Below are positions 1 to 49,806 of a stretch of DNA of 49,806 nucleotides, in pieces (positions within the stretch are counted from its first letter, which is position 1; each line of letters opens with the position of its first letter). The notes beneath the pieces are model-generated. The model saw only the letters and a program-made list of their open reading frames with translations, ran no database searches and was not told where the DNA came from. The position numbers and the translations under genes are program-made. This stretch comes from Fimbriiglobus sp. (lineage in GTDB: Bacteria; Planctomycetota; Planctomycetia; Gemmatales; Gemmataceae), in assembly GCA_035699305.1 (NCBI GenBank), contig DASSAT010000395.1, positions 1 through 49,806 on the forward strand, in the 5' to 3' direction.

Positions 1-836
1 TCCCGCTCGACCCTCTGGGCGGCGGCGACGTAGCTGTCACGGGCTTCCCGGTCGTTCCGCCACGTCCGGGCCAGCCGGGTGCAGTGATCGACCCCGACCG
101 GGGTTTCGGCGACCGGGACCGAGGCCAGCTTCGCCGGTACCGCACCGGCGAGACCGGCGACCAGATCCGTCATGAGCACGTGACGGGCCAGCCGGTCCCG
201 GAGGTCGGGAAGGGCCGACTTCTCGGGCAGGTCGATGTCGAAGGCGGCGAGCAGGCCCCGGAGTTCGTTCCGAGCCGACTTCTTCTCGACCTCGGCGTCC
301 AGCCTGTCCCCGGACAGGAAGGCCAAGGCGACCTCTTGGGGGCTGGACGTGCCGTACACCAGTGAGATAACGGCGGTCGAACCAATCCCCTGCTCGGCGA
401 GCTTGTTCAGGTCGGCCAGCGTCAGTTTCCCAGACTCGGCCTGCTTCTCGACTTCGGCGGCGTTCTCCTCCCCGAGTACCGGCTTGAGGGCGTTGCGTGC
501 GACGACGGCTAGCCGGGTGTTGCGGTTCGGCGGCTGCTGGCCGGGCTGCATCACCACCCCGGCCTCGTCGAGTTCGATCAGGGCGCTATGGGTGTCGGCC
601 CGGTCGAGCGGCACGTAGACGACCAGCCGGGGCGGCTGCTCGCCGTTCATCAGGTGGTCGATCTGGTGCCGGAGCTTGAAGAAGCTGCCGTCGTACCGGA
701 CGACGGTGGTGTTCGGCAGGGACAGGGACGCAGCCGCATCCGGGTACGCCTTCTCCGGGTCGTACCAGACCACCAACTGGCGGTCCTCGACCTGCTTGGC
801 GATCAACTGGCACAGGTACTCGGTGACGACGGCCAT
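1..836 (-). CDS. pglZ: PglZ (BREX alkaline-phosphatase-superfamily protein), N-terminal ~278 codons; 3' end runs off the left edge
   Basis: Not in the ORF track because there is no stop in the window. My own minus-strand translation from ATG 836-834 reads MAVVTEYLCQLIAKQVEDRQLVVWYDPEKAYPDAAASLSLPNTTVVRYDGSFFKLRHQIDHL... and stays open to position 1. The VVWYDPE-type N-terminus and the position after pglX fit PglZ. The listed + ORFs at 84-866 are Arg/Pro/Ser-rich antisense artefacts. Confidence 0.7.
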   Translation of the reverse strand, partial: MAVVTEYLCQLIAKQVEDRQLVVWYDPEKAYPDAAASLSLPNTTVVRYDGSFFKLRHQIDHLMNGEQPPRLVVYVPLDRADTHSALIELDEAGVVMQPGQQPPNRNTRLAVVARNALKPVLGEENAAEVEKQAESGKLTLADLNKLAEQGIGSTAVISLVYGTSSPQEVALAFLSGDRLDAEVEKKSARNELRGLLAAFDIDLPEKSALPDLRDRLARHVLMTDLVAGLAGAVPAKLASVPVAETPVGVDHCTRLARTWRNDREARDSYVAAAQRVER

Positions 837-846
837 ACACCCGCTC

Positions 847-1236
847 TCATTGCCAGATTCGGTTGATGCCGTACTGATCGAAAATCACATCGGCGCTCAC
901 GAGCGGGGTGCCTTCGGCAATCGCCTGCGCCGCCAACAGGCGGTCGAACGGGTCACGATGATGCCACGACAACCCGGCCTGCCGCTCGGCGTGATCCAGC
1001 GTGATCGGCAGCACGACCAGCCCGAGGTCGGCTATCGCCTTGTCGATCCAAGGGCGAAAGGGCAACGACAACGGCAACCGACCCAGCCCCACCTTGATGC
1101 TGATTTCCCAGATGGAAGCGATGCTGACGAGCCGTTCGTTGCTCACATTCGCCATGAGCGACATCGCCGCAGCGGGAATCTGGGAAGTGTCATCCGCCGC
1201 CCAGATCAGCGTGTGCGTGTCGAGGAGCAGCTTCAT
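847..1236 (-). CDS. vapC: PIN-domain toxin, VapC family
   Basis: 129 aa. MKLLLDTHTLIWAADD... matches the PIN acidic-residue pattern (D6, E44-like, D100-like). ATGA overlap with the upstream antitoxin ORF. Confidence 0.85.
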   Translation of the reverse strand: MKLLLDTHTLIWAADDTSQIPAAAMSLMANVSNERLVSIASIWEISIKVGLGRLPLSLPFRPWIDKAIADLGLVVLPITLDHAERQAGLSWHHRDPFDRLLAAQAIAEGTPLVSADVIFDQYGINRIWQ

Positions 1237-1460
1237 TCCATGTATTCCTTGAAGTCCTCCAACGGGTCATCGAAGTGTTCCATCGACAGCACCGTGCCCT
1301 TCAACGTCCCGAACTGCGGCGGCTTCTTGGCGGTCAGCGTCGGCACCAACCGGGCCACGGGCTGGTCGTTCTCGGTAATCACCACCTCCTCACCCGGCGT
1401 CAGCCGGTGAATGAGGTCCGAGAGGTTCGCCTGTGCTTCTTGAATCGTGACGGTCGCCAT
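1233..1460 (-). CDS. Phd/YefM-type antitoxin
   Basis: 75 aa. MATVTIQEAQANLSDLIHRLTPGEEVVITENDQPVARLVP is a typical prevent-host-death N-terminus. AGGAGG lies 6 nt upstream. Stop overlaps the vapC start. Confidence 0.8.
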   Translation of the reverse strand: MATVTIQEAQANLSDLIHRLTPGEEVVITENDQPVARLVPTLTAKKPPQFGTLKGTVLSMEHFDDPLEDFKEYME

Positions 1461-1480
1461 GTGTCATCCTCCTTCCAGTG

Positions 1481-4400
1481 TCATTTTACGTGCCCCTTCT
1501 CCCGCAGTTGCTTGCCGATGGACGACCACTCGTACTCGCCCTTGAGGAGATCCTGCCAATACGCCTTGGCCTCCTTCCACGGGACGAGTTCGTGGAACGG
1601 GGCGATGTTCAGGACCACGCCGTCGTTCAGGTCCGGTTCGAGGTACAGGTCGGCCACCCGCCGGAGCTTGTCCTCGAAGTCCCGCAGTTCGGACAGCAGG
1701 TCTTCCTGCCGCTCCATGTCCTTGCCGAGCTTCTTGGCGGCTTTGCCCGAGTCGCCGGCTGCGGCCTTCTGGGTGCGCAGGGCATCGAGGCGGCTGTCCT
1801 CCAGCCGGATCTTCGGCTCGACATACTGCTGAAGTGCCCTGAACAAGATCTCCTTGTCGAGCCGGTGGTAGTAGAGCCAGAGAGCGTAGTTCTTCTTCGA
1901 CGACTGGAGCAGCCAGTAGATCGGAGCCTTTCGGCGGCTCTTGGAATATCGGGAGATGTGGTCGTCCCAGAACCCACCCTTACCGGGCTTTCGGAAGTAA
2001 TCCCGCAGTTCCTTCACGCCGAGAATCTCGCAGGCTTCGGCTTCGATGGCCTCTGCACGGCCCTTCCAAATGACTTCGAGAACTCCACGTACCCTACGCA
2101 CCAGATCGTCGGAGTGGTCGGCGTCATCGACGAGAATGCCGTCCCAGTCGATGACCAGTGGGTAGCCCGCTATGGTCGTAGGATCGGGCAAGCAGCCGCA
2201 CTGGCCAAGCATACCCGGTGAGCAACGGGGTAGAGCAGCGAACGGTGTGGGCAGCGGTGGTGTGTCCCTCTCGTTCGTAACATACCGAACGTCCCAGCGG
2301 CCAACAACAACTCCGCAGCAGTACGAGACAAGACCACGAACCGGCGAACCAATCTCAAACCGCTCCTGTTCCTCGTTATCGGTGTCTTCAACATCGTCGC
2401 CTGGAGACGAGTCGTTGATCGCTTCAGTGACACCATCTGTCACATCACAAGTGACATCTTGAACACCATACACCTGCTCCACATGTTTATCGATGTGCGC
2501 TTGAATCTCTGAGAGACGTGCTTGTGTCGCTTCACGTTCACGAGCGATTTGTGTGGCCCCCTCCTTGAGCGTTGAGGGCCTTGACTGAGAGAGGGCCGCT
2601 GGAGTAACGAACAGATGGCTGGTTTCATCCCAAGCAAGTCGGTTCTGCTTTTCAGCAACATAGTCCGCTGATAGCCTCTGTATTTCAGTGCGAACGTTAT
2701 CGTTCACGCTTGTCGGTATCGGCGTCTGCTCCAACACACCGACCTCATACGACCCGAATGCAGTCTGTAGCGAGAGCAGCTTCCTGAAGAGCGCTGAATT
2801 CATCACGCCAGAGTAGTACAGCAAGGACTGCTCGCTGTTGTCGGGAAGGAATAGTGATGGGCCTTTGTCACCGATGATGCACCCAGCCGGTAGCACACGC
2901 ACGTTGAACCCTTTTTGTGTTCGGCGTGCCCACGTCAGTCCGGGGCGGAAGTAGTGGCTGTAGCCATTAAGGGCTGCTGACCACTGATAGCCCCACCCCC
3001 TACTACCACGGTAATCCGAAAGGAACTTCTTGAGGGCTGCACCATCGTTCTCCCAGTCGATCACCAATTCCCAATCTGAGTAAAACGGAGAGTACGCCCC
3101 GCCTTTTGCGTGCATTACCCACCGCTTGCCGGAGGTCGTCTCCTCACGGGTGCGGGCCGTGAGGTCCGCAGGTATTTCCCACCACAGTCGCAGAAAGCGG
3201 AAGTCGTTATTCGTATACGCTCCCTTCTGAGCCTTGCGTCCCTCGGCTTCCAATCTTGGCAGTTTGGAGAATAGAGCGAGTACCTCGTCGGCTTCCCAGT
3301 ATGCGAACGGCGAGCCGGGCACTTGTCCGAACAGTGCCGACCGTACTTGAAATAGCTCCGCTGAACGCCGGCCCTCTTTCACAGATCCAACAGCCGCACG
3401 TAAAGCGGTCTCCTTGTTATCGCTTTGGAGAAGACGAAAGAAACTGGTTGAGTCTTCCGAGTCTTGAGCTTCAACACAGTAAGCTGCTGTCTCGACCATC
3501 GCCGTGTCGAGAACTCCTTGTCCGAGGTCCGCAACGACAGTCGGGTAAGCCCCGTCAAGCAGGATTTCTTCCCGCCATTTCTCGAAAGTGGTGAGAAAGA
3601 AGCCTGATCTTGATGTGATCGCACCCAAATACCCGCTTCGGTGAAGTCGGCTCAAACCCCGTTCAATGAACGCTGCGTAGAGGTCGTTCTTGGTCCGAGG
3701 ATACTGCTTCTCGATGAGACTTTTTGCTGGCTTACTGGAAATGCCGAATGGCGGGTTCATGAGGGTCACGTCAAAGCGCTTGTGGGACATCTCGACGAAG
3801 GCGAAGCCCCGAACGGCGTCCTCCGTGAAGAGTTTCCGCTGAAGTAACTGCCCGTTCCCAGCCCGCTCGGCGTACTCCCTCAGTGTCTCCACAACCTTCG
3901 CCTCGGCCTGCTCGAAGAACTGATCGTCGGTGATGTCCGACAAGTCAAAAAGTGCTGGCTGTTCAGGCTTCCCAGAAAGTCGGTCCATTACAGCTTCAGT
4001 GAACAGGAGTTGCCGTCCCTTCCGGTCGGTCGCCTGCGTGGTCTCTCGCACCCACTGCTTCTTGGCTTCGGCCACTGCTTCTCGCACTTCCTCTTCGATC
4101 TTCAGCAGCGACCCGGCTTCACCGGCCAGCTTCATCTTCTCGAACACAACCTCGACGAGTTGGCCGAGCAGCTTCGGCTCAAGCTGGCCGATGAACTCCT
4201 TGAGCATCTGCTGCTCGCCGGGCATCTGCTCGGCGCAGACGATGTTCGACTTGGTGATCTTCGGCCGGTCCTTCTTCCGTCCCATGTCCTGATATGCCCG
4301 CTGGCATCGCAGCCAGAGGGCGAGGGCGGCGATCTGAGTGGCCCGCAGGTCGATGTCGATCCCGTGCAGGTTGTGCTTCAGGATCAGAGCCGGCACGGCC

Positions 4401-5515
4401 TTCCTCAGATCCTCAAGCGTGGGGTAGTCCCGCTGGAGGTCCGGGCCGAGTTCCGGGTCGGCGTAGGCTTCCTCGTAGATCACCAGCAGCAGGTCGAAGC
4501 AGTACAGGAGGAAGTGTCCACTTCCACAGGCCGGGTCGAGGATCTTCAGTTCCCGAGGGTCTTTCTTGGCCCGGAACGGGATGAACACTGGTTGCTTGAG
4601 CAGTTCCTCTTGGGGCAGGTCGTCCTTGACCTCGGAGGTGTCCTTCGGCGGCTGCTCCCCGTCTTTGAGGAACACCTCGGTCGGTCGGCGGACAAGGTAG
4701 CGGCACTGCTCGGCGAGCCGGGTCTTGCCCTGCCGCATCTCATGCCAGATGCGGCCGAGCGTGTTGTCGGTCAGGAACTCGACCACGTACCGGGGAGTGA
4801 AGAACTGGTTGCGGAACGCCAGTTCGTAGGAGTTGCGGGGGGCCTGACTCTCCTTGCGGGCCTGATCCCGCAGTTCCTTCGGCGTGAAATACTGGTACAC
4901 CCACCCGATGGCCTCGTCCTGCGTCCAGATCCCGGCGAGTTCCTCGCTGTTGAGCAGGCCGAGCACCTCGTCGAGCACCCGCTGGGGCGGGTACAGCCGG
5001 TTGGACGGGTCGGTCGGCGAGAAGAGCACCCCGATCTCGTCCGACAGGGTGCCGCCCAGCCAGTTGAGGAAGTGCCGGTAGGTCACGTCCTGCTGGCCGG
5101 CGGCGTGCCGCTTCTGGTCCTCGTCGTAATCGGCGAGGTAGAACAGGAACCCCTGCGACTTGAGCCCCTTGCTGACCGACTCCCGGATCAGCCCACGGGC
5201 CTCCATCATCTTGTAGGCGCAGAGCCGGTTCAGGTGGGTGAAGGCGACCTCCCGGACCAACTGGGCGAGCGAGTCCGTGGGCTTGTACCCGAGGGCCTTC
5301 ACGTGCTCGAAGTGGTCGAGGATGTCCTTGCGGTAGTCTTGGTCCTCGGCCGACAGGTGCGTCATCTTTGAGGCGGGCTCGACCTGCACGTCGTCCGACT
5401 TGGCGACGGCGTACACCCCGAACTGCCCCTGAAGCACCTGCGCAACCGCCTCTTCGAGCAGCCGGCGGCACTGCGTCACGACGCTGCGGAGCTTGTTGCG
5501 GGTCGCTTGGTCCAT
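1481..5515 (-). CDS. pglX: BREX N6-adenine DNA methyltransferase PglX (BrxX)
   Basis: Start trimmed to MDQATRNKL (ATG 5515), 5 nt after the brxC stop. SAM motif ILDPACGSGHFLLY and catalytic LMNPPFG are present. ~1344 aa. The listed longer ORF (to 6088) has an Arg/Gly/Pro-rich extension that overlaps brxC. Confidence 0.9.
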   Translation of the reverse strand: MDQATRNKLRSVVTQCRRLLEEAVAQVLQGQFGVYAVAKSDDVQVEPASKMTHLSAEDQDYRKDILDHFEHVKALGYKPTDSLAQLVREVAFTHLNRLCAYKMMEARGLIRESVSKGLKSQGFLFYLADYDEDQKRHAAGQQDVTYRHFLNWLGGTLSDEIGVLFSPTDPSNRLYPPQRVLDEVLGLLNSEELAGIWTQDEAIGWVYQYFTPKELRDQARKESQAPRNSYELAFRNQFFTPRYVVEFLTDNTLGRIWHEMRQGKTRLAEQCRYLVRRPTEVFLKDGEQPPKDTSEVKDDLPQEELLKQPVFIPFRAKKDPRELKILDPACGSGHFLLYCFDLLLVIYEEAYADPELGPDLQRDYPTLEDLRKAVPALILKHNLHGIDIDLRATQIAALALWLRCQRAYQDMGRKKDRPKITKSNIVCAEQMPGEQQMLKEFIGQLEPKLLGQLVEVVFEKMKLAGEAGSLLKIEEEVREAVAEAKKQWVRETTQATDRKGRQLLFTEAVMDRLSGKPEQPALFDLSDITDDQFFEQAEAKVVETLREYAERAGNGQLLQRKLFTEDAVRGFAFVEMSHKRFDVTLMNPPFGISSKPAKSLIEKQYPRTKNDLYAAFIERGLSRLHRSGYLGAITSRSGFFLTTFEKWREEILLDGAYPTVVADLGQGVLDTAMVETAAYCVEAQDSEDSTSFFRLLQSDNKETALRAAVGSVKEGRRSAELFQVRSALFGQVPGSPFAYWEADEVLALFSKLPRLEAEGRKAQKGAYTNNDFRFLRLWWEIPADLTARTREETTSGKRWVMHAKGGAYSPFYSDWELVIDWENDGAALKKFLSDYRGSRGWGYQWSAALNGYSHYFRPGLTWARRTQKGFNVRVLPAGCIIGDKGPSLFLPDNSEQSLLYYSGVMNSALFRKLLSLQTAFGSYEVGVLEQTPIPTSVNDNVRTEIQRLSADYVAEKQNRLAWDETSHLFVTPAALSQSRPSTLKEGATQIAREREATQARLSEIQAHIDKHVEQVYGVQDVTCDVTDGVTEAINDSSPGDDVEDTDNEEQERFEIGSPVRGLVSYCCGVVVGRWDVRYVTNERDTPPLPTPFAALPRCSPGMLGQCGCLPDPTTIAGYPLVIDWDGILVDDADHSDDLVRRVRGVLEVIWKGRAEAIEAEACEILGVKELRDYFRKPGKGGFWDDHISRYSKSRRKAPIYWLLQSSKKNYALWLYYHRLDKEILFRALQQYVEPKIRLEDSRLDALRTQKAAAGDSGKAAKKLGKDMERQEDLLSELRDFEDKLRRVADLYLEPDLNDGVVLNIAPFHELVPWKEAKAYWQDLLKGEYEWSSIGKQLREKGHVK

Positions 5516-5520
5516 CGGGC

Positions 5521-8500
5521 TCACTCCACCACGATCTTCACGTCCTCTTCGAGCAACTTCAGCAGGTGGTCCTGAAGCCGGGCGACGGCCTGCCGGACCT
5601 GCTCCTCGCTGTCCATCGGCCCCGAGAAGAACTCGGCCAGCCGCACCCGCTGGACCTTCTTGTCCGGCGGGGCGGTGAGCTTCTGGATCTGGGCCACGAC
5701 CCCGGCCAGCAGGCCGCCCAGAGCGGCGAGGTCGGACTCCATCTGGGACAGGGTGGCCCGGCACCGCTGGCAGACCATCCCCCCGACCGGCAGGTCGAGG
5801 TCGGGGCAGGACCGGCCGGCCAGCGGGGCGAGCACCGGCTCTCGCATGGTCTCGGGCACGGCGCTCCACTCGGCCCGTCCCTTCACCTTCTCCACCGCTT
5901 GTGCGAACTCGGTCGCCCGGTCGGCGTGGACCTGCTGGTACAGCGCCCGGTAGGCCGACCCGACCTCGGTGGCGGTCGTCCCGATTTTGGGGAACGACTC
6001 GTAGAAGGTCTCGGAGGCGAGCAGCCCCCGCAACTCGGCGACCTTCTCGGCCAGCCCGGTCTGCCCCCGGCCCTCCAGTTGCGGCCACATCTGGTCGGCG
6101 GCGGTCCGGGCCTGCCGGATCGTGGCCAGCCCCGTGTCGTCGAGGCAGTCGGCCAGCTTGCGGAGCCGCTCCCGTGCCGCCTTGAGGGAGGTGGCACTCC
6201 CGGAGAGGGTGTTCACGCAGTCGTCGGCGGACCCGGACTCGATGGCGGCGAGGGTGTCCCGGTACTCCTGCACCGGCCCGGCCACCGGCAGGCTGTGCGA
6301 CTTCGCCTGCGCCTCGACCGGGTAGAGAACCTTCAGTTCCTCCCCGGCCAGCTTCTTCAGGGCCTCGGCGATGGCGGTCTTGTCCATCGCCACCGTCTCG
6401 CCGGTCAGGTCTTCGTAGCTCTCGACCGCCCGCTTCAGGGTCTTCAGGTCAATCGGCTTGACCGGGGTGAACAGCGCCGACTTGAAGGCGGTGTTGTTGG
6501 TGAACGGGACACGGCAGGCCGGGTCTTGGTACGAGTCGAACTTCCGGCCCCCGTGCGTCACCTCGATGGCCCCGGCCCGGAACAGGGCGGCGAGCACCAG
6601 CCGGAGCACGTCCCGGTCCCATCCGTACCCGATCCCGCCGAACTTCTTCTCCAGCGCCTTGCCCAGCCGGGTGTCCTTGTTCCCGTACCCGTGCTCGCTC
6701 ACGAGGTAGCCGAGCACCTCCTTGGCCACGTCCGCCGCCGGGTTCGGGACGAACTTGGCCCCGTCCTTCGTGACCAGCCCGAGCCCGTTCTCCCCGCCGT
6801 AGAACACCTGCGGCAAGGCTTGCAGGTTCGCCGCCTTGAGCAGCACCTCGGCCTCGTCCCCCTTGAGCGGCCGGGAGCCCATCTCCAGCTTCGGGTACAG
6901 GTCGGGGACCACCTTGCCGAGCAGCTTCTTGACGATCTCCCCGAGCGTCTTGCCCAGCGACGGGGCGTCGCTCGCCACCCCCCGGAACATCCCGGTCCCC
7001 CGTTCGAGGGCCTCGGTCAGCTTGTCCCGCAGCCGGGACCGGTAGTTCAGGGCGGCGTTCTTCTCGTCCTGAAGGCAGGTGGCCTCGTCGGTGGTGATCT
7101 TGTTCTGCGCCCGCAGTTGGTCGTACTTCTCGACCATCTTCCGGGAGGCGTGGACCTCCTTGACCAGATCGTCGATCTCCGGGGTCAGGGCGAACGCCCA
7201 GTACACGTCGTTCTCGTGGCCCTTCTGCCGGCTCTCCTCCCGCACCTCGGCCAGCCGCTTCTGGAAGCCGTCCGGGTCGTCGGCCACGCAGAGGGACAGG
7301 GTGATGTCCCCCTCGTCCCCGAGCGAGGTGCCGTCCACGGCGATCCCGAGCCGGAACGTCTTGTGGTCCTTGTACCGGTAGGTCTTCAGGGCCGGCTCCC
7401 CGAACACCTCCTCCAACGTCTCACGGGCGATCTCGTTCTCCTCCCGTGGCCTCGGTTCGAGATGGCCCCGCCGCTCGGTTTCCCAGTTCTTCTCCTGTGC
7501 GGTCTGGAGCTTCCACCCCTCCTCCGTGCTGCGGACGAACTGGGCGGCGTGCAGCCGCTTGACCGCCGCCTGCACCTCCTTGAGCGGGGCCGGCTTGCCG
7601 ACCTCATCGACCAAGAAGGCGGCGACGTTCGCCTCGGTGCGGGGCAGGTCACGGATGAACTCCAGCAGGCAGATCACCTTCGCCGTCCGCAGCGCCCACC
7701 CCTTGTCGTCCGGGTCGGACTTGAACCGCTGGCCGATCTCGTGGATGTCCGTCCGCTTCTCGTTCGACAGGTTCCCCTCGACCAGTTCGTACACCTTGTC
7801 CAGCGTGACCAGCGCCCCGACCGGCTTCTTGGCCATCGCCGTCCGGTCGGACACCAGCATCTCGTAAGCCTGCTTGATGATCGTCCGGTTGCTCCCGCCG
7901 TAGTGCCGGGGGGCTCCGGGCTGGAGGCGGACGCCGGACATGATCCCGATGCACAGGTCGATGTAGTGCGGCGGATACGGGTAGAACTGCACGAAGTCGG
8001 CCTCGGCGACCTCGGTGCGGCGGGTCGTCCGCTCCAGCCGCAGGGCGGCGTTGAGCGTGCTCCCGTTCTCGTCGAACAGCTTCCTGAGCACCGGCTCGGC
8101 CGTCTGCTTCTTGGCCAGCACCCGCTTGGTGGCGACCTCCCGGATGTCGGACGGGGCCAGATCGACCCGGTGGCGGAACCGGTCTTGGAGCTTGGCCAGT
8201 TCGACCCGCTTGGAGTCGATTGCGGCGACCACCTCGTCGAGCTTCTCCTGCGACGTGACGACGATCCAACAGGGGGCCGGGATCTTCCGCTGCTTGAGCA
8301 GGTTCTTCCCGACCTTGCCGAACTCCTCCACGGTGGCCCGCAGGTCTTCGATCTTGTCCCCGCTGCGGGCCACGTGCTGGCCCACCTCGTCGATGATGAA
8401 CACGAGGGCCTTCCCCTTGCGCCTGCGGCCCCACAGGTCGAACGTCCGCTCGACCACCCGGCTGACGGTGATCGAGGCGTCCCGGCTCCGCTGGGCGTGC

Positions 8501-9171
8501 GCCCACGAGTCGGCCGAGGGGTAGGTCTTCGGGTCGAGGCGGTGCAGCACCGCACTCGCCCGTGAGAGCTTCTGGGCACCCTTGCGGACCATCCGCCAGT
8601 CCTGATTGTGGATCTCCTTGCAAGCGGCGACGAACTGCTCCAGCCGGCCCTCGGCTTCGAGTTCGATCTCAAGCTCGGCGATGTCGAAGTCCTCGGCGTA
8701 GTCGAGTTCCCGGAGCAGGACGGTGTACATCAACTCGGCGATCCGCTCCGTCACCTTCCGGGTGTCCCGCTCCTTCGCCACCTCGAACAGAATGACCTCG
8801 GTGGGGATGCGGGCGTTGATGCTGTCGAGCAGGTCGCCGACCCGGCGGTCGCCGATCTGCGTCTTGAACAGTTCGGCGAACGGCCGGCCGGCCAGCGGCC
8901 GGTTCTGGAGGGCGTACCCGAGGTACTTGGCGAACGAACTCTTCCCCGACCCGAAGAACCCGGACACCCAGACCCCGACCCCCTCGTGCGGGTCGGACGG
9001 GGCCTCGGCGACGGCCCGGAGCAGTTGGTGGTACTGGTCCCGGATGCTGTCGGTGGCGACGTACTCGGTGATCTCGGCGAGGACGGACTGCTCGTCCGCC
9101 TGATCGACCTGAATGATCTCCTCGATCTTCCGGCCGAGGTCTCGGTGCAGCAGGTCGGCGATGGCTTGCAT
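5521..9171 (-). CDS. brxC: BREX P-loop ATPase BrxC/PglY
   Basis: Start trimmed to MQAIADLLHRDLGRKIEEIIQVDQ (ATG 9171). Walker A GFFGSGKSSFAKYLG. ~1217 aa. Sits between brxB and pglX. Confidence 0.9.
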   Translation of the reverse strand: MQAIADLLHRDLGRKIEEIIQVDQADEQSVLAEITEYVATDSIRDQYHQLLRAVAEAPSDPHEGVGVWVSGFFGSGKSSFAKYLGYALQNRPLAGRPFAELFKTQIGDRRVGDLLDSINARIPTEVILFEVAKERDTRKVTERIAELMYTVLLRELDYAEDFDIAELEIELEAEGRLEQFVAACKEIHNQDWRMVRKGAQKLSRASAVLHRLDPKTYPSADSWAHAQRSRDASITVSRVVERTFDLWGRRRKGKALVFIIDEVGQHVARSGDKIEDLRATVEEFGKVGKNLLKQRKIPAPCWIVVTSQEKLDEVVAAIDSKRVELAKLQDRFRHRVDLAPSDIREVATKRVLAKKQTAEPVLRKLFDENGSTLNAALRLERTTRRTEVAEADFVQFYPYPPHYIDLCIGIMSGVRLQPGAPRHYGGSNRTIIKQAYEMLVSDRTAMAKKPVGALVTLDKVYELVEGNLSNEKRTDIHEIGQRFKSDPDDKGWALRTAKVICLLEFIRDLPRTEANVAAFLVDEVGKPAPLKEVQAAVKRLHAAQFVRSTEEGWKLQTAQEKNWETERRGHLEPRPREENEIARETLEEVFGEPALKTYRYKDHKTFRLGIAVDGTSLGDEGDITLSLCVADDPDGFQKRLAEVREESRQKGHENDVYWAFALTPEIDDLVKEVHASRKMVEKYDQLRAQNKITTDEATCLQDEKNAALNYRSRLRDKLTEALERGTGMFRGVASDAPSLGKTLGEIVKKLLGKVVPDLYPKLEMGSRPLKGDEAEVLLKAANLQALPQVFYGGENGLGLVTKDGAKFVPNPAADVAKEVLGYLVSEHGYGNKDTRLGKALEKKFGGIGYGWDRDVLRLVLAALFRAGAIEVTHGGRKFDSYQDPACRVPFTNNTAFKSALFTPVKPIDLKTLKRAVESYEDLTGETVAMDKTAIAEALKKLAGEELKVLYPVEAQAKSHSLPVAGPVQEYRDTLAAIESGSADDCVNTLSGSATSLKAARERLRKLADCLDDTGLATIRQARTAADQMWPQLEGRGQTGLAEKVAELRGLLASETFYESFPKIGTTATEVGSAYRALYQQVHADRATEFAQAVEKVKGRAEWSAVPETMREPVLAPLAGRSCPDLDLPVGGMVCQRCRATLSQMESDLAALGGLLAGVVAQIQKLTAPPDKKVQRVRLAEFFSGPMDSEEQVRQAVARLQDHLLKLLEEDVKIVVE

Positions 9172-9185
9172 GGCGGTCCTCGGCC

Positions 9186-9767
9186 TCACCCGTAGATCTT
9201 GACCCGGTAGTTGCCCAGCGCCTCCCGGCCGGTCAGGTCCATGAACCGCAGGCCGGTCGTCCCCTCGATGGAGCCGGGGTAGCACAGGATGGTCGTCACC
9301 CGTGACCGGCCCTGCATCTGGTCGAGCAGCTTCGACATGTGGTAGACGCCGGGGGCCATCGCCGCCACACGGGTCAGGAACACCACGCTCCGGGCCGGGT
9401 CGAGCGGCTTGAGTCGGTCCTCCAGCATCCTCGCCAGCGGGCACCAGTCCTTGTCGGACAGGTAGGTCGCCACCTGATCTTGGGCCTCAAGATACCCCCG
9501 GCCCCGCTCCAGTGCGACCACCTCGTCGAGCCCCTCGGTCTCTTGGACCGCCCGCCACAGGAACTCGGACATCGGGAGCAGGTGGACCTCCCTGCCCACG
9601 GCTTCGAGCCGGGTGGCGAGCAGCCGCACCTCCCGCCGCAACTCCCACTCCCGGTCCGGCTCGTACCGGAGGACGGCGAACGGCAGGTCGTGGTAGACGC
9701 TGATCCGGGGCGGCACCGCCTTCAGGTCGGCTTCGAGGAGTTCAATCCGGTCTTTGAGCGACGACAT
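9186..9767 (-). CDS. brxB: BrxB (DUF1788-like)
   Basis: 193 aa. ISVYHDLPFAVLRYEPDREWELRREV... matches the DUF1788 pattern as I remember it. GAGGAG SD upstream. Position is between brxA and brxC. Confidence 0.8.
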   Translation of the reverse strand: MSSLKDRIELLEADLKAVPPRISVYHDLPFAVLRYEPDREWELRREVRLLATRLEAVGREVHLLPMSEFLWRAVQETEGLDEVVALERGRGYLEAQDQVATYLSDKDWCPLARMLEDRLKPLDPARSVVFLTRVAAMAPGVYHMSKLLDQMQGRSRVTTILCYPGSIEGTTGLRFMDLTGREALGNYRVKIYG

Positions 9768-10563
9768 CGGCGTACTCCTCCGGCCGGTCGGTCGGGAACG
9801 TCAGCCGGGTCACGGTGCCGGCCGCATGGTACTCCAGCAGGCCGTGCTGGTGGGCGTCGAACAGCAGCCGCTCCACCCCCTCGGTGGGGAGGAAGAACAG
9901 CCCCCAGTCGGGCAGTTCGACCAGCTTGGCCCCGGACGGCTGGTGCTGCTTGAGGTAGAAGGCAACGTAGGCGAACGCCCCCACCGGCAGGTAGGCCGGG
10001 GCGATCTTCTTGTTCACCGCCCCTTTCAGTACCCCGAAGTCCCGCAGGGCCGACAGCACGCCCTGCGCCACCCGGAGGGCCGTGTCCTCGGACCACGGGC
10101 GGGTCGTCTTCCCGGCCCCGACCCACTTCATCAGCGTCCGGTGGACGCCGCCCGGATCGACATCGACCAGCCCTCGGGCCTGCTGGGGGCCGAGGATCTG
10201 GGTCACGACATCGAACAAGAGCCGGTCGGCTCGGGCGGCGTGGAAGTATAGGATGGGGTCGAGGGCGGCGGCGGGGAGGCGGCGCTCGACGAGCCGGACC
10301 AGCGCCCCCGTCACCGCCCCCTCGGCCAGATACCGCTGGCGGAAGATGGCGAGGATGTCCTCGACCCGAGACCGGGACGCCTTCCCGAACACGTTCTCCA
10401 GCCGCAGCCGCCCGAGGTTCTCGTCGGCCGACTGCGCCACGTCCCAGTGGGCCAGCAGGGTCTTGGTGTCGGCGAGCAGCGCCCCGGCCTTGATGATCTT
10501 CGACGAGTAGGGTGCGTCCGGCCGGACCCGTGCCTCCGTGGCCGTCTTCGTGCGGGGTGGCAT
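9742..10563 (-). CDS. brxA: BrxA (DUF1819-like)
   Basis: Start trimmed to MPPRTKTATE (ATG 10563). YSSKIIKAGALLADTKTLLAHW N-terminus. First gene of the BREX operon. 26-nt overlap with brxB. Confidence 0.7.
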   Translation of the reverse strand: MPPRTKTATEARVRPDAPYSSKIIKAGALLADTKTLLAHWDVAQSADENLGRLRLENVFGKASRSRVEDILAIFRQRYLAEGAVTGALVRLVERRLPAAALDPILYFHAARADRLLFDVVTQILGPQQARGLVDVDPGGVHRTLMKWVGAGKTTRPWSEDTALRVAQGVLSALRDFGVLKGAVNKKIAPAYLPVGAFAYVAFYLKQHQPSGAKLVELPDWGLFFLPTEGVERLLFDAHQHGLLEYHAAGTVTRLTFPTDRPEEYADVVAQRPD

Positions 10564-10645
10564 GGTGCGGTCCTCGGCGGCTGCGGCGTCCGTGCCCACG
10601 GTCCCCGAGACCGGTGATCCAGTGGCGCACACCTCGGTTGCGACA

Positions 10646-10673
10646 TTGACAAAATACGCCAACAACCTACGAT
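10646..10673 (+). promoter_or_regulatory. Sigma70-like promoter candidate for the XRE gene
   Basis: TTGACA (10646-10651), 16-nt spacer, TACGAT (10668-10673), about 40 nt upstream of ATG 10712 in the brxA/XRE divergent intergenic region. Confidence 0.3.
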
Positions 10674-10711
10674 TCCGCCGGGCTCGCCGCAAGGTCCGTG
10701 GGGTGTCAGTG

Positions 10712-11074
10712 ATGAGGTTCTCCGAGCGGCTGCGGGAACTGCGACTCGCCAAGAACCTGACCCAGCGGGCGCTCGCCGCCGAGGTCGGGGTGAACTTCAC
10801 GTACCTGTCGAAGATCGAGAACGAGAAGCTCGACTTCGCCGACTACCCGAGCGAGGAGATGATCTGCAAGCTGGCGAAAGCCCTCGACGCCGACGAGGAC
10901 GAACTGCTTCTGCTGGCCGAGAAGATTCCCCGGCACATCCGGCGGCGGGTGCTCCAGCGGCCCGACGCCTTCCGCACGCTCGCTACTCTCGACGACAAGA
11001 CCCTCGACGGCCTTCTTGTCCAACTCGGCGAGACCCCGGCCCCACGGGGCCGGGTAAAGCTGAAGGCCCGATGA
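10712..11074 (+). CDS. XRE-family helix-turn-helix transcriptional regulator
   Basis: MRFSERLRELRLAKNLTQRALAAEVGVNFTYLSKIENEKL is a canonical Cro/C1 HTH. Divergent from brxA. Listed ORF trimmed from 10538. Confidence 0.85.
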   Translation: MRFSERLRELRLAKNLTQRALAAEVGVNFTYLSKIENEKLDFADYPSEEMICKLAKALDADEDELLLLAEKIPRHIRRRVLQRPDAFRTLATLDDKTLDGLLVQLGETPAPRGRVKLKAR

Positions 11075-11153
11075 CGTACTTCCTCGTCCCCGCCCAGCCC
11101 TGAGAACCGGGGGTTCGACGGTCCTGCGAGACCGCCGCCGAGTAGGAGGCTCG

Positions 11154-11921
11154 ATGACGACCATCCATCACATCAACTGCGGGTTCCTCCAGAAGCCGCC
11201 GAACCCCAAGGTGGTCTGCCACTGCCTGCTCCTCGAAGACAAGAACGGCCTCACCCTCGTTGATACCGGCATCGGCCTGCTCGACGTGCAGCGACCCGTG
11301 GAGCGGCTGGGCCGGCAACTCATCGACATGGCCGGGTTCCAGTTCAACGAGGCCGACACCGCCGTCCGACAGGTCGAGCGGCTGGGCTTCCGCCCCGGCG
11401 ACGTGAAACACATCGTCCTGACCCACGGCGACCCCGACCACACGGGCGGGCTGGCCGACTTCCCGCACACCGAGGTGCATGTCTCGGGGGAGGAGCACGC
11501 CAGCGTTGCGGCGGGCCGATGGCGCTACGTGCCGGTCCAGTTCGCCCACGGGCCGAGGTGGAAGCTCTACCCGAAGTCGGTTCGCTCGTGGTTCGGGCTG
11601 GAGGCCCGGCCCGTCGCCCTCGGGTTCGAGTCCGAGGTGCTGCTCGTCCCGCTCTTCGGCCACACGCTCGGCCACTGCGGGGTGGCGGTCCGGCAGGGCG
11701 ACCGCTGGCTGCTGCACGCCGGCGATGCGTACTACCTGCGGGTCGAACTGGCGACCGACGACCACCCGGTTTCGGCGCTGGCCGCACAGCGGGCGGATGA
11801 TGACGCCCAGCGGCGGGCCAGTCTGGAACAGGTCAGGCGGCTCCACCGGGACCACGGAGACGAGATCGACCTGTTCGGCTACCACGACCCGGAGGAGTTC
11901 CCGCAGGCGGGAGGACGATGA
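11154..11921 (+). CDS. MBL-fold metallo-hydrolase
   Basis: 255 aa. HxHxDH-type motif LTHGDPDHTGG plus a later GHTLGH. Confidence 0.8.
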   Translation: MTTIHHINCGFLQKPPNPKVVCHCLLLEDKNGLTLVDTGIGLLDVQRPVERLGRQLIDMAGFQFNEADTAVRQVERLGFRPGDVKHIVLTHGDPDHTGGLADFPHTEVHVSGEEHASVAAGRWRYVPVQFAHGPRWKLYPKSVRSWFGLEARPVALGFESEVLLVPLFGHTLGHCGVAVRQGDRWLLHAGDAYYLRVELATDDHPVSALAAQRADDDAQRRASLEQVRRLHRDHGDEIDLFGYHDPEEFPQAGGR

Positions 11922-12649
11922 AGGCAACGGAAGCCAGAAAGAAGCTGAACGGCCTCGCCTCGCCCGAGGTGGCGGCGGCGTCCGCCCGCTTCTTCAAGAC
12001 CGGGCCGGGTCAGTACGGCGAGGGCGACACCTTCATCGGCGTGCGTGTCCCGGCCCTGCGCAAGCTGGCCCGTGAGTGCCGAGACCTGCCGCTGACGGAG
12101 ATCGAGGCCCTCCTGCACTCCCCGGTCCACGAGGAGCGCCTGCTCGCCTTGCTGGTCCTCGTGCTGGGCGTCGGCAAGTGCGAGGACACCCACCGGAAGG
12201 CCGTCTACGACTTCTACCTGAGCAACACCGGGCACGTGAACAACTGGGATCTGGTGGATAGTTCGGCCCCGGCCATCGTCGGCGGGTATCTCAAGGACAA
12301 GTCCCGCAAGCCCTTGGTCGGGCTGGCGAAGTCGGCCAGCCTTTGGGACCGGCGGATTGCGATTGTCGCCACGCAGCACTTCATCCGCCTCGGCGAGTTC
12401 GACGACACGCTGGCCATCAGCCGCCTGCTGCTCGCCGACAGGGAGGATCTCATCCACAAGGCCACCGGCTGGATGTTGCGGGAGGTCGGGGACCGGGACG
12501 AGGCGGCACTGGAGGCGTTTCTGGACGAACACGGGCCGATCATGCCCCGGACGATGCTGCGGTACGCCATCGAGCACTTCCCGCCCGAAAGGCGGCTGGG
12601 CTACCTCGGGGCTGGGCGTCCGGGACAGAACAAGCGTGGGGTGCAGTAG
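11918..12649 (+). CDS. DNA alkylation repair protein (AlkD-like HEAT repeat family)
   Basis: 243 aa. ARFFKTGPGQYGEGDTFIGVRVPALRKLA ... NNWDLVDSSAP ... KATGWMLREVG are family hallmarks. ATGA overlap with the preceding gene. Confidence 0.8.
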   Translation: MKATEARKKLNGLASPEVAAASARFFKTGPGQYGEGDTFIGVRVPALRKLARECRDLPLTEIEALLHSPVHEERLLALLVLVLGVGKCEDTHRKAVYDFYLSNTGHVNNWDLVDSSAPAIVGGYLKDKSRKPLVGLAKSASLWDRRIAIVATQHFIRLGEFDDTLAISRLLLADREDLIHKATGWMLREVGDRDEAALEAFLDEHGPIMPRTMLRYAIEHFPPERRLGYLGAGRPGQNKRGVQ

Positions 12650-12979
12650 ATGGCCTACGATGAAGACATCGCCGAACGCATCCGCCACAGCCTCGCCCGC
12701 CGCAAGAACGTCGAGGAGAAGAAGATGTTCGGCGGGATCGGCTTCCTGCTCAACGGCAACATGCTCGTGGGCGTCTGGAAGGACTCCCTCATCGCCCGTG
12801 TCGGCCCGGACGGGTACGAGGACGCCCTGCTCGAACCACACGTCAAGGAGTTCGACATCACCGGCAGGCCGATGAAGGGCTGGGTGCTGGTCGGGCAGGA
12901 GGGCGTGGAGGAGGACGAACAGTTGAGCGAGTGGATTCAGCGTGCTCTGGAGTTCGTCGGGACGCTGCCTGCGAAGTGA
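12650..12979 (+). CDS. TfoX N-terminal domain protein
   Basis: 109 aa. KKMFGGIGFLLNGNMLVGVWKDSLIARV. Confidence 0.7.
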   Translation: MAYDEDIAERIRHSLARRKNVEEKKMFGGIGFLLNGNMLVGVWKDSLIARVGPDGYEDALLEPHVKEFDITGRPMKGWVLVGQEGVEEDEQLSEWIQRALEFVGTLPAK

Positions 12980-13076
12980 CGGGTGGGAGCACGGCTGGCT
13001 TCCAGAAGATCACCCCGGACCTGAAAGGGGCCGACCTCCGGCGGGCGGTCGAGTTCGACACGAACCGGAGGGCTCC

Positions 13077-13691
13077 GTGGGGTTCTACACGCAGGTCGTC
13101 TTCCCACGCCTCTGCGACCTCCTCCTGAACAGGCCGCTCGTGGCTCGCCACCGCCGAGAGCTTCTCGCACACGCCTCCGGGGACGTTCTGGAGATCGGCT
13201 TCGGCACTGGCTTGAACCTGCCCCACTACCCGGAGGGCGTGCGCAAGCTCACGACCGTCGATCCGAACGCCGGGATGGACTCGCTGGCCCGCAGGCGGAT
13301 CAAGAAATCGAAGGTCGAGGTGGACCAGCGGGTGCTGAGCGGCGAGCGACTCCCGTTCGACACCGGCACGTTCGATTGCGTCGTCAGCACCTTTGCGCTG
13401 TGCAGCATCGCCAAGGTCGGTGAAGCGCTGGCCGAGGTGTACCGTGTGCTCAGGCCGGGGGGCCGGTTCCTGTTTCTGGAGCACGGCCTCAGCCCGGAGC
13501 CGACCGTCCAAAAGTGGCAGCGTCGGCTGAACCGACTTGAGATGTGGCTGGCCGATGGCTGTCGGCTGGACCGGGACATCCGGGGCCTCGTGACCGCCCA
13601 GCCGTTTTCGTTGGAACGGATGGATCAGTTCTACATGGGCGGCTTCCCCAAAACGCACGGCTTCATGACTCGTGGGATCGCCACGAAGTAA
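13077..13691 (+). CDS. Class I SAM-dependent methyltransferase
   Basis: Start set to GTG 13077, with GGAG 6 nt upstream. SAM motif VLEIGFGTGLN. The listed ORF start at 12942 overlaps the previous gene. Confidence 0.75.
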   Translation: MGFYTQVVFPRLCDLLLNRPLVARHRRELLAHASGDVLEIGFGTGLNLPHYPEGVRKLTTVDPNAGMDSLARRRIKKSKVEVDQRVLSGERLPFDTGTFDCVVSTFALCSIAKVGEALAEVYRVLRPGGRFLFLEHGLSPEPTVQKWQRRLNRLEMWLADGCRLDRDIRGLVTAQPFSLERMDQFYMGGFPKTHGFMTRGIATK

Positions 13692-13754
13692 GCGACCAGA
13701 CGACCGGGCGATGATCGACGGTCAGAGCCCGGAGGCGACCGAGAAGGGACACGA

Positions 13755-14249
13755 ATGAAGCCGATCACCTTCTCCTGTACCGACACGCTGTCCCTTACCC
13801 CCGAGGACATCGCCCGGCAGATCCTCGACCTCGCCAACTGGACCGACTTCACCGGCTACGGCCCCTTACCGGGCATCAAGGCCGCTGAGTTCGAGGTCCG
13901 CACGCCCGCAGTCGTCGGCACCCGGATCAGGGTCACGAACACGGACGGGTCGAGCCACGTCGAGGAGGTCGTCGAGTGGGAGCCCGACCGCCGCCTGCGG
14001 CTCGACATGACGGACTTCTCGCCGCCCTTGTCCCGCTTGGCGACCGGCTTCGTCGAGACGTGGGAGTTTGAACGCCTCGGCGACGGCACCCGAGTCATTC
14101 GCTCGTTCGAGATGCACGCCAAGTCCGTCCTCGCCCGGCCCGTCCTCTGGCTGGTCTCGTTCCTGCTCAAGCGGGCCGTCGCCCGGCACCTTCGACAGAT
14201 GCGGGGGAAGGAAGGTGCCATCGAAGGTTCAACCGCCGGAAGCGGCTGA
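13755..14249 (+). CDS. SRPBCC (START/polyketide-cyclase-like) family protein
   Basis: 164 aa. The size and beta-rich pattern (RIRVTNTDGSSHVEEVVEWEPDRRLRLDM) are typical of the family. Confidence 0.6.
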   Translation: MKPITFSCTDTLSLTPEDIARQILDLANWTDFTGYGPLPGIKAAEFEVRTPAVVGTRIRVTNTDGSSHVEEVVEWEPDRRLRLDMTDFSPPLSRLATGFVETWEFERLGDGTRVIRSFEMHAKSVLARPVLWLVSFLLKRAVARHLRQMRGKEGAIEGSTAGSG

Positions 14250-14690
14250 CCCGGAGGGCCGGTACTGCACCAGATCCCACTTGTTGCCGTACAGGTCGAG
14301 GAAGACGGCGACGGTGCCGTACTCCTCCTCCCTTGGCTCCTCCGTGAAGCGCACGCCACCGGCCTTCATGTCGTGGTAGTCCCGCCAGAAGTCGTCCGTC
14401 TGGAGGAACAGGAACACACGGCCCCCGGTCTGGTCGCCGACCCGTGTGGCCTGCTCCGGGTTGGCTGCTTTCGCCAGCAGGATCGCCGTGCCGCCACCGG
14501 GCGGGCGGACGATCACCCAACGCTTGCCGGGGGAAAGGGCGGTGTCGTCCACCACGGCGAACCGCAGGCGGTGGGTGAAGAAGAGGATCGCCTCGTCGTA
14601 GTCGTGGACGACGAGGGCGACGGCCGAGATCGACTGAACCACGCTGGTATCCTCCGGCCCTGCTGCGGCGGGGAGTGCCGTCCACTTCAT
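14229..14690 (-). CDS. VOC (glyoxalase/bleomycin-resistance) family protein
   Basis: Start trimmed to MKWTAL (ATG 14690). The VFLFLQTDDFWRDYHDMKAGGVRFTEEPREEEYGTVAVFLDLYGNKWDL C-terminus is typical. Confidence 0.75.
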   Translation of the reverse strand: MKWTALPAAAGPEDTSVVQSISAVALVVHDYDEAILFFTHRLRFAVVDDTALSPGKRWVIVRPPGGGTAILLAKAANPEQATRVGDQTGGRVFLFLQTDDFWRDYHDMKAGGVRFTEEPREEEYGTVAVFLDLYGNKWDLVQYRPSGSAASGG

Positions 14691-15523
14691 TCTGCGACGA
14701 GCAGTTCGACCGCCTCCTTCACCCACCCGCTGTGCCAGTCGTGCTTCCGGGCGGGGCCGTCCCGGTACTCGTGGGCGACCTTCAGCTTGTCCATCAGGGC
14801 GTGGGCCTTCTGGTGCTCGGCCCGGAAGTTCCCGTACCCGAGCAGGATCAACCGCTTCCCCTTCTGGAGCTTGTCCGCCTTGCCCTCCAGCAACTTGCCC
14901 ACCCGGTAGCCCTCGAAGTTGGCGTCCGTGCCGAAGATGTCGCCGCTGCCGTACTTGCCGGGCTTGTCCATCATCAGCGGGGCGTCCCAAGCGGCGGCTT
15001 TGCCGAACCGGTCCGGGTGGCGCAGCAGCAGCGACCACGCCCCCCAACCCGACTTGCTGAACCCGAGCAGCAGCCGCCCGTTGGCCTCGGCCTGCACGGG
15101 GTAGGTCTTGTCGATGAACGGGACCACCACCTTGAGGAAGTAGCCATCTTGGCGGACCTCGGGGTCGGTCGGGTGGTCGGCGTACCACGGCAGGTGGGAG
15201 AACGTCGGGGCCACGAACACCGCCCCGAGCGTGTTGTGCAGGTCGAGCTTCTTGACCTCCTTCAGCCCGTCACCGTACCGGCTTTCGGTCCCGGCCTCGA
15301 CCGGCAGCACGTAGACCACCGGGTACTGCTTCCCTTTCTCCAGTTTCTCGGGACGCAGTACCCGGATCTGGGTGGTCTTCGCTTGAAACGGCGACCGGAC
15401 CTCGTGGACGAGGAATCCGTTGTCGTCGTTCTTGGCCTCGGAGATCGTCACGGTCTCATCGGCTCGCACGGTCTGGACGGCGAGTAGGGCCACGGTCAGG
15501 CCGATGCCGGTCGCTCTGTTCAC
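14687..15523 (-). CDS. Secreted esterase-family alpha/beta hydrolase
   Basis: 278 aa. N-terminal signal-like MNRATGIGLTVALLAVQTVRA. Nucleophile elbow GFSKSGWGA. Confidence 0.7.
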   Translation of the reverse strand: MNRATGIGLTVALLAVQTVRADETVTISEAKNDDNGFLVHEVRSPFQAKTTQIRVLRPEKLEKGKQYPVVYVLPVEAGTESRYGDGLKEVKKLDLHNTLGAVFVAPTFSHLPWYADHPTDPEVRQDGYFLKVVVPFIDKTYPVQAEANGRLLLGFSKSGWGAWSLLLRHPDRFGKAAAWDAPLMMDKPGKYGSGDIFGTDANFEGYRVGKLLEGKADKLQKGKRLILLGYGNFRAEHQKAHALMDKLKVAHEYRDGPARKHDWHSGWVKEAVELLVAE

Positions 15524-15774
15524 GGGTCGTCCTCCTCGGGCACGGCCACGAACCCCTCACCGGCCCGCACGATGATCGGCTCGGGCAGGTCCACCCAGCC
15601 GCCGTCGCCGACCGTCGCCGTGGCGATCAGGCCCAGCCGCTCGTTGGTTGCGGGGTCGAGCTTGAAGACCGAGACTCGCCGCCCAGCTTCGACGCCTTCG
15701 AGGTGGAAGCGGGAGATGATCCGGTCGTCGGCGAAGCGGAAGGTGAAGTGCGGGTCACGGTGGAGCGGGATCAT
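15520..15774 (-). CDS. Hypothetical protein (84 aa)
   Basis: Non-biased composition. 4-nt overlaps with both neighbours in the operon. Confidence 0.5.
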   Translation of the reverse strand: MIPLHRDPHFTFRFADDRIISRFHLEGVEAGRRVSVFKLDPATNERLGLIATATVGDGGWVDLPEPIIVRAGEGFVAVPEEDDP

Positions 15775-16886
15775 CCCTTACCTTCCTCGTCGTCTAAGCC
15801 ACACCGGGCGCTCACCCCCGTCAGCACGAGGACGGCCTCCTCGCACTCCGGGTAGCGGTCGGTGGCGGGCGACACCTGCACCCGCTCGACGACGAACCCG
15901 CACTTCTGAAGTACCCGGAGCGATGCGCCGTTGCTGGTCGCCACGTGAGCGTACAGCGGGCGGGTGGGGACTTCGAGCAGCAACAGTTCCAAGGCTCGGG
16001 AGGCGATCCCCTTGCCCCAGTGCTCCCGGCTGACCCAGTACCCGACGTTGGCCTGCCCGTCTCGCTGGAAGCAGGAGACATTTCCGACCATCTTCTCGCC
16101 CAACAGGATTGCCTTTGCCGTCACGCTCGGGTCTCGCAGGACATGAGCCCAGTGCGCCTCGAACGCCTCGGCGCTGCGGGGGATCGTCTCCGCCAAGCGG
16201 TTCGACTCCGGGTCGAGTTGCATCTCGTACATTTGGGGCAGGTCGTCCCGCTCGACGTTGCGGAGCCGAACGAGGCCGCTCGCAGTCGGGTCGTCTTTCT
16301 CCATCTTTTGGGCGACGAGGTAGACGTGAAGCTCGGGGTGCTGGTCGTATTCGAGGTGGCGGCAGGTGCAGCCCGCTTGGGCGAGGACTTGCAGGGTCTT
16401 GGGGATGCCGAGCGTGGCGTGGTACATCGGCGGTCCCATGCACGAGTCCTGCTTCTCCGAGGGCGCATTTGTGCCGCCTGTGGTGAAGACGAGTGCTCCT
16501 CCCGCCGCCAGCCCCCGGCACAGCTTCGTCAGGACCGCTTCCTGTTGGCCCAGCGGCACGTGCCACACGCTGTCCCATGCTACGATCAGGTCATACGACC
16601 GGGGCAAATCCCACCGGCATATGTCGGCGTGGAACAGCCGGGCCTCCGGGTGGCGGTCCCGTGCGAGGCCGATCATCGCCGTGGACAGGTCGATGCCGTC
16701 CGTGCGGAAGCCGTGCTTGCTCAACAACCCCAGCAATCGACCCGTGCCGCAGCCCACGTCCAGCGCAACGCCCTTGTGCTTGACGAAGGCGATGGCCCGC
16801 TCGACCTGCACGAACCCGTAGGTCGAGACATCGAGCCATTGACCGGCGATCTGGTCGTAGCTGGCGGCGACTTGTTCGGGGGTCAT
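15771..16886 (-). CDS. Fusion of a SAM-dependent methyltransferase and a GNAT N-acetyltransferase
   Basis: Start trimmed to MTPEQVAASYDQ (ATG 16886), 2 nt after the DinB stop. The N-terminal half has ALDVGCGTGRLLGLL. The C-terminal half has GYWVSREHWGKGIASRALELLL, an acetyl-CoA motif. Confidence 0.75.
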   Translation of the reverse strand: MTPEQVAASYDQIAGQWLDVSTYGFVQVERAIAFVKHKGVALDVGCGTGRLLGLLSKHGFRTDGIDLSTAMIGLARDRHPEARLFHADICRWDLPRSYDLIVAWDSVWHVPLGQQEAVLTKLCRGLAAGGALVFTTGGTNAPSEKQDSCMGPPMYHATLGIPKTLQVLAQAGCTCRHLEYDQHPELHVYLVAQKMEKDDPTASGLVRLRNVERDDLPQMYEMQLDPESNRLAETIPRSAEAFEAHWAHVLRDPSVTAKAILLGEKMVGNVSCFQRDGQANVGYWVSREHWGKGIASRALELLLLEVPTRPLYAHVATSNGASLRVLQKCGFVVERVQVSPATDRYPECEEAVLVLTGVSARCGLDDEEGKG

Positions 16887-16888
16887 GC

Positions 16889-17416
16889 TCACGGCCGGCC
16901 CGCCCCCAGCGCCGCACGCTTCTCGGCAATGAAGGGCAGGTGGTGCCGCAGGTGCCGCACCGCCTGCAACACCAGTTGCCGGAGGGTGACGAGGCCGGAC
17001 TGGCTGTGGACGGCGGTGCGGGTCCACGCCTCGGGCGGCTGCGCCCGCAGGATGCGGGCGGCGTGCTGCCGCAGGGCCGTGAACAGGGCCAGTTGCTCGT
17101 CGAGGTCGAACCCCTGATAGTCCAGCCGCTCGATGTACAGCTTCTCGTCCGCACTCATCAGGAGCGGGCGGTCCATCGCAACCGTCCGCACGATCCGGTC
17201 GGTGAAGAAGACCTCGGTGTCGGCGAGATGGCCGACGCACTCCACCGTGCTCCACCTGCCGGGGACGGGCCGGGCGAGCACCTGCTCCCTCGTCATCCCC
17301 GCCACAGCGGATCGCAGGTCGGCGATCCCCTGCTCGTAGGCGGCGATCAACTCGGCAGCGCCGAGCGTCCCGTCATCCCCTTGCATCATCGCCATGTACT
17401 CGGACTGCTGCATCAC
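16889..17416 (-). CDS. DinB-family protein
   Basis: 175 aa. WSTVECVGHLADTEVFF and the C-terminal HLRHH histidines are typical of the DinB_2 four-helix bundle. Confidence 0.8.
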   Translation of the reverse strand: MMQQSEYMAMMQGDDGTLGAAELIAAYEQGIADLRSAVAGMTREQVLARPVPGRWSTVECVGHLADTEVFFTDRIVRTVAMDRPLLMSADEKLYIERLDYQGFDLDEQLALFTALRQHAARILRAQPPEAWTRTAVHSQSGLVTLRQLVLQAVRHLRHHLPFIAEKRAALGAGRP

Positions 17417-18882
17417 CGGCCGTCCTTCGGGAGTTCGTACTCGTAGTGGAGGAACGCCGTGTCCCGCCGCCAGCCGTCCCGCTCGTAGAGGGCGTGCGCC
17501 TTGGCGTTCGTGACCGCCGTGGACAGGGCAAGCCGGGCAGCGCCCGTCCGCAAGGCGTGGTCACGGGCGGCACCCAGCAGCCGAGCCCCGACGCCCCGGC
17601 CCCGTGAGTCCTCGGCCACGAACAGGTCGTTCAAGATCCAGATCGGCCTCATCGACACGGACGAGAAGGAGGGGTAAAGCTGCGTGAAGCCCAGCGCCCG
17701 CCCGCCCTCGACCACGGCGAGGATCACCGACTCACCCCGGCCCAGCCGCTCGGCCAAGAACCGGCGTGCCCCGTCCGGGTCAGATGGCTGGCCGTAGAAC
17801 TGCCGGTAGGCATCGAACAGCGGGGCGACGAGATCGGCCTGTTCCCCGGTGAGCCGAAGCGTGACAAGGTGATGGCCTGCCGCCTCCTCGGGCGACCCGT
17901 CCAGCCGCTTGCGGAAGTGGACGAGGCGTCCCGACTCCTCGAAGCCGAGCGCCTTGTGTGCCTCGTGACTGACGGCATTCTCAAGGAGGGCGTCGGACGC
18001 CACCTCCCTGCACCCGTGAGCCGCCGCCCACTCCTCTGCCGCCTTCACCAGCTTCCGGCCGACCCCCCGCCTCCTCATGTCCGGGTCCACGAACCACCCT
18101 TCCACGTAGCCCACGGGCCGGGTCGTGCAGTCCTCGGCGAACGGGCGGATCGACGCCTCGACGAACCCGCACAGGCCACCGGCCGGTCGCTCGGCGACAA
18201 GCACCTTCCACGGCAGCAACGACTCCGACGAGCGGAACGTGCCGGTAGCGAAGAACGCATCCACGTCGTCGCCGTGCCCGGCCCCGCCGTCGTCCGGCCA
18301 GAGGGCGGTCCGCATCCGCACCCACTCGGCCCGGTCCGGCCGGTAGACGGGGCGGACCTGCACCCCGGCCCCGAACGGCGGGGGGTAGCGGACCCACCCG
18401 ATCACTCCGCCCAGCGACCCCGGCACCAACTCCAGCGCCATCCACGCCTCGCCCCCGTGGAACGGGTTTGAGAGTGTCTCGGCCAGTTTTGGAGAGAAGC
18501 CGAACCGGGGGTAGAAGTCCGGGTGGCCCAGAACAACGACGATGCAGCGCCCTTGGTCCCGGCACGCCTCCAGCCCCTTCTCGACCAGTGCCGAGCCGAT
18601 GCCCCGCCGCTGGAACTCGGGCAGGACCGCCATCGGGGCCAGCGACAGGGCCGGGACGGTGCCACCGTGCGTTAGGATCGGCACCTCGCTGAACAGGATG
18701 TGGCCGACGACCCGGCCAGCGACCTCGGCGACGAGCGACACCCGGACGTAGCCGCCGGTGCGCAGGGCCTCGACGATCCCGGCCTCATCGTCCTGCCCGA
18801 AGGCGAGCCGATTGACCTGCCGGACGGCCTCGTGGTCGGCGGGGGTTTCGTGGCGGATCGTCGGCGTCATGGGTTCGTCCAC
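17413..18882 (-). CDS. Triple GNAT N-acetyltransferase fusion protein
   Basis: 489 aa with three successive acetyl-CoA motifs: FQRRGIGSALV, DMRRRGVGRKLV, DSRGRGVGARLL. The middle domain is AAC(6')-like by eye. Confidence 0.75.
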   Translation of the reverse strand: MDEPMTPTIRHETPADHEAVRQVNRLAFGQDDEAGIVEALRTGGYVRVSLVAEVAGRVVGHILFSEVPILTHGGTVPALSLAPMAVLPEFQRRGIGSALVEKGLEACRDQGRCIVVVLGHPDFYPRFGFSPKLAETLSNPFHGGEAWMALELVPGSLGGVIGWVRYPPPFGAGVQVRPVYRPDRAEWVRMRTALWPDDGGAGHGDDVDAFFATGTFRSSESLLPWKVLVAERPAGGLCGFVEASIRPFAEDCTTRPVGYVEGWFVDPDMRRRGVGRKLVKAAEEWAAAHGCREVASDALLENAVSHEAHKALGFEESGRLVHFRKRLDGSPEEAAGHHLVTLRLTGEQADLVAPLFDAYRQFYGQPSDPDGARRFLAERLGRGESVILAVVEGGRALGFTQLYPSFSSVSMRPIWILNDLFVAEDSRGRGVGARLLGAARDHALRTGAARLALSTAVTNAKAHALYERDGWRRDTAFLHYEYELPKDGR

Positions 18883-18935
18883 CCGGCACCTCCCCGTGCC
18901 GGCACCTCAACGAGTCGATCCGGCCTGACGGGTCG

Positions 18936-19244
18936 TCAGCTTGACGACTCCCGAGCGGCCAAGGTTCGCTTGCGTTCGGCCGTGAACTTCCACCACGGCG
19001 TCTTCGGTCCGCCCTCCATGTACCGGACGGCGGCGATGAACGTGTCGATCACGCACGGGTCGTGACGCTGGCCGGTGATCCGGCAGAGGTCGTCGTACAG
19101 GGCATACGGGTCACGACCCGGCAGGTCGCCCGGCGACGTGACCCCCAGCCGCCGAAGATCCTCGGCGATGGAAGGGCCGGCGTTCGGGATGTCTTCGAGC
19201 CGGGCGACACCGGCTCGGGCCTTCTTGCGGGTCGAGCCCTTCAT
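18936..19244 (-). CDS. Helix-hairpin-helix protein (Cdd1 / pathogenicity-locus-like family)
   Basis: Start trimmed to MKGSTRKK (ATG 19244), with GGAGGG 10 nt upstream. LEDIPNAGPSIAEDLRRLGV...DPCVIDTFIAAVRYMEGG...WWKFTAERK. Confidence 0.55.
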   Translation of the reverse strand: MKGSTRKKARAGVARLEDIPNAGPSIAEDLRRLGVTSPGDLPGRDPYALYDDLCRITGQRHDPCVIDTFIAAVRYMEGGPKTPWWKFTAERKRTLAARESSS

Positions 19245-19280
19245 GTCTTGTAGCCCTCCTGTGCGGTCATCGGCGTGGGG

Positions 19281-19294
19281 GCCGGTGTCCGTCA
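19281..19294 (-). promoter_or_regulatory. Motif copy M1
   Basis: Minus-strand TGACGGACACCGGC, 36 nt upstream of ATG 19244. Confidence 0.7.
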
Positions 19295-19558
19295 CTACCT
19301 CATCCCCTTGATCTCGGCGATCCGCCCAAGCAGGTAGCCCACCTCGTCGCCGTCCAGCCCGGCCACCTCGGCGATCCCGTGGACATTGCGGATCAGGTCG
19401 GCTTCTGCGCCCAGAAACGTCTTGAACGTGACCTTCCCCTCGACCCGAGCGAGCAGGCAGCGGTCGGGGGTGATCCGCATCTCCTCGATCCGGGGCGTGC
19501 CCCAGTCCTCGCCCAGCAAGCTGCCGAGGATGGCCGTGAACATGCCGCCCGTCTCCAC
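19295..19558 (-). CDS. Hypothetical protein (87 aa)
   Basis: Normal composition (MFTAILGSLLGEDWGTPRIEEMRITPDR...). No family recognised. Confidence 0.45.
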   Translation of the reverse strand: METGGMFTAILGSLLGEDWGTPRIEEMRITPDRCLLARVEGKVTFKTFLGAEADLIRNVHGIAEVAGLDGDEVGYLLGRIAEIKGMR

Positions 19559-19703
19559 CTCACGGAGCTACCGGGCGCAGTCCCGCCGGATGTCATCGGG
19601 CTCCCGCACCGCCCCGTCGGCCATGTCCAAACCCCCGCCGCCCACGCCTCGTTGTCCGGGAGATTCTACCACCACGGCATTCCGAACACCGCCCCATCCG
19701 CAC

Positions 19704-19717
19704 TGACGGACACCGGC
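19704..19717 (+). promoter_or_regulatory. Motif copy M2
   Basis: TGACGGACACCGGC, 39 nt upstream of the ardC ATG. Followed by a partial inverted copy CCGGTGGTGT (19719-19728). Confidence 0.7.
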
Positions 19718-19756
19718 ACCGGTGGTGTGACCCAAACAGCGACCGGAGGGACGCCG

Positions 19757-20677
19757 ATGTCCACCCAGACCGAGATCCGCCGCCGGATCAACGACGAGAT
19801 CGTCGCCGCACTGAGCGACCCCACGAAACTCCCGCCGTGGCGGAAGCCGTGGACGTGCTTCGACGCCAACATCGGCCACCCCTGCAACGCCCTGACCAGA
19901 AAGCCGTACCGGGGGATCAACACCCTCATCCTCGGGCTGAGCGCCCAGCGGCGGGGCTTCCAGTCCCGGCACTGGCTGACCTTCCGGCAGGCGAAGGAGA
20001 TGGGCGTCAGCGTCCGTGGCGGCGAGAAGAGTACGCACATCGTCTTCTTCAAGCCGATCCGGGCCGAGCGAACCACCGAAGACGGCGAGGAGAAGCAAGA
20101 CACGTTCTTGCTGATGAGAAGCTACTGCATATTCAACGTGGAGCAGACGACCGGCCTCGACCACCTCCGGGTCGGCAACGCCCCGCTCACTGCTGTTCAG
20201 ATCGAGCAGCGGCACGAGCAGGCCGAAGCCGTGATCGCAGCGACCGGGGCCGACATCCGGCACGGCGGCGACCGGGCCTTCTACAGTTCCACCGGCGACT
20301 ACATCCAGCTTCCGCACCACCGCCAGTTCGAGCGGATCGAAGCGTACTACCAGACGGCGGGTCACGAGCTTTGCCACTGGGCCGAGCACCCGATCCGCCT
20401 GAACTGGGACCGCTCCAAGCCCGAGAACAGCTACGCAATGGGCGAACTCATCGCCGAACTGGGTGGCTGTTACCTGATGGGGGAACTCGGCCTGCCGACC
20501 GGCGAAGACCTCAGCAACCACGCCGCCTACCTCAAACACTGGCTCGCCGGGATGCACAACGACACGAGGTTCCTGTTCCGTGCGGCAGCGCAGGCGAGCA
20601 AGTCCGTGGACTACCTGCTCAGCTTCAGCCGGGCGCAGGATGCCGCCACCGAAGATGACGAAGCTCTGGTCGCCTGA
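19757..20677 (+). CDS. ardC: ArdC-like antirestriction protein (ssDNA-binding N-domain plus zincin metallopeptidase)
   Basis: Start trimmed to MSTQTEIRRRINDEIVAAL. LPPWRKPW, YRGINTLIL and the HExxH motif HELCHW are present. Confidence 0.85.
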   Translation: MSTQTEIRRRINDEIVAALSDPTKLPPWRKPWTCFDANIGHPCNALTRKPYRGINTLILGLSAQRRGFQSRHWLTFRQAKEMGVSVRGGEKSTHIVFFKPIRAERTTEDGEEKQDTFLLMRSYCIFNVEQTTGLDHLRVGNAPLTAVQIEQRHEQAEAVIAATGADIRHGGDRAFYSSTGDYIQLPHHRQFERIEAYYQTAGHELCHWAEHPIRLNWDRSKPENSYAMGELIAELGGCYLMGELGLPTGEDLSNHAAYLKHWLAGMHNDTRFLFRAAAQASKSVDYLLSFSRAQDAATEDDEALVA

Positions 20678-20686
20678 CCATTTCTC

Positions 20687-20718
20687 GCCGGGGTGGTGAA
20701 GCGAACTACCCCGGCTTT
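20687..20718 (+). terminator. Hairpin after ardC
   Basis: GCCGGGGT (20687-20694) pairs with ACCCCGGC (20708-20715), followed by TTT. Weak U-tract. Confidence 0.35.
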
Positions 20719-20725
20719 GCCTCAA

Positions 20726-20739
20726 TGGCGGACACCGGC
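20726..20739 (+). promoter_or_regulatory. Motif copy M3 (orphan)
   Basis: TGGCGGACACCGGC. No credible ORF in the ~200 nt that follow. Confidence 0.6.
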
Positions 20740-20935
20740 ATCGGCGTCGTCCTGATCGGGACGGCCGGGCGGGACGCCCGAGACGACCGAAACGGCACCC
20801 ACAGCTTCCACGACCTGAACGCAGACACGGGCCGCTCCCCCGAACTGGCCAGCGGGCGGCGGGCACCGGCTGCACGACGGGAAGTGAGAGGTGTCCGAGC
20901 GGTCCTCGACGGCGACCCCGCCCGGCGTCGTTTTC

Positions 20936-20949
20936 TGACGGACACCGGC
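20936..20949 (+). promoter_or_regulatory. Motif copy M4
   Basis: TGACGGACACCGGC, 38 nt upstream of ATG 20988. Confidence 0.7.
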
Positions 20950-20987
20950 ATTCACGCCACACCTACCACAACATCGAGGGCCGGCAC

Positions 20988-21587
20988 ATGCCGACGACAC
21001 TGGGCGAACTGGAAGAAGCGGCGAAGCAGGCGGCGGGGAACTGGCGGCGGTTCGAGTCGTTCGTCTGGTGGCGGGCACGTGACATCGAGGACGCTGACGG
21101 GCACGCCATCATCTACACGCACCACAGGGACAGCGGGCTGCTGGACGTGTCGAACGCCGCCGCCATCGCCAAGGCACTCGAACCCTTTACCGAAGGCGAC
21201 GACCCCGACGTGACGTTCGAGAGCCACAACCACTGGGCGGTCGGGCACATCGACGGGTTCTCCGTCCGGGTGTTCCGCAGCGGCAAGATCACCGAGGCGT
21301 TCAAGGTCTACCACGCCCTCGCCGAACGGATAGCGGACTACCCGGTCCTCGACGGGAGCGACTACTCCGAGCGGGAGTACGAAGCCACGCTGGAGAACAT
21401 CGGCCTCGCCGCTTGGCGGTTGAAGCGGGACTTCGCCCTGCCGGACGGCTGGGAGTCCGCCGTCTTCGACTGGCTGTGGCAGCACCGGGACCACGCCCTC
21501 GAAAACGTGGACGACCAAGGCGGATCGCCCGAAGAGTGCGACCTCGAAGCGGCTCTCGCCGCTCTGGGCTACCCACGGGTGGTATGA
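20988..21587 (+). CDS. Hypothetical protein (199 aa)
   Basis: GAGGG SD upstream. Acidic, normal composition. No family recognised. Confidence 0.6.
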   Translation: MPTTLGELEEAAKQAAGNWRRFESFVWWRARDIEDADGHAIIYTHHRDSGLLDVSNAAAIAKALEPFTEGDDPDVTFESHNHWAVGHIDGFSVRVFRSGKITEAFKVYHALAERIADYPVLDGSDYSEREYEATLENIGLAAWRLKRDFALPDGWESAVFDWLWQHRDHALENVDDQGGSPEECDLEAALAALGYPRVV

Positions 21588-21647
21588 CGCCCGGTGCAAT
21601 TTTTGGAACGGCGGTTGAGCGGCCCCGCCCGCCGCCGTCGCTCAGTC

Positions 21648-21661
21648 TGGCGGACACCGGC
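21648..21661 (+). promoter_or_regulatory. Motif copy M5
   Basis: TGGCGGACACCGGC, 42 nt upstream of ATG 21704. Confidence 0.7.
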
Positions 21662-21703
21662 GGGGACGCCGGCTGGACACGACCTCGACGACCGGAGGGC
21701 CGC

Positions 21704-22687
21704 ATGGCCGAGCAGCGACCGTCCAACGAGATCAACGACGTGGCCCCCACGTCGCTCAAGCACATGATCGGGCAGAAGGGCGTCATGGCGCAGGTCGCCG
21801 TCGCCCTCGACGCCGCCTTCGCCGACAACAAGAAGTTCGATTCGTCGCTCTTGGTCGGCCCGCCCGGCTGCGGGAAGAGTCAGACCGCCCGGATCATCGC
21901 CGCCGAGATGGCCACCGACCTGCACGAAGTCCTCGGCCAGAGCGTCGGGAACAGTGCCGACCTGAACGCCCTGTTGCTCTCGGCCAAGGACAAGGACGTG
22001 GTTCACATCGACGAGGCGCACGAGTTGGACAAGGAGTTCCAGACGGCGTTGTATCTGGCTATGGACCAGCGGCGGGTCGTCCTGCAAGCCCGGTCGAAGT
22101 CGGGGCCGCAGTCGATCCCGCTGGCCGACTTCAGCCTGCTGCTCTCGACGACGGACGAATACTGCCTGCTCCAGCCGCTCCGGGACCGGATGCGCCTGCT
22201 CCTCCGGTTCGAGTTCTACGCCGTCGAAGAACTGACGACGCTGCTCCACCAGCGGGCGAATGCGATCAGGTGGCCGATCCATGAGGGACTGCTTCCCCAG
22301 ATCGCCCGGCGGTCTCGGGGCACACCCCGGCTGGCGCTGCGGCTCCTCCAGTCCTGCCGCCGGGTGTGCCGCTCCGTGGGCGAGACCACGATCACCGGCG
22401 GACACCTGCGCCGGGCGTGTGAACTGGAGGGCATCGACGAGATCGGATTGGGGCCGGCCGAGCAGCAGTACCTCCGGGCACTCGCCGAAGGGGCCTCCCG
22501 GCTGAACGTGGTCGCCTCCCTACTCGGGCTCCCGGCGAGGACCGTGAGTCAGGTCGTCGAGCCCTTCCTGCTGCGGGTCGGGCTGATCGTGAAAGACGAC
22601 CAAGGACGGCGGGAACTGACCGCCAAGGGGCGGGGGCACCTGTCGCAATCCGGGCAACTTCGTGACCAGTTGGGGGAGCATTCGTGA
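21704..22687 (+). CDS. RuvB-like AAA+ ATPase (stand-alone paralogue, no ruvA nearby)
   Basis: Start trimmed to MAEQRPSNE, with GGAGGG SD. Walker A GPPGCGKS, Walker B VVHIDEAH, sensor RGTPRLALRLL, and a C-terminal winged-helix EPFLLRVGLIVKDDQGRRELT. Confidence 0.85.
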   Translation: MAEQRPSNEINDVAPTSLKHMIGQKGVMAQVAVALDAAFADNKKFDSSLLVGPPGCGKSQTARIIAAEMATDLHEVLGQSVGNSADLNALLLSAKDKDVVHIDEAHELDKEFQTALYLAMDQRRVVLQARSKSGPQSIPLADFSLLLSTTDEYCLLQPLRDRMRLLLRFEFYAVEELTTLLHQRANAIRWPIHEGLLPQIARRSRGTPRLALRLLQSCRRVCRSVGETTITGGHLRRACELEGIDEIGLGPAEQQYLRALAEGASRLNVVASLLGLPARTVSQVVEPFLLRVGLIVKDDQGRRELTAKGRGHLSQSGQLRDQLGEHS

Positions 22688-23193
22688 CGCCATCGAGCAA
22701 CATTCCGGGGTCGGGCAAGGCGGCGATCAGCATCAAGGAGATGGCCGCTCTGGTGTCCCTCTCCCGCCAGCGGTTCATGCAGTTGGTAAAGGCCGGGGTG
22801 ATGCCCGCCCCGCTCCGGGACGAGGAGACCGGCCGGCCTTACTACACGGAGGAGCTTCAGATCACCTGCCTCGAAGTCCGCCGCCGCAACGTCGGGATCA
22901 ACGGGAAGGTGGTCATGTTCTACGCCCGCCGCACGCCGGCCCAACCGCCGACCACACGGAAGTCGGTGGGGCCGGCAAAGCCGAAGGCCAAGACCGACGA
23001 CCGGTACGCCGACATCGTGGCCGGGCTGCACGGGCTGGGCCTGACCTCGGCGACGGCCGGTCAGGTGGCCGACGCCGTGGCGACCCTGTACCCGGCGGGG
23101 GCGGGCGGGACGGACACCGGCGAGGTGATCCGGCGGGTGTTCCTGCACCTGCGGGGCAAGAACACGACCGGAAATGTGGGCGGTAAAGAGTGA
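22684..23193 (+). CDS. Putative DNA-binding protein (MerR/excisionase-like HTH at N-terminus)
   Basis: GTGA overlap with the RuvB-like stop. ISIKEMAALVSLSRQRFMQLVKAGVMP resembles a short HTH. Confidence 0.45.
   Translation: MTPSSNIPGSGKAAISIKEMAALVSLSRQRFMQLVKAGVMPAPLRDEETGRPYYTEELQITCLEVRRRNVGINGKVVMFYARRTPAQPPTTRKSVGPAKPKAKTDDRYADIVAGLHGLGLTSATAGQVADAVATLYPAGAGGTDTGEVIRRVFLHLRGKNTTGNVGGKE
23108..23121 (+). promoter_or_regulatory. Motif copy M6 (inside a coding region)
   Basis: GGACGGACACCGGC, 133 nt upstream of recombinase ATG 23255. Confidence 0.5.
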
Positions 23194-23254
23194 TTTACCA
23201 ACCCGCCGGCGACAACTTCGTGCAACATTCCCTGCCACTTCGGGGACATAACCG

Positions 23255-24167
23255 ATGAAGAACTGGGCGGAAAAGGTGTTCGACGGCATCCCGGCCGGCC
23301 CGGAGGAGGCCGACCTCGTGCGGGCCTACCTGACGGCCACCGACCTCGCCGCCGGCTCCCGCCGGGGGTTCGCCTTCGACCTGCGAAAGCTAGCGGCGTG
23401 GTTCGTCGAGGCCAACAAGGAGCCGTTCCGGGTGGCCCGAGTCACGACGAGGGACGTGACCGACTTCCGAGACTACCTCCGGCGGGAGAAGGGCCTCGCC
23501 GTGGCGACGGTGAACCGAGCGCTGGTCATGGTCCGGCGGTACTTCGGCTGGCTCGCCGAGCACGGCCACGTGCTCGGCGAGCCAGCCGAAGGGGGTCAAG
23601 GAACTGAAGCGGGTGCAACCGGCCCCGAAGGGGATGGAGCGGAGTCAGGTGCGGAAGCTCCTCCGTGAACTGGAACTGCGGCAGGACATCCGGGCCAGCG
23701 CCGTCTTCCACCTGATGCTCTACACCGGGGCTCGGGTCGGGGACGTGGTGGGCCTCGAACTGGACGACCTGCTCCTCGGCGACCGCAGCGGGTCGGCGGT
23801 CTTCCGCCACGGGAAGGGGAACAAGGAGCGGAGCGTCCCGCTTCCGCTGCCGGCCCGGCGGGCGCTCCGGGCGTACCTCGACACCCGGCCGCCGGTCGAG
23901 TCGAGGAGGGTGTTCGTCGGGGAGCGGGGGCCGCTGACGGACCGGGGCGTCCGTGCGCTGTGCGGCAAGTATTCTGCGGTCTGCGGCTTTCACATTCACC
24001 CGCACCTGTGCCGCCACACGATGGCCCACCAGTACCTCGAAGACAACCGGAACGATCTGGTCGGGCTGGCCCAGCTACTCGGGCACGAGAACCTCTCGAC
24101 CACCTCCCGGTACGCCCAGCGGACCCAAGAGCAGTTGGGGGATGCGGCCGAGAAGCTCAACTACTGA
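23255..24167 (+). pseudogene. XerC/D-type tyrosine recombinase interrupted by a +1 frameshift near 23588-23595
   Basis: ORF 23255-23668 gives the SAM-like N-domain, up to [19 protein letters not shown] 23613-24167 gives the catalytic domain with R (ARVGD), K (HGKGNKER), HxxR (HLCRHT), H and Y ([13 protein letters not shown]). Removing one nt in GCCGAAGGGGG joins them as [19 protein letters not shown]. Confidence 0.8.
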
Positions 24168-24178
24168 CGGACACCGGC
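24165..24178 (+). promoter_or_regulatory. Motif copy M7
   Basis: TGACGGACACCGGC. Its TGA is the recombinase stop codon. 43 nt upstream of TTG 24222. Confidence 0.7.
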
Positions 24179-24221
24179 GACGAGAACGCCGGGGCCGACG
24201 ACCAACTTCGCTTCGGCGACG

Positions 24222-24851
24222 TTGATCGGAGCGGCGGGGCACACGGTCCCGCACACCCCCGGCGTCTCACCAGTGGGGTCGCCGATGACAACGTGGTGCG
24301 AGCGGCGGGGGCAGGTCGAGGTCGGGGTGATCGAGCACGAGGGCCACTGCTTCGCCGCCCTCGGGGCAAGCGTCGTGGGCCGACACGTCACGGGCTACAC
24401 CGGCCTCACGACCGGCGAAATCTTCCTGACGACGTGGTGCGGACGAACCATGCTGGCCTGCCGGTCAGAGGTGGTCGAGGAGTACCCGGACGGCTCGCTG
24501 GCGATCCTGTTCCGGCTGACGAAGGGCCGGTTCATCGCCGGATACGCCCTCGGCGAGACGGGGATGCTCTTCCGGGGCGAGCTTCTCACCGGCTGCACCG
24601 ACGACGAGGCCCGCCGGACCGCCCGGCGGGTCGCCGACCACCTCGCCGAACTGGACGCCGCAGACCAAGCGAACTTCGACACGGACCAGACAGAGGACGA
24701 GCCGATGCTGGACATCGAGTACCGGTGCCCCGAGTGCGGCCACGAGTGGCAGGAGCAGTGGACGAGCGCCTGCGACTCCGAGTGCCCGAACTGCGGCACC
24801 GAGGACATCACGGCTCTGTCGTGGGACGAGCGGTCTGACGAAGAGGGCTGA
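24222..24851 (+). CDS. Hypothetical protein with C-terminal zinc-ribbon (CPECG...CPNCG)
   Basis: 209 aa from TTG 24222; ATG 24285 is an alternative start. Ends in YRCPECGHEWQEQWTSACDSECPNCGTEDI. Confidence 0.55.
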   Translation: MIGAAGHTVPHTPGVSPVGSPMTTWCERRGQVEVGVIEHEGHCFAALGASVVGRHVTGYTGLTTGEIFLTTWCGRTMLACRSEVVEEYPDGSLAILFRLTKGRFIAGYALGETGMLFRGELLTGCTDDEARRTARRVADHLAELDAADQANFDTDQTEDEPMLDIEYRCPECGHEWQEQWTSACDSECPNCGTEDITALSWDERSDEEG

Positions 24852-24852
24852 C

Positions 24853-24866
24853 TCACGGACACCGGC
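24853..24866 (+). promoter_or_regulatory. Motif copy M8 (orphan, between convergent genes)
   Basis: TCACGGACACCGGC, 2 nt after the stop of 24222-24851 and 8 nt before the stop of the minus-strand sigma gene. Confidence 0.55.
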
Positions 24867-24873
24867 ACCCGCC

Positions 24874-25449
24874 TCAGACGGGCTCGTCACAGTCCGGGCA
24901 CACCGTCCGACCCGGCCTCGGGTCGCAGTCCGTCAGGTTCCCCCGCCGGTCGAAGTGGAACCGGCAGCACCCGTCGAGCACGTCTTTGAGCATCGCTCGC
25001 CCCCGCTGGATGCGGGACTTCGCCCCCGACAGCGACAGCCCGAGCCGGTCGGCCACCTGCTGCTGGGTGTGGCCCTCGATCTCCGACAGCCGCACCGCCT
25101 CGGCGTACCCCTCGGGCAACTGCCGGACCAGTTCGCCCAGCCACTCCCCGGCCCGGCAGAGCAGTTCGCCCGTGCGGCCCTCGGCCGAGGGCGGGTCGTC
25201 CACCAGTGGGGCCTCGGCCCCCGGCCCCCGGCGGTGGTGGTCGTGGACCACGTTCCGGGCGATCCGGTACACCCACGCCGCCAGCCGGTCCCCGTCGCCG
25301 AGGCCGGCGACGCTGCGGTGAATCCGCACGAACGTCTCTTGGAGCAGGTCGTCGGCGGTGTGGTCGTCGGCGACCCGGCGGCGGATGAACCGCCGCAGGT
25401 CCGCACTCAGTTGCCCCCACACCGCCTCGGTCGATGGCTGACCCGACAT
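24874..25449 (-). CDS. ECF-type sigma-70 factor with Cys-rich C-terminal extension (SigZ-like)
   Basis: 191 aa. Region 2 DDLLQETFVRIH, region 4 GHTQQQVADRLGLSLSGAKSRIQRGR, then CCRFHFD...C...CPDC. Confidence 0.8.
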   Translation of the reverse strand: MSGQPSTEAVWGQLSADLRRFIRRRVADDHTADDLLQETFVRIHRSVAGLGDGDRLAAWVYRIARNVVHDHHRRGPGAEAPLVDDPPSAEGRTGELLCRAGEWLGELVRQLPEGYAEAVRLSEIEGHTQQQVADRLGLSLSGAKSRIQRGRAMLKDVLDGCCRFHFDRRGNLTDCDPRPGRTVCPDCDEPV

Positions 25450-25470
25450 CAGACTGCCTCGTCGGTTGGC

Positions 25471-26025
25471 TTACACGGAGCAGGCACAGGCGGACGACTG
25501 GCCGCTGGCTTCCACCGCCCCCTCCGAACCGGGCGGTGCGGCGCAGCAAGCGGCCTTGTTCTCGCAGCAGTCGGGCCGGTCGGCGCAGCACTCACTCCGG
25601 GTCGAGTGGTGCCGGGCGGCGTTGTTGTCGAGGACGACGTACACCTCCCACTTGTTGCCGTCCGGGTCGGTCGCCCACACCTTGTTCTGGACGGCGTAGC
25701 AGCAGGTCACGTTCTCCTCGGCGGCGGTGGCCAGCCCGGCGTCCCTCAGCCGGGCGGCGACGGCCCCGACCGCCGCCGTCGATTTTACCTGAATGCCGAA
25801 GTGGGCGACCGGGTTGTTCGGGCCGGTGTCGCCGCCGACCTCGTTGAGCGCCAAGTTCACGGGGGGCTCGGCCACCTCGAACTTGGCGTAGCGGGGCCGG
25901 GTCTTGGTCGGCCCCTGCCCGAACAGGGTGCGGTAGAACCCCATCGACCGCTCCAGATCCTTCACCGCCAAGCCCATGTGGATTCGGCTGTCCGTCTCGA
26001 ACTCGACGGCGGATTCGTTCGACAT
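25471..26025 (-). CDS. ArsI/CadI-family VOC metalloenzyme with Cys-rich tail
   Basis: 184 aa. RIHMGLAVKDLERSMGFYRTLFG...NVTCCYAVQNKVWATDPDGNKWEVY, then CCADRPDCCENKAACC. Confidence 0.7.
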   Translation of the reverse strand: MSNESAVEFETDSRIHMGLAVKDLERSMGFYRTLFGQGPTKTRPRYAKFEVAEPPVNLALNEVGGDTGPNNPVAHFGIQVKSTAAVGAVAARLRDAGLATAAEENVTCCYAVQNKVWATDPDGNKWEVYVVLDNNAARHHSTRSECCADRPDCCENKAACCAAPPGSEGAVEASGQSSACACSV

Positions 26026-26166
26026 CGCTCATCTCCTGCGGTTCCGAGTGTCGTTCGGGCTGACCCCCAGCCCTGCCGGCCATACAGACGTAGGCGGTAC
26101 GGAAAGGACGCAAAAAAGCCCGGCGGGGTGTGGCTGCTCGCCCGGATCGCCGAGTCCGGTCGGGGC

Positions 26167-26180
26167 CGGCGGACACCGGC
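26167..26180 (+). promoter_or_regulatory. Motif copy M9
   Basis: CGGCGGACACCGGC, 51 nt upstream of ATG 26232. Confidence 0.65.
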
Positions 26181-26231
26181 GACGGCGGTGCAGCCGCCGT
26201 GGGCGGCGAGCTTCCACCACGAGGAGCCGCC

Positions 26232-26654
26232 ATGCAGTTCAGCGTGATCTATTCCGTCGATACCCCGGACGAGATCGACATCGACGGCTACGCACCGCCG
26301 GAGGTCGCCGACCTTTGGGACCGGACCGAGGGCGACGGGCAGTACGAGTACGGCTACCTCGAAGGCCGCTAGGAGGAAGGCCACCACCGAAAGTGGGCGG
26401 CTCTACTGACCCGTGACCAGTTCGACCAGTTCGTCCGCCGGTGCGGTCTCGTCGCCGAAGACGTGCGGACGATGGGTTCGCTCGGTGCGCCGGGGTTCGG
26501 CTACGGCTGGGCTCCCGCCATCTCGTTCACCGGCGACGACCCGGACGCCATCCAGAACGCCTACGTCACCCCGCTCCCCGAGGTCGAGAAGGAGTACCTC
26601 GACGACCGGGACTGGGAGCGGGTCCGGGGTGCGGTCCTTGCCGTGTACGGCTGA
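26232..26654 (+). pseudogene. Small ORF interrupted by one in-frame TAG (26370-26372); both halves are in the same frame
   Basis: MQFSVIYSVDTPDEIDIDGYAPPEVADLWDRTEGDGQYEYGYLEGR-TAG-EEGHHRKWAALLTRDQFDQFVRRCGLVAEDVRTMGSLGAPGFGYGWAPAISFTGDDPDAIQNAYVTPLPEVEKEYL... No other stop between 26232 and 26654. The second half has no SD-linked start. Confidence 0.55.
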
Positions 26655-26666
26655 GCCCTCACCATC

Positions 26667-26689
26667 GCCCGCACCGGCCCGGTGCGGGC
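26667..26689 (+). terminator. GC hairpin after the 26232-26654 ORF
   Basis: GCCCGCACCG / CGGTGCGGGC, a 10-bp stem with a 3-nt loop. No U-tract. Lies 7 nt before motif M10. Confidence 0.35.
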
Positions 26690-26695
26690 TACCTC

Positions 26696-26709
26696 TGGCG
26701 GACACCGGC
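26696..26709 (+). promoter_or_regulatory. Motif copy M10
   Basis: TGGCGGACACCGGC, 46 nt upstream of ATG 26756. Confidence 0.7.
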
Positions 26710-26755
26710 CGTGAGGGCGTGAAGCACAACCCCCAAGCCATCGGGAGAGTCGGAC

Positions 26756-27364
26756 ATGCCGGTGCAAGAGTTCAACCCGATGAGGTTCTGGTGTGCGCCG
26801 AATCAGGCGACCCCGGACTACATCGTCTACGACGACTTCCGCTCGTGGGTCGCCTACGGGCTGCTGGCCTGTTGGCTCAGCCACGATGCCGACGACCCGA
26901 ACGCCGACTGCCACATGGCCCGGCCCGTCACCGGTGAGGACGTGCGGGAGCTTCGGGGCTACTTCCTCGATCTGGTCGAGACGGTCATCGTGGCGCTGTG
27001 GGAGGGCCAGTACGAGCCCGGCGACGGCAGCATCGACGGTGACTGGCAGTCCCTCGTCATCGGGAACGGCGACGAGAACCCCGGCGTGGAAGAGACCTTC
27101 CTGACGTGGTACGTCCGTCTGGACGACGACTGCATCATGTTCGATCTGCATTGCTCCGGGGCCGACAGCGTGGCCATCTGGCTGAGCTACGACGCCATCA
27201 CCGACCGCAGGAACGTCCTCACGGTGCTCGCCGAGGCCCGCAAGACGGTCGCCGATGACGGCGAGCAGGGCGGGGTGTGGCCCGATCTGGTCAAGTTGGT
27301 CGAGGCGGCTCGGTCAGCGGACACCGGCAACGGCAGTGTTCGAGACCCACAGCCCGAGCCATGA
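26756..27364 (+). CDS. Hypothetical protein (202 aa, acidic)
   Basis: GGGAGAG SD upstream. Normal composition. No family recognised. Confidence 0.6.
   Translation: MPVQEFNPMRFWCAPNQATPDYIVYDDFRSWVAYGLLACWLSHDADDPNADCHMARPVTGEDVRELRGYFLDLVETVIVALWEGQYEPGDGSIDGDWQSLVIGNGDENPGVEETFLTWYVRLDDDCIMFDLHCSGADSVAIWLSYDAITDRRNVLTVLAEARKTVADDGEQGGVWPDLVKLVEAARSADTGNGSVRDPQPEP
27315..27328 (+). promoter_or_regulatory. Motif copy M11 (inside the 3' end of the previous ORF)
   Basis: CAGCGGACACCGGC, 44 nt upstream of ATG 27373. Confidence 0.65.
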
Positions 27365-27372
27365 GGGGAACG

Positions 27373-27672
27373 ATGACCGACGCAAATCCAAAGTTTGTAC
27401 TGGGGCAAGTTGTGGCAACGCCGGGCGGCTTGGCAGCGCTGGCCAGAGCGGGTCAGACCCCGGAGGAAATCCTCGACCGACACGTGCGGGGGGACTGGGG
27501 CGACCTCGGCCCGGATGACGCCGCCCTGAACGGCGAGGCCGTGGCGGACGGCTCCCGCATCTTCAGCGCCTACGTCCTCAAGACGGGCGAGAAGCTGTGG
27601 GTCATAACCGAGGCTCGGGATGACGAGGGCCACCGGTCCTCGACCTGCCTGCTCCTGCCCGACGAATACTGA
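27373..27672 (+). CDS. Small conserved plasmid/ICE-associated protein (99 aa, GDWGDL motif)
   Basis: MTDANPKFVLGQVVATPGGLAAL...RHVRGDWGDLGPDDAALN...GSRIFSAYVL...LWVITEA...TCLLLPDEY. I recall this pattern from hypothetical proteins on plasmids and ICEs, but this is memory only. Confidence 0.55.
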   Translation: MTDANPKFVLGQVVATPGGLAALARAGQTPEEILDRHVRGDWGDLGPDDAALNGEAVADGSRIFSAYVLKTGEKLWVITEARDDEGHRSSTCLLLPDEY

Positions 27673-27717
27673 CCGGCCCGGCCCGGTCGGGCCACGAGCG
27701 ACGACCCGACACTCGAC

Positions 27718-27751
27718 GAGGGGCGGCTGCTTAGCCGCCCCTCTCGTTTTT
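27718..27751 (+). terminator. Intrinsic terminator
   Basis: Perfect 11-bp stem GAGGGGCGGCT / AGCCGCCCCTC with loop GCTT, followed by TCGTTTTTC. Confidence 0.65.
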
Positions 27752-27769
27752 CGCTCCCGCCGGGTGATG

Positions 27770-27783
27770 GAGCGGACACCGGC
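27770..27783 (+). promoter_or_regulatory. Motif copy M12
   Basis: GAGCGGACACCGGC, 44 nt upstream of ATG 27828 and 19 nt after the terminator. Confidence 0.7.
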
Positions 27784-27827
27784 AAGGCCGCTGTGGTGAC
27801 AACCAAATCCCTGAACCGGAGGACCGC

Positions 27828-28178
27828 ATGAGCATCACCGTCCACGCCTTCGACCACCGGGAGTGGGTCAAGCGGGGGCTGGCCAGCTTCGGGCACTTCG
27901 CCGACCGGATCACCAAATGCAACGTGGGCAAGGAGGACGACGGCAGCAGCTACGGCGAGTGGTTCCACGCCCCCGACAAGCCGCTGTCGAACGGGGACCG
28001 GGTGATCTACCACGGCTCATGGGACTGCGACCACAGCCCCGGTGCCCCGGCCCATACCCACGCCCAGATCTTCGCCGGCAGCGACCCGGACGAACTCGCC
28101 GAGTTCACGGTGCGTGTGCGGGAGTGGGAGTCGCAGCCCGAGTTCGACGACCAGTTCGAGTCCGACGACTTCTCCTGA
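27828..28178 (+). CDS. Hypothetical protein (116 aa)
   Basis: CGGAGGA SD upstream. Normal composition. Confidence 0.55.
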   Translation: MSITVHAFDHREWVKRGLASFGHFADRITKCNVGKEDDGSSYGEWFHAPDKPLSNGDRVIYHGSWDCDHSPGAPAHTHAQIFAGSDPDELAEFTVRVREWESQPEFDDQFESDDFS

Positions 28179-28202
28179 CCATCTCTTCTCTCCCCGCCCC
28201 GC

Positions 28203-28216
28203 TGACGGACACCGGC
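28203..28216 (+). promoter_or_regulatory. Motif copy M13
   Basis: TGACGGACACCGGC, 38 nt upstream of ATG 28255. Bracketed by CCCCGCCCC (28192-28200) and GGGGCGGGG (28220-28228). Confidence 0.7.
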
Positions 28217-28254
28217 AGTGGGGCGGGGCCATAATCGAAACACCGGAGGACGCC

Positions 28255-28500
28255 ATGAGCGACCCGACCGAGCACGAACGCCGCAAGAGGCTCGCCGAGA
28301 TCAACTGCCAGCCGAAGTCACGGGAGGAATTGGAAGTCGTGTACGGTCAAGTATGGACGACGGCGGACTTGGCGAGAGACTTCATCATCATCGGCTTCAT
28401 GGCCCCGCTCATCGTCGTCCAGCGGAAGAGCGACGGGGTAAAGGGGTCGTTGGAGTTCCAGCACCAGCCCCGCTTCTATTTCAACTTCCAGCCCGACTGA
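28255..28500 (+). CDS. Hypothetical protein (81 aa)
   Basis: Start trimmed to MSDPTEHERRKRLAEINCQPKSREELE, with CGGAGGA SD. Confidence 0.55.
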   Translation: MSDPTEHERRKRLAEINCQPKSREELEVVYGQVWTTADLARDFIIIGFMAPLIVVQRKSDGVKGSLEFQHQPRFYFNFQPD

Positions 28501-28509
28501 GCCAACAAC

Positions 28510-28523
28510 AAGCGGTCTCCGGC
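28510..28523 (+). promoter_or_regulatory. Degenerate motif copy (2 core mismatches)
   Basis: AAGCGGTCTCCGGC, 46 nt upstream of ATG 28570. The spacing matches the canonical copies. Confidence 0.35.
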
Positions 28524-28569
28524 TGCGTGCAGGGCCGGGGATCGCCTATCCCCTTGAAGGAGGCACACG

Positions 28570-28854
28570 ATGACCGACCACCCATGTTCGACGACGCTCA
28601 CGGACGCACACCCCGATCACGAAGGGAGGCTCCCGATCCGGCTCGCCGTGTCCCCGAACGGCGTGTCGCTGTACGCCGAGGGCTACGGCGACATGGGTAC
28701 GATGCCGGGCCACGGCACGCCCGTATTCGTCGAGTTGTACAGGGGCGAACTCCGGGTGATCGTCTGGGCGGACATCAGCCAAGAAGACCCGACGCACGTG
28801 ATCTCGTTGGCTGGCGCACGGGAGGATCGACGCCAGCCGGACGGCGAACAGTGA
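28570..28854 (+). CDS. Hypothetical protein (94 aa)
   Basis: AGGAGG SD 7 nt upstream. Confidence 0.5.
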   Translation: MTDHPCSTTLTDAHPDHEGRLPIRLAVSPNGVSLYAEGYGDMGTMPGHGTPVFVELYRGELRVIVWADISQEDPTHVISLAGAREDRRQPDGEQ

Positions 28855-28881
28855 CCACCAACAGCGGAAGGGAGTCGAAGG

Positions 28882-29064
28882 ATGGAGAAGGTCGTGATCG
28901 TGACCGTCGAGGGCGGCGTGGTCCAGCATGTCGAGTGCCCGGCCGGCGTGAAGGTCGTCGTCAAGGATTACGACGCCGAGGGCGTCGAGGCCGACCTGCT
29001 GTCGGCGGACGACCACGGCGGCGAGTACGTCGAGAGCGTCTGGGAGGGCGACCCGGCCGGATGA
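28882..29064 (+). CDS. Hypothetical protein (60 aa)
   Basis: MEKVVIVTVEGGVVQHVECPAGVKVVVKDYD... GAAGG SD upstream. The stop is the TGA of motif M14. Confidence 0.45.
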   Translation: MEKVVIVTVEGGVVQHVECPAGVKVVVKDYDAEGVEADLLSADDHGGEYVESVWEGDPAG

Positions 29065-29075
29065 CGGACACCGGC
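29062..29075 (+). promoter_or_regulatory. Motif copy M14
   Basis: TGACGGACACCGGC, 44 nt upstream of ATG 29120. Confidence 0.7.
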
Positions 29076-29119
29076 GATTTGGTCGTGGCGATGACCACGA
29101 CCAACGACCGGAGAAAAGG

Positions 29120-29671
29120 ATGCACACATCCGCCGATCACCGCCTGAACGGGCAACTCCTGCCGCAGACCACGAGGAGCAAGGCTAAGTCCAAGCCGACC
29201 AAGACGAAGCCCCGGTGGAACGCCGACCGGGTGCTGTACTGGAGCGCCACCGCCGCCCCGTGGGGTCTCGCCATTTTGCTCCTCATGGTCTCCATGCCTC
29301 ACCTCGCCGGCGGGTTCCAAACCGTCTGCCACTGCGGGCCGCTGGCCGGGTGGCTACTGGCCGTCGCCATCGACACCGCCCAAGTGGTGGCGAAGCTGCA
29401 AACCACGCTGGCCAAGCGGTACACCACCACCCCGTCCGTCCGGTGGACCTCGACCGGGATCATCGCCGGAACCATCCTGATGTCGATGGCGCTGAACGTG
29501 ATGGCCTTCCTCGCCGGGGCGAGGACAGTGACCGGGACTGTGCTGGCGTGGGTCGCCGGGGTGATGCTGCCGCTGCTGGTGCTCGCCCTGAGTTACACCG
29601 GCTCGGCCTTCGCTCTGGCGAAGGTCAGGAAGGAGGCGAAGGTCAAGGTGAAGGGCGGGCGGCCGAGGTGA
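29120..29671 (+). CDS. Integral membrane protein (about 4 TM helices, basic N-terminus)
   Basis: 183 aa. Hydrophobic segments WGLAILLLMVSMP, LAGWLLAVAIDTAQVV, GIIAGTILMSMALNVMAFL, VLAWVAGVMLPLLVLAL. Confidence 0.6.
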   Translation: MHTSADHRLNGQLLPQTTRSKAKSKPTKTKPRWNADRVLYWSATAAPWGLAILLLMVSMPHLAGGFQTVCHCGPLAGWLLAVAIDTAQVVAKLQTTLAKRYTTTPSVRWTSTGIIAGTILMSMALNVMAFLAGARTVTGTVLAWVAGVMLPLLVLALSYTGSAFALAKVRKEAKVKVKGGRPR

Positions 29672-29678
29672 CACGGCG

Positions 29679-29708
29679 GGCGTCGGCGAGGTTGGTCTCG
29701 CCGACGCC
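29679..29708 (+). terminator. GC hairpin after the membrane-protein gene
   Basis: Perfect 12-bp stem GGCGTCGGCGAG / CTCGCCGACGCC with loop GTTGGT, 8 nt after the stop. No U-tract. Confidence 0.4.
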
Positions 29709-30099
29709 CCGGTCTCGATCTCGCCGTATTCGAGCGGGCTCGGCGACCCGACCCAGATCCCGCCAGCAACGACCGTGTGACACTTCTCGAAACCCAGAAA
29801 CCCTTCGTGGTTCCGCCTCGGGCGGGTTTCCCGGATGGCCTCCCCACACGGCTCCCGTGCCCACCTTTTTGTTTCTCGACATCTCCACGATCCCTCGGCT
29901 CAAGCTGAAGCCTCCGGCAGAACGGCTTCTCTTTTTCAGCACGCCGCCGAAAAAATCGCCGGGCTCCTTGCGCTCCACCGAGCTGGCGGCGAGTCCTCAC
30001 TTCACTCTCGTCCCCACGAGGTCCAGACCCCGGACCCCCTCCACCCGTCCCTGCCGCCGGACTGGCCCCCTCCGGTACGGCCGACTGGTAGCACCGGCG

Positions 30100-30420
30100 T
30101 CACTTCGGCTTCGTCTTGATGACCGTGACAGCCCGGATGGCAGTGAGTGGGATACGAGTCTCCAGCAACCCCTCGTTGTCCGTGACGACGATGAAGTCAT
30201 CGCCGATCTCGGCAACCTTGTGAGTGGCTTCGGCCACGTCTTGGAGCACATTGATCTCCCAGAGCGATCCCTTCTCCCGGAGCGTGACCGCCTGCCCGGC
30301 TTTGAGCGGGGACAGCACGGTGCGGCGAGCCGCCGGTGCCGGCTGGGAGGTTGCCGGGGGCAGCGACAGGCCGAGGCCGAGAGCGGCGACCGCCAGCACG
30401 GCGAGGGTGGTTGGTCTCAT
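30100..30420 (-). CDS. Small secreted protein (106 aa)
   Basis: Signal-like MRPTTLAVLAVAALGLGLSLPPATSQPAP. Confidence 0.55.
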   Translation of the reverse strand: MRPTTLAVLAVAALGLGLSLPPATSQPAPAARRTVLSPLKAGQAVTLREKGSLWEINVLQDVAEATHKVAEIGDDFIVVTDNEGLLETRIPLTAIRAVTVIKTKPK

Positions 30421-30818
30421 GTGCGGCTCATTTCGTCGAGTTCGGCCCAGTGGATGTTCACGAGGCCGAGGCTACCCTCCACCGGCCCGTGACGCTTCTG
30501 GGGCGGGTTCACGAGTAATCTGCACGACCTCGACAGCCACAACTGCAAGTCACGCAGGCCGACCGGCGTGTCCGAGTGAAGGTCCACGATGACCGGGGCG
30601 ACGAACCGCCGGTGCGGCTTGTTCCCGTACTCCAGCATGAGGAGGCGCTGCATCTCGGCGCACGCCTCGTTGGCGTCCGAGTAGAGCGCCGCCTCCCGCT
30701 GCGTGGCGCTCCACCCAGTTCCACTCCAATACCGCAACCAGCCATCGGAAATCACCCACCTCGGATGCTCGGGGGTGCCGGCTGCGTGTAGGCTCAGGTA
30801 GATCGGTCGGCGGTCCAC
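30417..30818 (-). CDS. Hypothetical protein (133 aa)
   Basis: Normal composition. 4-nt overlap with the downstream gene. Confidence 0.55.
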   Translation of the reverse strand: MDRRPIYLSLHAAGTPEHPRWVISDGWLRYWSGTGWSATQREAALYSDANEACAEMQRLLMLEYGNKPHRRFVAPVIVDLHSDTPVGLRDLQLWLSRSCRLLVNPPQKRHGPVEGSLGLVNIHWAELDEMSRT

Positions 30819-30821
30819 GGG

Positions 30822-31046
30822 CTACTCCTCGTTGAACGTGTCGGCGGTCTCGAAGAGCGTGACGAGATCCGCCGCCAAGCGGTACGCCTGCTCTTTGGGC
30901 ACTGCGATGTTGGTGGGCGCATACGAGCCGGCCGGGTCGAGCCGGACCGACAGGATGGCGACCGGCCGGCCCTCGACACGGCCGGCCGTCACCCCGAGCA
31001 ACTCGGCCTCCCGCACCATGACGACGTGCTTCGGCGGTCGGTCCAC
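30822..31046 (-). CDS. Hypothetical protein (74 aa)
   Basis: Start set to GTG 31046, with GGGAGG 7 nt upstream and motif M15 47 nt upstream. ATG 31019 is an alternative. Confidence 0.45.
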   Translation of the reverse strand: MDRPPKHVVMVREAELLGVTAGRVEGRPVAILSVRLDPAGSYAPTNIAVPKEQAYRLAADLVTLFETADTFNEE

Positions 31047-31073
31047 GTCACAACCTCCCGGTCTGCGGTGAGC

Positions 31074-31104
31074 GAAAACGGACACCGGTGCCTGCCGGTG
31101 TCCG
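31074..31104 (-). terminator. Intrinsic terminator of the WD40 gene, built from two inverted motif cores
   Basis: The minus strand reads CGGACACCGG-CAGGCA-CCGGTGTCCG followed by TTTTCGC. 10-bp perfect stem. Confidence 0.55.
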
Positions 31105-31107
31105 CCA
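31094..31107 (-). promoter_or_regulatory. Motif copy M15
   Basis: Minus-strand TGGCGGACACCGGC. An inverted partner (plus-strand CGGACACCGG) lies at 31079-31088. Confidence 0.7.
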
Positions 31108-31128
31108 GAGCCCTCCTCCCCGTGCCCG

Positions 31129-32625
31129 CTACTCGCCGCCCGTGCCGCCCATCATCTCCAGCAGGTCGTCGAGCCCGAGCAGGATGGTCTCCGTCATGTC
31201 CCAGAGCACGACCGACCGGTCCTCCGACCCGGTTGCGATCCACCGGCCGGCCGGGGAGAAGGCGACGGCATAGACTGCCGCCCCGTGCCCCCGGAGGGTG
31301 CCGACCAGCCGCTCGGTCTGGACGCTCCACAGCCTCGCCGACTTGTCCGCACCGGCCGTGGCGACGAGGTGCGCCCCCCGCTTCTGTGGCAGGTCGGGGT
31401 ACGGGAACGGCGACACCGCCACGTCCCAGATCACCTCCCCGTGGGCCGTCCAGTAGCGGGGCTGGTGCGGGAACGGCCGGCCGTCCGCCACGTCCCACAC
31501 GTACAGCCGCCCGTCCACCACACGGCCGTCCTCGTTGCTCTCGTCGTCGTCGATCCCGAGGTCGGCGAACAAGCCCTTCGGGACGGCGACCCGGCCCTCC
31601 CCGATGTTGCCGCAGGCGACGGCCCCGATCCCGGCCGCCCGGCGGGGGCGGTCGCCGAAGTTCATCCGCCCGGTCCCCAGATCCCACAGCGACAGATACC
31701 GGTCGGGCGAGGCGGTCAGCAGGTGCGCCCCGGTGGACCGGACGAGGGCGGCGGACCGGACCGGCCTCCCGGCCTCGATGACCGCCCGCTCCCGGCCCGA
31801 GTCGAGATCCCAGAGCCGGATCGTCCCGTCCTCACCGGCCGTCACCAGCGTCCGCCCGTCCGGCAGGAAGCACACTTCGTTGATCGCCTGCCGATGCCCG
31901 GCCAAGTGTGAAGCAGGCCGGCCGGTCGTCACCTCCCACAGATGGGCGCTGCCGTCCCGACTGCCGCAGGCGACGAAGCGGCCGTCCGGGGAGAAGGCCA
32001 CCTCCGAGATCTTGTCCGAGCCGCCGGTGAAGCAACCCACCTGAACACGGGCCTCGACGTTCCACAGCCGCACCGTGCGGTCGAACCCGCCGGACGCCAG
32101 CACCGACCCGTCCGGCGAGAACGCCACGCAGGACACCCCGGCCGTGTGGCCCAGCAGCCGGGCCGCTGGCGACAAGGTGGGTGCGGTGGCTTCGAGCGGG
32201 TCGCCCTCCGGCTCCTCACCCCGCCGATCCCCGCACCCGGCGAGGAACTGTCGGACCTCGACCCAACACCACTCTTCGGGGTCGAAGACCAGATCGTCGG
32301 CCCCGAGTTCGCCCGAGCCGGCCATCCGCCGGACCTCGCCGGCGGTGTACGGCCCCTTCCTGTCGCTCGCCTTCAGCCAGAGCCACCTCGCCTCCGGGGT
32401 GACTTGGTTGGGCTCACTGAACTCGACGGCCGTGGGAATGTTCGGCGAGAGGAGTTCGTAGACCCCGCTGATGGTGCTCGCCTCCCGCCACCCCCAGTCG
32501 GCGTCGGCCCGGCGCAAGAGGTCGTCGGGCTTGAGATCCTTAGCCACGATGGCGAGCCGTAGGGCCAGATTGCTAAGCGGCTTGGCCCCGGCTACGTGGA
32601 GCACGAACCAGAGGTCGTCTGACAT
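31129..32625 (-). CDS. WD40-repeat protein with N-terminal GYF_2-like module
   Basis: 498 aa. Repeats such as GHTAGVSCVAFSPDGSVLASGGFDRTVRLWNV. The N-terminal region has WLWLKASDRKGPYTAGEVRRMAGSGELGADDLVF. Confidence 0.85.
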   Translation of the reverse strand: MSDDLWFVLHVAGAKPLSNLALRLAIVAKDLKPDDLLRRADADWGWREASTISGVYELLSPNIPTAVEFSEPNQVTPEARWLWLKASDRKGPYTAGEVRRMAGSGELGADDLVFDPEEWCWVEVRQFLAGCGDRRGEEPEGDPLEATAPTLSPAARLLGHTAGVSCVAFSPDGSVLASGGFDRTVRLWNVEARVQVGCFTGGSDKISEVAFSPDGRFVACGSRDGSAHLWEVTTGRPASHLAGHRQAINEVCFLPDGRTLVTAGEDGTIRLWDLDSGRERAVIEAGRPVRSAALVRSTGAHLLTASPDRYLSLWDLGTGRMNFGDRPRRAAGIGAVACGNIGEGRVAVPKGLFADLGIDDDESNEDGRVVDGRLYVWDVADGRPFPHQPRYWTAHGEVIWDVAVSPFPYPDLPQKRGAHLVATAGADKSARLWSVQTERLVGTLRGHGAAVYAVAFSPAGRWIATGSEDRSVVLWDMTETILLGLDDLLEMMGGTGGE

Positions 32626-32756
32626 CGGAGCACCCTCTGTGAGCCCGGCCCTGCACCGGCAGGGCTGGGCCTACCTGAAGAGCGAAATCGGGGCGGAAAC
32701 CGGTTCACGAGCCGTTCGTGGACGATTCTCCCGGCTCAGTCACGGCAAGTGGATAA

Positions 32757-32770
32757 CACCGGTGTCCGCT
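32757..32770 (-). promoter_or_regulatory. Motif copy M16
   Basis: Minus-strand AGCGGACACCGGTG (the ACACCGGTGT part is palindromic), 131 nt upstream of WD40 ATG 32625. Confidence 0.5.
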
Positions 32771-32850
32771 ACCGAGCGACGAACTGGTCGTGGGCGATCC
32801 CACAACGGTACGACCGTAGTGATCGAGCAGTCGAGCCAGCCGACAGCGGC

Positions 32851-34386
32851 TTAGCGCTTGGCCGTGATGAGTAAAGTGCGGTCCTGCGTCGGTTGCACCC
32901 GCAGGTGCAGAGAGCCGTCTCGAAGGTCGTACCGCCAGCGGCGGTACTGAGCCCGTAACGGGGCGGGAGCGCCCAACTTCTCGGGATCTTGAGAGTCGCT
33001 AGCCGGTCGCCCGAACGACTCGAAGAACTGTTCCCCGCTGTCTGCCACGAACGTAGCTATCCCGGCACGAGGATCAAACTGAAGCTGGAGGTGCGGGCGG
33101 TTGCGCATCATGATGTAGTGCATCTTGGCGATGAACTCGGCGATTGTGCCGCCCATCCACGGCTGGTCGTCCACATCGAGGTAATACCGCCTGTCCGTTC
33201 TCGCCTCGATGTAGGCGAGTCGGTGCTTGCCGACCGGCCTACCGTCCTCGAACAGTCCGTGCGCCCCCGACTTGCCGTCTTGCTCCCAGTCGGCGTAGTA
33301 GCCATGCCGGGCTCCGTCCTTACGTGGGTCGAACCGCTTCCGGCCCCCGTTGTCCCACCACTCTTTTTGTGGCCCATGCCTCTTCCCCTCGACCCACGTG
33401 TACTCCAACTCCCTCGTGCCGTCCTCGTACCACCCCTCGGCCCGCCCGTGCCGCTTCCCGTGGACATAGGCGATGACCGAACTCGGCTTGCCGTTCTTGT
33501 GCCACGACCGCCAGACACCGTGTTCCTTCTGGTCCACGAAACAGGTCTCTTGGGATTTCGTCCCATCCTCGTAGTAGTACGTGATGACCCCGTGTGTCCT
33601 GTCGTGCAGCACCGTCCCTTCTCGGAACTTCCGACCTGCCATCTTGTCGTACCAAGTAACGAACTTGCCGTGGGCGACGAACTTGCCGCTGGAGTCGATG
33701 TACCCCTCCTCGGTCTCAATCTTCCCGATCAAATCCCTCGACCCGGATTTGATCTCTCGGTCCCTCGTCGTGGGGCGAGCGCCAGCGGGTAGGGTGTCGT
33801 AGTCGTCCTTCGAGAAGTCATAGGTGTAATCGACTTTGGAGAAGTCGGGCACCTCGACCGCATACCGGGGGTCTTCGGTCGGAAAGCTGCCGTCCGCCCC
33901 GTCCGTGTCCCCGGCTCCCCTCAGCCGGTCGGCCTCGGCCAGTTCCTTCTTGGTCGCCTCCTGTTGGCGGGAGCCGAACAGGAACAGCGCCCCGAAGCCC
34001 CCGCAGCACATCACGAAGCAGAGCCCGACTCCCGAGGCCAGCAGGACGACTTTCTTCCGCTTCGCCGCCTGCTTGGCCTCGTCCCCGTCGCCCGACTTCC
34101 GGGAGGCCAGCGGGACCACCGGCTTCCGTTTCGCCGTCGCCTGCATCGCCTCGTCATCTTCGCCCACCTTCCGGGCCGGCCGGTCGGCATCCGCCGGCAC
34201 CGGCGGTGGGGCGGGGAACAGCCCCTTGATGTCCTTCGCCCGCCGCACCGTCTCCACGTCCCCCCGGCGGACCTGATCGTCGGGCTTCAACTTCCCACTC
34301 GCCGCCAACTGCTTGAGTTGCCGGCCGGTGTACGGCCCCTCCTCCCTATCCCCCCGCACGACGAACCACTGCTGCGCCAGCGCCAT
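32851..34386 (-). CDS. GYF_2 (DUF4339)-domain membrane protein with MORN/YwqK-type repeats
   Basis: Start trimmed to MALAQQWFVVRGDREEGPYTGRQLKQLAASGKLKPDDQVRRGD. One TM segment (VVLLASGVGLCFVMCCGGFGALFLF). Repeats such as HGVWRSWHKNGKPSS, HGRAEGWYEDGTRE, HGPQKEWWDNGG. Confidence 0.75.
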   Translation of the reverse strand: MALAQQWFVVRGDREEGPYTGRQLKQLAASGKLKPDDQVRRGDVETVRRAKDIKGLFPAPPPVPADADRPARKVGEDDEAMQATAKRKPVVPLASRKSGDGDEAKQAAKRKKVVLLASGVGLCFVMCCGGFGALFLFGSRQQEATKKELAEADRLRGAGDTDGADGSFPTEDPRYAVEVPDFSKVDYTYDFSKDDYDTLPAGARPTTRDREIKSGSRDLIGKIETEEGYIDSSGKFVAHGKFVTWYDKMAGRKFREGTVLHDRTHGVITYYYEDGTKSQETCFVDQKEHGVWRSWHKNGKPSSVIAYVHGKRHGRAEGWYEDGTRELEYTWVEGKRHGPQKEWWDNGGRKRFDPRKDGARHGYYADWEQDGKSGAHGLFEDGRPVGKHRLAYIEARTDRRYYLDVDDQPWMGGTIAEFIAKMHYIMMRNRPHLQLQFDPRAGIATFVADSGEQFFESFGRPASDSQDPEKLGAPAPLRAQYRRWRYDLRDGSLHLRVQPTQDRTLLITAKR

Positions 34387-34472
34387 GTTCTCCCCCCGTG
34401 TGTCGGCCGTTCTGTCCGGTCGCCCCACTGAGCGAGACCCGGCCCGGAACCGGCTCACGAACACGGCCCGGT

Positions 34473-34486
34473 GCGGGTGTCCGCCA
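34473..34486 (-). promoter_or_regulatory. Motif copy M17 (1 mismatch)
   Basis: Minus-strand TGGCGGACACCCGC, 86 nt upstream of ATG 34386. Confidence 0.45.
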
Positions 34487-34602
34487 GAGCCGGCGTGAGC
34501 CGGTTTCCGCACGGGTCTCGCTCATCCGGGCGGGAGAGGCCGAGGGCCGAGGTGGAGGGACTGATCCCCGTTCTCCCCCAGCGGGTCACGGACGACGGCC
34601 GG

Positions 34603-34616
34603 TGGCGGACACCGGC
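34603..34616 (+). promoter_or_regulatory. Motif copy M18
   Basis: TGGCGGACACCGGC, only 18 nt upstream of ECF sigma ATG 34635. Preceded by a degenerate copy TCACGGACGACGGC (34587-34600). Confidence 0.6.
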
Positions 34617-34634
34617 ACGGCGGGCGGGGGTCAC

Positions 34635-35222
34635 ATGGGGCATACCAGCGAGTTGAACGACCTGCTCGGGCGGCTGCGGCGGGGCGACCCGGAGGCCCGC
34701 AGCCGGGTCGTCGAGCACGCCTGCGAGCGGGTGCGGAAGCTGGCGAGGAAGATGCTCCGGGCCTACCCGTCCGTCCGCCGGTGGTCGGAGACCGACGACG
34801 TGCTCCAGAACGCCCTGCTGCGGCTGCACCGGGCGCTGGCCGAGGTCCGGCCGGAGTCGGTCCGGCAGTTCTACGGGCTGGCGGCGACCCAGATCCGGCG
34901 GGAGCTACTGGATCTGGCGAAGCACTTCCACGGCACTCAGGGGCACGGGGCGCACCACCACTCGGACGGCGGGCGGCGGGCCGAGCGGCAGACCGACGAC
35001 CCGCTCGAACCCGAGACGCTGGAAGCGTGGACCCGGTTCCACGAGCAGGTGGACCGCCTGCCCGACGAGGAGCGGGAGGTCGTCCAACTCCTCTGGTACG
35101 AGGGCCTCCGCCAGCCCGAGGCGGCTGTGGTTTTGGGCGTCTCGCTGGCGACGTTGAAGCGGCGGTGGCAGGCGGCACGGCTGCGGCTGAGCGAGTTGCT
35201 CGAAGACTGGAGCGTGGAGTGA
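34635..35222 (+). CDS. ECF-type RNA polymerase sigma factor (kinase-linked type)
   Basis: Start trimmed to MGHTSELNDLLGRLRRGD. Region 2 DDVLQNALLRLH, region 4 LRQPEAAVVLGVSLATLKRRWQAARLRL. The stop overlaps the kinase ATG (TGATG). Confidence 0.85.
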   Translation: MGHTSELNDLLGRLRRGDPEARSRVVEHACERVRKLARKMLRAYPSVRRWSETDDVLQNALLRLHRALAEVRPESVRQFYGLAATQIRRELLDLAKHFHGTQGHGAHHHSDGGRRAERQTDDPLEPETLEAWTRFHEQVDRLPDEEREVVQLLWYEGLRQPEAAVVLGVSLATLKRRWQAARLRLSELLEDWSVE

Positions 35223-36973
35223 TGACCACCAGCGACGACACCCTGACCGACCTGCTCGCCCGGTGGGAGGAGCGGTGGGAGCACGGCGAGGACACCCCCG
35301 CCGCCGACCTCTGCGCCGACCGCCCCGAGTTGGCCGAGGCACTCCAGCGGAAGATCGACCGGCTCAAGCGGATGGCGTGGATGGTCGGCAGCGGCCCGGA
35401 CGACGAGGAGGCCGGCGGCTCGGCGGACCCACTCGTCGGGACCACCCTCGCCGGCCGCTACAAGATCGAAGGTTTTGTCGCCGAGGGCGGGTTCGGCCGG
35501 GTGTACCGGGCCACCGACCTCGAACTGCACCGCCCGGTGGCCGTCAAGGTCGCCCGCCGTGGCAAGGAGGGGAGCGGCCGAACCGGCTTGCTGGACGAGG
35601 CCCGCCGGGCGGCGGGCCTGCGGCACCCCGGCATCGTCCCCGTCTACGATGTCGGGGCGGACGGGGACGTGCCGTTCGTCGTCTCGGAACTGATCGACGG
35701 CCCGGATCTGGCGACCCTCATCGGGACGAACCGCCCGACCGCCGAGGACGCCGCCCGGATCGTCGCCGGGGTGGCCGACGCCCTCCAGTTCGCCCACGGC
35801 GAGGGGTTCGTCCACCGGGACATCAAGCCGGCCAACGTCCTGCTCGACCGGCAGGGGCGTCCGTTCCTGACCGACTTCGGACTCGCCGCCAGCTTCGAGC
35901 AGGTGCTCCGGCGGGACGGGGTGCGGAGCGGGACGCTCGCCTACATGTCCCCCGAGCAAGTGGCGGGGGAAACTCAGTTGATAGGCCCCCGCTCCGACAT
36001 TTACTCCCTCGGTGTCGTCCTATACGAGCTTCTGACCGGACGACTCCCGTATCAGGCCCGGACGCCGGGTGCCTTGCGGGAGCAGATCCTCTTCCGCCCA
36101 CCCGTGCCGGTGCGGGTGGTGAACCCATCCGTGTCCGCCGAACTGGAGGCCGTCTGCCTGCGGTGCCTGTCGAAGCTGCCGGCCGACCGGTTCCCGTCCG
36201 CCGCCGAACTGGCCTCGGCGCTGCGAGCCGCCCCGCCCCGGAGCCGGCTGCGGCTGTCCCGCCGGTGGGCGATCATCGCCCTCGTCGTCACGGCGATCTT
36301 CGTGGCCGGCATCCTGCTCGGGTCGATGCTCGCCTCGCACCGGCACTCGGAGCAGCCACCGTCAGGGCACGTCGTCCACGAAGAGGGCGTGTTCGTCTTC
36401 GACGGGGGGAGCCGGATCGTCACGCCGCTGGAGCGGTTCGCCCCAGTGACGCTGGAGGCGTGGGTGCGGGTGCCGGCGTACCCCGAGCACAGTTGCCAGT
36501 TCGTCGTGGGGAGCGACGTACCGACCAAGCACGGCATCGGGCTGGCGCTCTGCCGGGCGGTCCTCTCGGCCGAGTTCGTCGCCGGCATGTATCACTCGCC
36601 GGGGGTCGTCCCGCTCGACCGCTGGACCCACGTGGCGGGGGTGTTCGGCCGGACGGAGACGAGGTTGTACGTGGGCGGCAAGCTGGTCGGGACCGGCCCG
36701 GCCACGAGGTCCGAAGGCGGGACGGCGTTCGTGGTCGGGAACGTCGGCCGGGACAACCCCATCGACTACTTCCGGGGTCGGGTCCGCTCCGTCCGCATCT
36801 CCTCCGGCGAGCGGTACAGAGGTGACTTCGTGCCGGACGAGGCGTTCGTCAAGGACGCCGAGGGTGCCCCGGTGAGGGCGGTGCTGATCTACGACGGCGG
36901 CACCGTCGAGGGCGACCGGGTGATCGACCTGAGCGGGAACGGGAATCACGGGCTGTGGGAGCACAAACCCTAG
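35222..36973 (+). CDS. Ser/Thr protein kinase with TM segment and C-terminal LamG/ConA-like domain
   Basis: Start trimmed to MTTSDDTLTDLL. Kinase motifs GGFGRVYRA, VAVK, HRDIKPANVLL, DFGLA, YMSPE. TM WAIIALVVTAIFVAGILLGSML. The C-terminus has LEAWVRVP...WTHVAGVF...LYVGGKLV. Confidence 0.9.
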   Translation: MTTSDDTLTDLLARWEERWEHGEDTPAADLCADRPELAEALQRKIDRLKRMAWMVGSGPDDEEAGGSADPLVGTTLAGRYKIEGFVAEGGFGRVYRATDLELHRPVAVKVARRGKEGSGRTGLLDEARRAAGLRHPGIVPVYDVGADGDVPFVVSELIDGPDLATLIGTNRPTAEDAARIVAGVADALQFAHGEGFVHRDIKPANVLLDRQGRPFLTDFGLAASFEQVLRRDGVRSGTLAYMSPEQVAGETQLIGPRSDIYSLGVVLYELLTGRLPYQARTPGALREQILFRPPVPVRVVNPSVSAELEAVCLRCLSKLPADRFPSAAELASALRAAPPRSRLRLSRRWAIIALVVTAIFVAGILLGSMLASHRHSEQPPSGHVVHEEGVFVFDGGSRIVTPLERFAPVTLEAWVRVPAYPEHSCQFVVGSDVPTKHGIGLALCRAVLSAEFVAGMYHSPGVVPLDRWTHVAGVFGRTETRLYVGGKLVGTGPATRSEGGTAFVVGNVGRDNPIDYFRGRVRSVRISSGERYRGDFVPDEAFVKDAEGAPVRAVLIYDGGTVEGDRVIDLSGNGNHGLWEHKP

Positions 36974-37127
36974 CGTGGGCCGGAACCTACGGCACGGCAG
37001 CATCCAACCACTGATGCCACTAAACGGGCCACCAACCCGTGGCCGGGACGAAGCCGGGAATGCCGTTTGCGGGAGGTAAAGGGGTTGAGGTCGTGATTCG
37101 CCCGTCACCCGAAGGGGGAGAGCTTCG

Positions 37128-37466
37128 ATGGCCCACCAAGAGCACCGCTCGTGCATCGACGCCTGCGTCCGGTGTGCGCAGGAGTGCGAGCACTGCGCCG
37201 ACGCCTGCCTGAGCGAGCCGGACGTGAAGGCGATGGCCGAGTGCGTCCGGCTGGACCGGGACTGCGCCCAGATCTGCTGGACGGCGGCGGCGTTCATGAG
37301 CCGGGGGTCGCACTTCATGAACGAGGTCTGCCGGGTGTGCGCCGAGGTCTGCGACGCCTGCGCCGCCGAGTGTGAGAAGCACGAGGCGGACCACTGCAAG
37401 CGGTGCGCCGAGGCGTGCCGCCGGTGCGCCGACGAGTGCCGGCGGATGGCCGGGGCGGCGGTCTGA
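37128..37466 (+). CDS. Cys-rich four-helix-bundle copper-binding protein (DUF326 family)
   Basis: 112 aa with repeated CxxxC/CxxC spacing (CIDACVRCAQECEHCADAC ... CAEVCDACAAECEKH...CKRCAEACRRCADEC). Confidence 0.8.
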   Translation: MAHQEHRSCIDACVRCAQECEHCADACLSEPDVKAMAECVRLDRDCAQICWTAAAFMSRGSHFMNEVCRVCAEVCDACAAECEKHEADHCKRCAEACRRCADECRRMAGAAV

Positions 37467-37484
37467 CCGGCCTCCGACCCGACC

Positions 37485-37525
37485 GGGGCGGGGCACGGCG
37501 GGCGACACCCCGTCCGCCCCGCCCC
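37485..37525 (+). terminator. GC-rich imperfect hairpin between DUF326 and czcD
   Basis: GGGGCGGGGCACGG ... CCGTCCGCCCCGCCCC. No U-tract. Confidence 0.25.
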
Positions 37526-37609
37526 TCGTCATGCCCCCGCCCCCCTCGCAGCAGTCCGGTTTCTTCAGGTCCACGGCTCCCACTGGCACCTGCCGGCGCA
37601 GGCGTCCCC

Positions 37610-38512
37610 ATGCCCCACGGCCACGACCACGACCACCGCTCGGGGCACCGCACCGGTAGCCGCTTCCGGCTACTGCTGACCCTCCTCTTGGCCGGCGGGT
37701 ACATGGTGGCCGAGGTCGTCGGCGGGCTGCTGACGAACTCGCTGGCCCTGCTCGCCGACGCCGGGCACATGCTCTCGGACGTGGCGGCGCTGGGGCTGAG
37801 CCTGTTCGCCGTCCGGGTCGCCGAACGCCCGCCCACACCCAAGCGGACCTACGGGTACTACCGGGCCGAGATTCTGGCGGCGCTGGTAAACGGGGCCACC
37901 CTCGTCGCCGTGTCGATCTACATCTTCGACGAGGCGTACCGGCGGGTGTGGAACCCGCCGGAGGTGCAAGGTGGGCTGATGCTGGGGATCGCCGCCGGGG
38001 GTTTGGCGGTGAACCTGCTGGGGCTGTGGATACTCGGGCGGGACCGGCGGGAGAGCCTGAACGTGCGGGGGGCGTGGCTGCACGTCCTGACCGACGCCCT
38101 CGGGAGCGTCGGGGCGATCACCGCCGCCGGGCTGATCTGGGCGTTCGGGTGGTACTGGGCCGACCCCGTGACCTCGGCGCTGATCGGGCTCTTGGTGGTG
38201 TACTCGTCGTGGCGGCTCTTGGCCGAGTCGGTGTCGGTCCTGATGGAGAGCGCCCCGAGGGGGATCGACGTGGATGAGGTCCGGGACGTGATCCGGGCGG
38301 TGCCGGGGGTTCTGTCCGTCCACGACCTGCACGTGTGGTCGATCACGACCGGGATGCCCTCCCTGTCGGCGCACGTCGTCGCCGAGGACGGCCAGCCGCA
38401 GGCGGCGCTGCTCAAGCGGTTACAGTCTGCCCTGCACGACCGGTTCGGGATCGACCACGTGACCATCCAGATCGAGCCGCCGGGCTTCGACGAGCCGGCC
38501 GCCCACGCCTGA
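37610..38512 (+). CDS. czcD: Cation diffusion facilitator (CzcD/ZitB-type) metal efflux transporter
   Basis: Start trimmed to MPHGHDHDHRSGH. LLADAGHMLSDV, YGYYRAEILAALVNG, HVLTDALGSV, and a C-terminal cytoplasmic domain with HDLHVWSITTG. Confidence 0.9.
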   Translation: MPHGHDHDHRSGHRTGSRFRLLLTLLLAGGYMVAEVVGGLLTNSLALLADAGHMLSDVAALGLSLFAVRVAERPPTPKRTYGYYRAEILAALVNGATLVAVSIYIFDEAYRRVWNPPEVQGGLMLGIAAGGLAVNLLGLWILGRDRRESLNVRGAWLHVLTDALGSVGAITAAGLIWAFGWYWADPVTSALIGLLVVYSSWRLLAESVSVLMESAPRGIDVDEVRDVIRAVPGVLSVHDLHVWSITTGMPSLSAHVVAEDGQPQAALLKRLQSALHDRFGIDHVTIQIEPPGFDEPAAHA

Positions 38513-38539
38513 CGCCCGCCACCGCCTGACGCCCGCCAC
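38506..38539 (+). repeat. Perfect 17-nt tandem duplication CGCCTGACGCCCGCCAC x2
   Basis: Units at 38506-38522 and 38523-38539. The first contains the czcD stop codon. Confidence 0.85.
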
Positions 38540-38553
38540 CCCGCACCCGGCAC

Positions 38554-39396
38554 TCACGTCCCGCACATGCCGTGGCACTCGCCGGTGGTCATCGGGTCGA
38601 GGGCGTTCGGCTGGAGGGCGGTGAAGTCCAGCACCGCCAGCGGGACGCATGAGCGGTGGACGAAAAGTTCCTGCCGGAACCCCCGGTTGCAGACGCTGTT
38701 CTCGTCCCGGAGAGCGTTGTCGATCTCGACCGCTCGTGCCCATCCCTCGGGGTCAATGGCCTTCAGGTTCATCCAACTCTGGTTGGTGCGAAACGGGCAG
38801 AACACGCACGACGACTTCGGGACATCGTGAGGCAGTTTCCCTCGCAGGTACTCCACGCAGTCCTTCCGGCTCCAGCCCATGTCGATCAGGGGCCAGTGGG
38901 GGACGGTGTGCTTGATCCCCTCGAACCGCTTCTTCGCCCGCTCAGCCCTCGCCGCCTCATCAGTGCTGATGCCGAAATACTGGTGGACGGTCACGTCCTT
39001 CGGGATGCGCTGCCTCGGCTTCAGCCCGAGCAATTCCCGGCGGATGGTCCGGTTCACCACCTCGATCTTGTACTCGGCGGTGCATTGCCGGCGGACCATC
39101 CCGACCTTCCCCTCGGGGCTCTTCGTGAACGCCGGGATCGAGACGAACCGCTGGCCGGTCGAGTTCCGGCCGTGGATCAGGTCGTCACCGAGCTTGCCGG
39201 CGGACCGGACCCAGATCTCGGGGGTGCCGAGGGACCGGAGGTGATCGAGGTGGCGGTAGACGGCGGACGGCTCCTCGCCGGTGTCTGCGAACACGGCGAG
39301 GTCGAACCGCAGGTCGGCGTCGGGCTCACGGGCCAGCAGGAACAGGGTGGTGCTTTGGACCCCCGCACCGAGGTTAAGGACGTGGAACTCTTTCAC
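38554..39396 (-). CDS. PP-loop ATPase of the PAPS-reductase-like (phage-type) family
   Basis: 280 aa. N-terminal PP-loop-like VLNLGAGVQSTTL. CVFCPF and a C-terminal Cys cluster ECHGMCG. Confidence 0.75.
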   Translation of the reverse strand: MKEFHVLNLGAGVQSTTLFLLAREPDADLRFDLAVFADTGEEPSAVYRHLDHLRSLGTPEIWVRSAGKLGDDLIHGRNSTGQRFVSIPAFTKSPEGKVGMVRRQCTAEYKIEVVNRTIRRELLGLKPRQRIPKDVTVHQYFGISTDEAARAERAKKRFEGIKHTVPHWPLIDMGWSRKDCVEYLRGKLPHDVPKSSCVFCPFRTNQSWMNLKAIDPEGWARAVEIDNALRDENSVCNRGFRQELFVHRSCVPLAVLDFTALQPNALDPMTTGECHGMCGT

Positions 39397-39416
39397 GCCC
39401 TATGTAGGGGCGTGGA

Positions 39417-39887
39417 TCACAATTCCCAGCGGTACTTTGGCTCGTGGTATACGTCTTGGCTCTTGCGGGGGCGTTTCGGGTTCCCCCACTCGTGCGACTC
39501 CAGCGGGCCGGTCGGGATGGCCCCGACCGCCCGGAGGGAGGCCCCGCCCTCCGACTCCAGCGTGTAGGTGATGACCTTCTCGTAGCCCATCAGCCGGGCG
39601 ATCTTGGCGCAGCGGGCGTAGAGGAACGAGCAGGCGTTCGGGGTGCCGTCCGTGCAGACCCGGAGCACCTCCAGCGTCCGGCCGTCGTCGAGGCGGCGGG
39701 AGATGGGCCGGCCGGCGACGGCGACCCCGACCAGCGTGCCGTCGTCGTTGGCAGCGCCCACGGCGAACTTGCCGCCGACCGTGGGCAGGTTGTGCCGGTG
39801 ATGCCGGGCGACGAACTCGTTGGCTTCTCGGAGATGGAGGGGGACCGCACGCACACGGTATGTAGTCCCGTGACACCCGTTCTTCAC
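39417..39887 (-). CDS. XF1762-like GNAT-fold protein
   Basis: 156 aa. ANEFVARHHRHNLPTVGGKFAVGA...LVGVAVAGRPISRRLDDGRTLEVLRVCTDGTPNACSFLY...ITYTLESEGGASLRA. This pattern matches my memory of the XF1762 family, often next to PAPS-reductase-like genes in prophages. Confidence 0.6.
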   Translation of the reverse strand: MKNGCHGTTYRVRAVPLHLREANEFVARHHRHNLPTVGGKFAVGAANDDGTLVGVAVAGRPISRRLDDGRTLEVLRVCTDGTPNACSFLYARCAKIARLMGYEKVITYTLESEGGASLRAVGAIPTGPLESHEWGNPKRPRKSQDVYHEPKYRWEL

Positions 39888-39894
39888 TCCCGAG

Positions 39895-42534
39895 TTAGAG
39901 CCTCGGGTCCACCGGCTCGCTCTCCAATGCGAGGACGCCGAAGACGCACTCGTGGACCCGCCGCAGCGGCTCCCGGCGTGCGAACCGCTCCAGCCCCTCG
40001 ACCCCGAGGGCGAACTCCCCGAGGGCCAGCGACCGCTTGTGCCCCAGCCCCCGGCTCCGCAGCCGGGAGAGGTTCTCCTCGGCGGTGTAGTCCGGGCCGT
40101 AGATGATCCGCAGGTACTCCCGCCCCCGGCACTTCACGGCCGGCTGGGCGATCCCCCGCCGGCCCCGGAGGATGAAGTCGAGCGGTTTGACCACCATGCC
40201 CTCGCCGCCCCGTCCAGTGAGGGCCGTCCACCACTCCGTCCCCTCGGCTTGGCTGGCCGGGTCGGTCACGTCCACGACCTTGTACGAGGTGGCCAGAAGC
40301 AGGTCGGGGTCCGCCCGGCAGACCGACGCCAGCGTCTCCATGTGCCACGGGTGGCCCTTGTCCGTGTGGGCCTTCCCCTCCGAGGCCAGCAGGTGGAACG
40401 GGGCGAGCTTCAGGTCCGTCAGCGAGTTCACCGGCCAGCAGTAGTGCCGGTACGCCGCCACGAACTGCCGGAGGCCCTGCTCCTTCCGGGAGCAATCCCC
40501 CGCCACCCGTTCGAGCTTGGCCCTCTCCTCGCCGGCGAGCCGGGTCGAGGCGGCGGCGAGCGAGGCGACGGCCCGAGGGAGTGCGGCCGTCCCGGCGGCT
40601 CCCACCGCTGCGTACTGGGTCTTGAGAAGTTCCTGCGCCTTGGCCGACCACGGCATCAGTTCACAGTCCAGACACACCCATGTCGTCCCCAGCGCCGCCC
40701 ACACATCCGCCGCCGTCAGCGCCGCCCGCACCCGGTCGAGGAACCGGACCTCCAACGCCGGATCGGTGAAGAACCGCCGGCCGGTGCGGGTGTAGACGAT
40801 GCCGGTCTCGCCCTCGGTGACGCCGAACCGCTCCCACGCCGCAGCCTCGTCCCGGCAGGCGACGACCACCGCCCTCGACCCCATGTGCTTCTCCTCGCAG
40901 ATCACCTGCGGGGCACCTTGGGAGCGGTAGTAGGCGAACGCCTCAGCCGGGTGCTCCAAGAGGCCCGGCTCGGTGCTCGTCTCACAGGGGGACATCGTGG
41001 GCGGCAGGTAGATCAGCCACCTCGGGTCGGCGGCGAACCGGCTCATCACCTCCAGCGCCGCCGTGGCGTGCGCCTCCCGGATGGTGACGGCCCCCCGCAG
41101 CCGGGTGGTGACGATCCGCTTGCCGAGCACGTCCTCGGCGTCGAGCACCTCGTCGTGGGCCTGCTGGGCTGTGAGCTTGGGGGCCTGCTCGCCTTCAGGC
41201 AGGAAGGGCCGGGCGGCTTCGCAGTACGTCCTCGCCGCCGGGACCGAGACGAACTCCTTCTCCGGGTAGCGGAGGGCGGTGAGCTTGCCGCCGAAGACGC
41301 AGCCGGTGTCGATGTTCACCGTCCGGTTGAGCCACTCCGCTTCCGGGACGGGCGTGTGGCCGTAGACGACCATCGCCGATCCCCGGTATTCCGCCGCCCA
41401 GTTGTACCGGACCGGCAGGCCGAACTCGTCCGTTCCCCCGGTCGTCTCGCCGTACAGGGCGAAGTCCCGCACCTTGCCCGACCCCCGGCCCTGCATCTCG
41501 GCCTTCATCCCGGCGTGGGCCACCACCAGATTGCCGCCGTCGAGGACGTAGTGGCTGACCAGCCCGTCGAGGAATTCGGACAGTTCCCGGCGGAACGGCT
41601 CCCGCACGTCGTCCGGCAAGGCGTCGAACTCGGCGAGGGTGTTGGCCAGCCCGTGCGTAACCTGCACGTCCTTGCCCCGGAGCTTCTTGAGCAGCTTCAT
41701 GTCGTGGTTGCCGGGGACGCACAGTGCCGACCCGGACCGGACCATGTTCCGCACCAGCCGCACCGTGTCGAGCACCCGTGGCCCCCGGTCCACCAGATCG
41801 CCGACGAAGACGGCCTTGCGGCCCTCGGGGTGGGCGTAGGCCCGGTCCCCCCAGACGGAGGTTTCCCCTTCTAGCGATGTCGTCCCGTACCCGAGCAGTT
41901 GGAGCAGGGCCTCAAGCTCGTCGAAGCAACCGTGAATGTCGCCGATGATGTCGAACGGGCCGTGGTCGGCGGTCCGGTCGTTCCACAGCGGCACCCGCTC
42001 GACCACCGCCGCCTCGACCGCCTCCGGCGTCTCCAGCACGAACACGTGGCGAAAGCCCTCCCGCTGGAGGCCCTTGAGGGACCGCCGCAGTTGCGACCGC
42101 TGGTTGCGGACGACGTGGGGGCCGAACGAGCGGTCCGGGCGGGACCGGTTCCGCTCCTGACACACCACTTCGGGCAGGTTCAGGACGACGGCGACGGGGA
42201 GGCAGTGGTACTTGCGGGCCAAGGCGACCAGCGGGGCACGGGCCTCGGGCTGGACGTTGGTGGCGTCCACCACGGTCAGCCGCCCGAGGGCGAGCCGCTG
42301 GGCGGCGACGAAGTGCAGCAGGGCGAACGCCTCGCCCGTCACCGACTGGTCGTTCTCGTCGTCCGATACCATCGCCCGGCAGGCGTCCGACGACAGGATC
42401 TCGGTCGGCTTGAAGTGCCGGCGGGCGAACGTGCTCTTGCCCGACCCGCTCGGGCCGATCAGGACGACGAGGGAGAGGGTAGGAATCTTGATCTGTGACA
42501 TCTGCCGCCGAGCCGTGTGGGGCTGTCTCCTCAT
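39895..42534 (-). CDS. pnkp: Polynucleotide kinase-phosphatase/ligase Pnkp (RNA repair)
   Basis: P-loop kinase VVLIGPSGSGKSTF. Metallophosphatase GDIHGC, GDLVDRGP, GNHD. Ligase/adenylyltransferase lysine motif CEEKHMGSR. ATG 42534 overlaps the HEPN stop (ATGA). ATG 42501 (MSQIKIPTLSLVV) is an alternative start. Confidence 0.9.
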   Translation of the reverse strand: MRRQPHTARRQMSQIKIPTLSLVVLIGPSGSGKSTFARRHFKPTEILSSDACRAMVSDDENDQSVTGEAFALLHFVAAQRLALGRLTVVDATNVQPEARAPLVALARKYHCLPVAVVLNLPEVVCQERNRSRPDRSFGPHVVRNQRSQLRRSLKGLQREGFRHVFVLETPEAVEAAVVERVPLWNDRTADHGPFDIIGDIHGCFDELEALLQLLGYGTTSLEGETSVWGDRAYAHPEGRKAVFVGDLVDRGPRVLDTVRLVRNMVRSGSALCVPGNHDMKLLKKLRGKDVQVTHGLANTLAEFDALPDDVREPFRRELSEFLDGLVSHYVLDGGNLVVAHAGMKAEMQGRGSGKVRDFALYGETTGGTDEFGLPVRYNWAAEYRGSAMVVYGHTPVPEAEWLNRTVNIDTGCVFGGKLTALRYPEKEFVSVPAARTYCEAARPFLPEGEQAPKLTAQQAHDEVLDAEDVLGKRIVTTRLRGAVTIREAHATAALEVMSRFAADPRWLIYLPPTMSPCETSTEPGLLEHPAEAFAYYRSQGAPQVICEEKHMGSRAVVVACRDEAAAWERFGVTEGETGIVYTRTGRRFFTDPALEVRFLDRVRAALTAADVWAALGTTWVCLDCELMPWSAKAQELLKTQYAAVGAAGTAALPRAVASLAAASTRLAGEERAKLERVAGDCSRKEQGLRQFVAAYRHYCWPVNSLTDLKLAPFHLLASEGKAHTDKGHPWHMETLASVCRADPDLLLATSYKVVDVTDPASQAEGTEWWTALTGRGGEGMVVKPLDFILRGRRGIAQPAVKCRGREYLRIIYGPDYTAEENLSRLRSRGLGHKRSLALGEFALGVEGLERFARREPLRRVHECVFGVLALESEPVDPRL

Positions 42535-44006
42535 TCACCGTCCACGCCACTGAGGACGGACCCTCCCTCGTTCATTGTCTGCCAGACGTGCCTCTCTTGT
42601 CGCAGGCGGTGGTGCGATCTGATCGCTGACCGCAGGGTGTCCTCGGGTACGCCGGCCTTCACCAAGAGGACAACACGGAGCATCAGTGACAACTTCTGGA
42701 TCGCCCAGTGCAGATCCGCCCCTTGGAGGATCTTGCGGTCTTGTCCCGTGGAGTAGTGCGTGTAATGGTTGCGGGTATCGACGACGCCTTTGATGAAGAC
42801 CTCCCTGTCGGTGCAGAACAGTCGCCACGTGTCGTCCCCCAATTCGGAGAGCAGGCCGAGTAGCTTGCGCCGCAAGGTGCGGCTGTTGGCGTGCCCCAGA
42901 CTGTTCCTGATCGACTCGATCAACTCGCCGGGTAGTCCGGCGGGTAGCGATGCGAGCATCCGGTCCCGGACATCCCTGTACGTGTCCTTGGGGACAATCG
43001 CAGCGTTCGGGCCTTCGCCCGACAAGACCTCGGCCGCATGTACCAGAGGCAGGAACCGAAGCTCGATGAACTCGGACGGCCTGCGTTCGCTGGACAGCAG
43101 AATGCTCCGGGCACCCTTCACCGCTTCGGTCGCACCCAGCCAGTTCTCAACGATCTGGCGGAACCCCGTCTCGATTTGCTGGTATCGGACCACGAAGTCC
43201 ATCGCCGTGTACGGTCCGACCTCGGCGGTGTGCCGTGGGTAGTAGAGCAAGGCTCCGGCACGGCTCGGGCCGTCCTTGTAGAGAGTCAGCCGCCGTGACA
43301 GCAGGCTCCCTCCGTAACAGACCGCAAGCAGGCCGACGATCTCGGACGCTTGGCTGACGAACCAGTTGATCGGCTTCGGCTCGGCCGGGGCGATCTCCAT
43401 GTACGTGTGGTGCTCAATCGTGGGGCTGGTCCCGAGCGGGTGTCCCGGTGGCCGGACGGCGTGGATCAGACGCAGGGCCGAGCTTGTCGCTGAGATCTCG
43501 ATGCTGATGTTCGTAGGCCGGGTGTAGTCGAGCCGGACCGTCTCGCCCTCGCCCCCCATCTCGGCCCGAAAGGGCGACTCGCCGAGCCAGTCTTCGAGGT
43601 ACGGGATCTCGACCCGGCACTTGGCGAACGTCTCGTCGGGCGACGACAGATGGACGCCTTCGAGCAGCCAACCACAGTGCAGTTCGGCCGAACGAATGGC
43701 CGTTGTCGTGCCCGGCCGAACGGCGAGCGTCCGCACGTCAGGCGTCCATTTCGTGTAAAACGAACGCAGCACCGTGACCGGTACGGCCTCCAGCGTTTCC
43801 CCGAGGATGACGGGGAACTCAGTCGATGTCGGGGTGGCACTGAACGGGGACTCGACGTGGGCTTCGTTGAGGCCCTCGTAAAGCGAAAGGGTCAAGTCCC
43901 CCTCCGTGTAGCGGAGATCGCCCGCAATCCGCTGGTTGGTGATGGGCAACCACCAGTGGCCTCGGATCGTGAAGTGCTCGCTCTGCGAATGCGCCTTCCT
44001 GCTCAT
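42531..44006 (-). CDS. ApeA-like HEPN-domain protein (predicted RNase) nested between hen1 and pnkp
   Basis: 491 aa after trimming to MSRKAHSQSEHF (ATG 44006 overlaps the hen1 TGA as ATGA). The N-terminus FTIRGHWWLPITNQRIAGDLRYTEGDLTLSLYEGL resembles ApeA_NTD1. The C-terminal VVDTRNHYTHY carries an Rx4H HEPN motif. Lower GC than its neighbours. Confidence 0.6.
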   Translation of the reverse strand: MSRKAHSQSEHFTIRGHWWLPITNQRIAGDLRYTEGDLTLSLYEGLNEAHVESPFSATPTSTEFPVILGETLEAVPVTVLRSFYTKWTPDVRTLAVRPGTTTAIRSAELHCGWLLEGVHLSSPDETFAKCRVEIPYLEDWLGESPFRAEMGGEGETVRLDYTRPTNISIEISATSSALRLIHAVRPPGHPLGTSPTIEHHTYMEIAPAEPKPINWFVSQASEIVGLLAVCYGGSLLSRRLTLYKDGPSRAGALLYYPRHTAEVGPYTAMDFVVRYQQIETGFRQIVENWLGATEAVKGARSILLSSERRPSEFIELRFLPLVHAAEVLSGEGPNAAIVPKDTYRDVRDRMLASLPAGLPGELIESIRNSLGHANSRTLRRKLLGLLSELGDDTWRLFCTDREVFIKGVVDTRNHYTHYSTGQDRKILQGADLHWAIQKLSLMLRVVLLVKAGVPEDTLRSAIRSHHRLRQERHVWQTMNEGGSVLSGVDGE

Positions 44007-45412
44007 CTGTCTTCTCTCGAAAAAACTCCCATTTGGGTCGGCGACCCGTGCTCGGGGTGCTCCGGCCCGACCGGCAGGAACCGCACCGTGTAACCGAACC
44101 GGGAAGCGATCCCGGTCGCCCAGTCCCGGAACTCCCGGCGGGTCCACTCGAACCGGTGGTCCGGGTGCCGGAGCCGGCCCGCCGGGAGGGTCTCCCACGT
44201 CACGTTGAACTCCCGGTTCGGGGTCGTCAGCACGACCGACCGGGGCCGGGCGAACTCGAACAGCACCCGCTCGAACGCCGACAGCCGGGGCGGGTCGAGG
44301 TGCTCGACGACCTCCACCACCGAGGCGGCGTCGAACCCCGCCAGCCGCTTGTCCCGGTACATGAGCGAGCCGTGGACGAGCTTCACCCGGTCGGCTTGGC
44401 GGTCGGGCAGGTGGTCGAGCTTCAGCCGGCGGGAGGCGACCTCCAGCGTGCGGACCGACACGTCCAGCCCGACGACTTCCCCGAACTGACGGTCCTTGAG
44501 GAGTTCCCGGACCAGCTTGCCCTCCCCGCACCCGAGGTCGAGCACCCGGTTGGCCCCGCTCGCCCGCAGCGCCGCCACCACCGCCCCGAGCCGCTGCTCG
44601 TTGAGGCTGAGCGGCTTCTCCAAGGTCGTCTCGGCCTGTTCTCGGGGCCGCTCCCCGTCCTCCTCGGCCTCGGCCGGCTCCTCCTCCTGCACGAGCCGGG
44701 CGAGGGCCATCCGGTACAGGCTCGGCTGGAACCGCAGGTAGCGGCGGGCGATCTCGTCCTTCTCTGGGTGGGTGGCCAGCCAGCCCTCGCCCTTCGCCAG
44801 CAGCTTCTCGATCTCGTCCTCGCCGACGAAGTAGTGCTTGCGGCCGTCGAAGACCGGGACCAGCACGTACAGGTGCGTCAGCAGATCGGCCAGCGTGCTC
44901 GACTTCCGCACGGCCACGGAGAAGTACGGGCTCTCACCCCACTCGGGGAACCGCTCGTCGAGCGGGTGGCGAACGGCCTCGACCTCGTACCCGAGGGGCT
45001 CGAACATGGCCCGTAGGACGGCCTCACCGCCCCGCACCGGGAGCACGTCGAGTCGGGCTTCGAGGGGGATCGGCGAGGCGACCAACTCGGGGCGGTCCTT
45101 ACACCGCCCTTGCATTGCCGAGCCGAGGACTTGGCTGATCGCCACGCTCAGGAAGGACGAGGCGGCGTAGGGCCGGTCATTGACGTACTGGGCGAGCAGG
45201 AAGCTCTGGTCGGGGTTCCGGCCCCGGACCATGCCCACGGCGTCCACGTCGAGCAGCAGGCAGGCCGAGCACCGGTCGTCCCCGGCCTCGGGGTAGTAGA
45301 CGTGGGCCTTGCCGAAGCTCAGGTCGAACGACTGGAACTTGTCCGGGTGCTTGTGGAGCAGGAAGCCCAGATCGGTCGCCGGCCGGTGGGTAGTCGTGAT
45401 CGTCAGCAGCAT
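44003..45412 (-). CDS. hen1: Bacterial Hen1 RNA 3'-terminal ribose 2'-O-methyltransferase
   Basis: 469 aa. MLLTITTTHRPATDLGFLLHKHPDKFQSF is the typical bacterial Hen1 N-terminus. The C-terminal SAM motif is VLDLGCGEGKLVREL. Confidence 0.85.
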   Translation of the reverse strand: MLLTITTTHRPATDLGFLLHKHPDKFQSFDLSFGKAHVYYPEAGDDRCSACLLLDVDAVGMVRGRNPDQSFLLAQYVNDRPYAASSFLSVAISQVLGSAMQGRCKDRPELVASPIPLEARLDVLPVRGGEAVLRAMFEPLGYEVEAVRHPLDERFPEWGESPYFSVAVRKSSTLADLLTHLYVLVPVFDGRKHYFVGEDEIEKLLAKGEGWLATHPEKDEIARRYLRFQPSLYRMALARLVQEEEPAEAEEDGERPREQAETTLEKPLSLNEQRLGAVVAALRASGANRVLDLGCGEGKLVRELLKDRQFGEVVGLDVSVRTLEVASRRLKLDHLPDRQADRVKLVHGSLMYRDKRLAGFDAASVVEVVEHLDPPRLSAFERVLFEFARPRSVVLTTPNREFNVTWETLPAGRLRHPDHRFEWTRREFRDWATGIASRFGYTVRFLPVGPEHPEHGSPTQMGVFSREDR

Positions 45413-45678
45413 CCTTCGAGCCTCGGAGCGGCACGGACCCGCTGCCGCCTACGCATTCCGTGACTGACACGGTTTAGGTCGCCCCGGTTCACCCTACCAT
45501 CTGACCTTCTCTCTCCGAGACAGTCCGACTCGTCTTCAGCATGAGCGGCAGGCCCACTCGGAGATTCCTGATCGCCGTAGGACACCTCGACTCGATACAA
45601 CCGGCCGGGAGAAGGCGGTCGCAGGCGGTTGTGACCCGGCACCCCTTACCGTCATCTAAAGGTGCCCAAGTGTCTCAT

Positions 45679-45731
45679 GTGGCCGATAGGAGTTCGAGAA
45701 CAGACACGTGGCCGATAAGGTGGCCGATAAG
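45679..45731 (+). repeat. Three direct 12-nt repeats GTGGCCGATA(A/G)G
   Basis: Copies at 45679-45690, 45708-45719 and 45720-45731. The last two are in perfect tandem. Confidence 0.85.
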
Positions 45732-45760
45732 GGTGAATTGAGTTGCCGTAAGTCCTTTAT

Positions 45761-45789
45761 TTGCAACACTTGCGACTTGGCTTGAGTAT
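45761..45789 (+). promoter_or_regulatory. Sigma70-like promoter candidate in the AT-rich core of the intergenic region
   Basis: TTGCAA (45761-45766), 17-nt spacer, GAGTAT (45784-45789). It points at the hairpin at 45810. Confidence 0.3.
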
Positions 45790-45809
45790 CCCCGGCGCCT
45801 CCACTATCT

Positions 45810-45847
45810 GACACGCCCTGCGGAAACGCAGGGCGTGTCTCTTTTTG
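45810..45847 (+). terminator. Strong intrinsic terminator with no upstream plus-strand CDS
   Basis: 13-bp perfect stem GACACGCCCTGCG / CGCAGGGCGTGTC with GAAA loop, followed by TCTTTTTGG. Confidence 0.65.
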
Positions 45848-45895
45848 GACTTACGTCGAAACACCAATCCCGCAAGGGCTTACGACCGGGCCTTC

Positions 45896-45941
45896 GTGTC
45901 AGATAACGTGTCAGATAAGCCCGCCCGTCGTGTCAGATAAG
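45896..45941 (+). repeat. Three direct repeats GTGTCAGATAA(C/G), plus one inverted copy at 45805-45814
   Basis: Copies at 45896-45906, 45908-45919 and 45930-45941. They share GTG..(A/C)GATAAG with the 45679-45731 repeats. Confidence 0.85.
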
Positions 45942-46076
45942 CCGGTCCAGACCACCCTCCTGGTCGGGACAACTGTCCCGACTTCCCCGCCCCCTGACAC
46001 CGGCTGTCCCCCGCTTGTCGGCCGGCCGTTCGTGGCCCGGCCGAAGCGTTCTACACTGCCGACCGGGGGATACCGT

Positions 46077-47819
46077 ATGAGCCGTAACCGTGACCTGAAG
46101 CCGGACGCCCAGGGCCGCTACCGCCCGTACCTCGGGTGGAAGGCGGACATCGCCATCGGCGACGACGGAACGCCCCGGTACTCGAACCAGCGGCAGCACC
46201 GCTTCAACCTCGGTACGGACAAGCGGGAGGCCGAGCGGCGGCTGGCCCGGCTACGGGAGTTGTGGGACGAGAACTGCCGGGCCAACGGCGAGGAGGTCTG
46301 GACGGCGCACGCCCTCTCCTACGCCGAGCGGATCGCCCGTGGCGAGTACCGGATCGAGGTTCCCCCGCTGACCGAGACCGACGGGTACGACGACCCGCCC
46401 GCCGGGTACGCTGAGGTCATCCAGTTCGAGCGGGACTTGTACCCGTCCCTCGACATCGTGCCCGCCGACCCAGTTCAGTACGAGGCGTCGAAGGCCATGA
46501 GCGAGCGGGTCGTGGCCGACGAAATGCGCCGCTTGGAAGCCGACCTGCGGGAGTGGGGTGCGCTCCCGTCCAAGCGGTCGTTGCCCGAGAAGTTGATCTC
46601 CGGGACGTTCCACGAAGCCCTGGACGCCTACGCCGAGGACATCCGCACGACGGCCAAGCGGCCCGGCACGGACGTGCTGACCCCTTACGGGCGGCTGCGC
46701 CTGGCCCACGCCACCCGGCTCAAGCGGCAGCACCCCGACGTGCCGCTCCACTCGCTCACCTACGACGCCTGCCAGAAGTTGATCGCCGTCTGGCGGAACC
46801 GGCCGAAGGGGGTGCGGACCGACCGGCCGACGAGCTACGACAACGCCCGTCACCACATCGGCGAACTGATGCGGTTCTTCCGGTGGCTGGACGCCACCGA
46901 CAAGTACCAGTGGTCGATGCCCCGAGGGCTGGAGCGGGTGAGCCGGAAGATTCCCAAGACCGCCGACGAGAAGCGGCTGAGTGCGATCACCGTCGAGACG
47001 TACTCCGTCGAGGAACTGGCGGTGCTGAACCGGCACGTCCTGCCGGTGGAGCGGTTCCTGCTGTACGTCGGGCTGAACTGTGCGATGGGTGCCGCCGAAC
47101 TCGGGCGGCTCCGGGTCGATGACGTGCTGCGGAACCACCGGCACGAGTACGCCGAACGGCTGCACTTTGAATCGACCGGGGCGGACAACTTCATCCGCTT
47201 CCTCCGGCCGAAGACCGGCGTCTTCGGGGAGTGGTGGCTGTGGCAGCCGACCGTCCAGATGCTCGATTGGGCGATCCGCCGGGCGGGCCGGATCGGGGCG
47301 AAGGTGCTGTGTGTCACCGAGGAGGGGCACCCCTGGTATAACGAGGGGTCCACCAACTCGCAGGCCACGTTCGCAAACGTGTGGGGGCGGCTGCTGGGGC
47401 GGGTGCGTAAGTCCCACCCGGACTTCCGCAGGTTGCCGTTCGGCAGCCTGCGGGACACCCTGCCTGACCTCATGCGGCACCGCTTCGACGACGAGTTGGC
47501 GAGCCTGTGCCTCGCCCACGGCTCCCCGTTCCGGCAGGACAACCTGCTCGAATGCTACGGGAACAAGCCGTTCGGCCGGTTGCACAAGGCGTTGAGAAAG
47601 ATGGAGGCGGTCATGGCCCCGGTGTTCGAGGCAGCCCCGGCCGACCCGACCGAGGAGCGGAAGACGTACCTGCCCATCGTCACCCTGGACCGCATCAAGG
47701 CGATGTTGGGGGAGGACAAACGGCCTGGCGAAATCGCCAAAGAGTGCGGCGTCTCGACCATGACCGTTTACCGGGTGCGGAAGGACATCAACGGCGGTGC
47801 CGGGTCAGGCTCGGACTGA
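46077..47819 (+). CDS. Integrase-like protein (tyrosine-recombinase-like layout) with C-terminal HTH
   Basis: Start trimmed to MSRNRDLK, with GGGGGA SD. The layout resembles a core-binding plus catalytic domain (RFLRPKTG..., SLRDT, LCLAHG, LLECYGN). I could not find the first catalytic Arg. The C-terminus GEIAKECGVSTMTVYRVRKD is an HTH. Confidence 0.45.
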   Translation: MSRNRDLKPDAQGRYRPYLGWKADIAIGDDGTPRYSNQRQHRFNLGTDKREAERRLARLRELWDENCRANGEEVWTAHALSYAERIARGEYRIEVPPLTETDGYDDPPAGYAEVIQFERDLYPSLDIVPADPVQYEASKAMSERVVADEMRRLEADLREWGALPSKRSLPEKLISGTFHEALDAYAEDIRTTAKRPGTDVLTPYGRLRLAHATRLKRQHPDVPLHSLTYDACQKLIAVWRNRPKGVRTDRPTSYDNARHHIGELMRFFRWLDATDKYQWSMPRGLERVSRKIPKTADEKRLSAITVETYSVEELAVLNRHVLPVERFLLYVGLNCAMGAAELGRLRVDDVLRNHRHEYAERLHFESTGADNFIRFLRPKTGVFGEWWLWQPTVQMLDWAIRRAGRIGAKVLCVTEEGHPWYNEGSTNSQATFANVWGRLLGRVRKSHPDFRRLPFGSLRDTLPDLMRHRFDDELASLCLAHGSPFRQDNLLECYGNKPFGRLHKALRKMEAVMAPVFEAAPADPTEERKTYLPIVTLDRIKAMLGEDKRPGEIAKECGVSTMTVYRVRKDINGGAGSGSD

Positions 47820-47830
47820 CACCGCCCGGA

Positions 47831-47856
47831 CGGTTCGGAGTCCGAACCGTTCTCTG
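47831..47856 (+). terminator. Hairpin after the integrase-like gene
   Basis: CGGTTCGG-AGT-CCGAACCG followed by TTCTCT. Confidence 0.4.
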
Positions 47857-47870
47857 TCGGCAGGAACCGC

Positions 47871-48113
47871 ATGGATGACCAGCATCAGATCACCATCACC
47901 GACGCCGAAGTCCTTGCCGTCAGCAGCGGGGAGGACGACGCCACAGGCCAGCCGGTCGTCGTCCTCACCCTGCGGCCGATCACCGGCTCGGGCTGGGGGC
48001 ACGTCAACTACTCGCTGCACCCCGACAACGCCCGCTCGCTGCTCGACCGACTGAGCCGGGTGCTGGCTTCCTCGTCGGCGACAATCGGAGACGCCGACGG
48101 GTGCCGACCGTGA
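47871..48113 (+). CDS. Hypothetical protein (80 aa)
   Basis: AGGAA SD upstream. Normal composition. Confidence 0.4.
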   Translation: MDDQHQITITDAEVLAVSSGEDDATGQPVVVLTLRPITGSGWGHVNYSLHPDNARSLLDRLSRVLASSSATIGDADGCRP

Positions 48114-48186
48114 CTCATCCTGCGGTCGGCCTCGATTCGTTTTGTCGGTAAACTCGTGGGAACAAAGACCGTTCGAGGCGACGCCG

Positions 48187-49740
48187 ATGGCTGGCAAGCT
48201 GCCGCTGAATCTGAACGACCTGCTGCGCCAGCGGACCGTCGAGGGCGACCGCATCGAGTACAAGGCGGGCTGGAACCCGGACGCCGTGGTGCGGACACTC
48301 TGCGCCTTCGCCAACGACTTCGAGAACCTGGGCGGCGGGTACGTCGTCATCGGCCAGGACTGCGTGGACGGCAAACCCGTCTTCCCGCCGGTCGGCCTGA
48401 AGGACAACCAACTCGACCCGATCCAGCGAGAACTCCTCGGCTACTGCAATCAGATTCAGCCGACCTACTTCCCGAACCTGAGCGTCGAGAAGTACGAGGG
48501 CAAGAACCTGCTCGTGCTGTGGGCACCGGGCGGGCTGAACCGCCCGTACAAGGCCCCCCGAGCCGTCACCGCCAAGACGAAGGAGTACCACTACTTCATC
48601 CGCCGGTTCTCTAGCACGGTCGAAGTGAAGTCGAACAGCGAGGACGAACAGGAGCTTCTGCGGCTGACGGCGACCGTGCCGTTCGACGACCGCCAATGCC
48701 GCACCGCTGACGTGGATGACCTGCGCCCTGGGCTGCTTCAGGCGTTCTTGAAAGAAGTCGGCAGCGAACTCCACAAGCGGGCGAGCAAGATGCCGCTGGT
48801 GGAGTTGGGTCGGCAGATGAACATCGTGGACGGGGCCGACGAGTTCGTGAAGCCCCGCAACGTCGGCGTGCTGTTCTTCCACGACGAGCCGAGGACGTTC
48901 ATTCCCGGTGCGCAGATCGACGTGGTGATCTTCCCGGACGGTCCCGGCGGCGACGTTCTCATCGAGAAGGAGTTCCACGGCCCGCTGCACGAGCAGGTGC
49001 GGGACGCCTTGCGGTACATCGAGAGCAGTGTGATCCGGGAGAAGGTCATCAAGCACAAGGACCGGGCCAAGGCGACCCGGCTGTTCAACTACCCCTTTCC
49101 GGCCGTCGAAGAAGCGGTGGTGAACGCCGTCTACCACCGCAGTTACGAGCAGCGGGAGCCGGTGGAAGTGCGGGTGAACCCGGACGGGATCGAGATCGTC
49201 AGTTACCCCGGCCCGGACGCCTCGATCCGCATCGAGGCGTTGAACGCCGACAAGATCGTGGCCCGGCGTTACCGCAACCGCCGCATCGGGGAGTTCCTGA
49301 AGGAACTGGAACTGACCGAGGGCCGCTGCACCGGCATCCCCAAGATGCGTGCGTCGATGAAGAAGAACGGTTCACGCCTGCCCCGGTTCTCGACGGACGA
49401 GGGGCGGACGTACTTCCTGGTGGAGTTGCCGGTTCACGCTCAGTTGCCAGGGGTGAAGGCACAAGACGAGGCCCAAGATCAGGCCCAAGATCAGGCCCAT
49501 GTTCTAAACGACACCGAGCGGCGGTTACTGGAAGCGTTGGAAAAGGGGCCACTGGCAACGGCACAGATTGCGGCAGCCCTGGGACATTCGAGCCGCAGCG
49601 GTGCGATCAAGCTCGCCCTCACCCATCTCGAATCCCTCGGCCTGATCGAACTGACGATCCCTGACAAGCCACGAAGTCGAAACCAGATGCGGCGGCTGAC
49701 TAGCAGTGGAAAGGCGTGGCTTGCCCAGCAATCGAACTGA
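48187..49740 (+). CDS. AlbA_2 (Schlafen-like) DNA-binding plus ATPase-like plus winged-helix protein (family often annotated as RecG-like transcriptional regulator)
   Basis: Start trimmed to MAGKLPLNLNDLLRQRTVEGDRIEYKAGWNPDAVVRTLCAFANDFENLGGGYVVIG. The middle has AVEEAVVNAVYHRSY. The C-terminus is wHTH-like (LLEALEKGPLATAQIAAALG). Confidence 0.75.
   Translation: MAGKLPLNLNDLLRQRTVEGDRIEYKAGWNPDAVVRTLCAFANDFENLGGGYVVIGQDCVDGKPVFPPVGLKDNQLDPIQRELLGYCNQIQPTYFPNLSVEKYEGKNLLVLWAPGGLNRPYKAPRAVTAKTKEYHYFIRRFSSTVEVKSNSEDEQELLRLTATVPFDDRQCRTADVDDLRPGLLQAFLKEVGSELHKRASKMPLVELGRQMNIVDGADEFVKPRNVGVLFFHDEPRTFIPGAQIDVVIFPDGPGGDVLIEKEFHGPLHEQVRDALRYIESSVIREKVIKHKDRAKATRLFNYPFPAVEEAVVNAVYHRSYEQREPVEVRVNPDGIEIVSYPGPDASIRIEALNADKIVARRYRNRRIGEFLKELELTEGRCTGIPKMRASMKKNGSRLPRFSTDEGRTYFLVELPVHAQLPGVKAQDEAQDQAQDQAHVLNDTERRLLEALEKGPLATAQIAAALGHSSRSGAIKLALTHLESLGLIELTIPDKPRSRNQMRRLTSSGKAWLAQQSN
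49470..49499 (+). repeat. In-frame 12-nt tandem repeat GGCCCAAGATCA x2.5
   Basis: Encodes the AQDQAQDQA linker in the AlbA_2-type protein. Confidence 0.8.
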
Positions 49741-49806
49741 CGGGAGCGACGTTCACCCCGCTCTCTGCACGACCACGAACCACGCCTTCGGCCCGCCCTC
49801 GCTGAA

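Follow-up and report, generated by a model that had tools for sequence, protein, structure and literature searches.

ECF sigma factors usually regulate their own genes and have their regulators and targets encoded alongside them; ECF groups linked to kinases are on record from planctomycetes (PMC7826278, PMC8999054). The stoperators of Cluster A mycobacteriophages (L5, Bxb1, TipsytheTRex) are asymmetric, 13-14 bp long, present in about 20-30 copies per genome and oriented with transcription in short intergenic spaces, and their motif varies among relatives (PMC9283540, PMC6550527). We compared these and other systems to a locus in a stretch of 49,806 nucleotides from Fimbriiglobus sp. (Gemmataceae), the whole of which is here called the window. 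As in kinase-activated ECF regulons (ECF43 EcfP/EcfK; planctomycete ECF59-62 and ECF217), the gene for an alternative sigma factor adjoins that of a Hanks-type kinase. Also as in these regulons, the locus lacks an anti-sigma factor, a repeated motif precedes the sigma factor's own gene and nearby putative targets, and a strong upstream box is followed by a short downstream box (PMC7826278, PMC8999054). Unlike ECF regulons, which consist of few operons, 15-18 mobile-element genes are tagged individually here, and the copy at the sigma gene lies too near the ATG for a leadered transcript.

The motif shares with Cluster A stoperators its asymmetry, length, orientation, intergenic siting and variation between relatives. 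It differs in that the host belongs to another phylum, the carrier, an integrative element, has no phage structural genes, the copies number about one per gene and keep a fixed distance to the start codon, with a second box, terminators precede several copies, and a cognate two-domain repressor was not found. Phage promoter sets (T7/SP6-type, the T4 middle MotA box, T4 late) similarly consist of an element-specific sequence that recurs in many copies and varies concertedly from one relative to the next, but a phage polymerase, a MotA/AsiA-like or a gp55-like factor was not identified here, and the motif clusters on no viral contig. Cluster K start-associated sequences and integron attC arrays also place a short sequence at the 5' end of small co-oriented ORFs, with an adjoining recombinase and modules bounded by the repeat. 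However, the motif described here is located 25-35 nt 5' of the SD and not at the SD as in Cluster K, and unlike in integrons, attC-type structure and IntI are absent and the recombinase type is interchangeable.

In total, 18 exact copies of the core CGGACACCGG were identified in the window, 14 on the forward and 4 on the reverse strand, whereas dinucleotide shuffles gave an expectation of 0.8 (largest 4). They span only positions 19282-34615, and the remaining 34.5 kb of the window contain zero core copies, in agreement with the sequence-only reading, which had described a 14-nt motif confined to a block of about 15 kb (19.28-34.62 kb). Its division into 16 invariant copies and two with one mismatch is also borne out: the 11-mer CGGACACCGGC occurs in 16 exact copies, every one inside the block, and its final C is replaced by T in the core copies at 31079 (+) and 32759 (-). 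The count of 18 is thus exact, but the list includes the 31079 (+) copy, which is merely the 3' arm of a hairpin formed with the functional-looking copy at 31095 (-). The degenerate copy reported at 28510 is real (Table 1). Outside the block, copies of CGGACACCGGC with one mismatch number four, which is the chance level, and two-mismatch matches to the motif are spread over the whole window at near chance level. Unrelated loci from metagenomes and viruses, each picked because the 14-mer was present and totalling 1.75 Mb, contained no more than two core copies apiece. The motif is asymmetric, non-palindromic and 13-14 bp long; its TGA is part of the motif and serves as a genuine stop codon in only two copies. 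Some copies in the window overlap stop codons, and copies are kept even within coding sequence.

Table 1. Motif copies and associated features in the block and at its right edge (19281-36973).
Feature	Positions	Strand	Remarks
Motif copy TGACGGACACCGGC	19281-19294	-	37 nt before Cdd1/HhH-like gene (18936-19244, -)
Motif copy	19704-19717	+	40 nt before ArdC start (19757-20677)
Motif copy without ORF after it	20726-20739	+	Strong hairpin 5'; GTCCTGATCGGGAC 9 nt later
Invariant quasi-palindrome GTCCTGATCGGGAC	20749-20762	+	Once per element
Degenerate copy CGGCGGGCACCGGC	20857-20870	+	Exact copy in relative L012
Motif copy	20936-20949	+	39 nt before 199-aa signature protein p200 (20988-21587)
Motif copy	21648-21661	+	43 nt before RuvB-like gene (21704-22687)
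Motif copy within 3' end of p169 (Xis/AlpA-like) gene	23108-23121	+	134 nt before integrase start
Motif copy overlapping integrase stop codon	24165-24178	+	Before Zn-ribbon protein gene (24222/24285-24851)
Orphan motif copy	24853-24866	+	L012 counterpart precedes + strand gene
Cargo without motif copies: second ECF sigma and glyoxalase	24874-26025	-	Absent from L012
Motif copy	26167-26180	+	52 nt before 140-aa gene (26232-26654)
Motif copy after hairpin	26696-26709	+	47 nt before 202-aa gene (26756-27364)
Motif copy inside upstream gene's 3' end	27315-27328	+	45 nt before p86 start (27373-27672)
Motif copy, 27 nt past terminator (27718-27743 and T-run)	27770-27783	+	45 nt before 116-aa gene (27828-28178)
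Motif copy in loop of 11-bp GC hairpin	28203-28216	+	39 nt before p81 (28255-28500)
Degenerate copy AAGCGGTCTCCGGC	28510-28523	+	46 nt before ATG 28570 (94-aa gene)
Motif copy overlapping upstream stop codon	29062-29075	+	45 nt before 183-aa gene (29120-29671)
Motif copy (feature 31076-31107)	31094-31107	-	48 nt before 74-aa gene (30822-31046, -); 5' arm of perfect 12-bp hairpin and TTTTC, directly past WD40 stop
Motif copy ending in T	32758-32771	-	133 nt before WD40 start (31129-32625, -)
One-mismatch copy	34473-34486	-	Faces GYF/MORN gene (32851-34386/34464, -); in conserved inverted repeat AACCGGCTCAC...GTGAGCCGGTT
Motif copy, presumed autoregulatory	34603-34616	+	19 nt before ECF sigma start codon
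ECF sigma factor (PF07638), candidate motif reader	34635-35222	+	SETDDV at sigma-2.2 position
Ser/Thr protein kinase with Laminin_G_3 domain	35219-36973	+	Presumed sigma activator (PMC8999054); start overlaps stop of ECF sigma gene

On both strands, each copy with a downstream gene faces that gene. Twelve copies, for which a fixed distance of 36-51 nt had been claimed, have the core end 37-52 nt before a start codon preceded by an SD (37, 40, 39, 43, 52, 47, 45, 45, 39, 45 and 48 nt, plus 45 nt for the 86-aa gene with its start set at 27373). The exceptions already noted were measured at 134 nt for the integrase, 133 nt for the WD40 gene and only 19 nt for the ECF sigma gene. Measured from the motif anchor, start-codon distances in the window and in loci L012, L303, L302, L007 and L010 show a sharp peak at 42-53 nt. 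Copies of the motif also precede the first genes of divergent units, where there has to be a promoter; ArdC heads the rightward array, and no gene upstream of it is co-directional.

The consensus of the cis-unit is T-R-R-C-GGA(C/T)ACC-n-GC-(T/G)(A/G), of which YACC-n-GC-TA is common to all lineage versions. Among 85 instances pooled from six independent lineages, a second box of low information, C-R-K, was identified at a fixed offset of +14 to +16, counted from the A of ACC (C at +14 in 46 of 85, p = 6e-6; purine at +15 in 70 of 85, p = 1.5e-8). The steepest fall in G content in these instances is at +22 and is followed by a G-poor, C/A-rich leader; the A+C fraction of the downstream tract is 0.67-0.79, as compared to 0.49 in control genes. 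TAnnnT was never seen in the pooled copies. The order of features, from a strong upstream box through a short second box to a transcribed-looking leader, corresponds to the layout of an ECF promoter. Counting against such a promoter, the upstream element of about 16 nt exceeds the usual length of a -35 element, and GGAC is separated from the C-R-K box by 18 nt, whereas the GGAAC-to-CGT spacing of canonical ECF promoters is about 5 nt longer. The hairpins or terminators that had been claimed before three copies (20687, 26667, 27718) are present 5' of the copies at 20729, 26699 and 27773 (z = -4.5, -2.8 and -5.5, respectively), and the terminator at 27718-27743 is the one canonical case among the hairpins tested. 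Terminator-like hairpins are located immediately 5' of at least four copies, a position that fits a promoter, and another copy is itself the 5' arm of a terminator.

ArdC, p200 (about 200 aa), a RuvB-like protein, an Xis-like protein, a recombinase and many small ORFs are encoded in the block, which is an integrative element. Related elements, which the sequence-only reading had proposed to look for, are found across the Planctomycetota together with the motif system. Their core gene order is syntenic, ArdC and p200 are the only universal genes, and anti-defence-type genes (ArdC, NADAR) are carried. The motif is present at orthologous positions in at least eight lineages and is kept where the flanks diverge, as at the RuvB-like gene, where the copy is preserved in L012 though the flanks differ. 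Counterparts of the copy at 23108, either embedded or stop-adjacent, were found in L012, L010, L007 and L003. Each lineage has its own variant of the motif at the same positions and with a shared core, and such variation at orthologous sites combined with retention of the motif points to one trans-acting reader per lineage. The recombinase is of the tyrosine type in the window, L012 and L007 and of the serine type in L004, while the motif system persists. Homology among relatives breaks off at motif copies: blocks in L007 and L010 begin and end at copies, and in the window the gene after the copy at 24853 has been replaced by cargo (24880-26165) that begins 13 nt past the motif and has copies at both boundaries, with homology to L012 restarting exactly at the copy at 26167-26180. 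All comparative evidence agrees with the earlier view of a mobile element made up of mostly single-gene units that have one promoter or operator sequence in common; promoter and operator are weighed against each other below.

Of three proteins proposed as readers, only the ECF sigma factor at 34635-35222 survives. The other ECF sigma factor (24874-25422/25449) was dropped because it lies in a 1.3-kb insertion that is missing from L012, where the motif is identical; it is lineage-specific cargo outside the motif system. The HTH protein p169 (22684-23193) has no counterpart in L004, and L007 and L010, which have one motif in common, differ in its recognition helix; it is an AlpA/Xis-like protein sited before the integrase.

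In the window's clade, the sigma factor at 34635-35222 is most likely the motif reader, as supported by association. Linkage of its gene to the element was seen in all contigs sampled from this clade, and the same motif variant precedes the gene by 19-24 nt in four loci (the window, L298, L297 and L300). The copy at the sigma gene in L297 is GGATACC, which matches the array of that locus. In L298, the GYF/sigma/kinase module keeps its motif copies, and the element array L303 is located on the same contig, with at least 11 kb of motif-free genes between them. Counting against this reader, sigma region 4.2 is identical between the GGACACC and GGATACC lineages, and in L001-L011 no sigma factor of this family was found up to 10 kb from the element. 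The ATG of the sigma gene is located 22-29 nt past the anchor, no further downstream than the inferred start site, and the gene's own copy therefore fits promoter geometry poorly and would need a leaderless mRNA or another role; in L297 and L298, a good SD lies between anchor and ATG. Two genes in L005 present the same problem, at 27-28 nt. The sigma factor might also be merely another tagged target.

What the sequences establish is the cis anatomy, its conservation, its concerted variation from lineage to lineage and its physical linkage with the sigma/kinase module. We give about an even chance to the reading in which a private promoter of the ECF-sigma type, read by the sigma factor at 34635-35222, has the 14-nt motif as its high-information upstream element. 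One promoter tag would then precede almost each gene or gene module of this planctomycete integrative element, and a full unit would consist of an often present terminator-like hairpin, the motif, C-R-K, a switch at about +22, the C/A-rich leader, an SD and a start codon at +42 to +53. That transcription initiates at the tagged sites, where exactly it starts and which protein reads the tag are what we infer. The reader in the window's clade would be the kinase-coupled ECF sigma factor at the right edge of the element, the gene of which bears the same tag. Activation of the sigma factor by the kinase would cause all tagged genes to fire together, including those for ArdC, the recombination functions, the small ORFs and the sigma factor itself. 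If so, the entire element would be switchable by one signal.

The main rival is a stoperator-like operator array, which is possible if rather doubtful. Here, the motif would be the asymmetric site of an element- or host-encoded repressor, or possibly activator, which would shut off or gate the individual genes, both by acting at promoters and by blocking elongation, similar to the Cluster A mycobacteriophage repressor. Many copies per element of an asymmetric 13-14 bp motif, oriented with transcription in short intergenic spaces and in some cases on stop codons or in coding sequence, are consistent with such an array, and the lineage-specific variants resemble repressor/stoperator co-evolution (PMC9283540, PMC6550527). 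The short distances at the sigma gene and in L005, awkward for the promoter model, would also be tolerated. However, a conserved candidate repressor is absent; ArdC and p200 are the sole universal proteins, p169 does not follow the motif, and a roadblock requires neither the sharp peak in start-codon distance nor the fixed second box. Copies are also found ahead of the first genes of divergent units, and the upstream terminators make a roadblock redundant and would leave the downstream genes without a visible promoter.

It is improbable that the motif is a promoter read by a trans factor of another replicon, such as a helper-phage RNA polymerase or sigma factor, with the element as an infection-triggered satellite. 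The lack of a reader gene up to 10 kb away in lineages outside the Gemmataceae, the anti-defence-type genes and the presence of one promoter per gene would suit such a system, and the variants in L007 and L004 loosely resemble SP6/K11-type single-subunit polymerase promoters. Against this, scanning IMG/VR completely with the 15-nt and the 16-nt version recovered singletons only and no clusters of either variant in phage genomes, a single-subunit polymerase gene is present in none of the loci, and the link to the sigma module provides a simpler reader.

An RNA-level element, that is a processing site, a 5' stabiliser or translational control by SD pairing, is very improbable. The strictly strand-specific orientation, the C/A-rich, strand-biased tract 3' of the motif and the ability of several window copies to pair with the next 10 nt fit this explanation, but pairing between motif and SD is not above that of shuffled motifs (z = -0.5 to -2.6), the cross-lineage swap matrix tracks GC content, hairpin potential is not kept beyond the window's lineage, and Rfam gave no matches. 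An invariant 14-nt sequence for which a covarying partner is absent indicates protein-DNA recognition, and an intercistronic role in RNA is at odds with the terminators 5' of copies.

Also highly improbable is an integron-like recombination site, with copies as cassette junctions for the element's recombinase. The recombinase gene lies within the array, and differences in gene content start and stop at copies. However, the motif system outlasts the change from tyrosine to serine recombinase, an attC-like imperfect inverted repeat is absent, the motif is 5' of each ORF at a fixed start distance in a syntenic core, and homologous exchange between related elements also yields breakpoints at conserved 14-mers. 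Finally, a functionless dispersed repeat (REP/MITE-like) or a composition effect, as the GC-rich genome and the near-chance two-mismatch matches might suggest, is effectively already refuted by exact copies that are restricted to one block, non-palindromic, gene-oriented, kept inside coding sequence and shared by distant lineages at orthologous positions, where their sequence has changed in concert.

The quasi-palindrome GTCCTGATCGGGAC is located 12-13 nt past the ACC of a lineage-specific motif copy in the window, L012-14, L001, L002, L007 and L010.

The motif core, CGGACACCGG (10 nt), was found 18 times in the 49.8-kb window, as compared to 0.8 expected copies and a maximum of four in shuffled sequences, and the 11-mer formed by the core plus its final C is found in exact form 16 times, never outside the block. 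No core copy was identified in the remaining 34.5 kb of the window, and the four one-mismatch copies outside the block are at chance level. The sequence-only reading had described an array restricted to one block and absent elsewhere in the window, and both claims stand, while the spread-out generic repeat named as its alternative does not fit the window, where the motif is confined to the block and oriented with the genes. Unrelated metagenome and viral loci covering 1.75 Mb, each picked because the 14-mer was present, contain at most two core copies per locus. The earlier description was accurate, except that one plus-strand copy is no more than the partner arm in a hairpin that a minus-strand copy forms.

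Twelve copies end 37-52 nt 5' of a start codon that bears a Shine-Dalgarno (SD) sequence on the same strand, in agreement with the near-fixed distance claimed previously (genes were called by GC3 frame bias in window DNA of 67% GC). The WD40 and integrase genes have a copy 133-134 nt upstream, and the kinase-linked ECF sigma gene has one 19 nt upstream. The leading TGA is part of the motif and serves as a true stop codon in just two copies.

Positions of the motif copies, genes and compared regions (L-numbers are loci from other genomes, metagenomes or viral contigs)
Feature	Locus	Position (strand)	Remark
Core copies	window	19282-34615 (14 on +, 4 on -)	all core copies of the window
Degenerate copies	window	20857, 28510, 34473 (-)	positions equivalent to those of intact copies
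Hairpin-arm copy	window	31079 (+)	second arm only of the hairpin built on 31095
Copy after WD40 gene	window	31095 (-)	5' arm of 12-bp hairpin, then TTTTC, right after the WD40 stop
Copies directly 3' of terminator-like hairpins	window	20729, 26699, 27773	
Hairpin with T-run	window	27718-27743	
Single weak sigma-70 consensus match	window	28206	overlaps a copy
GTCCTGATCGGGAC	window	20749-20762	
GTCCTGATCGGGAC	L012; L001; L002; L007; L010	9764; 1155; 3388; 8737; 8735	
RuvB-like gene	window	21704-22687	complete ATPase gene
Diverged RuvB-like segment	window; L012	21578-22554; 10597-11557	divergence begins right after the 21648 motif copy
p169 gene	window	22684-23193	start overlaps the RuvB-like stop
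Tyrosine recombinase gene	window	23255-24167	split in two frames; extra G in G-run near 23590 (G5, G4 in L012)
Other ECF sigma gene	window	24874-25422 (or 25449)	
Other ECF sigma and glyoxalase-family genes	window	24874-26025	opposite strand
Segment replacing 437 bp of L012	window	24880-26165 (-)	1.3 kb
140-aa gene	window	26232-26654	in-frame TGA at codon 47; Trp in L007 and L012
GYF/sigma divergent region	window; L298; L297	34450-34530; ~9790-9880; ~9780-9870	
Kinase-linked ECF sigma gene	window	34635-35222	PF07638; stop overlaps the start of the kinase gene
BREX-type defence genes	window	5521-10800	BrxC-like (1222 aa), BrxA
Genes with gCAACCATGA context	L015	7650-10650	six genes

The block encodes a Cdd1/HhH-like protein, ArdC, p200 (199 aa), a RuvB-like ATPase, the HTH protein p169 (169 aa), a tyrosine recombinase and a Zn-ribbon protein, as well as a series of small ORFs that match no family. 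To their right are located genes for WD40 and GYF/MORN proteins, along with a gene pair for an ECF sigma factor and a Ser-Thr kinase. The order ArdC, p200, RuvB-like, p169 and recombinase, then p86 and p81 (proteins of 86 and about 81 aa), is syntenic across lineages, and in the variant element L004 a NADAR gene is present and the recombinase is of the serine type. Homologs of p200 number more than 1,800; all 11 genomic relatives fetched belong to the Planctomycetota, and one p169 homolog is from Gemmata sp. JC717. A known plasmid or phage was rejected as the identity of the element, since plasmid and phage records gave no match at the DNA level and Streptomyces phages gave weak partial protein matches only. 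Neither Rfam families nor tRNAs were found in the window.

The protein p169 combines an AlpA/Xis-type HTH with a RuvA-domain-III-like tail, for which the match is weak. Its gene is placed between the overlapping RuvB-like gene and the integrase gene just downstream, which suggests that p169 may be an Xis-like adaptor that recruits a RuvB-type motor in excision or integration. The recombinase gene is intact in the close sister element L012 (303 aa), and its frameshift in the window is to be read either as a sign of a pseudogene or as an assembly error in the homopolymer. Together with the in-frame TGA of the 140-aa gene, it indicates that this copy of the element may be decaying or defective, despite which the motif copies of the window are all intact. 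Anti-restriction-type genes are carried on the element, ArdC in the window and the NADAR-domain gene in L004, and BREX-type defence genes are located about 8 kb to its left.

In every related locus, the equivalent positions 5' of the same genes are occupied by a short, heavily repeated sequence particular to that locus. The variant is (T)GRCGGACACCGGC in the window, L012 and L303, TGACGGACACCnGCTA in L302, AGCGGATACCCGCTA in L297, TAAGGACACCnnCTA in L004, TTAGGCACCTGCTAG in L007 and L010, GTTGTACCTG in L005, TTGTACAC in L008 and TGAGACACCCGCTT in L001, and the lineage strings expected in further genomes are TAGGCACCTGCTA (CP043547.1) and CGGACACCGGC (assemblies GCA_037025265.1 and GCA_037024415.1). 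The variants listed all align on YACC-n-G-C-T/A-A. At the level of sequence, the observation is confirmed and extends to a phylum-wide element family in the Planctomycetota, of which the motif is a trait that changes in concert. The motif is kept between the window and L012 where the intergenic surroundings have diverged, and a copy 5' of the recombinase gene is retained even when embedded in the p169 coding sequence. Since the motif is uniform inside an element and different between lineages, the pattern implies one putative trans-acting reader per lineage.

With offsets counted from the A of ACC, the start codon is located at +42 to +53 in six loci. In 85 instances from six independent lineages, a second box at a fixed position is visible as a C at +14 (46 of 85, p=6e-6), a purine at +15 (70 of 85, p=1.5e-8) and a K at +16. 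The G content falls most sharply at +22. Between this point and the SD, the sense strand is poor in G and rich in C and A; its A+C content is 0.67-0.79, as compared to 0.49 in the regions 5' of 26 genes of the window that do not belong to the element. This strand-specific compositional bias suggests that the tract is transcribed, and transcription could, as judged from the sequence, start anywhere from about +22 to +31. The hairpins or terminators previously noted in front of some copies were also recovered. The predicted typical unit thus consists of a terminator, the motif, a short second box, a leader, an SD and a gene.

A quasi-palindrome of 14 nt, GTCCTGATCGGGAC, is invariant and present once per element, between ArdC and p200, always 12-13 nt after the ACC of a lineage-specific motif copy and with no ORF downstream. 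The approximately 40 nt that follow it are partly conserved too (nnCCGnG..GGGAC). Its possible roles are those of a small RNA driven by the motif or of a site in the DNA, for instance an origin, an oriT or a recombination site.

Only ArdC and p200 occur in all motif-bearing loci. As a reader of the motif, p200 was rejected: its AlphaFold model (pLDDT 80) has no fold neighbour in the PDB, its invariant HxH-type residues look enzymatic, and relatives of it occur in viral contigs without the motif system. The proteins p86 and p81 have no DNA-binding features, and a divergent repressor to the left of ArdC was discarded because the neighbours there vary from lineage to lineage. Two readers proposed in the sequence-only reading also fell away, the HTH protein p169, which is Xis/AlpA-like, absent from L004 and differs in its recognition helices between L007 and L010 that share one motif, and the ECF sigma factor encoded next to the glyoxalase-family gene, which lies in a cargo insertion absent from L012 although L012 has the same motif variant.

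The kinase-linked ECF sigma factor is a better candidate. ECF sigma factors as a rule control their own genes and are encoded close to their regulators and targets (PMC7826278), and for the kinase-linked groups, several of which are planctomycetal, phosphorylation is the presumed mode of activation (PMC8999054). In the clade of the window, homologs of this sigma factor share contigs with the element, always in the arrangement GYF(-)/sigma(+)/kinase(+), and this module flanks the element in the window, L297, L298+L303 and L299+L302. As in an autoregulated ECF regulon, a motif copy precedes the ATG of the sigma gene by 19-24 nt in the window, in L298, in L297 (GGATACC, as in the L297 array) and in L300, where the sigma factor is 66% identical and GGACACC is located 19 nt before the ATG. 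Of the other modules, L299 is interrupted by an insertion, and the case of L301 is ambiguous. The L298 module has two outward-facing exact copies of the window type, and at least 11 kb of genes lacking the motif lie between it and the L303 array, which has the same variant and is on the same contig. At the sigma-2.2 position, the sigma factor contains the sequence SETDD, which includes a Ser and a Thr. Co-encoding of sigma factor and regulator near the targets is seen in the clade of the window; in the distant lineages L001-L011, no member of this sigma family was found at 10 kb or less from the element. Covariation of region 4.2 with the motif variant was rejected, as region 4.2 is the same in the GGACACC and GGATACC lineages and does not follow the C/T difference. 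In this clade, the kinase-linked sigma factor probably reads the motif, but it could instead be a tagged target.

ECF promoters consist of a GGAAC-like -35 element and a short CGT-like -10 element at fixed spacing. Here, the upstream box is GGA(C/T)ACC and the C-R-K box at +14 to +16 follows with a spacing about 5 nt below the canonical ECF spacing; other placements of the -10 are possible. The copy of the sigma gene itself fits the promoter model poorly because the ATG is at +22 to +29, with a good SD in between in L297 and L298, and two L005 genes at +27/28 show the same misfit.

The main rival is an operator array of the type of the stoperators in Cluster A mycobacteriophages, which are likewise asymmetric sites of 13-14 bp, many per element, oriented with transcription and intergenic (PMC9283540, PMC6550527). 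Lineage specificity and copy number also fit such an array, but with p169, p86 and p81 ruled out the element has no candidate cognate repressor, and the fixed spacing, second box and upstream terminators are left without explanation. The cognate repressor of Cluster A stoperators has an HTH and a second DNA-binding domain, whereas no element protein here matches that and covaries with the motif. Binding at such stoperators halts elongation by the polymerase in a manner that depends on their orientation. A host-encoded or non-homologous reader for an operator array is possible.

The remaining rivals were rejected. In sigma-70 promoters, TAnnnT is located 16-18 nt beyond a TTGACA-like box. Such a promoter with GGACAC as the -35 is not consistent with the absence of TAnnnT between motif and SD in approximately 45 canonical instances, some of them from loci with 53-56% GC, and the AT bump is just modest. 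Integron attC sites are imperfect inverted repeats of about 57-141 bp, 3' of promoterless ORFs and used by an IntI-type integrase, whereas the motif is 14 nt long without a conserved inverted repeat, sits 5' of each ORF at a fixed distance and is accompanied by a recombinase of tyrosine or serine type depending on the lineage. A functionless REP/MITE-type repeat would not explain a motif that, within the loci examined, is not palindromic, is oriented with genes and is limited to the element and the sigma module. Pairing of motif and SD in RNA was no better than in shuffled controls, for a helper phage with the same promoter IMG/VR gave only singletons and no motif clusters, no gene for a T7/SP6-type single-subunit RNA polymerase was found in any examined locus, and a 23-copy motif in the viral loci L019 and L020 is a pentapeptide-repeat coding artefact. 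The literature search on the motif strings and on this gene set in planctomycetes gave nothing relevant.

Homology between the window and L012 stops 13 nt past one motif copy and restarts exactly at the next, on either side of the segment with the other ECF sigma and glyoxalase-family genes, which is flanked by motif copies, contains none and is missing from L012. Homology blocks between L007 and L010 likewise begin and end at motif copies. This coincidence indicates that the tags delimit exchangeable modules, a pattern that could have arisen as a side effect of homologous exchange, the motif being the only sequence conserved between genes. In the comparison of the window with L012, the RuvB-like gene has diverged far more than its neighbours, with no blastn alignment as compared to 81-90% identity in the flanks, as if the allele of one module had been replaced.

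From the cis architecture and the comparative evidence, both of which are solid, we infer a mechanism in which the motif is most likely an ECF-type promoter tag before nearly every gene, in this clade probably read by the kinase-coupled sigma factor at the edge of the element. A more far-reaching reading, which we consider improbable, is a self-contained, kinase-gated private transcription system whose promoter tags double as exchange junctions for plug-and-play gene cassettes. A sensor Ser/Thr kinase would activate the element-linked ECF sigma factor, which would fire approximately 18 individually tagged genes, including the anti-defence-type ArdC and NADAR. The tags would be the junctions at which modules are swapped between elements, so that the shared promoter, and not an attC site, would be the point of exchange and a captured gene would be wired into the regulon at once. 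If the reading as an ECF-type promoter tag is right, this would be a clear case of a mobile element in which a single kinase-controlled alternative sigma factor governs each gene, and the element would be silent until one signal causes everything to be expressed together. For the kinase-linked ECF sigma families of the Planctomycetota, which are large and uncharacterised in their promoters and signals, it would also supply a target promoter and a regulon that can be tested directly, and it would define a widespread planctomycete element family (more than 1,800 signature-protein homologs). By means of the lineage-specific tag, the boundaries of an element, its cargo and the exchange of modules can be read from the sequence alone, and the tag could serve as an orthogonal promoter set for planctomycete genetic tools.

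Two other repeated sequences were observed. In L015, an IMG/VR contig with a p200 homolog, six genes have in common the conserved context gCAACCATGA, which spans the start codon in a manner similar to start-associated sequences and has no relation to the motif. The GYF/sigma divergent region contains a conserved inverted repeat, AACCGGCTCAC ... GTGAGCCGGTT, with arms about 35-38 nt apart that bracket the motif copy facing the GYF gene and with a conserved TCGCTCA nearby, and this repeat may be an extra operator specific to the GYF/sigma/kinase module.

Follow-up and report, generated by a model that had tools for sequence, protein, structure and literature searches.

A predicted ApeA-family HEPN nuclease gene nested between hen1 and pnkp forms a three-gene cassette in Planctomycetota

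Introduction

The bacterial Pnkp/Hen1 RNA repair cassette was reportedly described by Chan, Zhou & Huang in 2009 for C. thermocellum and Anabaena, and ApeA is said to have been reported as a single-gene anti-phage system by Gao et al. in 2020. Pnkp/Hen1 mends and methylates cleaved tRNA in vitro, Hen1 methylation being possible only once the RNA break exists, and tRNA repaired in this way becomes resistant to re-cleavage (PMC4411300). ApeA acts as a single-gene system in E. coli and is a ligand-gated tRNA anticodon-loop nuclease, inactive until its ligand binds (bioRxiv 10.64898/2026.01.26.701840).

On plasmids of Nostoc, Leptospira, Rhodococcus, and Asticcacaulis, hen1 and pnkp are directly adjacent, in line with the canonical arrangement given in the initial annotation of the locus studied here. 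We found no description of a hen1-apeA-pnkp arrangement in the searchable literature, which did not cover one key review. Here, we analyze such a locus, in which one operon would encode both RNA damage (by ApeA) and its repair (by Pnkp/Hen1).

Results

We analyzed a stretch of 49,806 nucleotides of a contig from Fimbriiglobus sp. (DASSAT010000395.1), termed the window. Five co-directional minus-strand ORFs extend from 45412 to 38554, and profile searches identified their products as Hen1, an ApeA-type HEPN RNase, Pnkp, an XF1762-family protein, and a PP-loop protein (Table 1), which confirms the gene run and the five identities proposed initially. Hen1 matches TIGR04074 (E=2e-214) and Hen1_L (PF12623; 2.5e-113) and is composed of an N-terminal Pnkp-ligase-activating domain (PDB relative 4dqz) and a C-terminal methyltransferase domain (3jwh). 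Pnkp, of 868 aa when read from ATG 42501, matches TIGR04075 (E=0), with PDB relatives for its kinase (4gp6), phosphatase (4j6o), and ligase (3ty5 and 4drf); each of the four catalytic domains of Pnkp and Hen1 has a match among solved structures.

TABLE 1 Features of the cassette and its surroundings in the window
Feature	Coordinates	Strand	Basis
hen1, 3'-terminal RNA ribose 2'-O-methyltransferase, first cassette gene	44003..45412	-	TIGR04074, PF12623
hen1 stop/apeA start overlap (ATGA)	44003..44006	-	read in sequence
apeA, 491-aa ApeA-family protein, second cassette gene	42531..44006	-	PF18862, PF18739, PADLOC PDC-S58
HEPN catalytic motif R-N-H-Y-T-H (R412...H417)	42756..42773	-	translation
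pnkp, polynucleotide 5'-kinase/2',3'-phosphatase/RNA ligase, third and last cassette gene	39895..42501	-	TIGR04075
Synteny breakpoint, cassette/resident XF1762-PP-loop module	39882..39895		homology end vs L173
XF1762-family Mom-like GNAT-fold protein, adjacent, outside cassette	39417..39854 (alternative start 39887)	-	NF045478
PAPS-reductase/SspD-DndC-like PP-loop protein, adjacent, outside cassette	38554..39396	-	PHROG 424, PADLOC SspD
Intergenic region upstream of hen1, presumed promoter region	45413..45929		sequence
Divergent integrase-like gene, 629 aa, C-terminal HTH	45930..47819	+	PHROG 1 integrase, 1.8e-7

We then looked into the gene lying between hen1 and pnkp. Its product matches ApeA_NTD1 (PF18862; 9e-27), HEPN_Apea (PF18739; 2e-18), and the PADLOC model PDC-S58 (3e-48), with a beta-rich N-terminal domain followed by a C-terminal HEPN RNase domain, and its AlphaFold model (pLDDT 86.9) places a beta domain at residues 1 to 255 and a helical domain at residues 275 to 475. 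Its HEPN motif is intact, with R412, N413, and H417 unchanged in 28 relatives of the clade. The call of an ApeA-like HEPN protein is thus borne out by profile similarity. The cassette ApeA clade is only ∼20 to 28% identical to most ApeA relatives; by analogy with characterized members, the protein is presumably a ligand-gated tRNA anticodon-loop nuclease. That ApeA is a known single-gene defense system had escaped the initial annotation.

Cleavage by a HEPN nuclease leaves 2',3'-cyclic-phosphate and 5'-OH ends. Since these are the substrate of Pnkp/Hen1 and published ApeA is a tRNA nuclease, we propose, with a probability of roughly one half, that hen1-apeA-pnkp is a self-limiting tRNA cleavage module, whereby ApeA cuts, Pnkp/Hen1 repairs and methylates, and the cell undergoes a recoverable arrest. 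A small molecule derived from infection or stress would activate ApeA, which would cut tRNAs and stop translation. The Pnkp/Hen1 complex, supplied from the same message as ApeA and with hen1 and apeA translationally coupled, would heal both ends, 2'-O-methylate the nucleotide at the break, and ligate the RNA, so that tRNAs would be restored and proof against a second cut at the repaired site. In this way, a nuclease that would otherwise drive suicidal abortive infection would cause a self-limiting arrest from which the cell recovers, and leaky activity would be dampened as well. We infer both that Pnkp/Hen1 acts on the very RNAs cut by ApeA and that the arrest is reversible; the scheme of cut, arrest, repair, and immunization appears chemically coherent.

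Evaluation of the junctions bears on this coupling. A 4-nt overlap between genes is by itself common; the overlap of the hen1 stop with the apeA start, correctly located by the initial annotation, appears to exceed chance, as it is present in 10/10 junctions read (the window and nine other loci, with ApeA 48 to 76% identical), as ATGA throughout except for GTGA in L168. This conservation upholds the claim that a predicted RNase gene is translationally coupled to hen1 within the hen1-pnkp pair, and the spacing suggests co-transcription of the three genes. A second ATGA (42531-42534) contains the apeA stop and an in-frame ATG, from which the longest pnkp ORF starts at 42534. The motif exists as described, but ATG 42501 is the most likely pnkp start, since the Pnkp of the closest relative also has 868 aa, the Pnkp proteins of relatives all open with M-x-x-x-IP-x-LS at 28 to 60 nt past the apeA stop, and the TIGR04075 alignment begins at residue 14 of the long ORF. 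The second ATGA thus probably arose by chance. Likewise, the gaps given for the two trailing genes (7 nt between pnkp and the XF1762 gene and 20 nt between the XF1762 and PP-loop genes) hold by longest ORF, but the 144-aa length of relatives indicates that the XF1762 gene probably starts at GTG 39854, leaving a 40-nt gap to pnkp.

The hen1-apeA-pnkp arrangement was found in 11 planctomycete loci, namely, the window and 10 other contigs (the P0002 contig, L166, L167, L168, L169, L007, L008, L086, L181, and L182), the ApeA proteins of the latter being 48 to 85% identical to that of the window; the synteny is thus conserved and not strain specific. Hen1 and Pnkp of the cassettes cluster together in trees, apart from those of Nostoc, Leptospira, Deinococcus, and Rhodococcus (four other phyla), and their subclades largely match the ApeA tree, with cassette ApeAs scattered across the whole tree of the ApeA clade. 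The dN/dS values of 0.15 to 0.22 for hen1, apeA, and pnkp (0.15 for apeA; 0.22 for hen1, compared with L166) indicate purifying selection on each of the three genes, ApeA diverging faster (48 to 56% identity) than its partners (67 to 75%). Neither hen1 nor pnkp was found in ∼150 distant ApeA loci, and in the slot between hen1 and pnkp, no other type of defense gene was seen, only RNA-repair accessories. In Deinococcus, for example, the slot is filled by RlaP genes (hen1-RlaP-RlaP-pnkp), which lends support to a self-limiting module. These RlaP accessory genes had been missed by the initial annotation.

Seven ApeA genes of the close clade lack flanking hen1 and pnkp. In Gimesia, such a "standalone" apeA is preceded by a 28-aa remnant of the hen1 C terminus that ends at the same ATGA, and in L167, apeA is flanked on either side by remnants of hen1 and pnkp. 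The hen1 remnants beside these two relatives identify their loci as decayed cassettes, and we consider that the cassette is the ancestral state and standalone apeA the derived one, judging from these sequences. In L168, a duplication of 148 nt from the 3' end of hen1 (84% identical) brackets apeA, which shows insertion of apeA by recombination into a hen1...pnkp operon. In L167, L006, and possibly L168, apeA is intact despite deletion or fragmentation of hen1 and pnkp, so ApeA is neither dependent on the repair genes nor lethal without them. The cassette decays often and occurs patchily in association with mobile elements; its surroundings vary and include integrase, ArdC, transposase, and BREX genes.

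These observations bear on two alternatives. In the first, an autonomous apeA would hitchhike, without mechanistic coupling, on a hen1-pnkp operon that repairs damage by foreign ribotoxins, the shared benefit being only co-regulation and co-transfer, as in a miniature defense island. Several facts both favor this view and count against a self-limiting module: ApeA suffices as a lone gene in E. coli; standalone relatives exist, and apeA outlasts cassette decay; the codon composition of apeA differs from that of the genes flanking it (GC3 of 0.82 vs 0.93); and ApeA is fused to neither Hen1 nor Pnkp in any of the best 150 of 3419 representatives of its family. The mobile-element-rich contexts also fit hitchhiking. 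However, the slot and the 4-nt overlap are shared by every junction read, down to 48% identity, Hen1, Pnkp, and ApeA are inherited together, apeA was reinserted into a hen1 operon in L168, none of the ∼150 distant ApeA loci lies near hen1 or pnkp, and no other type of defense gene was seen in the slot. The ends expected from the nuclease are also the exact substrate of the repair enzymes. We regard mere co-location as a less likely but serious alternative.

In the second alternative, Pnkp/Hen1 would be an enzymatic "antitoxin" that constantly undoes basal cleavage by ApeA, permitting a trigger-happier nuclease or stabilizing the cassette on mobile elements, with recovery from infection beside the point. 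The tight coupling of a nuclease gene flanked by repair genes and the integrase and mobile-element genes associated with the cassette agree with such a role, and enzymatic antitoxins of HEPN toxins reportedly have precedent, e.g., MNT-HEPN (PMC13000451). Yet, survival of apeA after loss of hen1 and pnkp means that it is not constitutively toxic, and characterized ApeAs are silent until ligand is bound, which makes an addiction module improbable.

The region upstream of hen1 contains GTGGCCGATAA/G three times, GTGTCAGATAA three times in direct and once in inverted orientation, and a 13-bp hairpin with a T-run on the plus strand (45810-45850); no sigma-70-like promoter was found in it. The divergent integrase-like gene beyond has a 40%-identical homologue in L182, three genes downstream of pnkp, and is possibly the mobility gene of a cassette-bearing island.

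The two trailing genes were initially counted in a five-gene system, in which the GNAT-like and PP-loop proteins would add an RNA modification after cutting, repair, and methylation. The genes are indeed co-directional, with gaps of 20 to 40 nt and no terminator detected in the run, and GNAT and PP-loop enzymes include tRNA anticodon modifiers. However, neither trailing gene occurs in any other cassette locus with readable downstream sequence or in 165 ApeA loci. L173 to L175 carry both at the same chromosomal hotspot without the cassette and with a 361-aa gene between the two, and the nucleotide homology to L173 (89 to 91% over 38554-39881) breaks off a few bases at most from the XF1762 start; upstream of this point, L173 carries a histidine-kinase gene in place of pnkp. 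The XF1762 protein matches NF045478 (7e-55) and PHROG 1384, "Mom-like DNA modification protein" (1e-32), and its predicted structure is a GNAT fold with a top TM-score of 0.69 to phage Mu Mom (8bv8). The family is common in viral contigs, with the PP-loop gene nearby in only 1 of 31. The PP-loop protein matches PHROG 424 PAPS reductase (1e-32) and PADLOC SspD (9e-13), its match to Pfam PAPS_reduct being subthreshold (E=0.23); among its 6021 relatives are two copies in Fimbriiglobus ruber and a Gemmata protein encoded beside DISARM-like genes. Both proteins look like mobile-element nucleic acid modification enzymes and not a further RNA-repair step. Comparative genomics thus largely refutes the five-gene reading, to which we give hardly any credence: the pair appears to be a separate mobile-element-type module that merely abuts the cassette, and the conserved functional unit in Planctomycetota comprises the three genes hen1-apeA-pnkp (45412-39895).

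Discussion

A self-limiting tRNA cleavage module must accommodate one further difficulty, in that an abortive-infection nuclease would seem to be weakened if its damage were mended at the same time, unless cutting and repair differ in timing or stoichiometry. The cassette might instead serve RNA processing or marking outside defense, cleaving a specific RNA and rejoining it with a 2'-O-methyl group or minus a nucleotide, after the model of Las1 (HEPN)-Grc3 (kinase) or Ire1-ligase splicing, with altered RNA function as the purpose. Partnerships of HEPN nucleases with polynucleotide kinases are reportedly established in eukaryotic rRNA processing (PMC5900568), and a dedicated nuclease would provide a programmed substrate to Hen1, which needs a preexisting break (PMC4411300). 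Yet, patchy, mobile-element-linked, and often decaying cassettes are atypical of housekeeping processing, ApeA outpaces its partners in divergence, as defense proteins do, and no associated RNA gene was found. We consider such a processing role a long shot.

Compared with known systems, the window ApeA resembles the single-gene ApeA system in length, has both of its domains, and retains the Rx4H motif intact. It differs in that its gene is nested, with start/stop overlap, in an RNA-repair operon and in that it belongs to a divergent clade, best matched by PDC-S58. With the Pnkp/Hen1 cassette, the locus shares full-length equivalogs with the complete set of four catalytic domains and the hen1-then-pnkp order seen on the Nostoc, Leptospira, and Rhodococcus plasmids; in contrast, the canonical genes abut or overlap whereas a nuclease gene separates them here, and in the canonical case, the ribotoxin doing the damage is taken to be foreign whereas this operon carries its own nuclease gene. 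The Deinococcus loci also have accessory genes at this position, whose starts and stops overlap, but these encode RNA-ligase-associated nucleotidyltransferases (repair accessories), not an RNase.

For the trailing genes, the nearest fold to the XF1762 protein is that of Mom, and its PHROG match is Mom-like, but it has 144 aa versus ∼230 aa for Mom, and the PP-loop protein matches DndC/SspD-type models, but its gene has no partner Dnd/Ssp genes. Las1-Grc3 likewise couples a HEPN endonuclease, functionally and physically, to a kinase that works on the 5'-OH end of the product, but this pre-rRNA processing system is eukaryotic and housekeeping, lacks a ligase and a methyltransferase, and has its products degraded, not rejoined. 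The conflict between PrrC and phage T4 Pnk/Rnl1 similarly opposes a HEPN-type anticodon-loop cut to a kinase-phosphatase and a ligase; there, however, the genes belong to opposing host and phage genomes, while here a single operon in a single genome holds them, and Pnkp/Hen1 would add a protective methyl mark during repair.

Identities and boundaries of the five genes

The 49.8-kb window (67% GC) carries five co-directional ORFs, and the names that the initial annotation had given them were all upheld by profile searches. Hen1 matched TIGR04074 (E = 2e-214, 712 bits against a cutoff of 340) and PF12623 (2.5e-113), with 4dqz and 3jwh as PDB relatives, and possesses the N-terminal ligase-activating domain and the C-terminal 2'-O-methyltransferase domain of its family. 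Pnkp matched TIGR04075 (E = 0, 1404 bits against a cutoff of 750) as well as the Pfam entries AAA_33, Metallophos, and PNKP_ligase, which correspond to a kinase, a metallophosphatase, and an adenylyltransferase/ligase; compared domain by domain with the PDB, it gave E values of 1e-70 to 5e-173. By comparison with PDB relatives, the four repair domains of Pnkp and Hen1 are all full length. From this equivalog-level homology, we infer that the two proteins would heal, methylate, and seal cleaved tRNA.

The middle ORF encodes an ApeA-type HEPN protein, as had been proposed. It matched ApeA_NTD1 (PF18862, E = 9e-27, 94.6 bits against a cutoff of 25.5) over residues 14 to 289, HEPN_Apea (PF18739, E = 2e-18), and the PADLOC model PDC-S58 (3e-48). 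Its HEPN catalytic motif RNHYTH (Rx4-6H type, residues 412 to 417) is intact, with R412, N413, and H417 invariant across 28 ApeA relatives. The structure model contains a beta-rich domain at residues 1 to 255. Neither a sequence-profile search of the PDB nor a Foldseek search with the confident model returned anything meaningful, the ApeA cryo-EM structures apparently lying outside the searched sets; the predicted HEPN fold is based on Pfam and on the helical C-terminal domain of the model. A separate observation concerns the clade member P0038 (397 aa, from a 1.8-kb ENA contig), whose annotation shows GNAT acetyltransferase domains after ApeA_NTD1 in place of HEPN; this may reflect either a real exchange of domains or an artifact of gene calling.

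We then examined the gene boundaries. The hen1 stop and the apeA start share an ATGA, an overlap that is not coincidental, as it recurs (ATGA, once GTGA) in 10/10 junctions read. An ATGA is likewise present at the apeA stop, but pnkp probably starts at the ATG at 42501, giving a protein of 868 aa, the same length as the Pnkp of the closest relative. In all relatives, the Pnkp N terminus reads M-x-x-x-IP-x-LS and begins 28 to 60 nt past the apeA stop. Because relatives place the pnkp start at 42501, this second overlap is likely coincidental. Gaps between the longest ORFs are 7 nt after pnkp and 20 nt after the XF1762-like gene, for which relatives of 144 aa point to a GTG start at 39854.

Coordinates of features in the window and in the loci (L-numbers) fetched for comparison
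Feature	Location	Strand	Remark
Five co-directional ORFs	45412-38554	-	hen1, apeA, pnkp, XF1762-like, PP-loop
ATGA shared by hen1 stop and apeA start	44003-44006	-	junction read directly
ATGA shared by apeA stop and an in-frame ATG	42531-42534	-	junction read directly
PglX/Eco57I-type methylase	1481-6088	-	BREX-like cluster 1481-10800
BrxC-like 1307-aa protein	5521-9444	-	BREX-like cluster
BrxA-domain protein	9742-10800	-	BREX-like cluster
ArdC-N/zincin "PolyVal" anti-restriction-like and RuvB-like AAA genes	19379-22687	+	
Cys-rich DUF326 protein (three internal 45-nt repeats), then overlapping cation-efflux (CDF) gene	37128-38512	+	
Three GTGGCCGATAA/G motifs	45679-45734		between hen1 and integrase-like gene
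Three direct and one inverted GTGTCAGATAA motifs	45805-45948		overlap annotated GTG start of integrase-like ORF
Perfect 13-bp hairpin with T-run	45810-45850	+	scan
Integrase-like gene	45930-47819	+	divergent from hen1
Schlafen/AlbA_2, HATPase_c_4, and Fic-like C-terminal wHTH, 532 aa	48142-49740	+	after integrase-like gene
hen1-pnkp loci with accessory genes	L178:6374-8816; L218:7362-9067; L219:9925-11714		Deinococcus plasmids, Asticcacaulis
Hen1 C-terminal remnant, Gimesia	L006 (= L001) ~9915-9998		5' of apeA
ArdC-like gene, Gimesia	L001:2420-3343		
hen1 3' end and its duplicate	L168:9830-9978; L168:11519-11662		duplicate right after apeA stop
ArdC-like/RuvB-like pair	L181:463-4122		directly 5' of hen1
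Homologue of integrase-like protein	L182:12830-13456	-	three genes 3' of pnkp
PP-loop locus, Gemmata obscuriglobus CP042911	L170:1-10843		

Conservation of the hen1-apeA-pnkp cassette

A search with ApeA revealed a compact clade of relatives of ~490 aa with 34 to 85% identity. Gene neighborhoods were surveyed for these clade relatives and for ApeA loci retrieved from metagenomes and from GTDB genomes, and the hen1-apeA-pnkp synteny proved to extend beyond one strain, to ten further loci. The identity of their ApeA to that of the window is 85% (P0002 contig), 76% (L166), 65% (L167), 56% (L168 and L086), 54% (L169), 52% (L007), 51% (L182), 50% (L008), and 48% (L181), and those loci with a named source come from MAGs of Planctomycetaceae and Planctomycetia. 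By its similarities, the window itself appears to belong to a relative of the Gemmataceae. No hen1 or pnkp was found near ~150 distant ApeA loci (<30% identity), and the viral contigs searched contained neither a close-clade ApeA nor the cassette. There is no fourth conserved gene, the genes 3' of pnkp being different in L007, L008, L181, L182, and the P0002 contig.

In trees, the Hen1 and Pnkp proteins of the cassettes form one group, separate from those of Nostoc, Leptospira, Deinococcus, and Rhodococcus, and their subgroups window/L166/L168 and L008/L182 reappear in the ApeA tree. ApeA diverges fastest (48 to 56% identity versus 67 to 72% for Hen1 and 72 to 75% for Pnkp), with dN/dS values between the window and L166 of 0.15 for apeA, 0.22 for hen1, and 0.16 for pnkp. 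To judge from synteny and trees, hen1, apeA, and pnkp form a single inherited unit.

Direct adjacency of hen1 and pnkp had been taken as canonical. This holds for five plasmids, where hen1 is followed by an abutting or overlapping pnkp (Nostoc, Leptospira, two from Rhodococcus, and Asticcacaulis), but not for two Deinococcus plasmids, where two RlaP nucleotidyltransferase genes with overlapping starts and stops fill the slot, accompanied in D. ficus by a gene for a 237-aa unknown protein. RlaP is a recognized RNA-ligase-associated family (PMC12776372), and its presence in Deinococcus therefore indicates that genes accessory to the repair system are accommodated in the slot. In the window, hen1 and pnkp lie on the same strand of the same cluster, set apart by apeA, and the planctomycete occupant of the slot is, by its profile matches, an RNase. 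We also noted that two genes annotated as nucleotidyltransferases follow pnkp in Asticcacaulis and that an AbiEi/AbiEii pair follows the D. gobiensis locus.

Insertion into hen1 and decay to a lone nuclease

Seven clade members lack flanking hen1 and pnkp (L006 from Gimesia, L087 to L090, L180, and the more distant L002), and these standalone ApeAs are interspersed with the cassette members in the tree. At least two standalone members of the clade are decayed cassettes. The Gimesia apeA is preceded by 28 residues left over from the Hen1 C terminus (54% identity, E = 9e-8), which terminate at the same ATGA junction as in the cassettes and identify this lone ApeA as a decayed cassette. The element that contains the Gimesia gene also carries ArdC-like, resolvase, and NADAR genes. 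In L167, what is left of hen1 (its last 49 codons) and of pnkp (~100 codons) flanks an intact apeA. In L168, pnkp is fragmented, a DUF5677 gene lies between apeA and the pnkp fragments, and the apeA stop is directly followed by a 148-nt duplicate of the hen1 3' end (84% identical, with a 4-nt frameshifting gap), so that direct hen1 repeats occur on both sides of apeA. We read these repeats as the footprint of apeA entry into a hen1...pnkp operon by recombination within hen1.

Taken together, the remnants, the tree, and the L168 duplicate indicate that the cassette is ancestral to the clade, can be re-created by recombination, and has repeatedly decayed to a lone nuclease. The comparative data thus depict the evolution of the module as recombination into hen1 followed by frequent decay, which in turn implies that ApeA is tolerated without the repair genes. 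A safety-catch or addiction role of the cassette, against which this tolerance counts, is a reading to which we give little credence.

The trailing genes form a separate module

The initial annotation had joined the XF1762-like and PP-loop genes to the cassette in a five-gene system that would cut, repair, and mark RNA. This grouping was not borne out, since neither trailing gene was found in any other cassette locus with readable downstream sequence or in 165 ApeA loci, and the two are present without the cassette in L173 to L175, at the same chromosomal hotspot. There, XF1762, a 361-aa gene, and the PP-loop gene occur together without hen1, apeA, or pnkp, beside the conserved LamG-kinase and ECF-sigma genes. 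The nucleotide homology shared by L173 and the window (89 to 91%) reaches as far as the start of XF1762 and no further, a point 14 nt away from the stop of pnkp, and the P0002 contig carries an 85%-identical cassette at the same hotspot without the trailing pair. The five-gene operon is thus a juxtaposition, whether or not read-through transcription occurs. On this comparative evidence, the trailing pair is a module separate from the cassette, and a system of all five genes is among the least favored of the readings that we considered.

We then analyzed the two trailing proteins. The XF1762-like protein matched NF045478 (7e-55) and PHROG 1384, "Mom-like DNA modification protein" (1e-32). A GNAT fold is seen in its model (pLDDT 82), for which phage Mu Mom (8bv8) is the top TM-score match (TMq 0.69, E = 4e-6), many other GNATs also matching; by profile and model, it is a predicted member of the Mom-like GNAT family. 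Genes of this family are present in 31 viral contigs (L187 to L217, IMG/VR; 41 to 64% identity), so the family is phage-borne, and the best 120 of 3362 metagenomic relatives are 68 to 89% identical, an unusually high conservation. The PP-loop protein matched PHROG 424 (PAPS reductase, 1e-32) and the PADLOC model SspD (9e-13); its Pfam PAPS_reduct match was below the cutoff (E = 0.23), and NCBIfam gave no match. Among seven window proteins (the five of the operon and two upstream of hen1), PADLOC detected no SspA/B/C or DndA/B/D/E partners.

An obligate pairing of the two trailing genes was ruled out, as a PP-loop gene is adjacent in only 1 of 31 viral XF1762 loci and has different partners in Gemmata. 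In Gemmata obscuriglobus, the PP-loop orthologue (79% identical) is preceded by HTH and DUF6900 genes, not by XF1762. This Gemmata gene adjoins helicase, DUF1998 (MZB), and PLD genes resembling DISARM. Two PP-loop copies are present in Fimbriiglobus ruber and likewise in one other genome.

Genomic surroundings

The region around the cassette is variable. The gene located 5' of hen1 encodes a 629-aa protein with a weak PHROG integrase match (2e-7) and a C-terminal HTH, and a 40%-identical homologue occurs near the L182 cassette, which hints that the cassette is carried on an integrative element. A search for att-like direct repeats around the island (37000 to 49806) gave chance-level matches only. 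The motifs and the hairpin at 45679 to 45948 may represent sites bound by a recombinase or a regulator, or may mark where an element ends. A scan detected neither a sigma-70 promoter nor an internal terminator, a result that is uninformative for a planctomycete; Rfam and tRNA scans of the whole window found nothing and hence no cassette-associated RNA gene.

Further along the contig lies a BREX-like cluster whose methylase falls in a lower-GC stretch (55 to 56% at 2 to 4 kb). The ArdC-like/RuvB-like pair of the window is also found in L181, and the Gimesia remnant locus has the ArdC-like gene only; the pair may mark a recurrent planctomycete mobile element. The Schlafen/AlbA_2 protein matched pAgo-associated PADLOC models (1.6e-20) and may serve the island as an additional gene for defense or regulation. 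The stretch that separates the PP-loop gene from the conserved kinase/sigma block holds, by Pfam, the DUF326 and CDF genes, probably a metal-handling pair.

Proposed function and relation to known systems

HEPN RNases are metal independent and generate termini with a 2',3'-cyclic phosphate and a 5'-OH, which are the ends healed by Pnkp. Repair and "immunization" of ribotoxin-cut tRNA by Pnkp/Hen1 in vitro has been known since 2009. To our knowledge, and in the papers that could be searched, the natural substrates and in-cell opposing nucleases of bacterial Pnkp/Hen1 have not been identified. Complexes of this type heal ribotoxin-cut tRNA, 2'-O-methylate the nucleotide at the break, and ligate, and the repaired tRNA resists re-cleavage (PMC4411300). 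ApeA is a single-protein abortive-infection system whose HEPN domain cuts tRNA anticodon loops once a small ligand occupies a pocket located between the two domains of the protein (bioRxiv 10.64898/2026.01.26.701840); abortive infection, ligand-activated cleavage, and a ring-shaped oligomer are known only for the E. coli and Pseudomonas homologues.

We propose, at about even odds (probability of roughly 0.5), that the cassette is a self-limiting tRNA-cleavage module. Once triggered, ApeA would halt translation, and the co-expressed Pnkp/Hen1 would then restore and lock the tRNAs, so that the cell could recover and leaky activity would be buffered. The main competing explanation, mere co-location of two RNA-warfare functions, appears unlikely to us given the synteny and shared inheritance of the three genes; in its favor, the autonomy of E. 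coli ApeA and the standalone and decayed loci count against tight coupling, as do the GC3 of apeA (0.82 versus 0.93 in its neighbors) and the absence of ApeA-Hen1 or ApeA-Pnkp fusions among the best 150 of 3419 family representatives.

As Hen1 methylates only at the break, each repaired ApeA cut would leave a permanent 2'-O-methyl "self" mark. The cassette might then act as an RNA-level analogue of restriction-modification with memory, in which nuclease and repair enzymes separate self from non-self RNA, an idea that we regard as a long shot. If it were true, the tRNAs of the resident pool would gain immunity step by step, and unmarked incoming RNAs, be they phage-encoded tRNAs or transcripts freshly made during infection, would still be cleavable. 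Another reading, to which we attach little weight, is a machine for programmed RNA marking along the lines of Las1-Grc3.

ApeA within a conserved repair operon provides a concrete candidate nuclease-substrate pair for Pnkp/Hen1 and is a candidate for the nuclease partner that this system has long been missing in vivo. With a real coupling, an abortive-infection nuclease would possess its own undo-and-lock function, turning cell suicide into reversible arrest by an enzymatic route, and RNA repair would join the host-side immune parts, beyond the phage side (T4 Pnk/Rnl1). In this way, abortive immunity might become reversible.

The new element is the conserved nesting of a defense nuclease within a repair operon, all parts of which come from known families. 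The likeliest place for a prior mention would be the 2016 survey of Burroughs and Aravind, reportedly comprehensive on RNA repair. The hen1-apeA-pnkp arrangement is undescribed in the searchable full text on Hen1, Pnkp, HEPN, and ApeA, a body outside of which that survey lies (NAR 44:8525). The ApeA preprint (bioRxiv 10.64898/2026.01.26.701840) includes an analysis of neighborhoods but presents ApeA as a single-gene system, with no mention of either Hen1 or Pnkp, and the 2013 HEPN survey did not link ApeA to RNA repair. Whereas the single-gene ApeA (Gao 2020 defense system) is self-contained, the ApeA of the window lies between hen1 and pnkp, an arrangement found in 11 loci.

Follow-up and report, generated by a model that had tools for sequence, protein, structure and literature searches.

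Why does a gene for a predicted ribonuclease lie precisely between the two genes of an RNA repair cassette? The question is raised by a 49,806-nt stretch of DNA from the planctomycete Fimbriiglobus sp. (family Gemmataceae; contig DASSAT010000395.1), hereafter the window, in which an apeA-like gene separates hen1 from pnkp. In the Pnkp/Hen1 cassettes of Clostridium thermocellum and Anabaena variabilis (PMC3675462, PMC4411300), hen1 and pnkp are likewise adjacent and co-oriented, and the encoded domains are the same, namely, Hen1_L and methyltransferase in Hen1, and kinase, phosphatase and ligase in Pnkp. However, the canonical cassette consists of two genes, whereas here, a gene for a ribotoxin-type RNase is intercalated exactly at the junction. 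We found no description of the hen1-apeA-pnkp arrangement in the searchable literature. The locus and its immediate flanks contain the following features:

45413..45929, no strand assigned: intergenic region upstream of hen1, 517 nt, of lower GC
44003..45412, minus strand: hen1, RNA 3'-terminal ribose 2'-O-methyltransferase with an N-terminal Pnkp-ligase-binding domain
44003..44006, minus strand: ATGA overlap of the hen1 stop codon (TGA) and the apeA start codon (ATG), sequence '...gacagATGAgcagg'
42531..44006, minus strand: apeA-like gene, 491 aa, beta-rich ApeA_NTD1 followed by alpha-helical HEPN_Apea
43140..43967, minus strand: ApeA_NTD1 domain, residues 14-289, mostly beta, putative sensor or scaffold
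42639..42968, minus strand: core of the HEPN_Apea domain, residues 347-456
42756..42773, minus strand: catalytic-type Rx4H motif RNHYTH (R412, N413, H417)
39895..42501, minus strand: pnkp, Pfam domains AAA_33, Metallophos and PNKP_ligase
39417..39887, minus strand: gene for an XF1762-family protein (NCBIfam NF045478, 7e-55)
38554..39396, minus strand: gene for an SspD/PAPS-reductase-like protein (PADLOC SspD, 8.7e-13)

The flanking genes are readily identifiable. The hen1 product matches Hen1_L (Pfam, 2.5e-113) and methyltransferase domains, contains the motifs LDLGCGEG, VVEH and HPDHRFEW, and is 80-90% identical to proteins from Gemmataceae named Hen1; the pnkp product matches PNKP_ligase (Pfam, 9.8e-181) and contains GPSGSGKS, GDIHG, GDLVDRG, GNHD and EKHMG. 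All the catalytic motifs checked are present, and both enzymes are predicted to be intact. The overlap of the hen1 stop codon with the apeA start codon implies translational coupling. The true start of pnkp is likely ATG 42501 (MSQIKIP...), 29 nt past the apeA stop codon, which is favoured by the N-terminal alignment with 7 orthologs; starting further upstream, at 42534, would make pnkp overlap the apeA stop codon, and homologs have no equivalent of this in-frame ATG.

The first-pass annotation, made from the sequence alone, delineated the 491-aa ORF with the correct frame and start: the product begins at ATG 44006-44004 (MSRKAHSQSEHFTIRGHWWLP...), and its N-terminus lines up with those of all full-length homologs. 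It was also right that the 666-aa ORF extending to 44531 is an artefact, an upstream over-extension of apeA that overlaps hen1. The family assignment proposed there, ApeA-like HEPN protein, is firm, with both named profiles far exceeding the Pfam gathering thresholds: ApeA_NTD1 (PF18862) matches residues 14-289 and spans positions 2-271 of the 271-position profile (E 9.2e-27; score 94.6 bits, threshold 25.5), and HEPN_Apea (PF18739) matches residues 347-456 and spans positions 26-135 of 136 (E 1.9e-18; score 67.6 bits, threshold 24.4). The segment DTRNHYTHY indeed contains the Rx4H signature with Asn after Arg (by direct reading, the RNHYTH codons are cgc aac cat tac acg cac). In an alignment (A1) of 24 homologs, with identity down to 34%, R412, N413 and H417 are invariant, as are 27 columns altogether, catalytic motif included; in the same alignment, conservation does not extend to the other Rx4H match, RNSLGH (residues 367-372). 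The beta-rich N-terminus and alpha-helical C-terminus are borne out by the whole-protein AlphaFold2 model (pLDDT 87.5), in which the N-terminal half is beta-rich (DSSP assigns about 20 strands to residues 12-255) and the C-terminal half is all-alpha; modelled alone, the HEPN domain is all helical (pLDDT 89.3). Foldseek searches with the whole model and with the HEPN domain found no similar solved structure. Among the 40 homologs, 33 are 483-501 aa long, the others being shorter or partial, and the wider family comprises 3,419 representative clusters at E <= 1e-3, mostly of 450-500 aa. Judging from the sequence, the protein belongs to a single-chain HEPN ribonuclease family and is a predicted RNase.

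Anti-phage defence proteins of the ApeA type (Ec1ApeA and Ec2ApeA) were reportedly described by Gao et al. in 2020. The protein from the window shares with Ec1ApeA the C-terminal HEPN_Apea domain and the R-N-x-x-x-H motif (RNKITH in Ec1ApeA, RNHYTH here) and, with ApeA proteins in general, the plan of a single polypeptide with a large non-catalytic N-terminal region. PADLOC recognizes it through the candidate system PDC-S58 (2.9e-48) and the Cas13-ApeA HEPN model (6.8e-32), with no hit to a model named ApeA. It falls in the same Pfam-defined family as ApeA/BMEI1217 (PMC3710099) and, at about 490 aa, is similar in size to Bm1ApeA, a minimal, 467-aa Brucella homolog that protects against DNA phages (10.64898/2026.03.20.713152). 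ApeA proteins cut tRNA anticodon loops, as demonstrated with those of E. coli, are toxic on spontaneous activation and are ligand-gated (bioRxiv 10.64898/2026.01.26.701840); by analogy, the protein in the window is probably a tRNA anticodon-loop nuclease as well. This label is an extrapolation because the E. coli ApeAs examined experimentally have about 600 aa (approximately 580-600 aa in those with structural characterisation) and are 'predominantly alpha-helical', with alpha-helical N-terminal domains as well as Mid domains, in contrast to the 491 aa and the beta-rich NTD1 here. Furthermore, ApeA is known as a stand-alone gene, whereas here it lies inside an RNA repair operon, to which it is translationally coupled; Hen1, Pnkp or RNA repair in such a sense are not mentioned in the ApeA papers 10.64898/2026.01.26.701840 and 10.64898/2026.03.20.713152.

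The same trio recurs in planctomycetes, at nine loci altogether (the window, the P0002 contig, L130, L133, L002, L131, L003, L134 and L135), with ApeA proteins that are 47-57% identical to the one from the window, or 85% in the P0002 contig. The start-stop overlap of hen1 and apeA is present in all seven other loci with DNA (L002, L003, L130, L131, L133, L134 and L135), as ATGA or, in L130, GTGA; in the P0002 contig, a 4-nt overlap follows from the called gene coordinates only. Across the trio loci, pnkp restarts 29-45 nt past the ApeA stop. When the planctomycete ApeA subfamily is defined by 44% identity or more, 9 of its 16 members with known context occupy the slot between hen1 and pnkp, and such linked members are spread over every major branch of the tree; no hen1 or pnkp turned up in the flanks retrieved for more than 100 distant ApeA loci (~20-27% identity). 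This is, then, a small planctomycete subfamily that usually resides at the hen1-pnkp junction. Pairwise distances between ApeA proteins correlate with those between the respective Hen1 proteins (Mantel r = 0.66, p = 0.01), with apeA evolving about twice as fast as the flanking genes; at one linked locus, L133, the apeA and hen1 trees are incongruent.

The slot is also found empty or occupied by other genes. In L138, the closest Hen1 relative examined (90% identity), hen1 overlaps pnkp directly by ATGA, that is, the junction is an empty site. Two loci with 85% identical Hen1 carry unrelated cargo: L139 has an additional RNA ligase together with an HD/kinase protein, and L140 has a HEAT-like protein of 440 aa. 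The slot of L130 also holds a DUF5677/DitA-like gene. There are at least 120 clusters of Hen1 that are at least 79% identical to the Hen1 of the window and only 9 ApeA clusters with at least 55% identity. Conversely, 7 members of the ApeA subfamily are solo, in unrelated contexts, adjoining resolvase, integrase or KAP-NTPase genes. Thus apeA is accessory cargo of an operon slot, and neither apeA nor hen1/pnkp needs the other; the gene is partly co-inherited with hen1/pnkp and, at times, has been lost, replaced or relocated.

The first-pass annotation took the lower GC of apeA to suggest a horizontally acquired insertion into an older hen1-pnkp cassette. The lower GC holds on gene-wide computation (63.6% in apeA, 70.6% in pnkp, 69.9% in hen1), as it does for GC3 (81.9% against 93.1% in pnkp and 93.4% in hen1; z = -7.3 for the difference); the original counts on single 60-nt lines, 0.57 and 0.72, were correct but overstated the gap. 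Among the 30 predicted genes in the window, apeA is third-lowest in GC3, low yet not unique, and hen1 and pnkp are the two highest. Each of the 7 orthologous loci with DNA shows the same offset irrespective of host GC, apeA being lower than hen1 and pnkp by about 6-11 points in GC and 7-19 points in GC3 (typically, 9-10 and 13-19), and therefore the GC dip cannot date the acquisition. Insertion as such is supported by the empty site, the other cargo and the cluster counts, but it was neither a one-off nor a demonstrably recent event because the trio is found in 8 other loci, with diverged ApeA proteins whose distances track those of Hen1.

The recurrent trio suggests a cut-and-repair module. 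Pnkp/Hen1 mends tRNA cut by ribotoxins, and methylation of the junction blocks re-cleavage (PMC4411300, PMC3675462); the damage has been assumed to come from foreign ribotoxins, and the in vivo substrates are stated to be unknown (PMC4411300). We see about an even chance that ApeA is a latent HEPN RNase, probably a tRNA anticodon-loop nuclease, whose cyclic-phosphate/5'-OH breaks feed the co-encoded Pnkp/Hen1. ApeA would be kept latent until an infection or stress signal, sensed via the N-terminal domain, turns it on; the active protein would cleave RNA by a metal-independent HEPN mechanism, with tRNA anticodon loops as the likeliest targets, and the resulting 2',3'-cyclic-phosphate/5'-OH ends would be the exact substrates of the co-translated Pnkp/Hen1 complex. 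The latter would strip the cyclic phosphate, phosphorylate the 5' end, 2'-O-methylate the nucleotide at the break and reseal the RNA, which would then resist new cleavage at the same site. The trio would be a self-contained damage-and-repair module in which Pnkp/Hen1, as an antidote or reset for ApeA, limits autoimmunity from leaky activation and lets the cell recover from translational arrest instead of dying; structured tRNAs, in which the halves stay together, would be repaired in preference to cut foreign transcripts. For the ApeA in the window, we infer the RNase activity, the target, the trigger and the interaction with Pnkp/Hen1, and we similarly infer, with the balance of probabilities level, its functional coupling to these enzymes. 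The RNA ligase and HD/kinase protein in the L139 slot lend the slot thematic coherence and support the module. Beyond the first-pass annotation, the key point is that a ribotoxin-type RNase is translationally coupled, in a conserved manner, to enzymes that would repair just such breaks and immunise against them, which makes ApeA a candidate natural source of the damage that Pnkp/Hen1 mends.

The anticodon nuclease PrrC sits in the EcoprrI type Ic restriction-modification cassette and is countered by Pnkp and Rnl1 of phage T4. Here too, the gene for a putative latent HEPN-type tRNA anticodon nuclease lies within an operon of other nucleic-acid enzymes. However, the N-terminus of PrrC is an ABC-ATPase domain rather than ApeA_NTD1; the repair enzymes are phage-encoded and defeat defence, whereas here they share an operon with the nuclease and would add a 2'-O-methyl immunity mark; and masking of the nuclease by operon partners has been shown for PrrC, whereas any such masking here would be hypothetical. 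PrrC is mentioned in PMC12776372 and PMC3710099.

A precedent for co-transcription of an RNase toxin with an RNA repair operon is provided by Salmonella, where rsr-yrlBA-rtcBA is co-transcribed with the toxin-antitoxin module dinJ-yafQ (PMC9879122) and is induced by the tRNA halves that an endogenous anticodon nuclease releases upon SOS activation (PMC9879122, PMC7790460). Both transcription units combine RNA repair with an endoribonuclease making 2',3'-cyclic-phosphate ends (an activity that is predicted here), and self-inflicted tRNA damage tied to repair is the shared theme. In contrast, the Salmonella ligase is RtcB, which works by a different chemistry, and methylation is not part of the pathway; YafQ is paired with a dedicated protein antitoxin and proved dispensable for operon activation; and the nuclease gene follows the operon instead of being inserted into it with translational coupling.

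Several observations weigh against a module. Constitutive repair together with methylation might in principle work against an abortive-infection effector instead of aiding it; empty or otherwise filled slots and solo ApeAs show that neither partner requires the other; the unrelated cargo in L140 and L130 fits a neutral insertion hotspot; and the L133 trees are incongruent. A possible, if less probable, explanation is that apeA is a passive hitch-hiker, an ordinary single-gene defence system that has entered a slot permissive to insertion, or exchangeable between flanks of conserved sequence, and borrows the transcription and coupling of the operon, with ApeA acting against phage and Pnkp/Hen1 against foreign ribotoxins, independently. 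ApeA has been described as a one-gene system; close relatives have the slot empty (L138) or with different cargo (L139, L140), solo members adjoin resolvase, integrase or KAP-NTPase genes, apeA is lower in GC than its flanks and evolves at about twice their rate, and mobile-element and defence genes abound in the window (BrxC-like, ArdC, Schlafen-like, SspD-like). Against hitch-hiking, 9 of 16 subfamily members occupy the exact slot with the same 4-nt overlap, as opposed to none of the more than 100 distant ApeAs; the partial co-divergence with hen1 implies long residence rather than repeated random landing; the expected HEPN products precisely match the substrates of Pnkp/Hen1; and the L139 cargo likewise consists of RNA repair enzymes.

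We consider it unlikely that ApeA is instead, not primarily an abortive toxin, a site-specific nickase of particular tRNAs that enables Hen1/Pnkp to place a 2'-O-methyl mark in the anticodon loop, as a programmed 'vaccination' that protects the tRNA pool in advance from anticodon nucleases of foreign origin or tunes translation. The gene order and coupling would yield near-stoichiometric cutter, methylase and ligase, Hen1 methylation is installed only at a break (PMC3675462), and the lack of known in vivo substrates of Pnkp/Hen1 (PMC4411300) would leave room for such a role. However, most hen1-pnkp operons lack ApeA, which implies repair independent of a cognate cutter, solo ApeAs exist in the same subfamily, the homologs of ApeA characterised to date act in defence as ligand-gated effectors rather than as housekeeping enzymes, and there is no direct evidence of vaccination. 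That the apeA ORF is a decaying, non-functional remnant or a mis-called gene, as its GC3 below that of the flanks and the many spurious long ORFs in high-GC DNA might suggest, is effectively refuted by the intact frame, the ortholog-like length, the end-to-end matches of both domains, the 27 columns, including the catalytic motif, that are invariant across 24 homologs, the confident structure model and the codon-position GC typical of a real gene (GC3 0.82 >> GC2 0.47).

The surroundings of the trio in the window deserve brief mention. The XF1762-family and SspD-like genes lie downstream of pnkp, co-oriented with it, with gaps of 7 and 20 nt, and may be co-transcribed with it; they are absent 3' of pnkp in the P0002 contig, L131 and L135 and, not being conserved in orthologous loci, probably lie outside the module. 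The region upstream of hen1 (45413..45929), where no match to the sigma-70 consensus was found, is presumed to be the promoter and regulatory region; the motifs GTGTCAGATAA and GTGGCCGATAAGG occur in it repeatedly, alongside a perfect 13-bp hairpin.

The gene under study, apeA, belongs to a block of five co-oriented, tightly packed genes on the minus strand of the window, where it separates two genes of RNA repair, hen1 and pnkp. In the order of transcription, these genes are as follows:

44003-45412, minus strand: hen1 (Hen1_L, PF12623, E 2.5e-113, plus methyltransferase domains)
42531-44006, minus strand: apeA, encoding the 491-aa protein ApeA, with the ATG at 44006-44004
39895-42501, minus strand: pnkp (AAA_33, 6.8e-30; Metallophos, 1.2e-13; PNKP_ligase, 9.8e-181)
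39417-39887, minus strand: XF1762-family gene (NCBIfam, 7e-55), after a 7-nt gap from pnkp
38554-39396, minus strand: SspD/PAPS-reductase-like gene (PADLOC SspD, 9e-13), after a 20-nt gap from the XF1762-family gene

The ATG of apeA overlaps the TGA of the upstream hen1 as ATGA in the window sequence, and this start/stop overlap implies co-expression of apeA with the repair genes. Judging by alignment with seven orthologs, pnkp most probably starts at the ATG at 42501 (MSQIKIP...), 29 nt past the apeA stop; the in-frame ATG at 42534 (MRRQPHTARRQ...) is less likely and is probably an 11-codon over-extension, the orthologs beginning at the position of M12. Both repair proteins are complete in their domains and motifs. 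Hen1 combines the Hen1_L ligase-binding domain with a SAM-dependent methyltransferase domain and keeps the diagnostic motifs (SAM-binding LDLGCGEG as well as VVEH and HPDHRFEW), and Pnkp has the kinase, metallophosphatase and ligase modules, with the P-loop GPSGSGKS, the phosphatase motifs GDIHG, GDLVDRG and GNHD, and the ligase motif EKHMG. The repair genes thus resemble those of the canonical Pnkp/Hen1 cassette except for the interruption by apeA: hen1 and pnkp are co-oriented but separated by this 1.5-kb gene, whereas the locus of the closest Hen1 relative examined (L138) shows the canonical adjacency. The XF1762-family and SspD-like genes, which are absent from the orthologous loci, may form a separate DNA-modification or defence pair.

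The first-pass annotation, made from the sequence alone, described the apeA product as an ApeA-like HEPN protein with a beta-rich N-terminal domain; the finding is real, and the protein was correctly identified. The N-termini of all full-length homologs align with that of ApeA, MSRKAHSQSEHFTIRGHWWLP, so that the 666-aa ORF extending to 44531 is an over-extension, as had been suspected. Both Pfam profiles proposed as a check score far above their gathering thresholds: ApeA_NTD1 (PF18862) matches residues 14-289 (E 9.2e-27, 94.6 bits against 25.5; profile positions 2-271 of 271), and HEPN_Apea (PF18739) matches residues 347-456 (E 1.9e-18, 67.6 bits against 24.4). PADLOC assigns ApeA to the defence candidate PDC-S58 (E 2.9e-48), and its Cas13-ApeA HEPN model also matches (E 6.8e-32); PADLOC includes a model named ApeA, which is absent among the matches at E <= 0.01, and no NCBIfam model matches the protein. 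The exact Rx4H signature with Asn after the Arg, which had been read by eye, is RNHYTH at residues 412-417 (within TRNHYTHY), and R412, N413 and H417 are unchanged in an alignment of 24 homologs with identity down to 34%. A second Rx4H match, RNSLGH (residues 367-372), is not conserved and was rejected as a catalytic motif.

An AlphaFold2 model built on the homolog alignment (pLDDT 87.5, pTM 0.83) places RNHYTH at the end of the helix 401-417. The N-terminal half of the model is beta-rich according to DSSP and the C-terminal half is all helix, which, together with the PF18862 match, bears out the ApeA-type N-terminal domain; the ApeA_NTD1 family has been characterised as 'mostly beta strands' (PMC3710099). 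Structural comparison did not confirm the HEPN four-helix fold: in Foldseek searches of the PDB, the full-length model and the separately predicted HEPN domain both gave only noise, with no match at E <= 0.001 (the ApeA cryo-EM structures lie outside the searched set). A profile search of PDB sequences with ApeA found nothing either, so the family call rests on HMMs and the motif. By every sequence criterion, ApeA is a member of the Pfam-defined ApeA family (ApeA_NTD1 plus HEPN_Apea) and a putative metal-independent endoribonuclease.

A protein search with ApeA retrieved only 40 relatives, the full-length ones being about 485-500 aa long. Gene context could be read for 17 members, 16 in a clade of at least 44% identity and the outgroup P0040, and the order hen1-apeA-pnkp was found in nine of them: the window, the P0002 contig (ApeA 85% identity), L130 (P0008), L133 (P0010), L002 (P0013), L131 (P0018), L003 (P0019), L134 (P0022) and L135 (P0025), with the ApeA-related protein given in brackets after the locus. 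The overlap of the hen1 stop with the apeA start recurs in all seven other loci for which DNA is available, as ATGA except in L130, where it is GTGA. Similarly, pnkp starts 29-45 nt past the apeA stop in six of these seven loci, as in the window, the exception again being L130, where a DUF5677 gene lies between apeA and pnkp. Neither hen1 nor pnkp was found in the flanks of more than 100 distant ApeA-family loci (~20-27% identity) from genomes and metagenomes. No relatives of ApeA are encoded in phage genomes, and the plasmid-borne ones are distant only (20-25% identity).

Among the linked loci, that is, those with the hen1-apeA-pnkp order, the pairwise identities of ApeA and Hen1 correlate (Mantel r = 0.66, p = 0.01). 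The closest Hen1 pairs (81-85%; L003, L131, L134) are also the closest ApeA pairs (57-58%); L133 departs from the correlation. ApeA diverges about twice as fast as its neighbours, with 47-57% identity, compared with 67-85% for Hen1 and 70-82% for Pnkp. In two loci, pnkp is damaged while apeA and hen1 are intact: in L134 (7508-9773), the reading frame ends after 141 aa and a DUF772 transposase-like gene lies close by, and in L130 (11237-13655), four ORFs take the place of one, perhaps through frameshifts in the assembly. Should the damage be real, a functional Pnkp is not needed for ApeA to persist. Genes for GNAT acetyltransferases also recur near these loci: one directly follows pnkp in L135 (10180-10572), and those of L131, L133 and L134 precede hen1 in divergent orientation. 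In addition, a protein from the database (P0038) joins ApeA_NTD1 to GNAT domains; this recurrence may be coincidence or shared synteny.

The first-pass annotation also compared GC content on single 60-nt lines and suggested an acquired insertion. These counts (0.57 and 0.72) are correct but unrepresentative of the whole genes: GC is 63.6% in apeA, 70.6% in pnkp and 69.9% in hen1, and GC3 is 81.9%, 93.1% and 93.4%, respectively. The GC3 gap between apeA and its neighbours has z = -7.3, and among the 30 predicted genes of the window, apeA ranks third-lowest in GC3, with hen1 and pnkp the two highest. The contrast is real and local, but apeA does not stand out in a window so rich in mobile elements. 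Each of the seven orthologous loci with DNA has its apeA about 6-11 GC points (typically 9-10) and about 7-19 GC3 points (typically 13-19) below its own hen1 and pnkp, regardless of whether the GC of the host locus is 54% or 64%, and the same offset is seen in the window at 67%. Such a constant offset across hosts, combined with ~50% protein divergence, means that the dip cannot mark a recent acquisition in this genome, and we rejected it as a dating tool. Of the insertion idea, 'foreign or accessory' is supported by the dip and 'recent' is not. The dip is consistent with an accessory gene that evolves fast and is probably weakly expressed, or with repeated exchange of alleles.

Accessory status is apparent from the distribution of the gene. 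Seven members of the clade of at least 44% identity are solo, that is, located away from hen1 and pnkp, in unrelated contexts: for example, one lies in a resolvase/NADAR/HEAT neighbourhood (L001, from a MAG of Gimesia), one follows a KAP NTPase gene and one is close to an integrase. In a simple neighbour-joining tree of the subfamily, the solo members are nested among the linked ones. In the databases, Hen1 at >=79% identity forms at least 120 clusters and ApeA at >=55% identity only 9. The hen1|pnkp junction itself differs among close relatives of the window. In L138 (1410-5422; Hen1 90% identity), hen1 overlaps pnkp directly by ATGA, making it a clean empty site; in L139 (8001-14347; Hen1 85%), the junction holds an HNH-like 124-aa protein, an RNA_ligase (PF09414) and an HD + AAA_33 kinase; in L140 (6328-11732; Hen1 85%), a 440-aa HEAT-like protein; and in L130 (6598-13655), ApeA followed by a DUF5677/DitA-like gene. 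These numbers, drawn from 12 contig look-ups together with one scan of genomes and one of metagenomes, are small, with nine linked against seven solo members and three operons that lack apeA.

The best Hen1 matches share 79-90% identity, and several come from MAGs named Gemmataceae or Gemmata; judging by these named homologs, the window most likely derives from a Gemmataceae genome. The Hen1 and Pnkp of the window are closer to the loci without apeA (83-90%) than to the other apeA-linked loci (67-74%). This proximity spans nearly the full length of both proteins, including the 3' end of hen1 and the 5' end of pnkp that flank the junction; the one exception is mid-gene, at pnkp residues 181-240, where L131 and L003 outscore L138. 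We considered whether apeA arrived with foreign ends of hen1 and pnkp and rejected this scenario, given that no conversion or recombination tract was seen in 60-residue windows. Put most simply, the hen1|pnkp junction is a slot for exchangeable cargo, in which this ApeA subfamily has long been resident in several planctomycete lineages, with losses, replacements and escapes. A 577-aa protein without family assignment follows pnkp in L140 (11885-13618) and in the P0002 contig and contains the Rx4H-like string TTRSGYVHE. This protein and the 440-aa protein of L140 were examined as possible divergent ApeA or HEPN proteins; hhalign against the ApeA profile gave a probability <1%, and Pfam and PADLOC gave nothing convincing for either.

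The structure and biochemistry of bacterial Pnkp/Hen1 have been studied for more than 15 years. RNA repaired by Pnkp/Hen1 becomes refractory to the same ribotoxin (PMC3675462, PMC4411300); which RNAs it repairs in vivo, and what damages them, is unknown according to the authors (PMC4411300). The ApeA proteins of E. coli cut tRNA anticodon loops upon phage infection; a ligand pocket gates them, and spontaneous activation makes them toxic (10.64898/2026.01.26.701840). Cleavage of the genomes of RNA phages, non-abortive in this case, has also been described for ApeA, along with a 467-aa minimal Brucella homolog that protects against DNA phages (10.64898/2026.03.20.713152). The reported outcome differs accordingly, from abortive infection (10.64898/2026.01.26.701840) to non-abortive protection (10.64898/2026.03.20.713152). 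By analogy with the family, the ApeA of the window may cleave tRNA anticodon loops when triggered by phage, protect against phages and form doughnut-shaped oligomers. The characterised E. coli proteins are ~580-600 aa long and predominantly alpha-helical, with N-terminal and Mid domains that form the ligand pocket together with HEPN, whereas the ApeA of the window has 491 aa and, in a confident model, 260 beta-rich N-terminal residues. Furthermore, the characterised ApeA system is a stand-alone gene, in contrast to the embedding in hen1-pnkp seen here and in eight other loci.

We consider a functional coupling of ApeA with Pnkp/Hen1 an evenly balanced proposition. ApeA would be an RNase held in a latent state, its operon partners would act on the products that it makes, and Pnkp/Hen1 would serve as an antidote or reset that limits autoimmunity and permits recovery from arrest; such neutralisation of the toxin may be expected from the known chemistry of Pnkp/Hen1. 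Because repair needs both ends to be kept together, structured tRNAs would be rescued in preference to cleaved foreign transcripts. More specifically, and tentatively, we propose that the trio is an unrecognised immune module that cuts, marks and reseals, in which a signal-gated HEPN anticodon nuclease would halt translation, and its partners would reseal host tRNAs and 2'-O-methylate the cut site. If this is true, a suicidal abortive effector becomes a reversible one that leaves a chemical memory on the tRNA pool, bacterial Pnkp/Hen1 gains its first cognate, genome-encoded ribotoxin, and the hen1|pnkp slot of Planctomycetota is a swap site for effectors that damage RNA or process RNA ends.

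A rather doubtful alternative is that apeA, which also occurs solo and occupies an exchangeable slot but keeps the overlap with hen1 throughout the linked loci with DNA, is only a positional hitch-hiker in the operon; it would then be an accessory defence gene of the ordinary kind, unusual only in its landing site. The more radical notion of 'programmed vaccination', in which nicking of tRNAs by ApeA would allow Hen1 to mark them, appears improbable. The main interest is not the GC dip but the conserved translational coupling of a ribotoxin-type RNase with enzymes of RNA repair and immunisation, which looks to be set in a swappable operon slot.

In concept, the trio comes closest to PrrC, a HEPN anticodon nuclease encoded within a restriction-modification cassette; the damage that PrrC causes is reversed by a kinase-phosphatase and a ligase that are, in that case, phage-encoded. 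In Salmonella, the RNase toxin YafQ is co-transcribed with the rtcBA repair operon, which is induced by self-inflicted tRNA cleavage (PMC9879122, PMC7790460). Toxin-antitoxin systems with a damage-reversing antidote may be likened to the trio only in the way they work. In the searchable literature, we found no paper that treats ApeA together with Hen1 and none in which a Pnkp/Hen1 operon contains the gene of a HEPN RNase, although earlier mention in comparative-genomics surveys is possible. Neither of the two ApeA preprints refers to Hen1, to Pnkp or to RNA repair of this kind. The survey of Burroughs and Aravind (NAR 44:8525, 2016) would be the likeliest to have noticed the association. A conserved operon with a HEPN RNase between the repair genes and a start/stop overlap provides a testable candidate for both the source of the damage and the RNA targets, and the question of what Pnkp/Hen1 repairs in vivo becomes a simple three-gene experiment. 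For phage defence, the trio would exemplify an effector packaged with enzymes that undo its own collateral damage, which bears on the debate as to whether tRNA cleavage in such systems is lethal or brings about no more than an arrest, and the variable slot is a lead toward new RNA-targeting effectors.

The 517-nt spacer upstream of hen1 has lower GC and contains a hairpin as well as short motifs that are repeated. A sigma-70-like promoter was looked for ahead of hen1 and not found, and Rfam and tRNA scans of the window detected no family and no tRNA gene. Within 45679-45948, GTGTCAGATAA occurs three times in direct and once in inverted orientation, and GTGGCCGATA(A/G)GG is present in three copies; the spacer further contains a perfect hairpin with a 13-bp stem (45810-45839) followed by a T-run. 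The 629-aa HTH protein encoded next to the spacer (45930-47819) may use these elements as operator, iteron or recombination sites. The window also encodes WD40, Ser/Thr-kinase/Laminin_G_3 and GYF/MORN genes, fitting a planctomycete, and the region looks like a stretch rich in mobile-element and defence genes, among them the following:

5521-9444, minus strand: 1307-aa protein with a weak, sub-threshold BrxC-like match
19379-20677, plus strand: ArdC-N + MPTase-PolyVal protein of the anti-restriction type
48142-49740, plus strand: Schlafen AlbA_2/HATPase_c_4 protein that matches pAgo-associated PADLOC models

L135 has an ArdC/MPTase gene as well, which lies on the strand opposite to hen1 and about 0.5 kb upstream of it.
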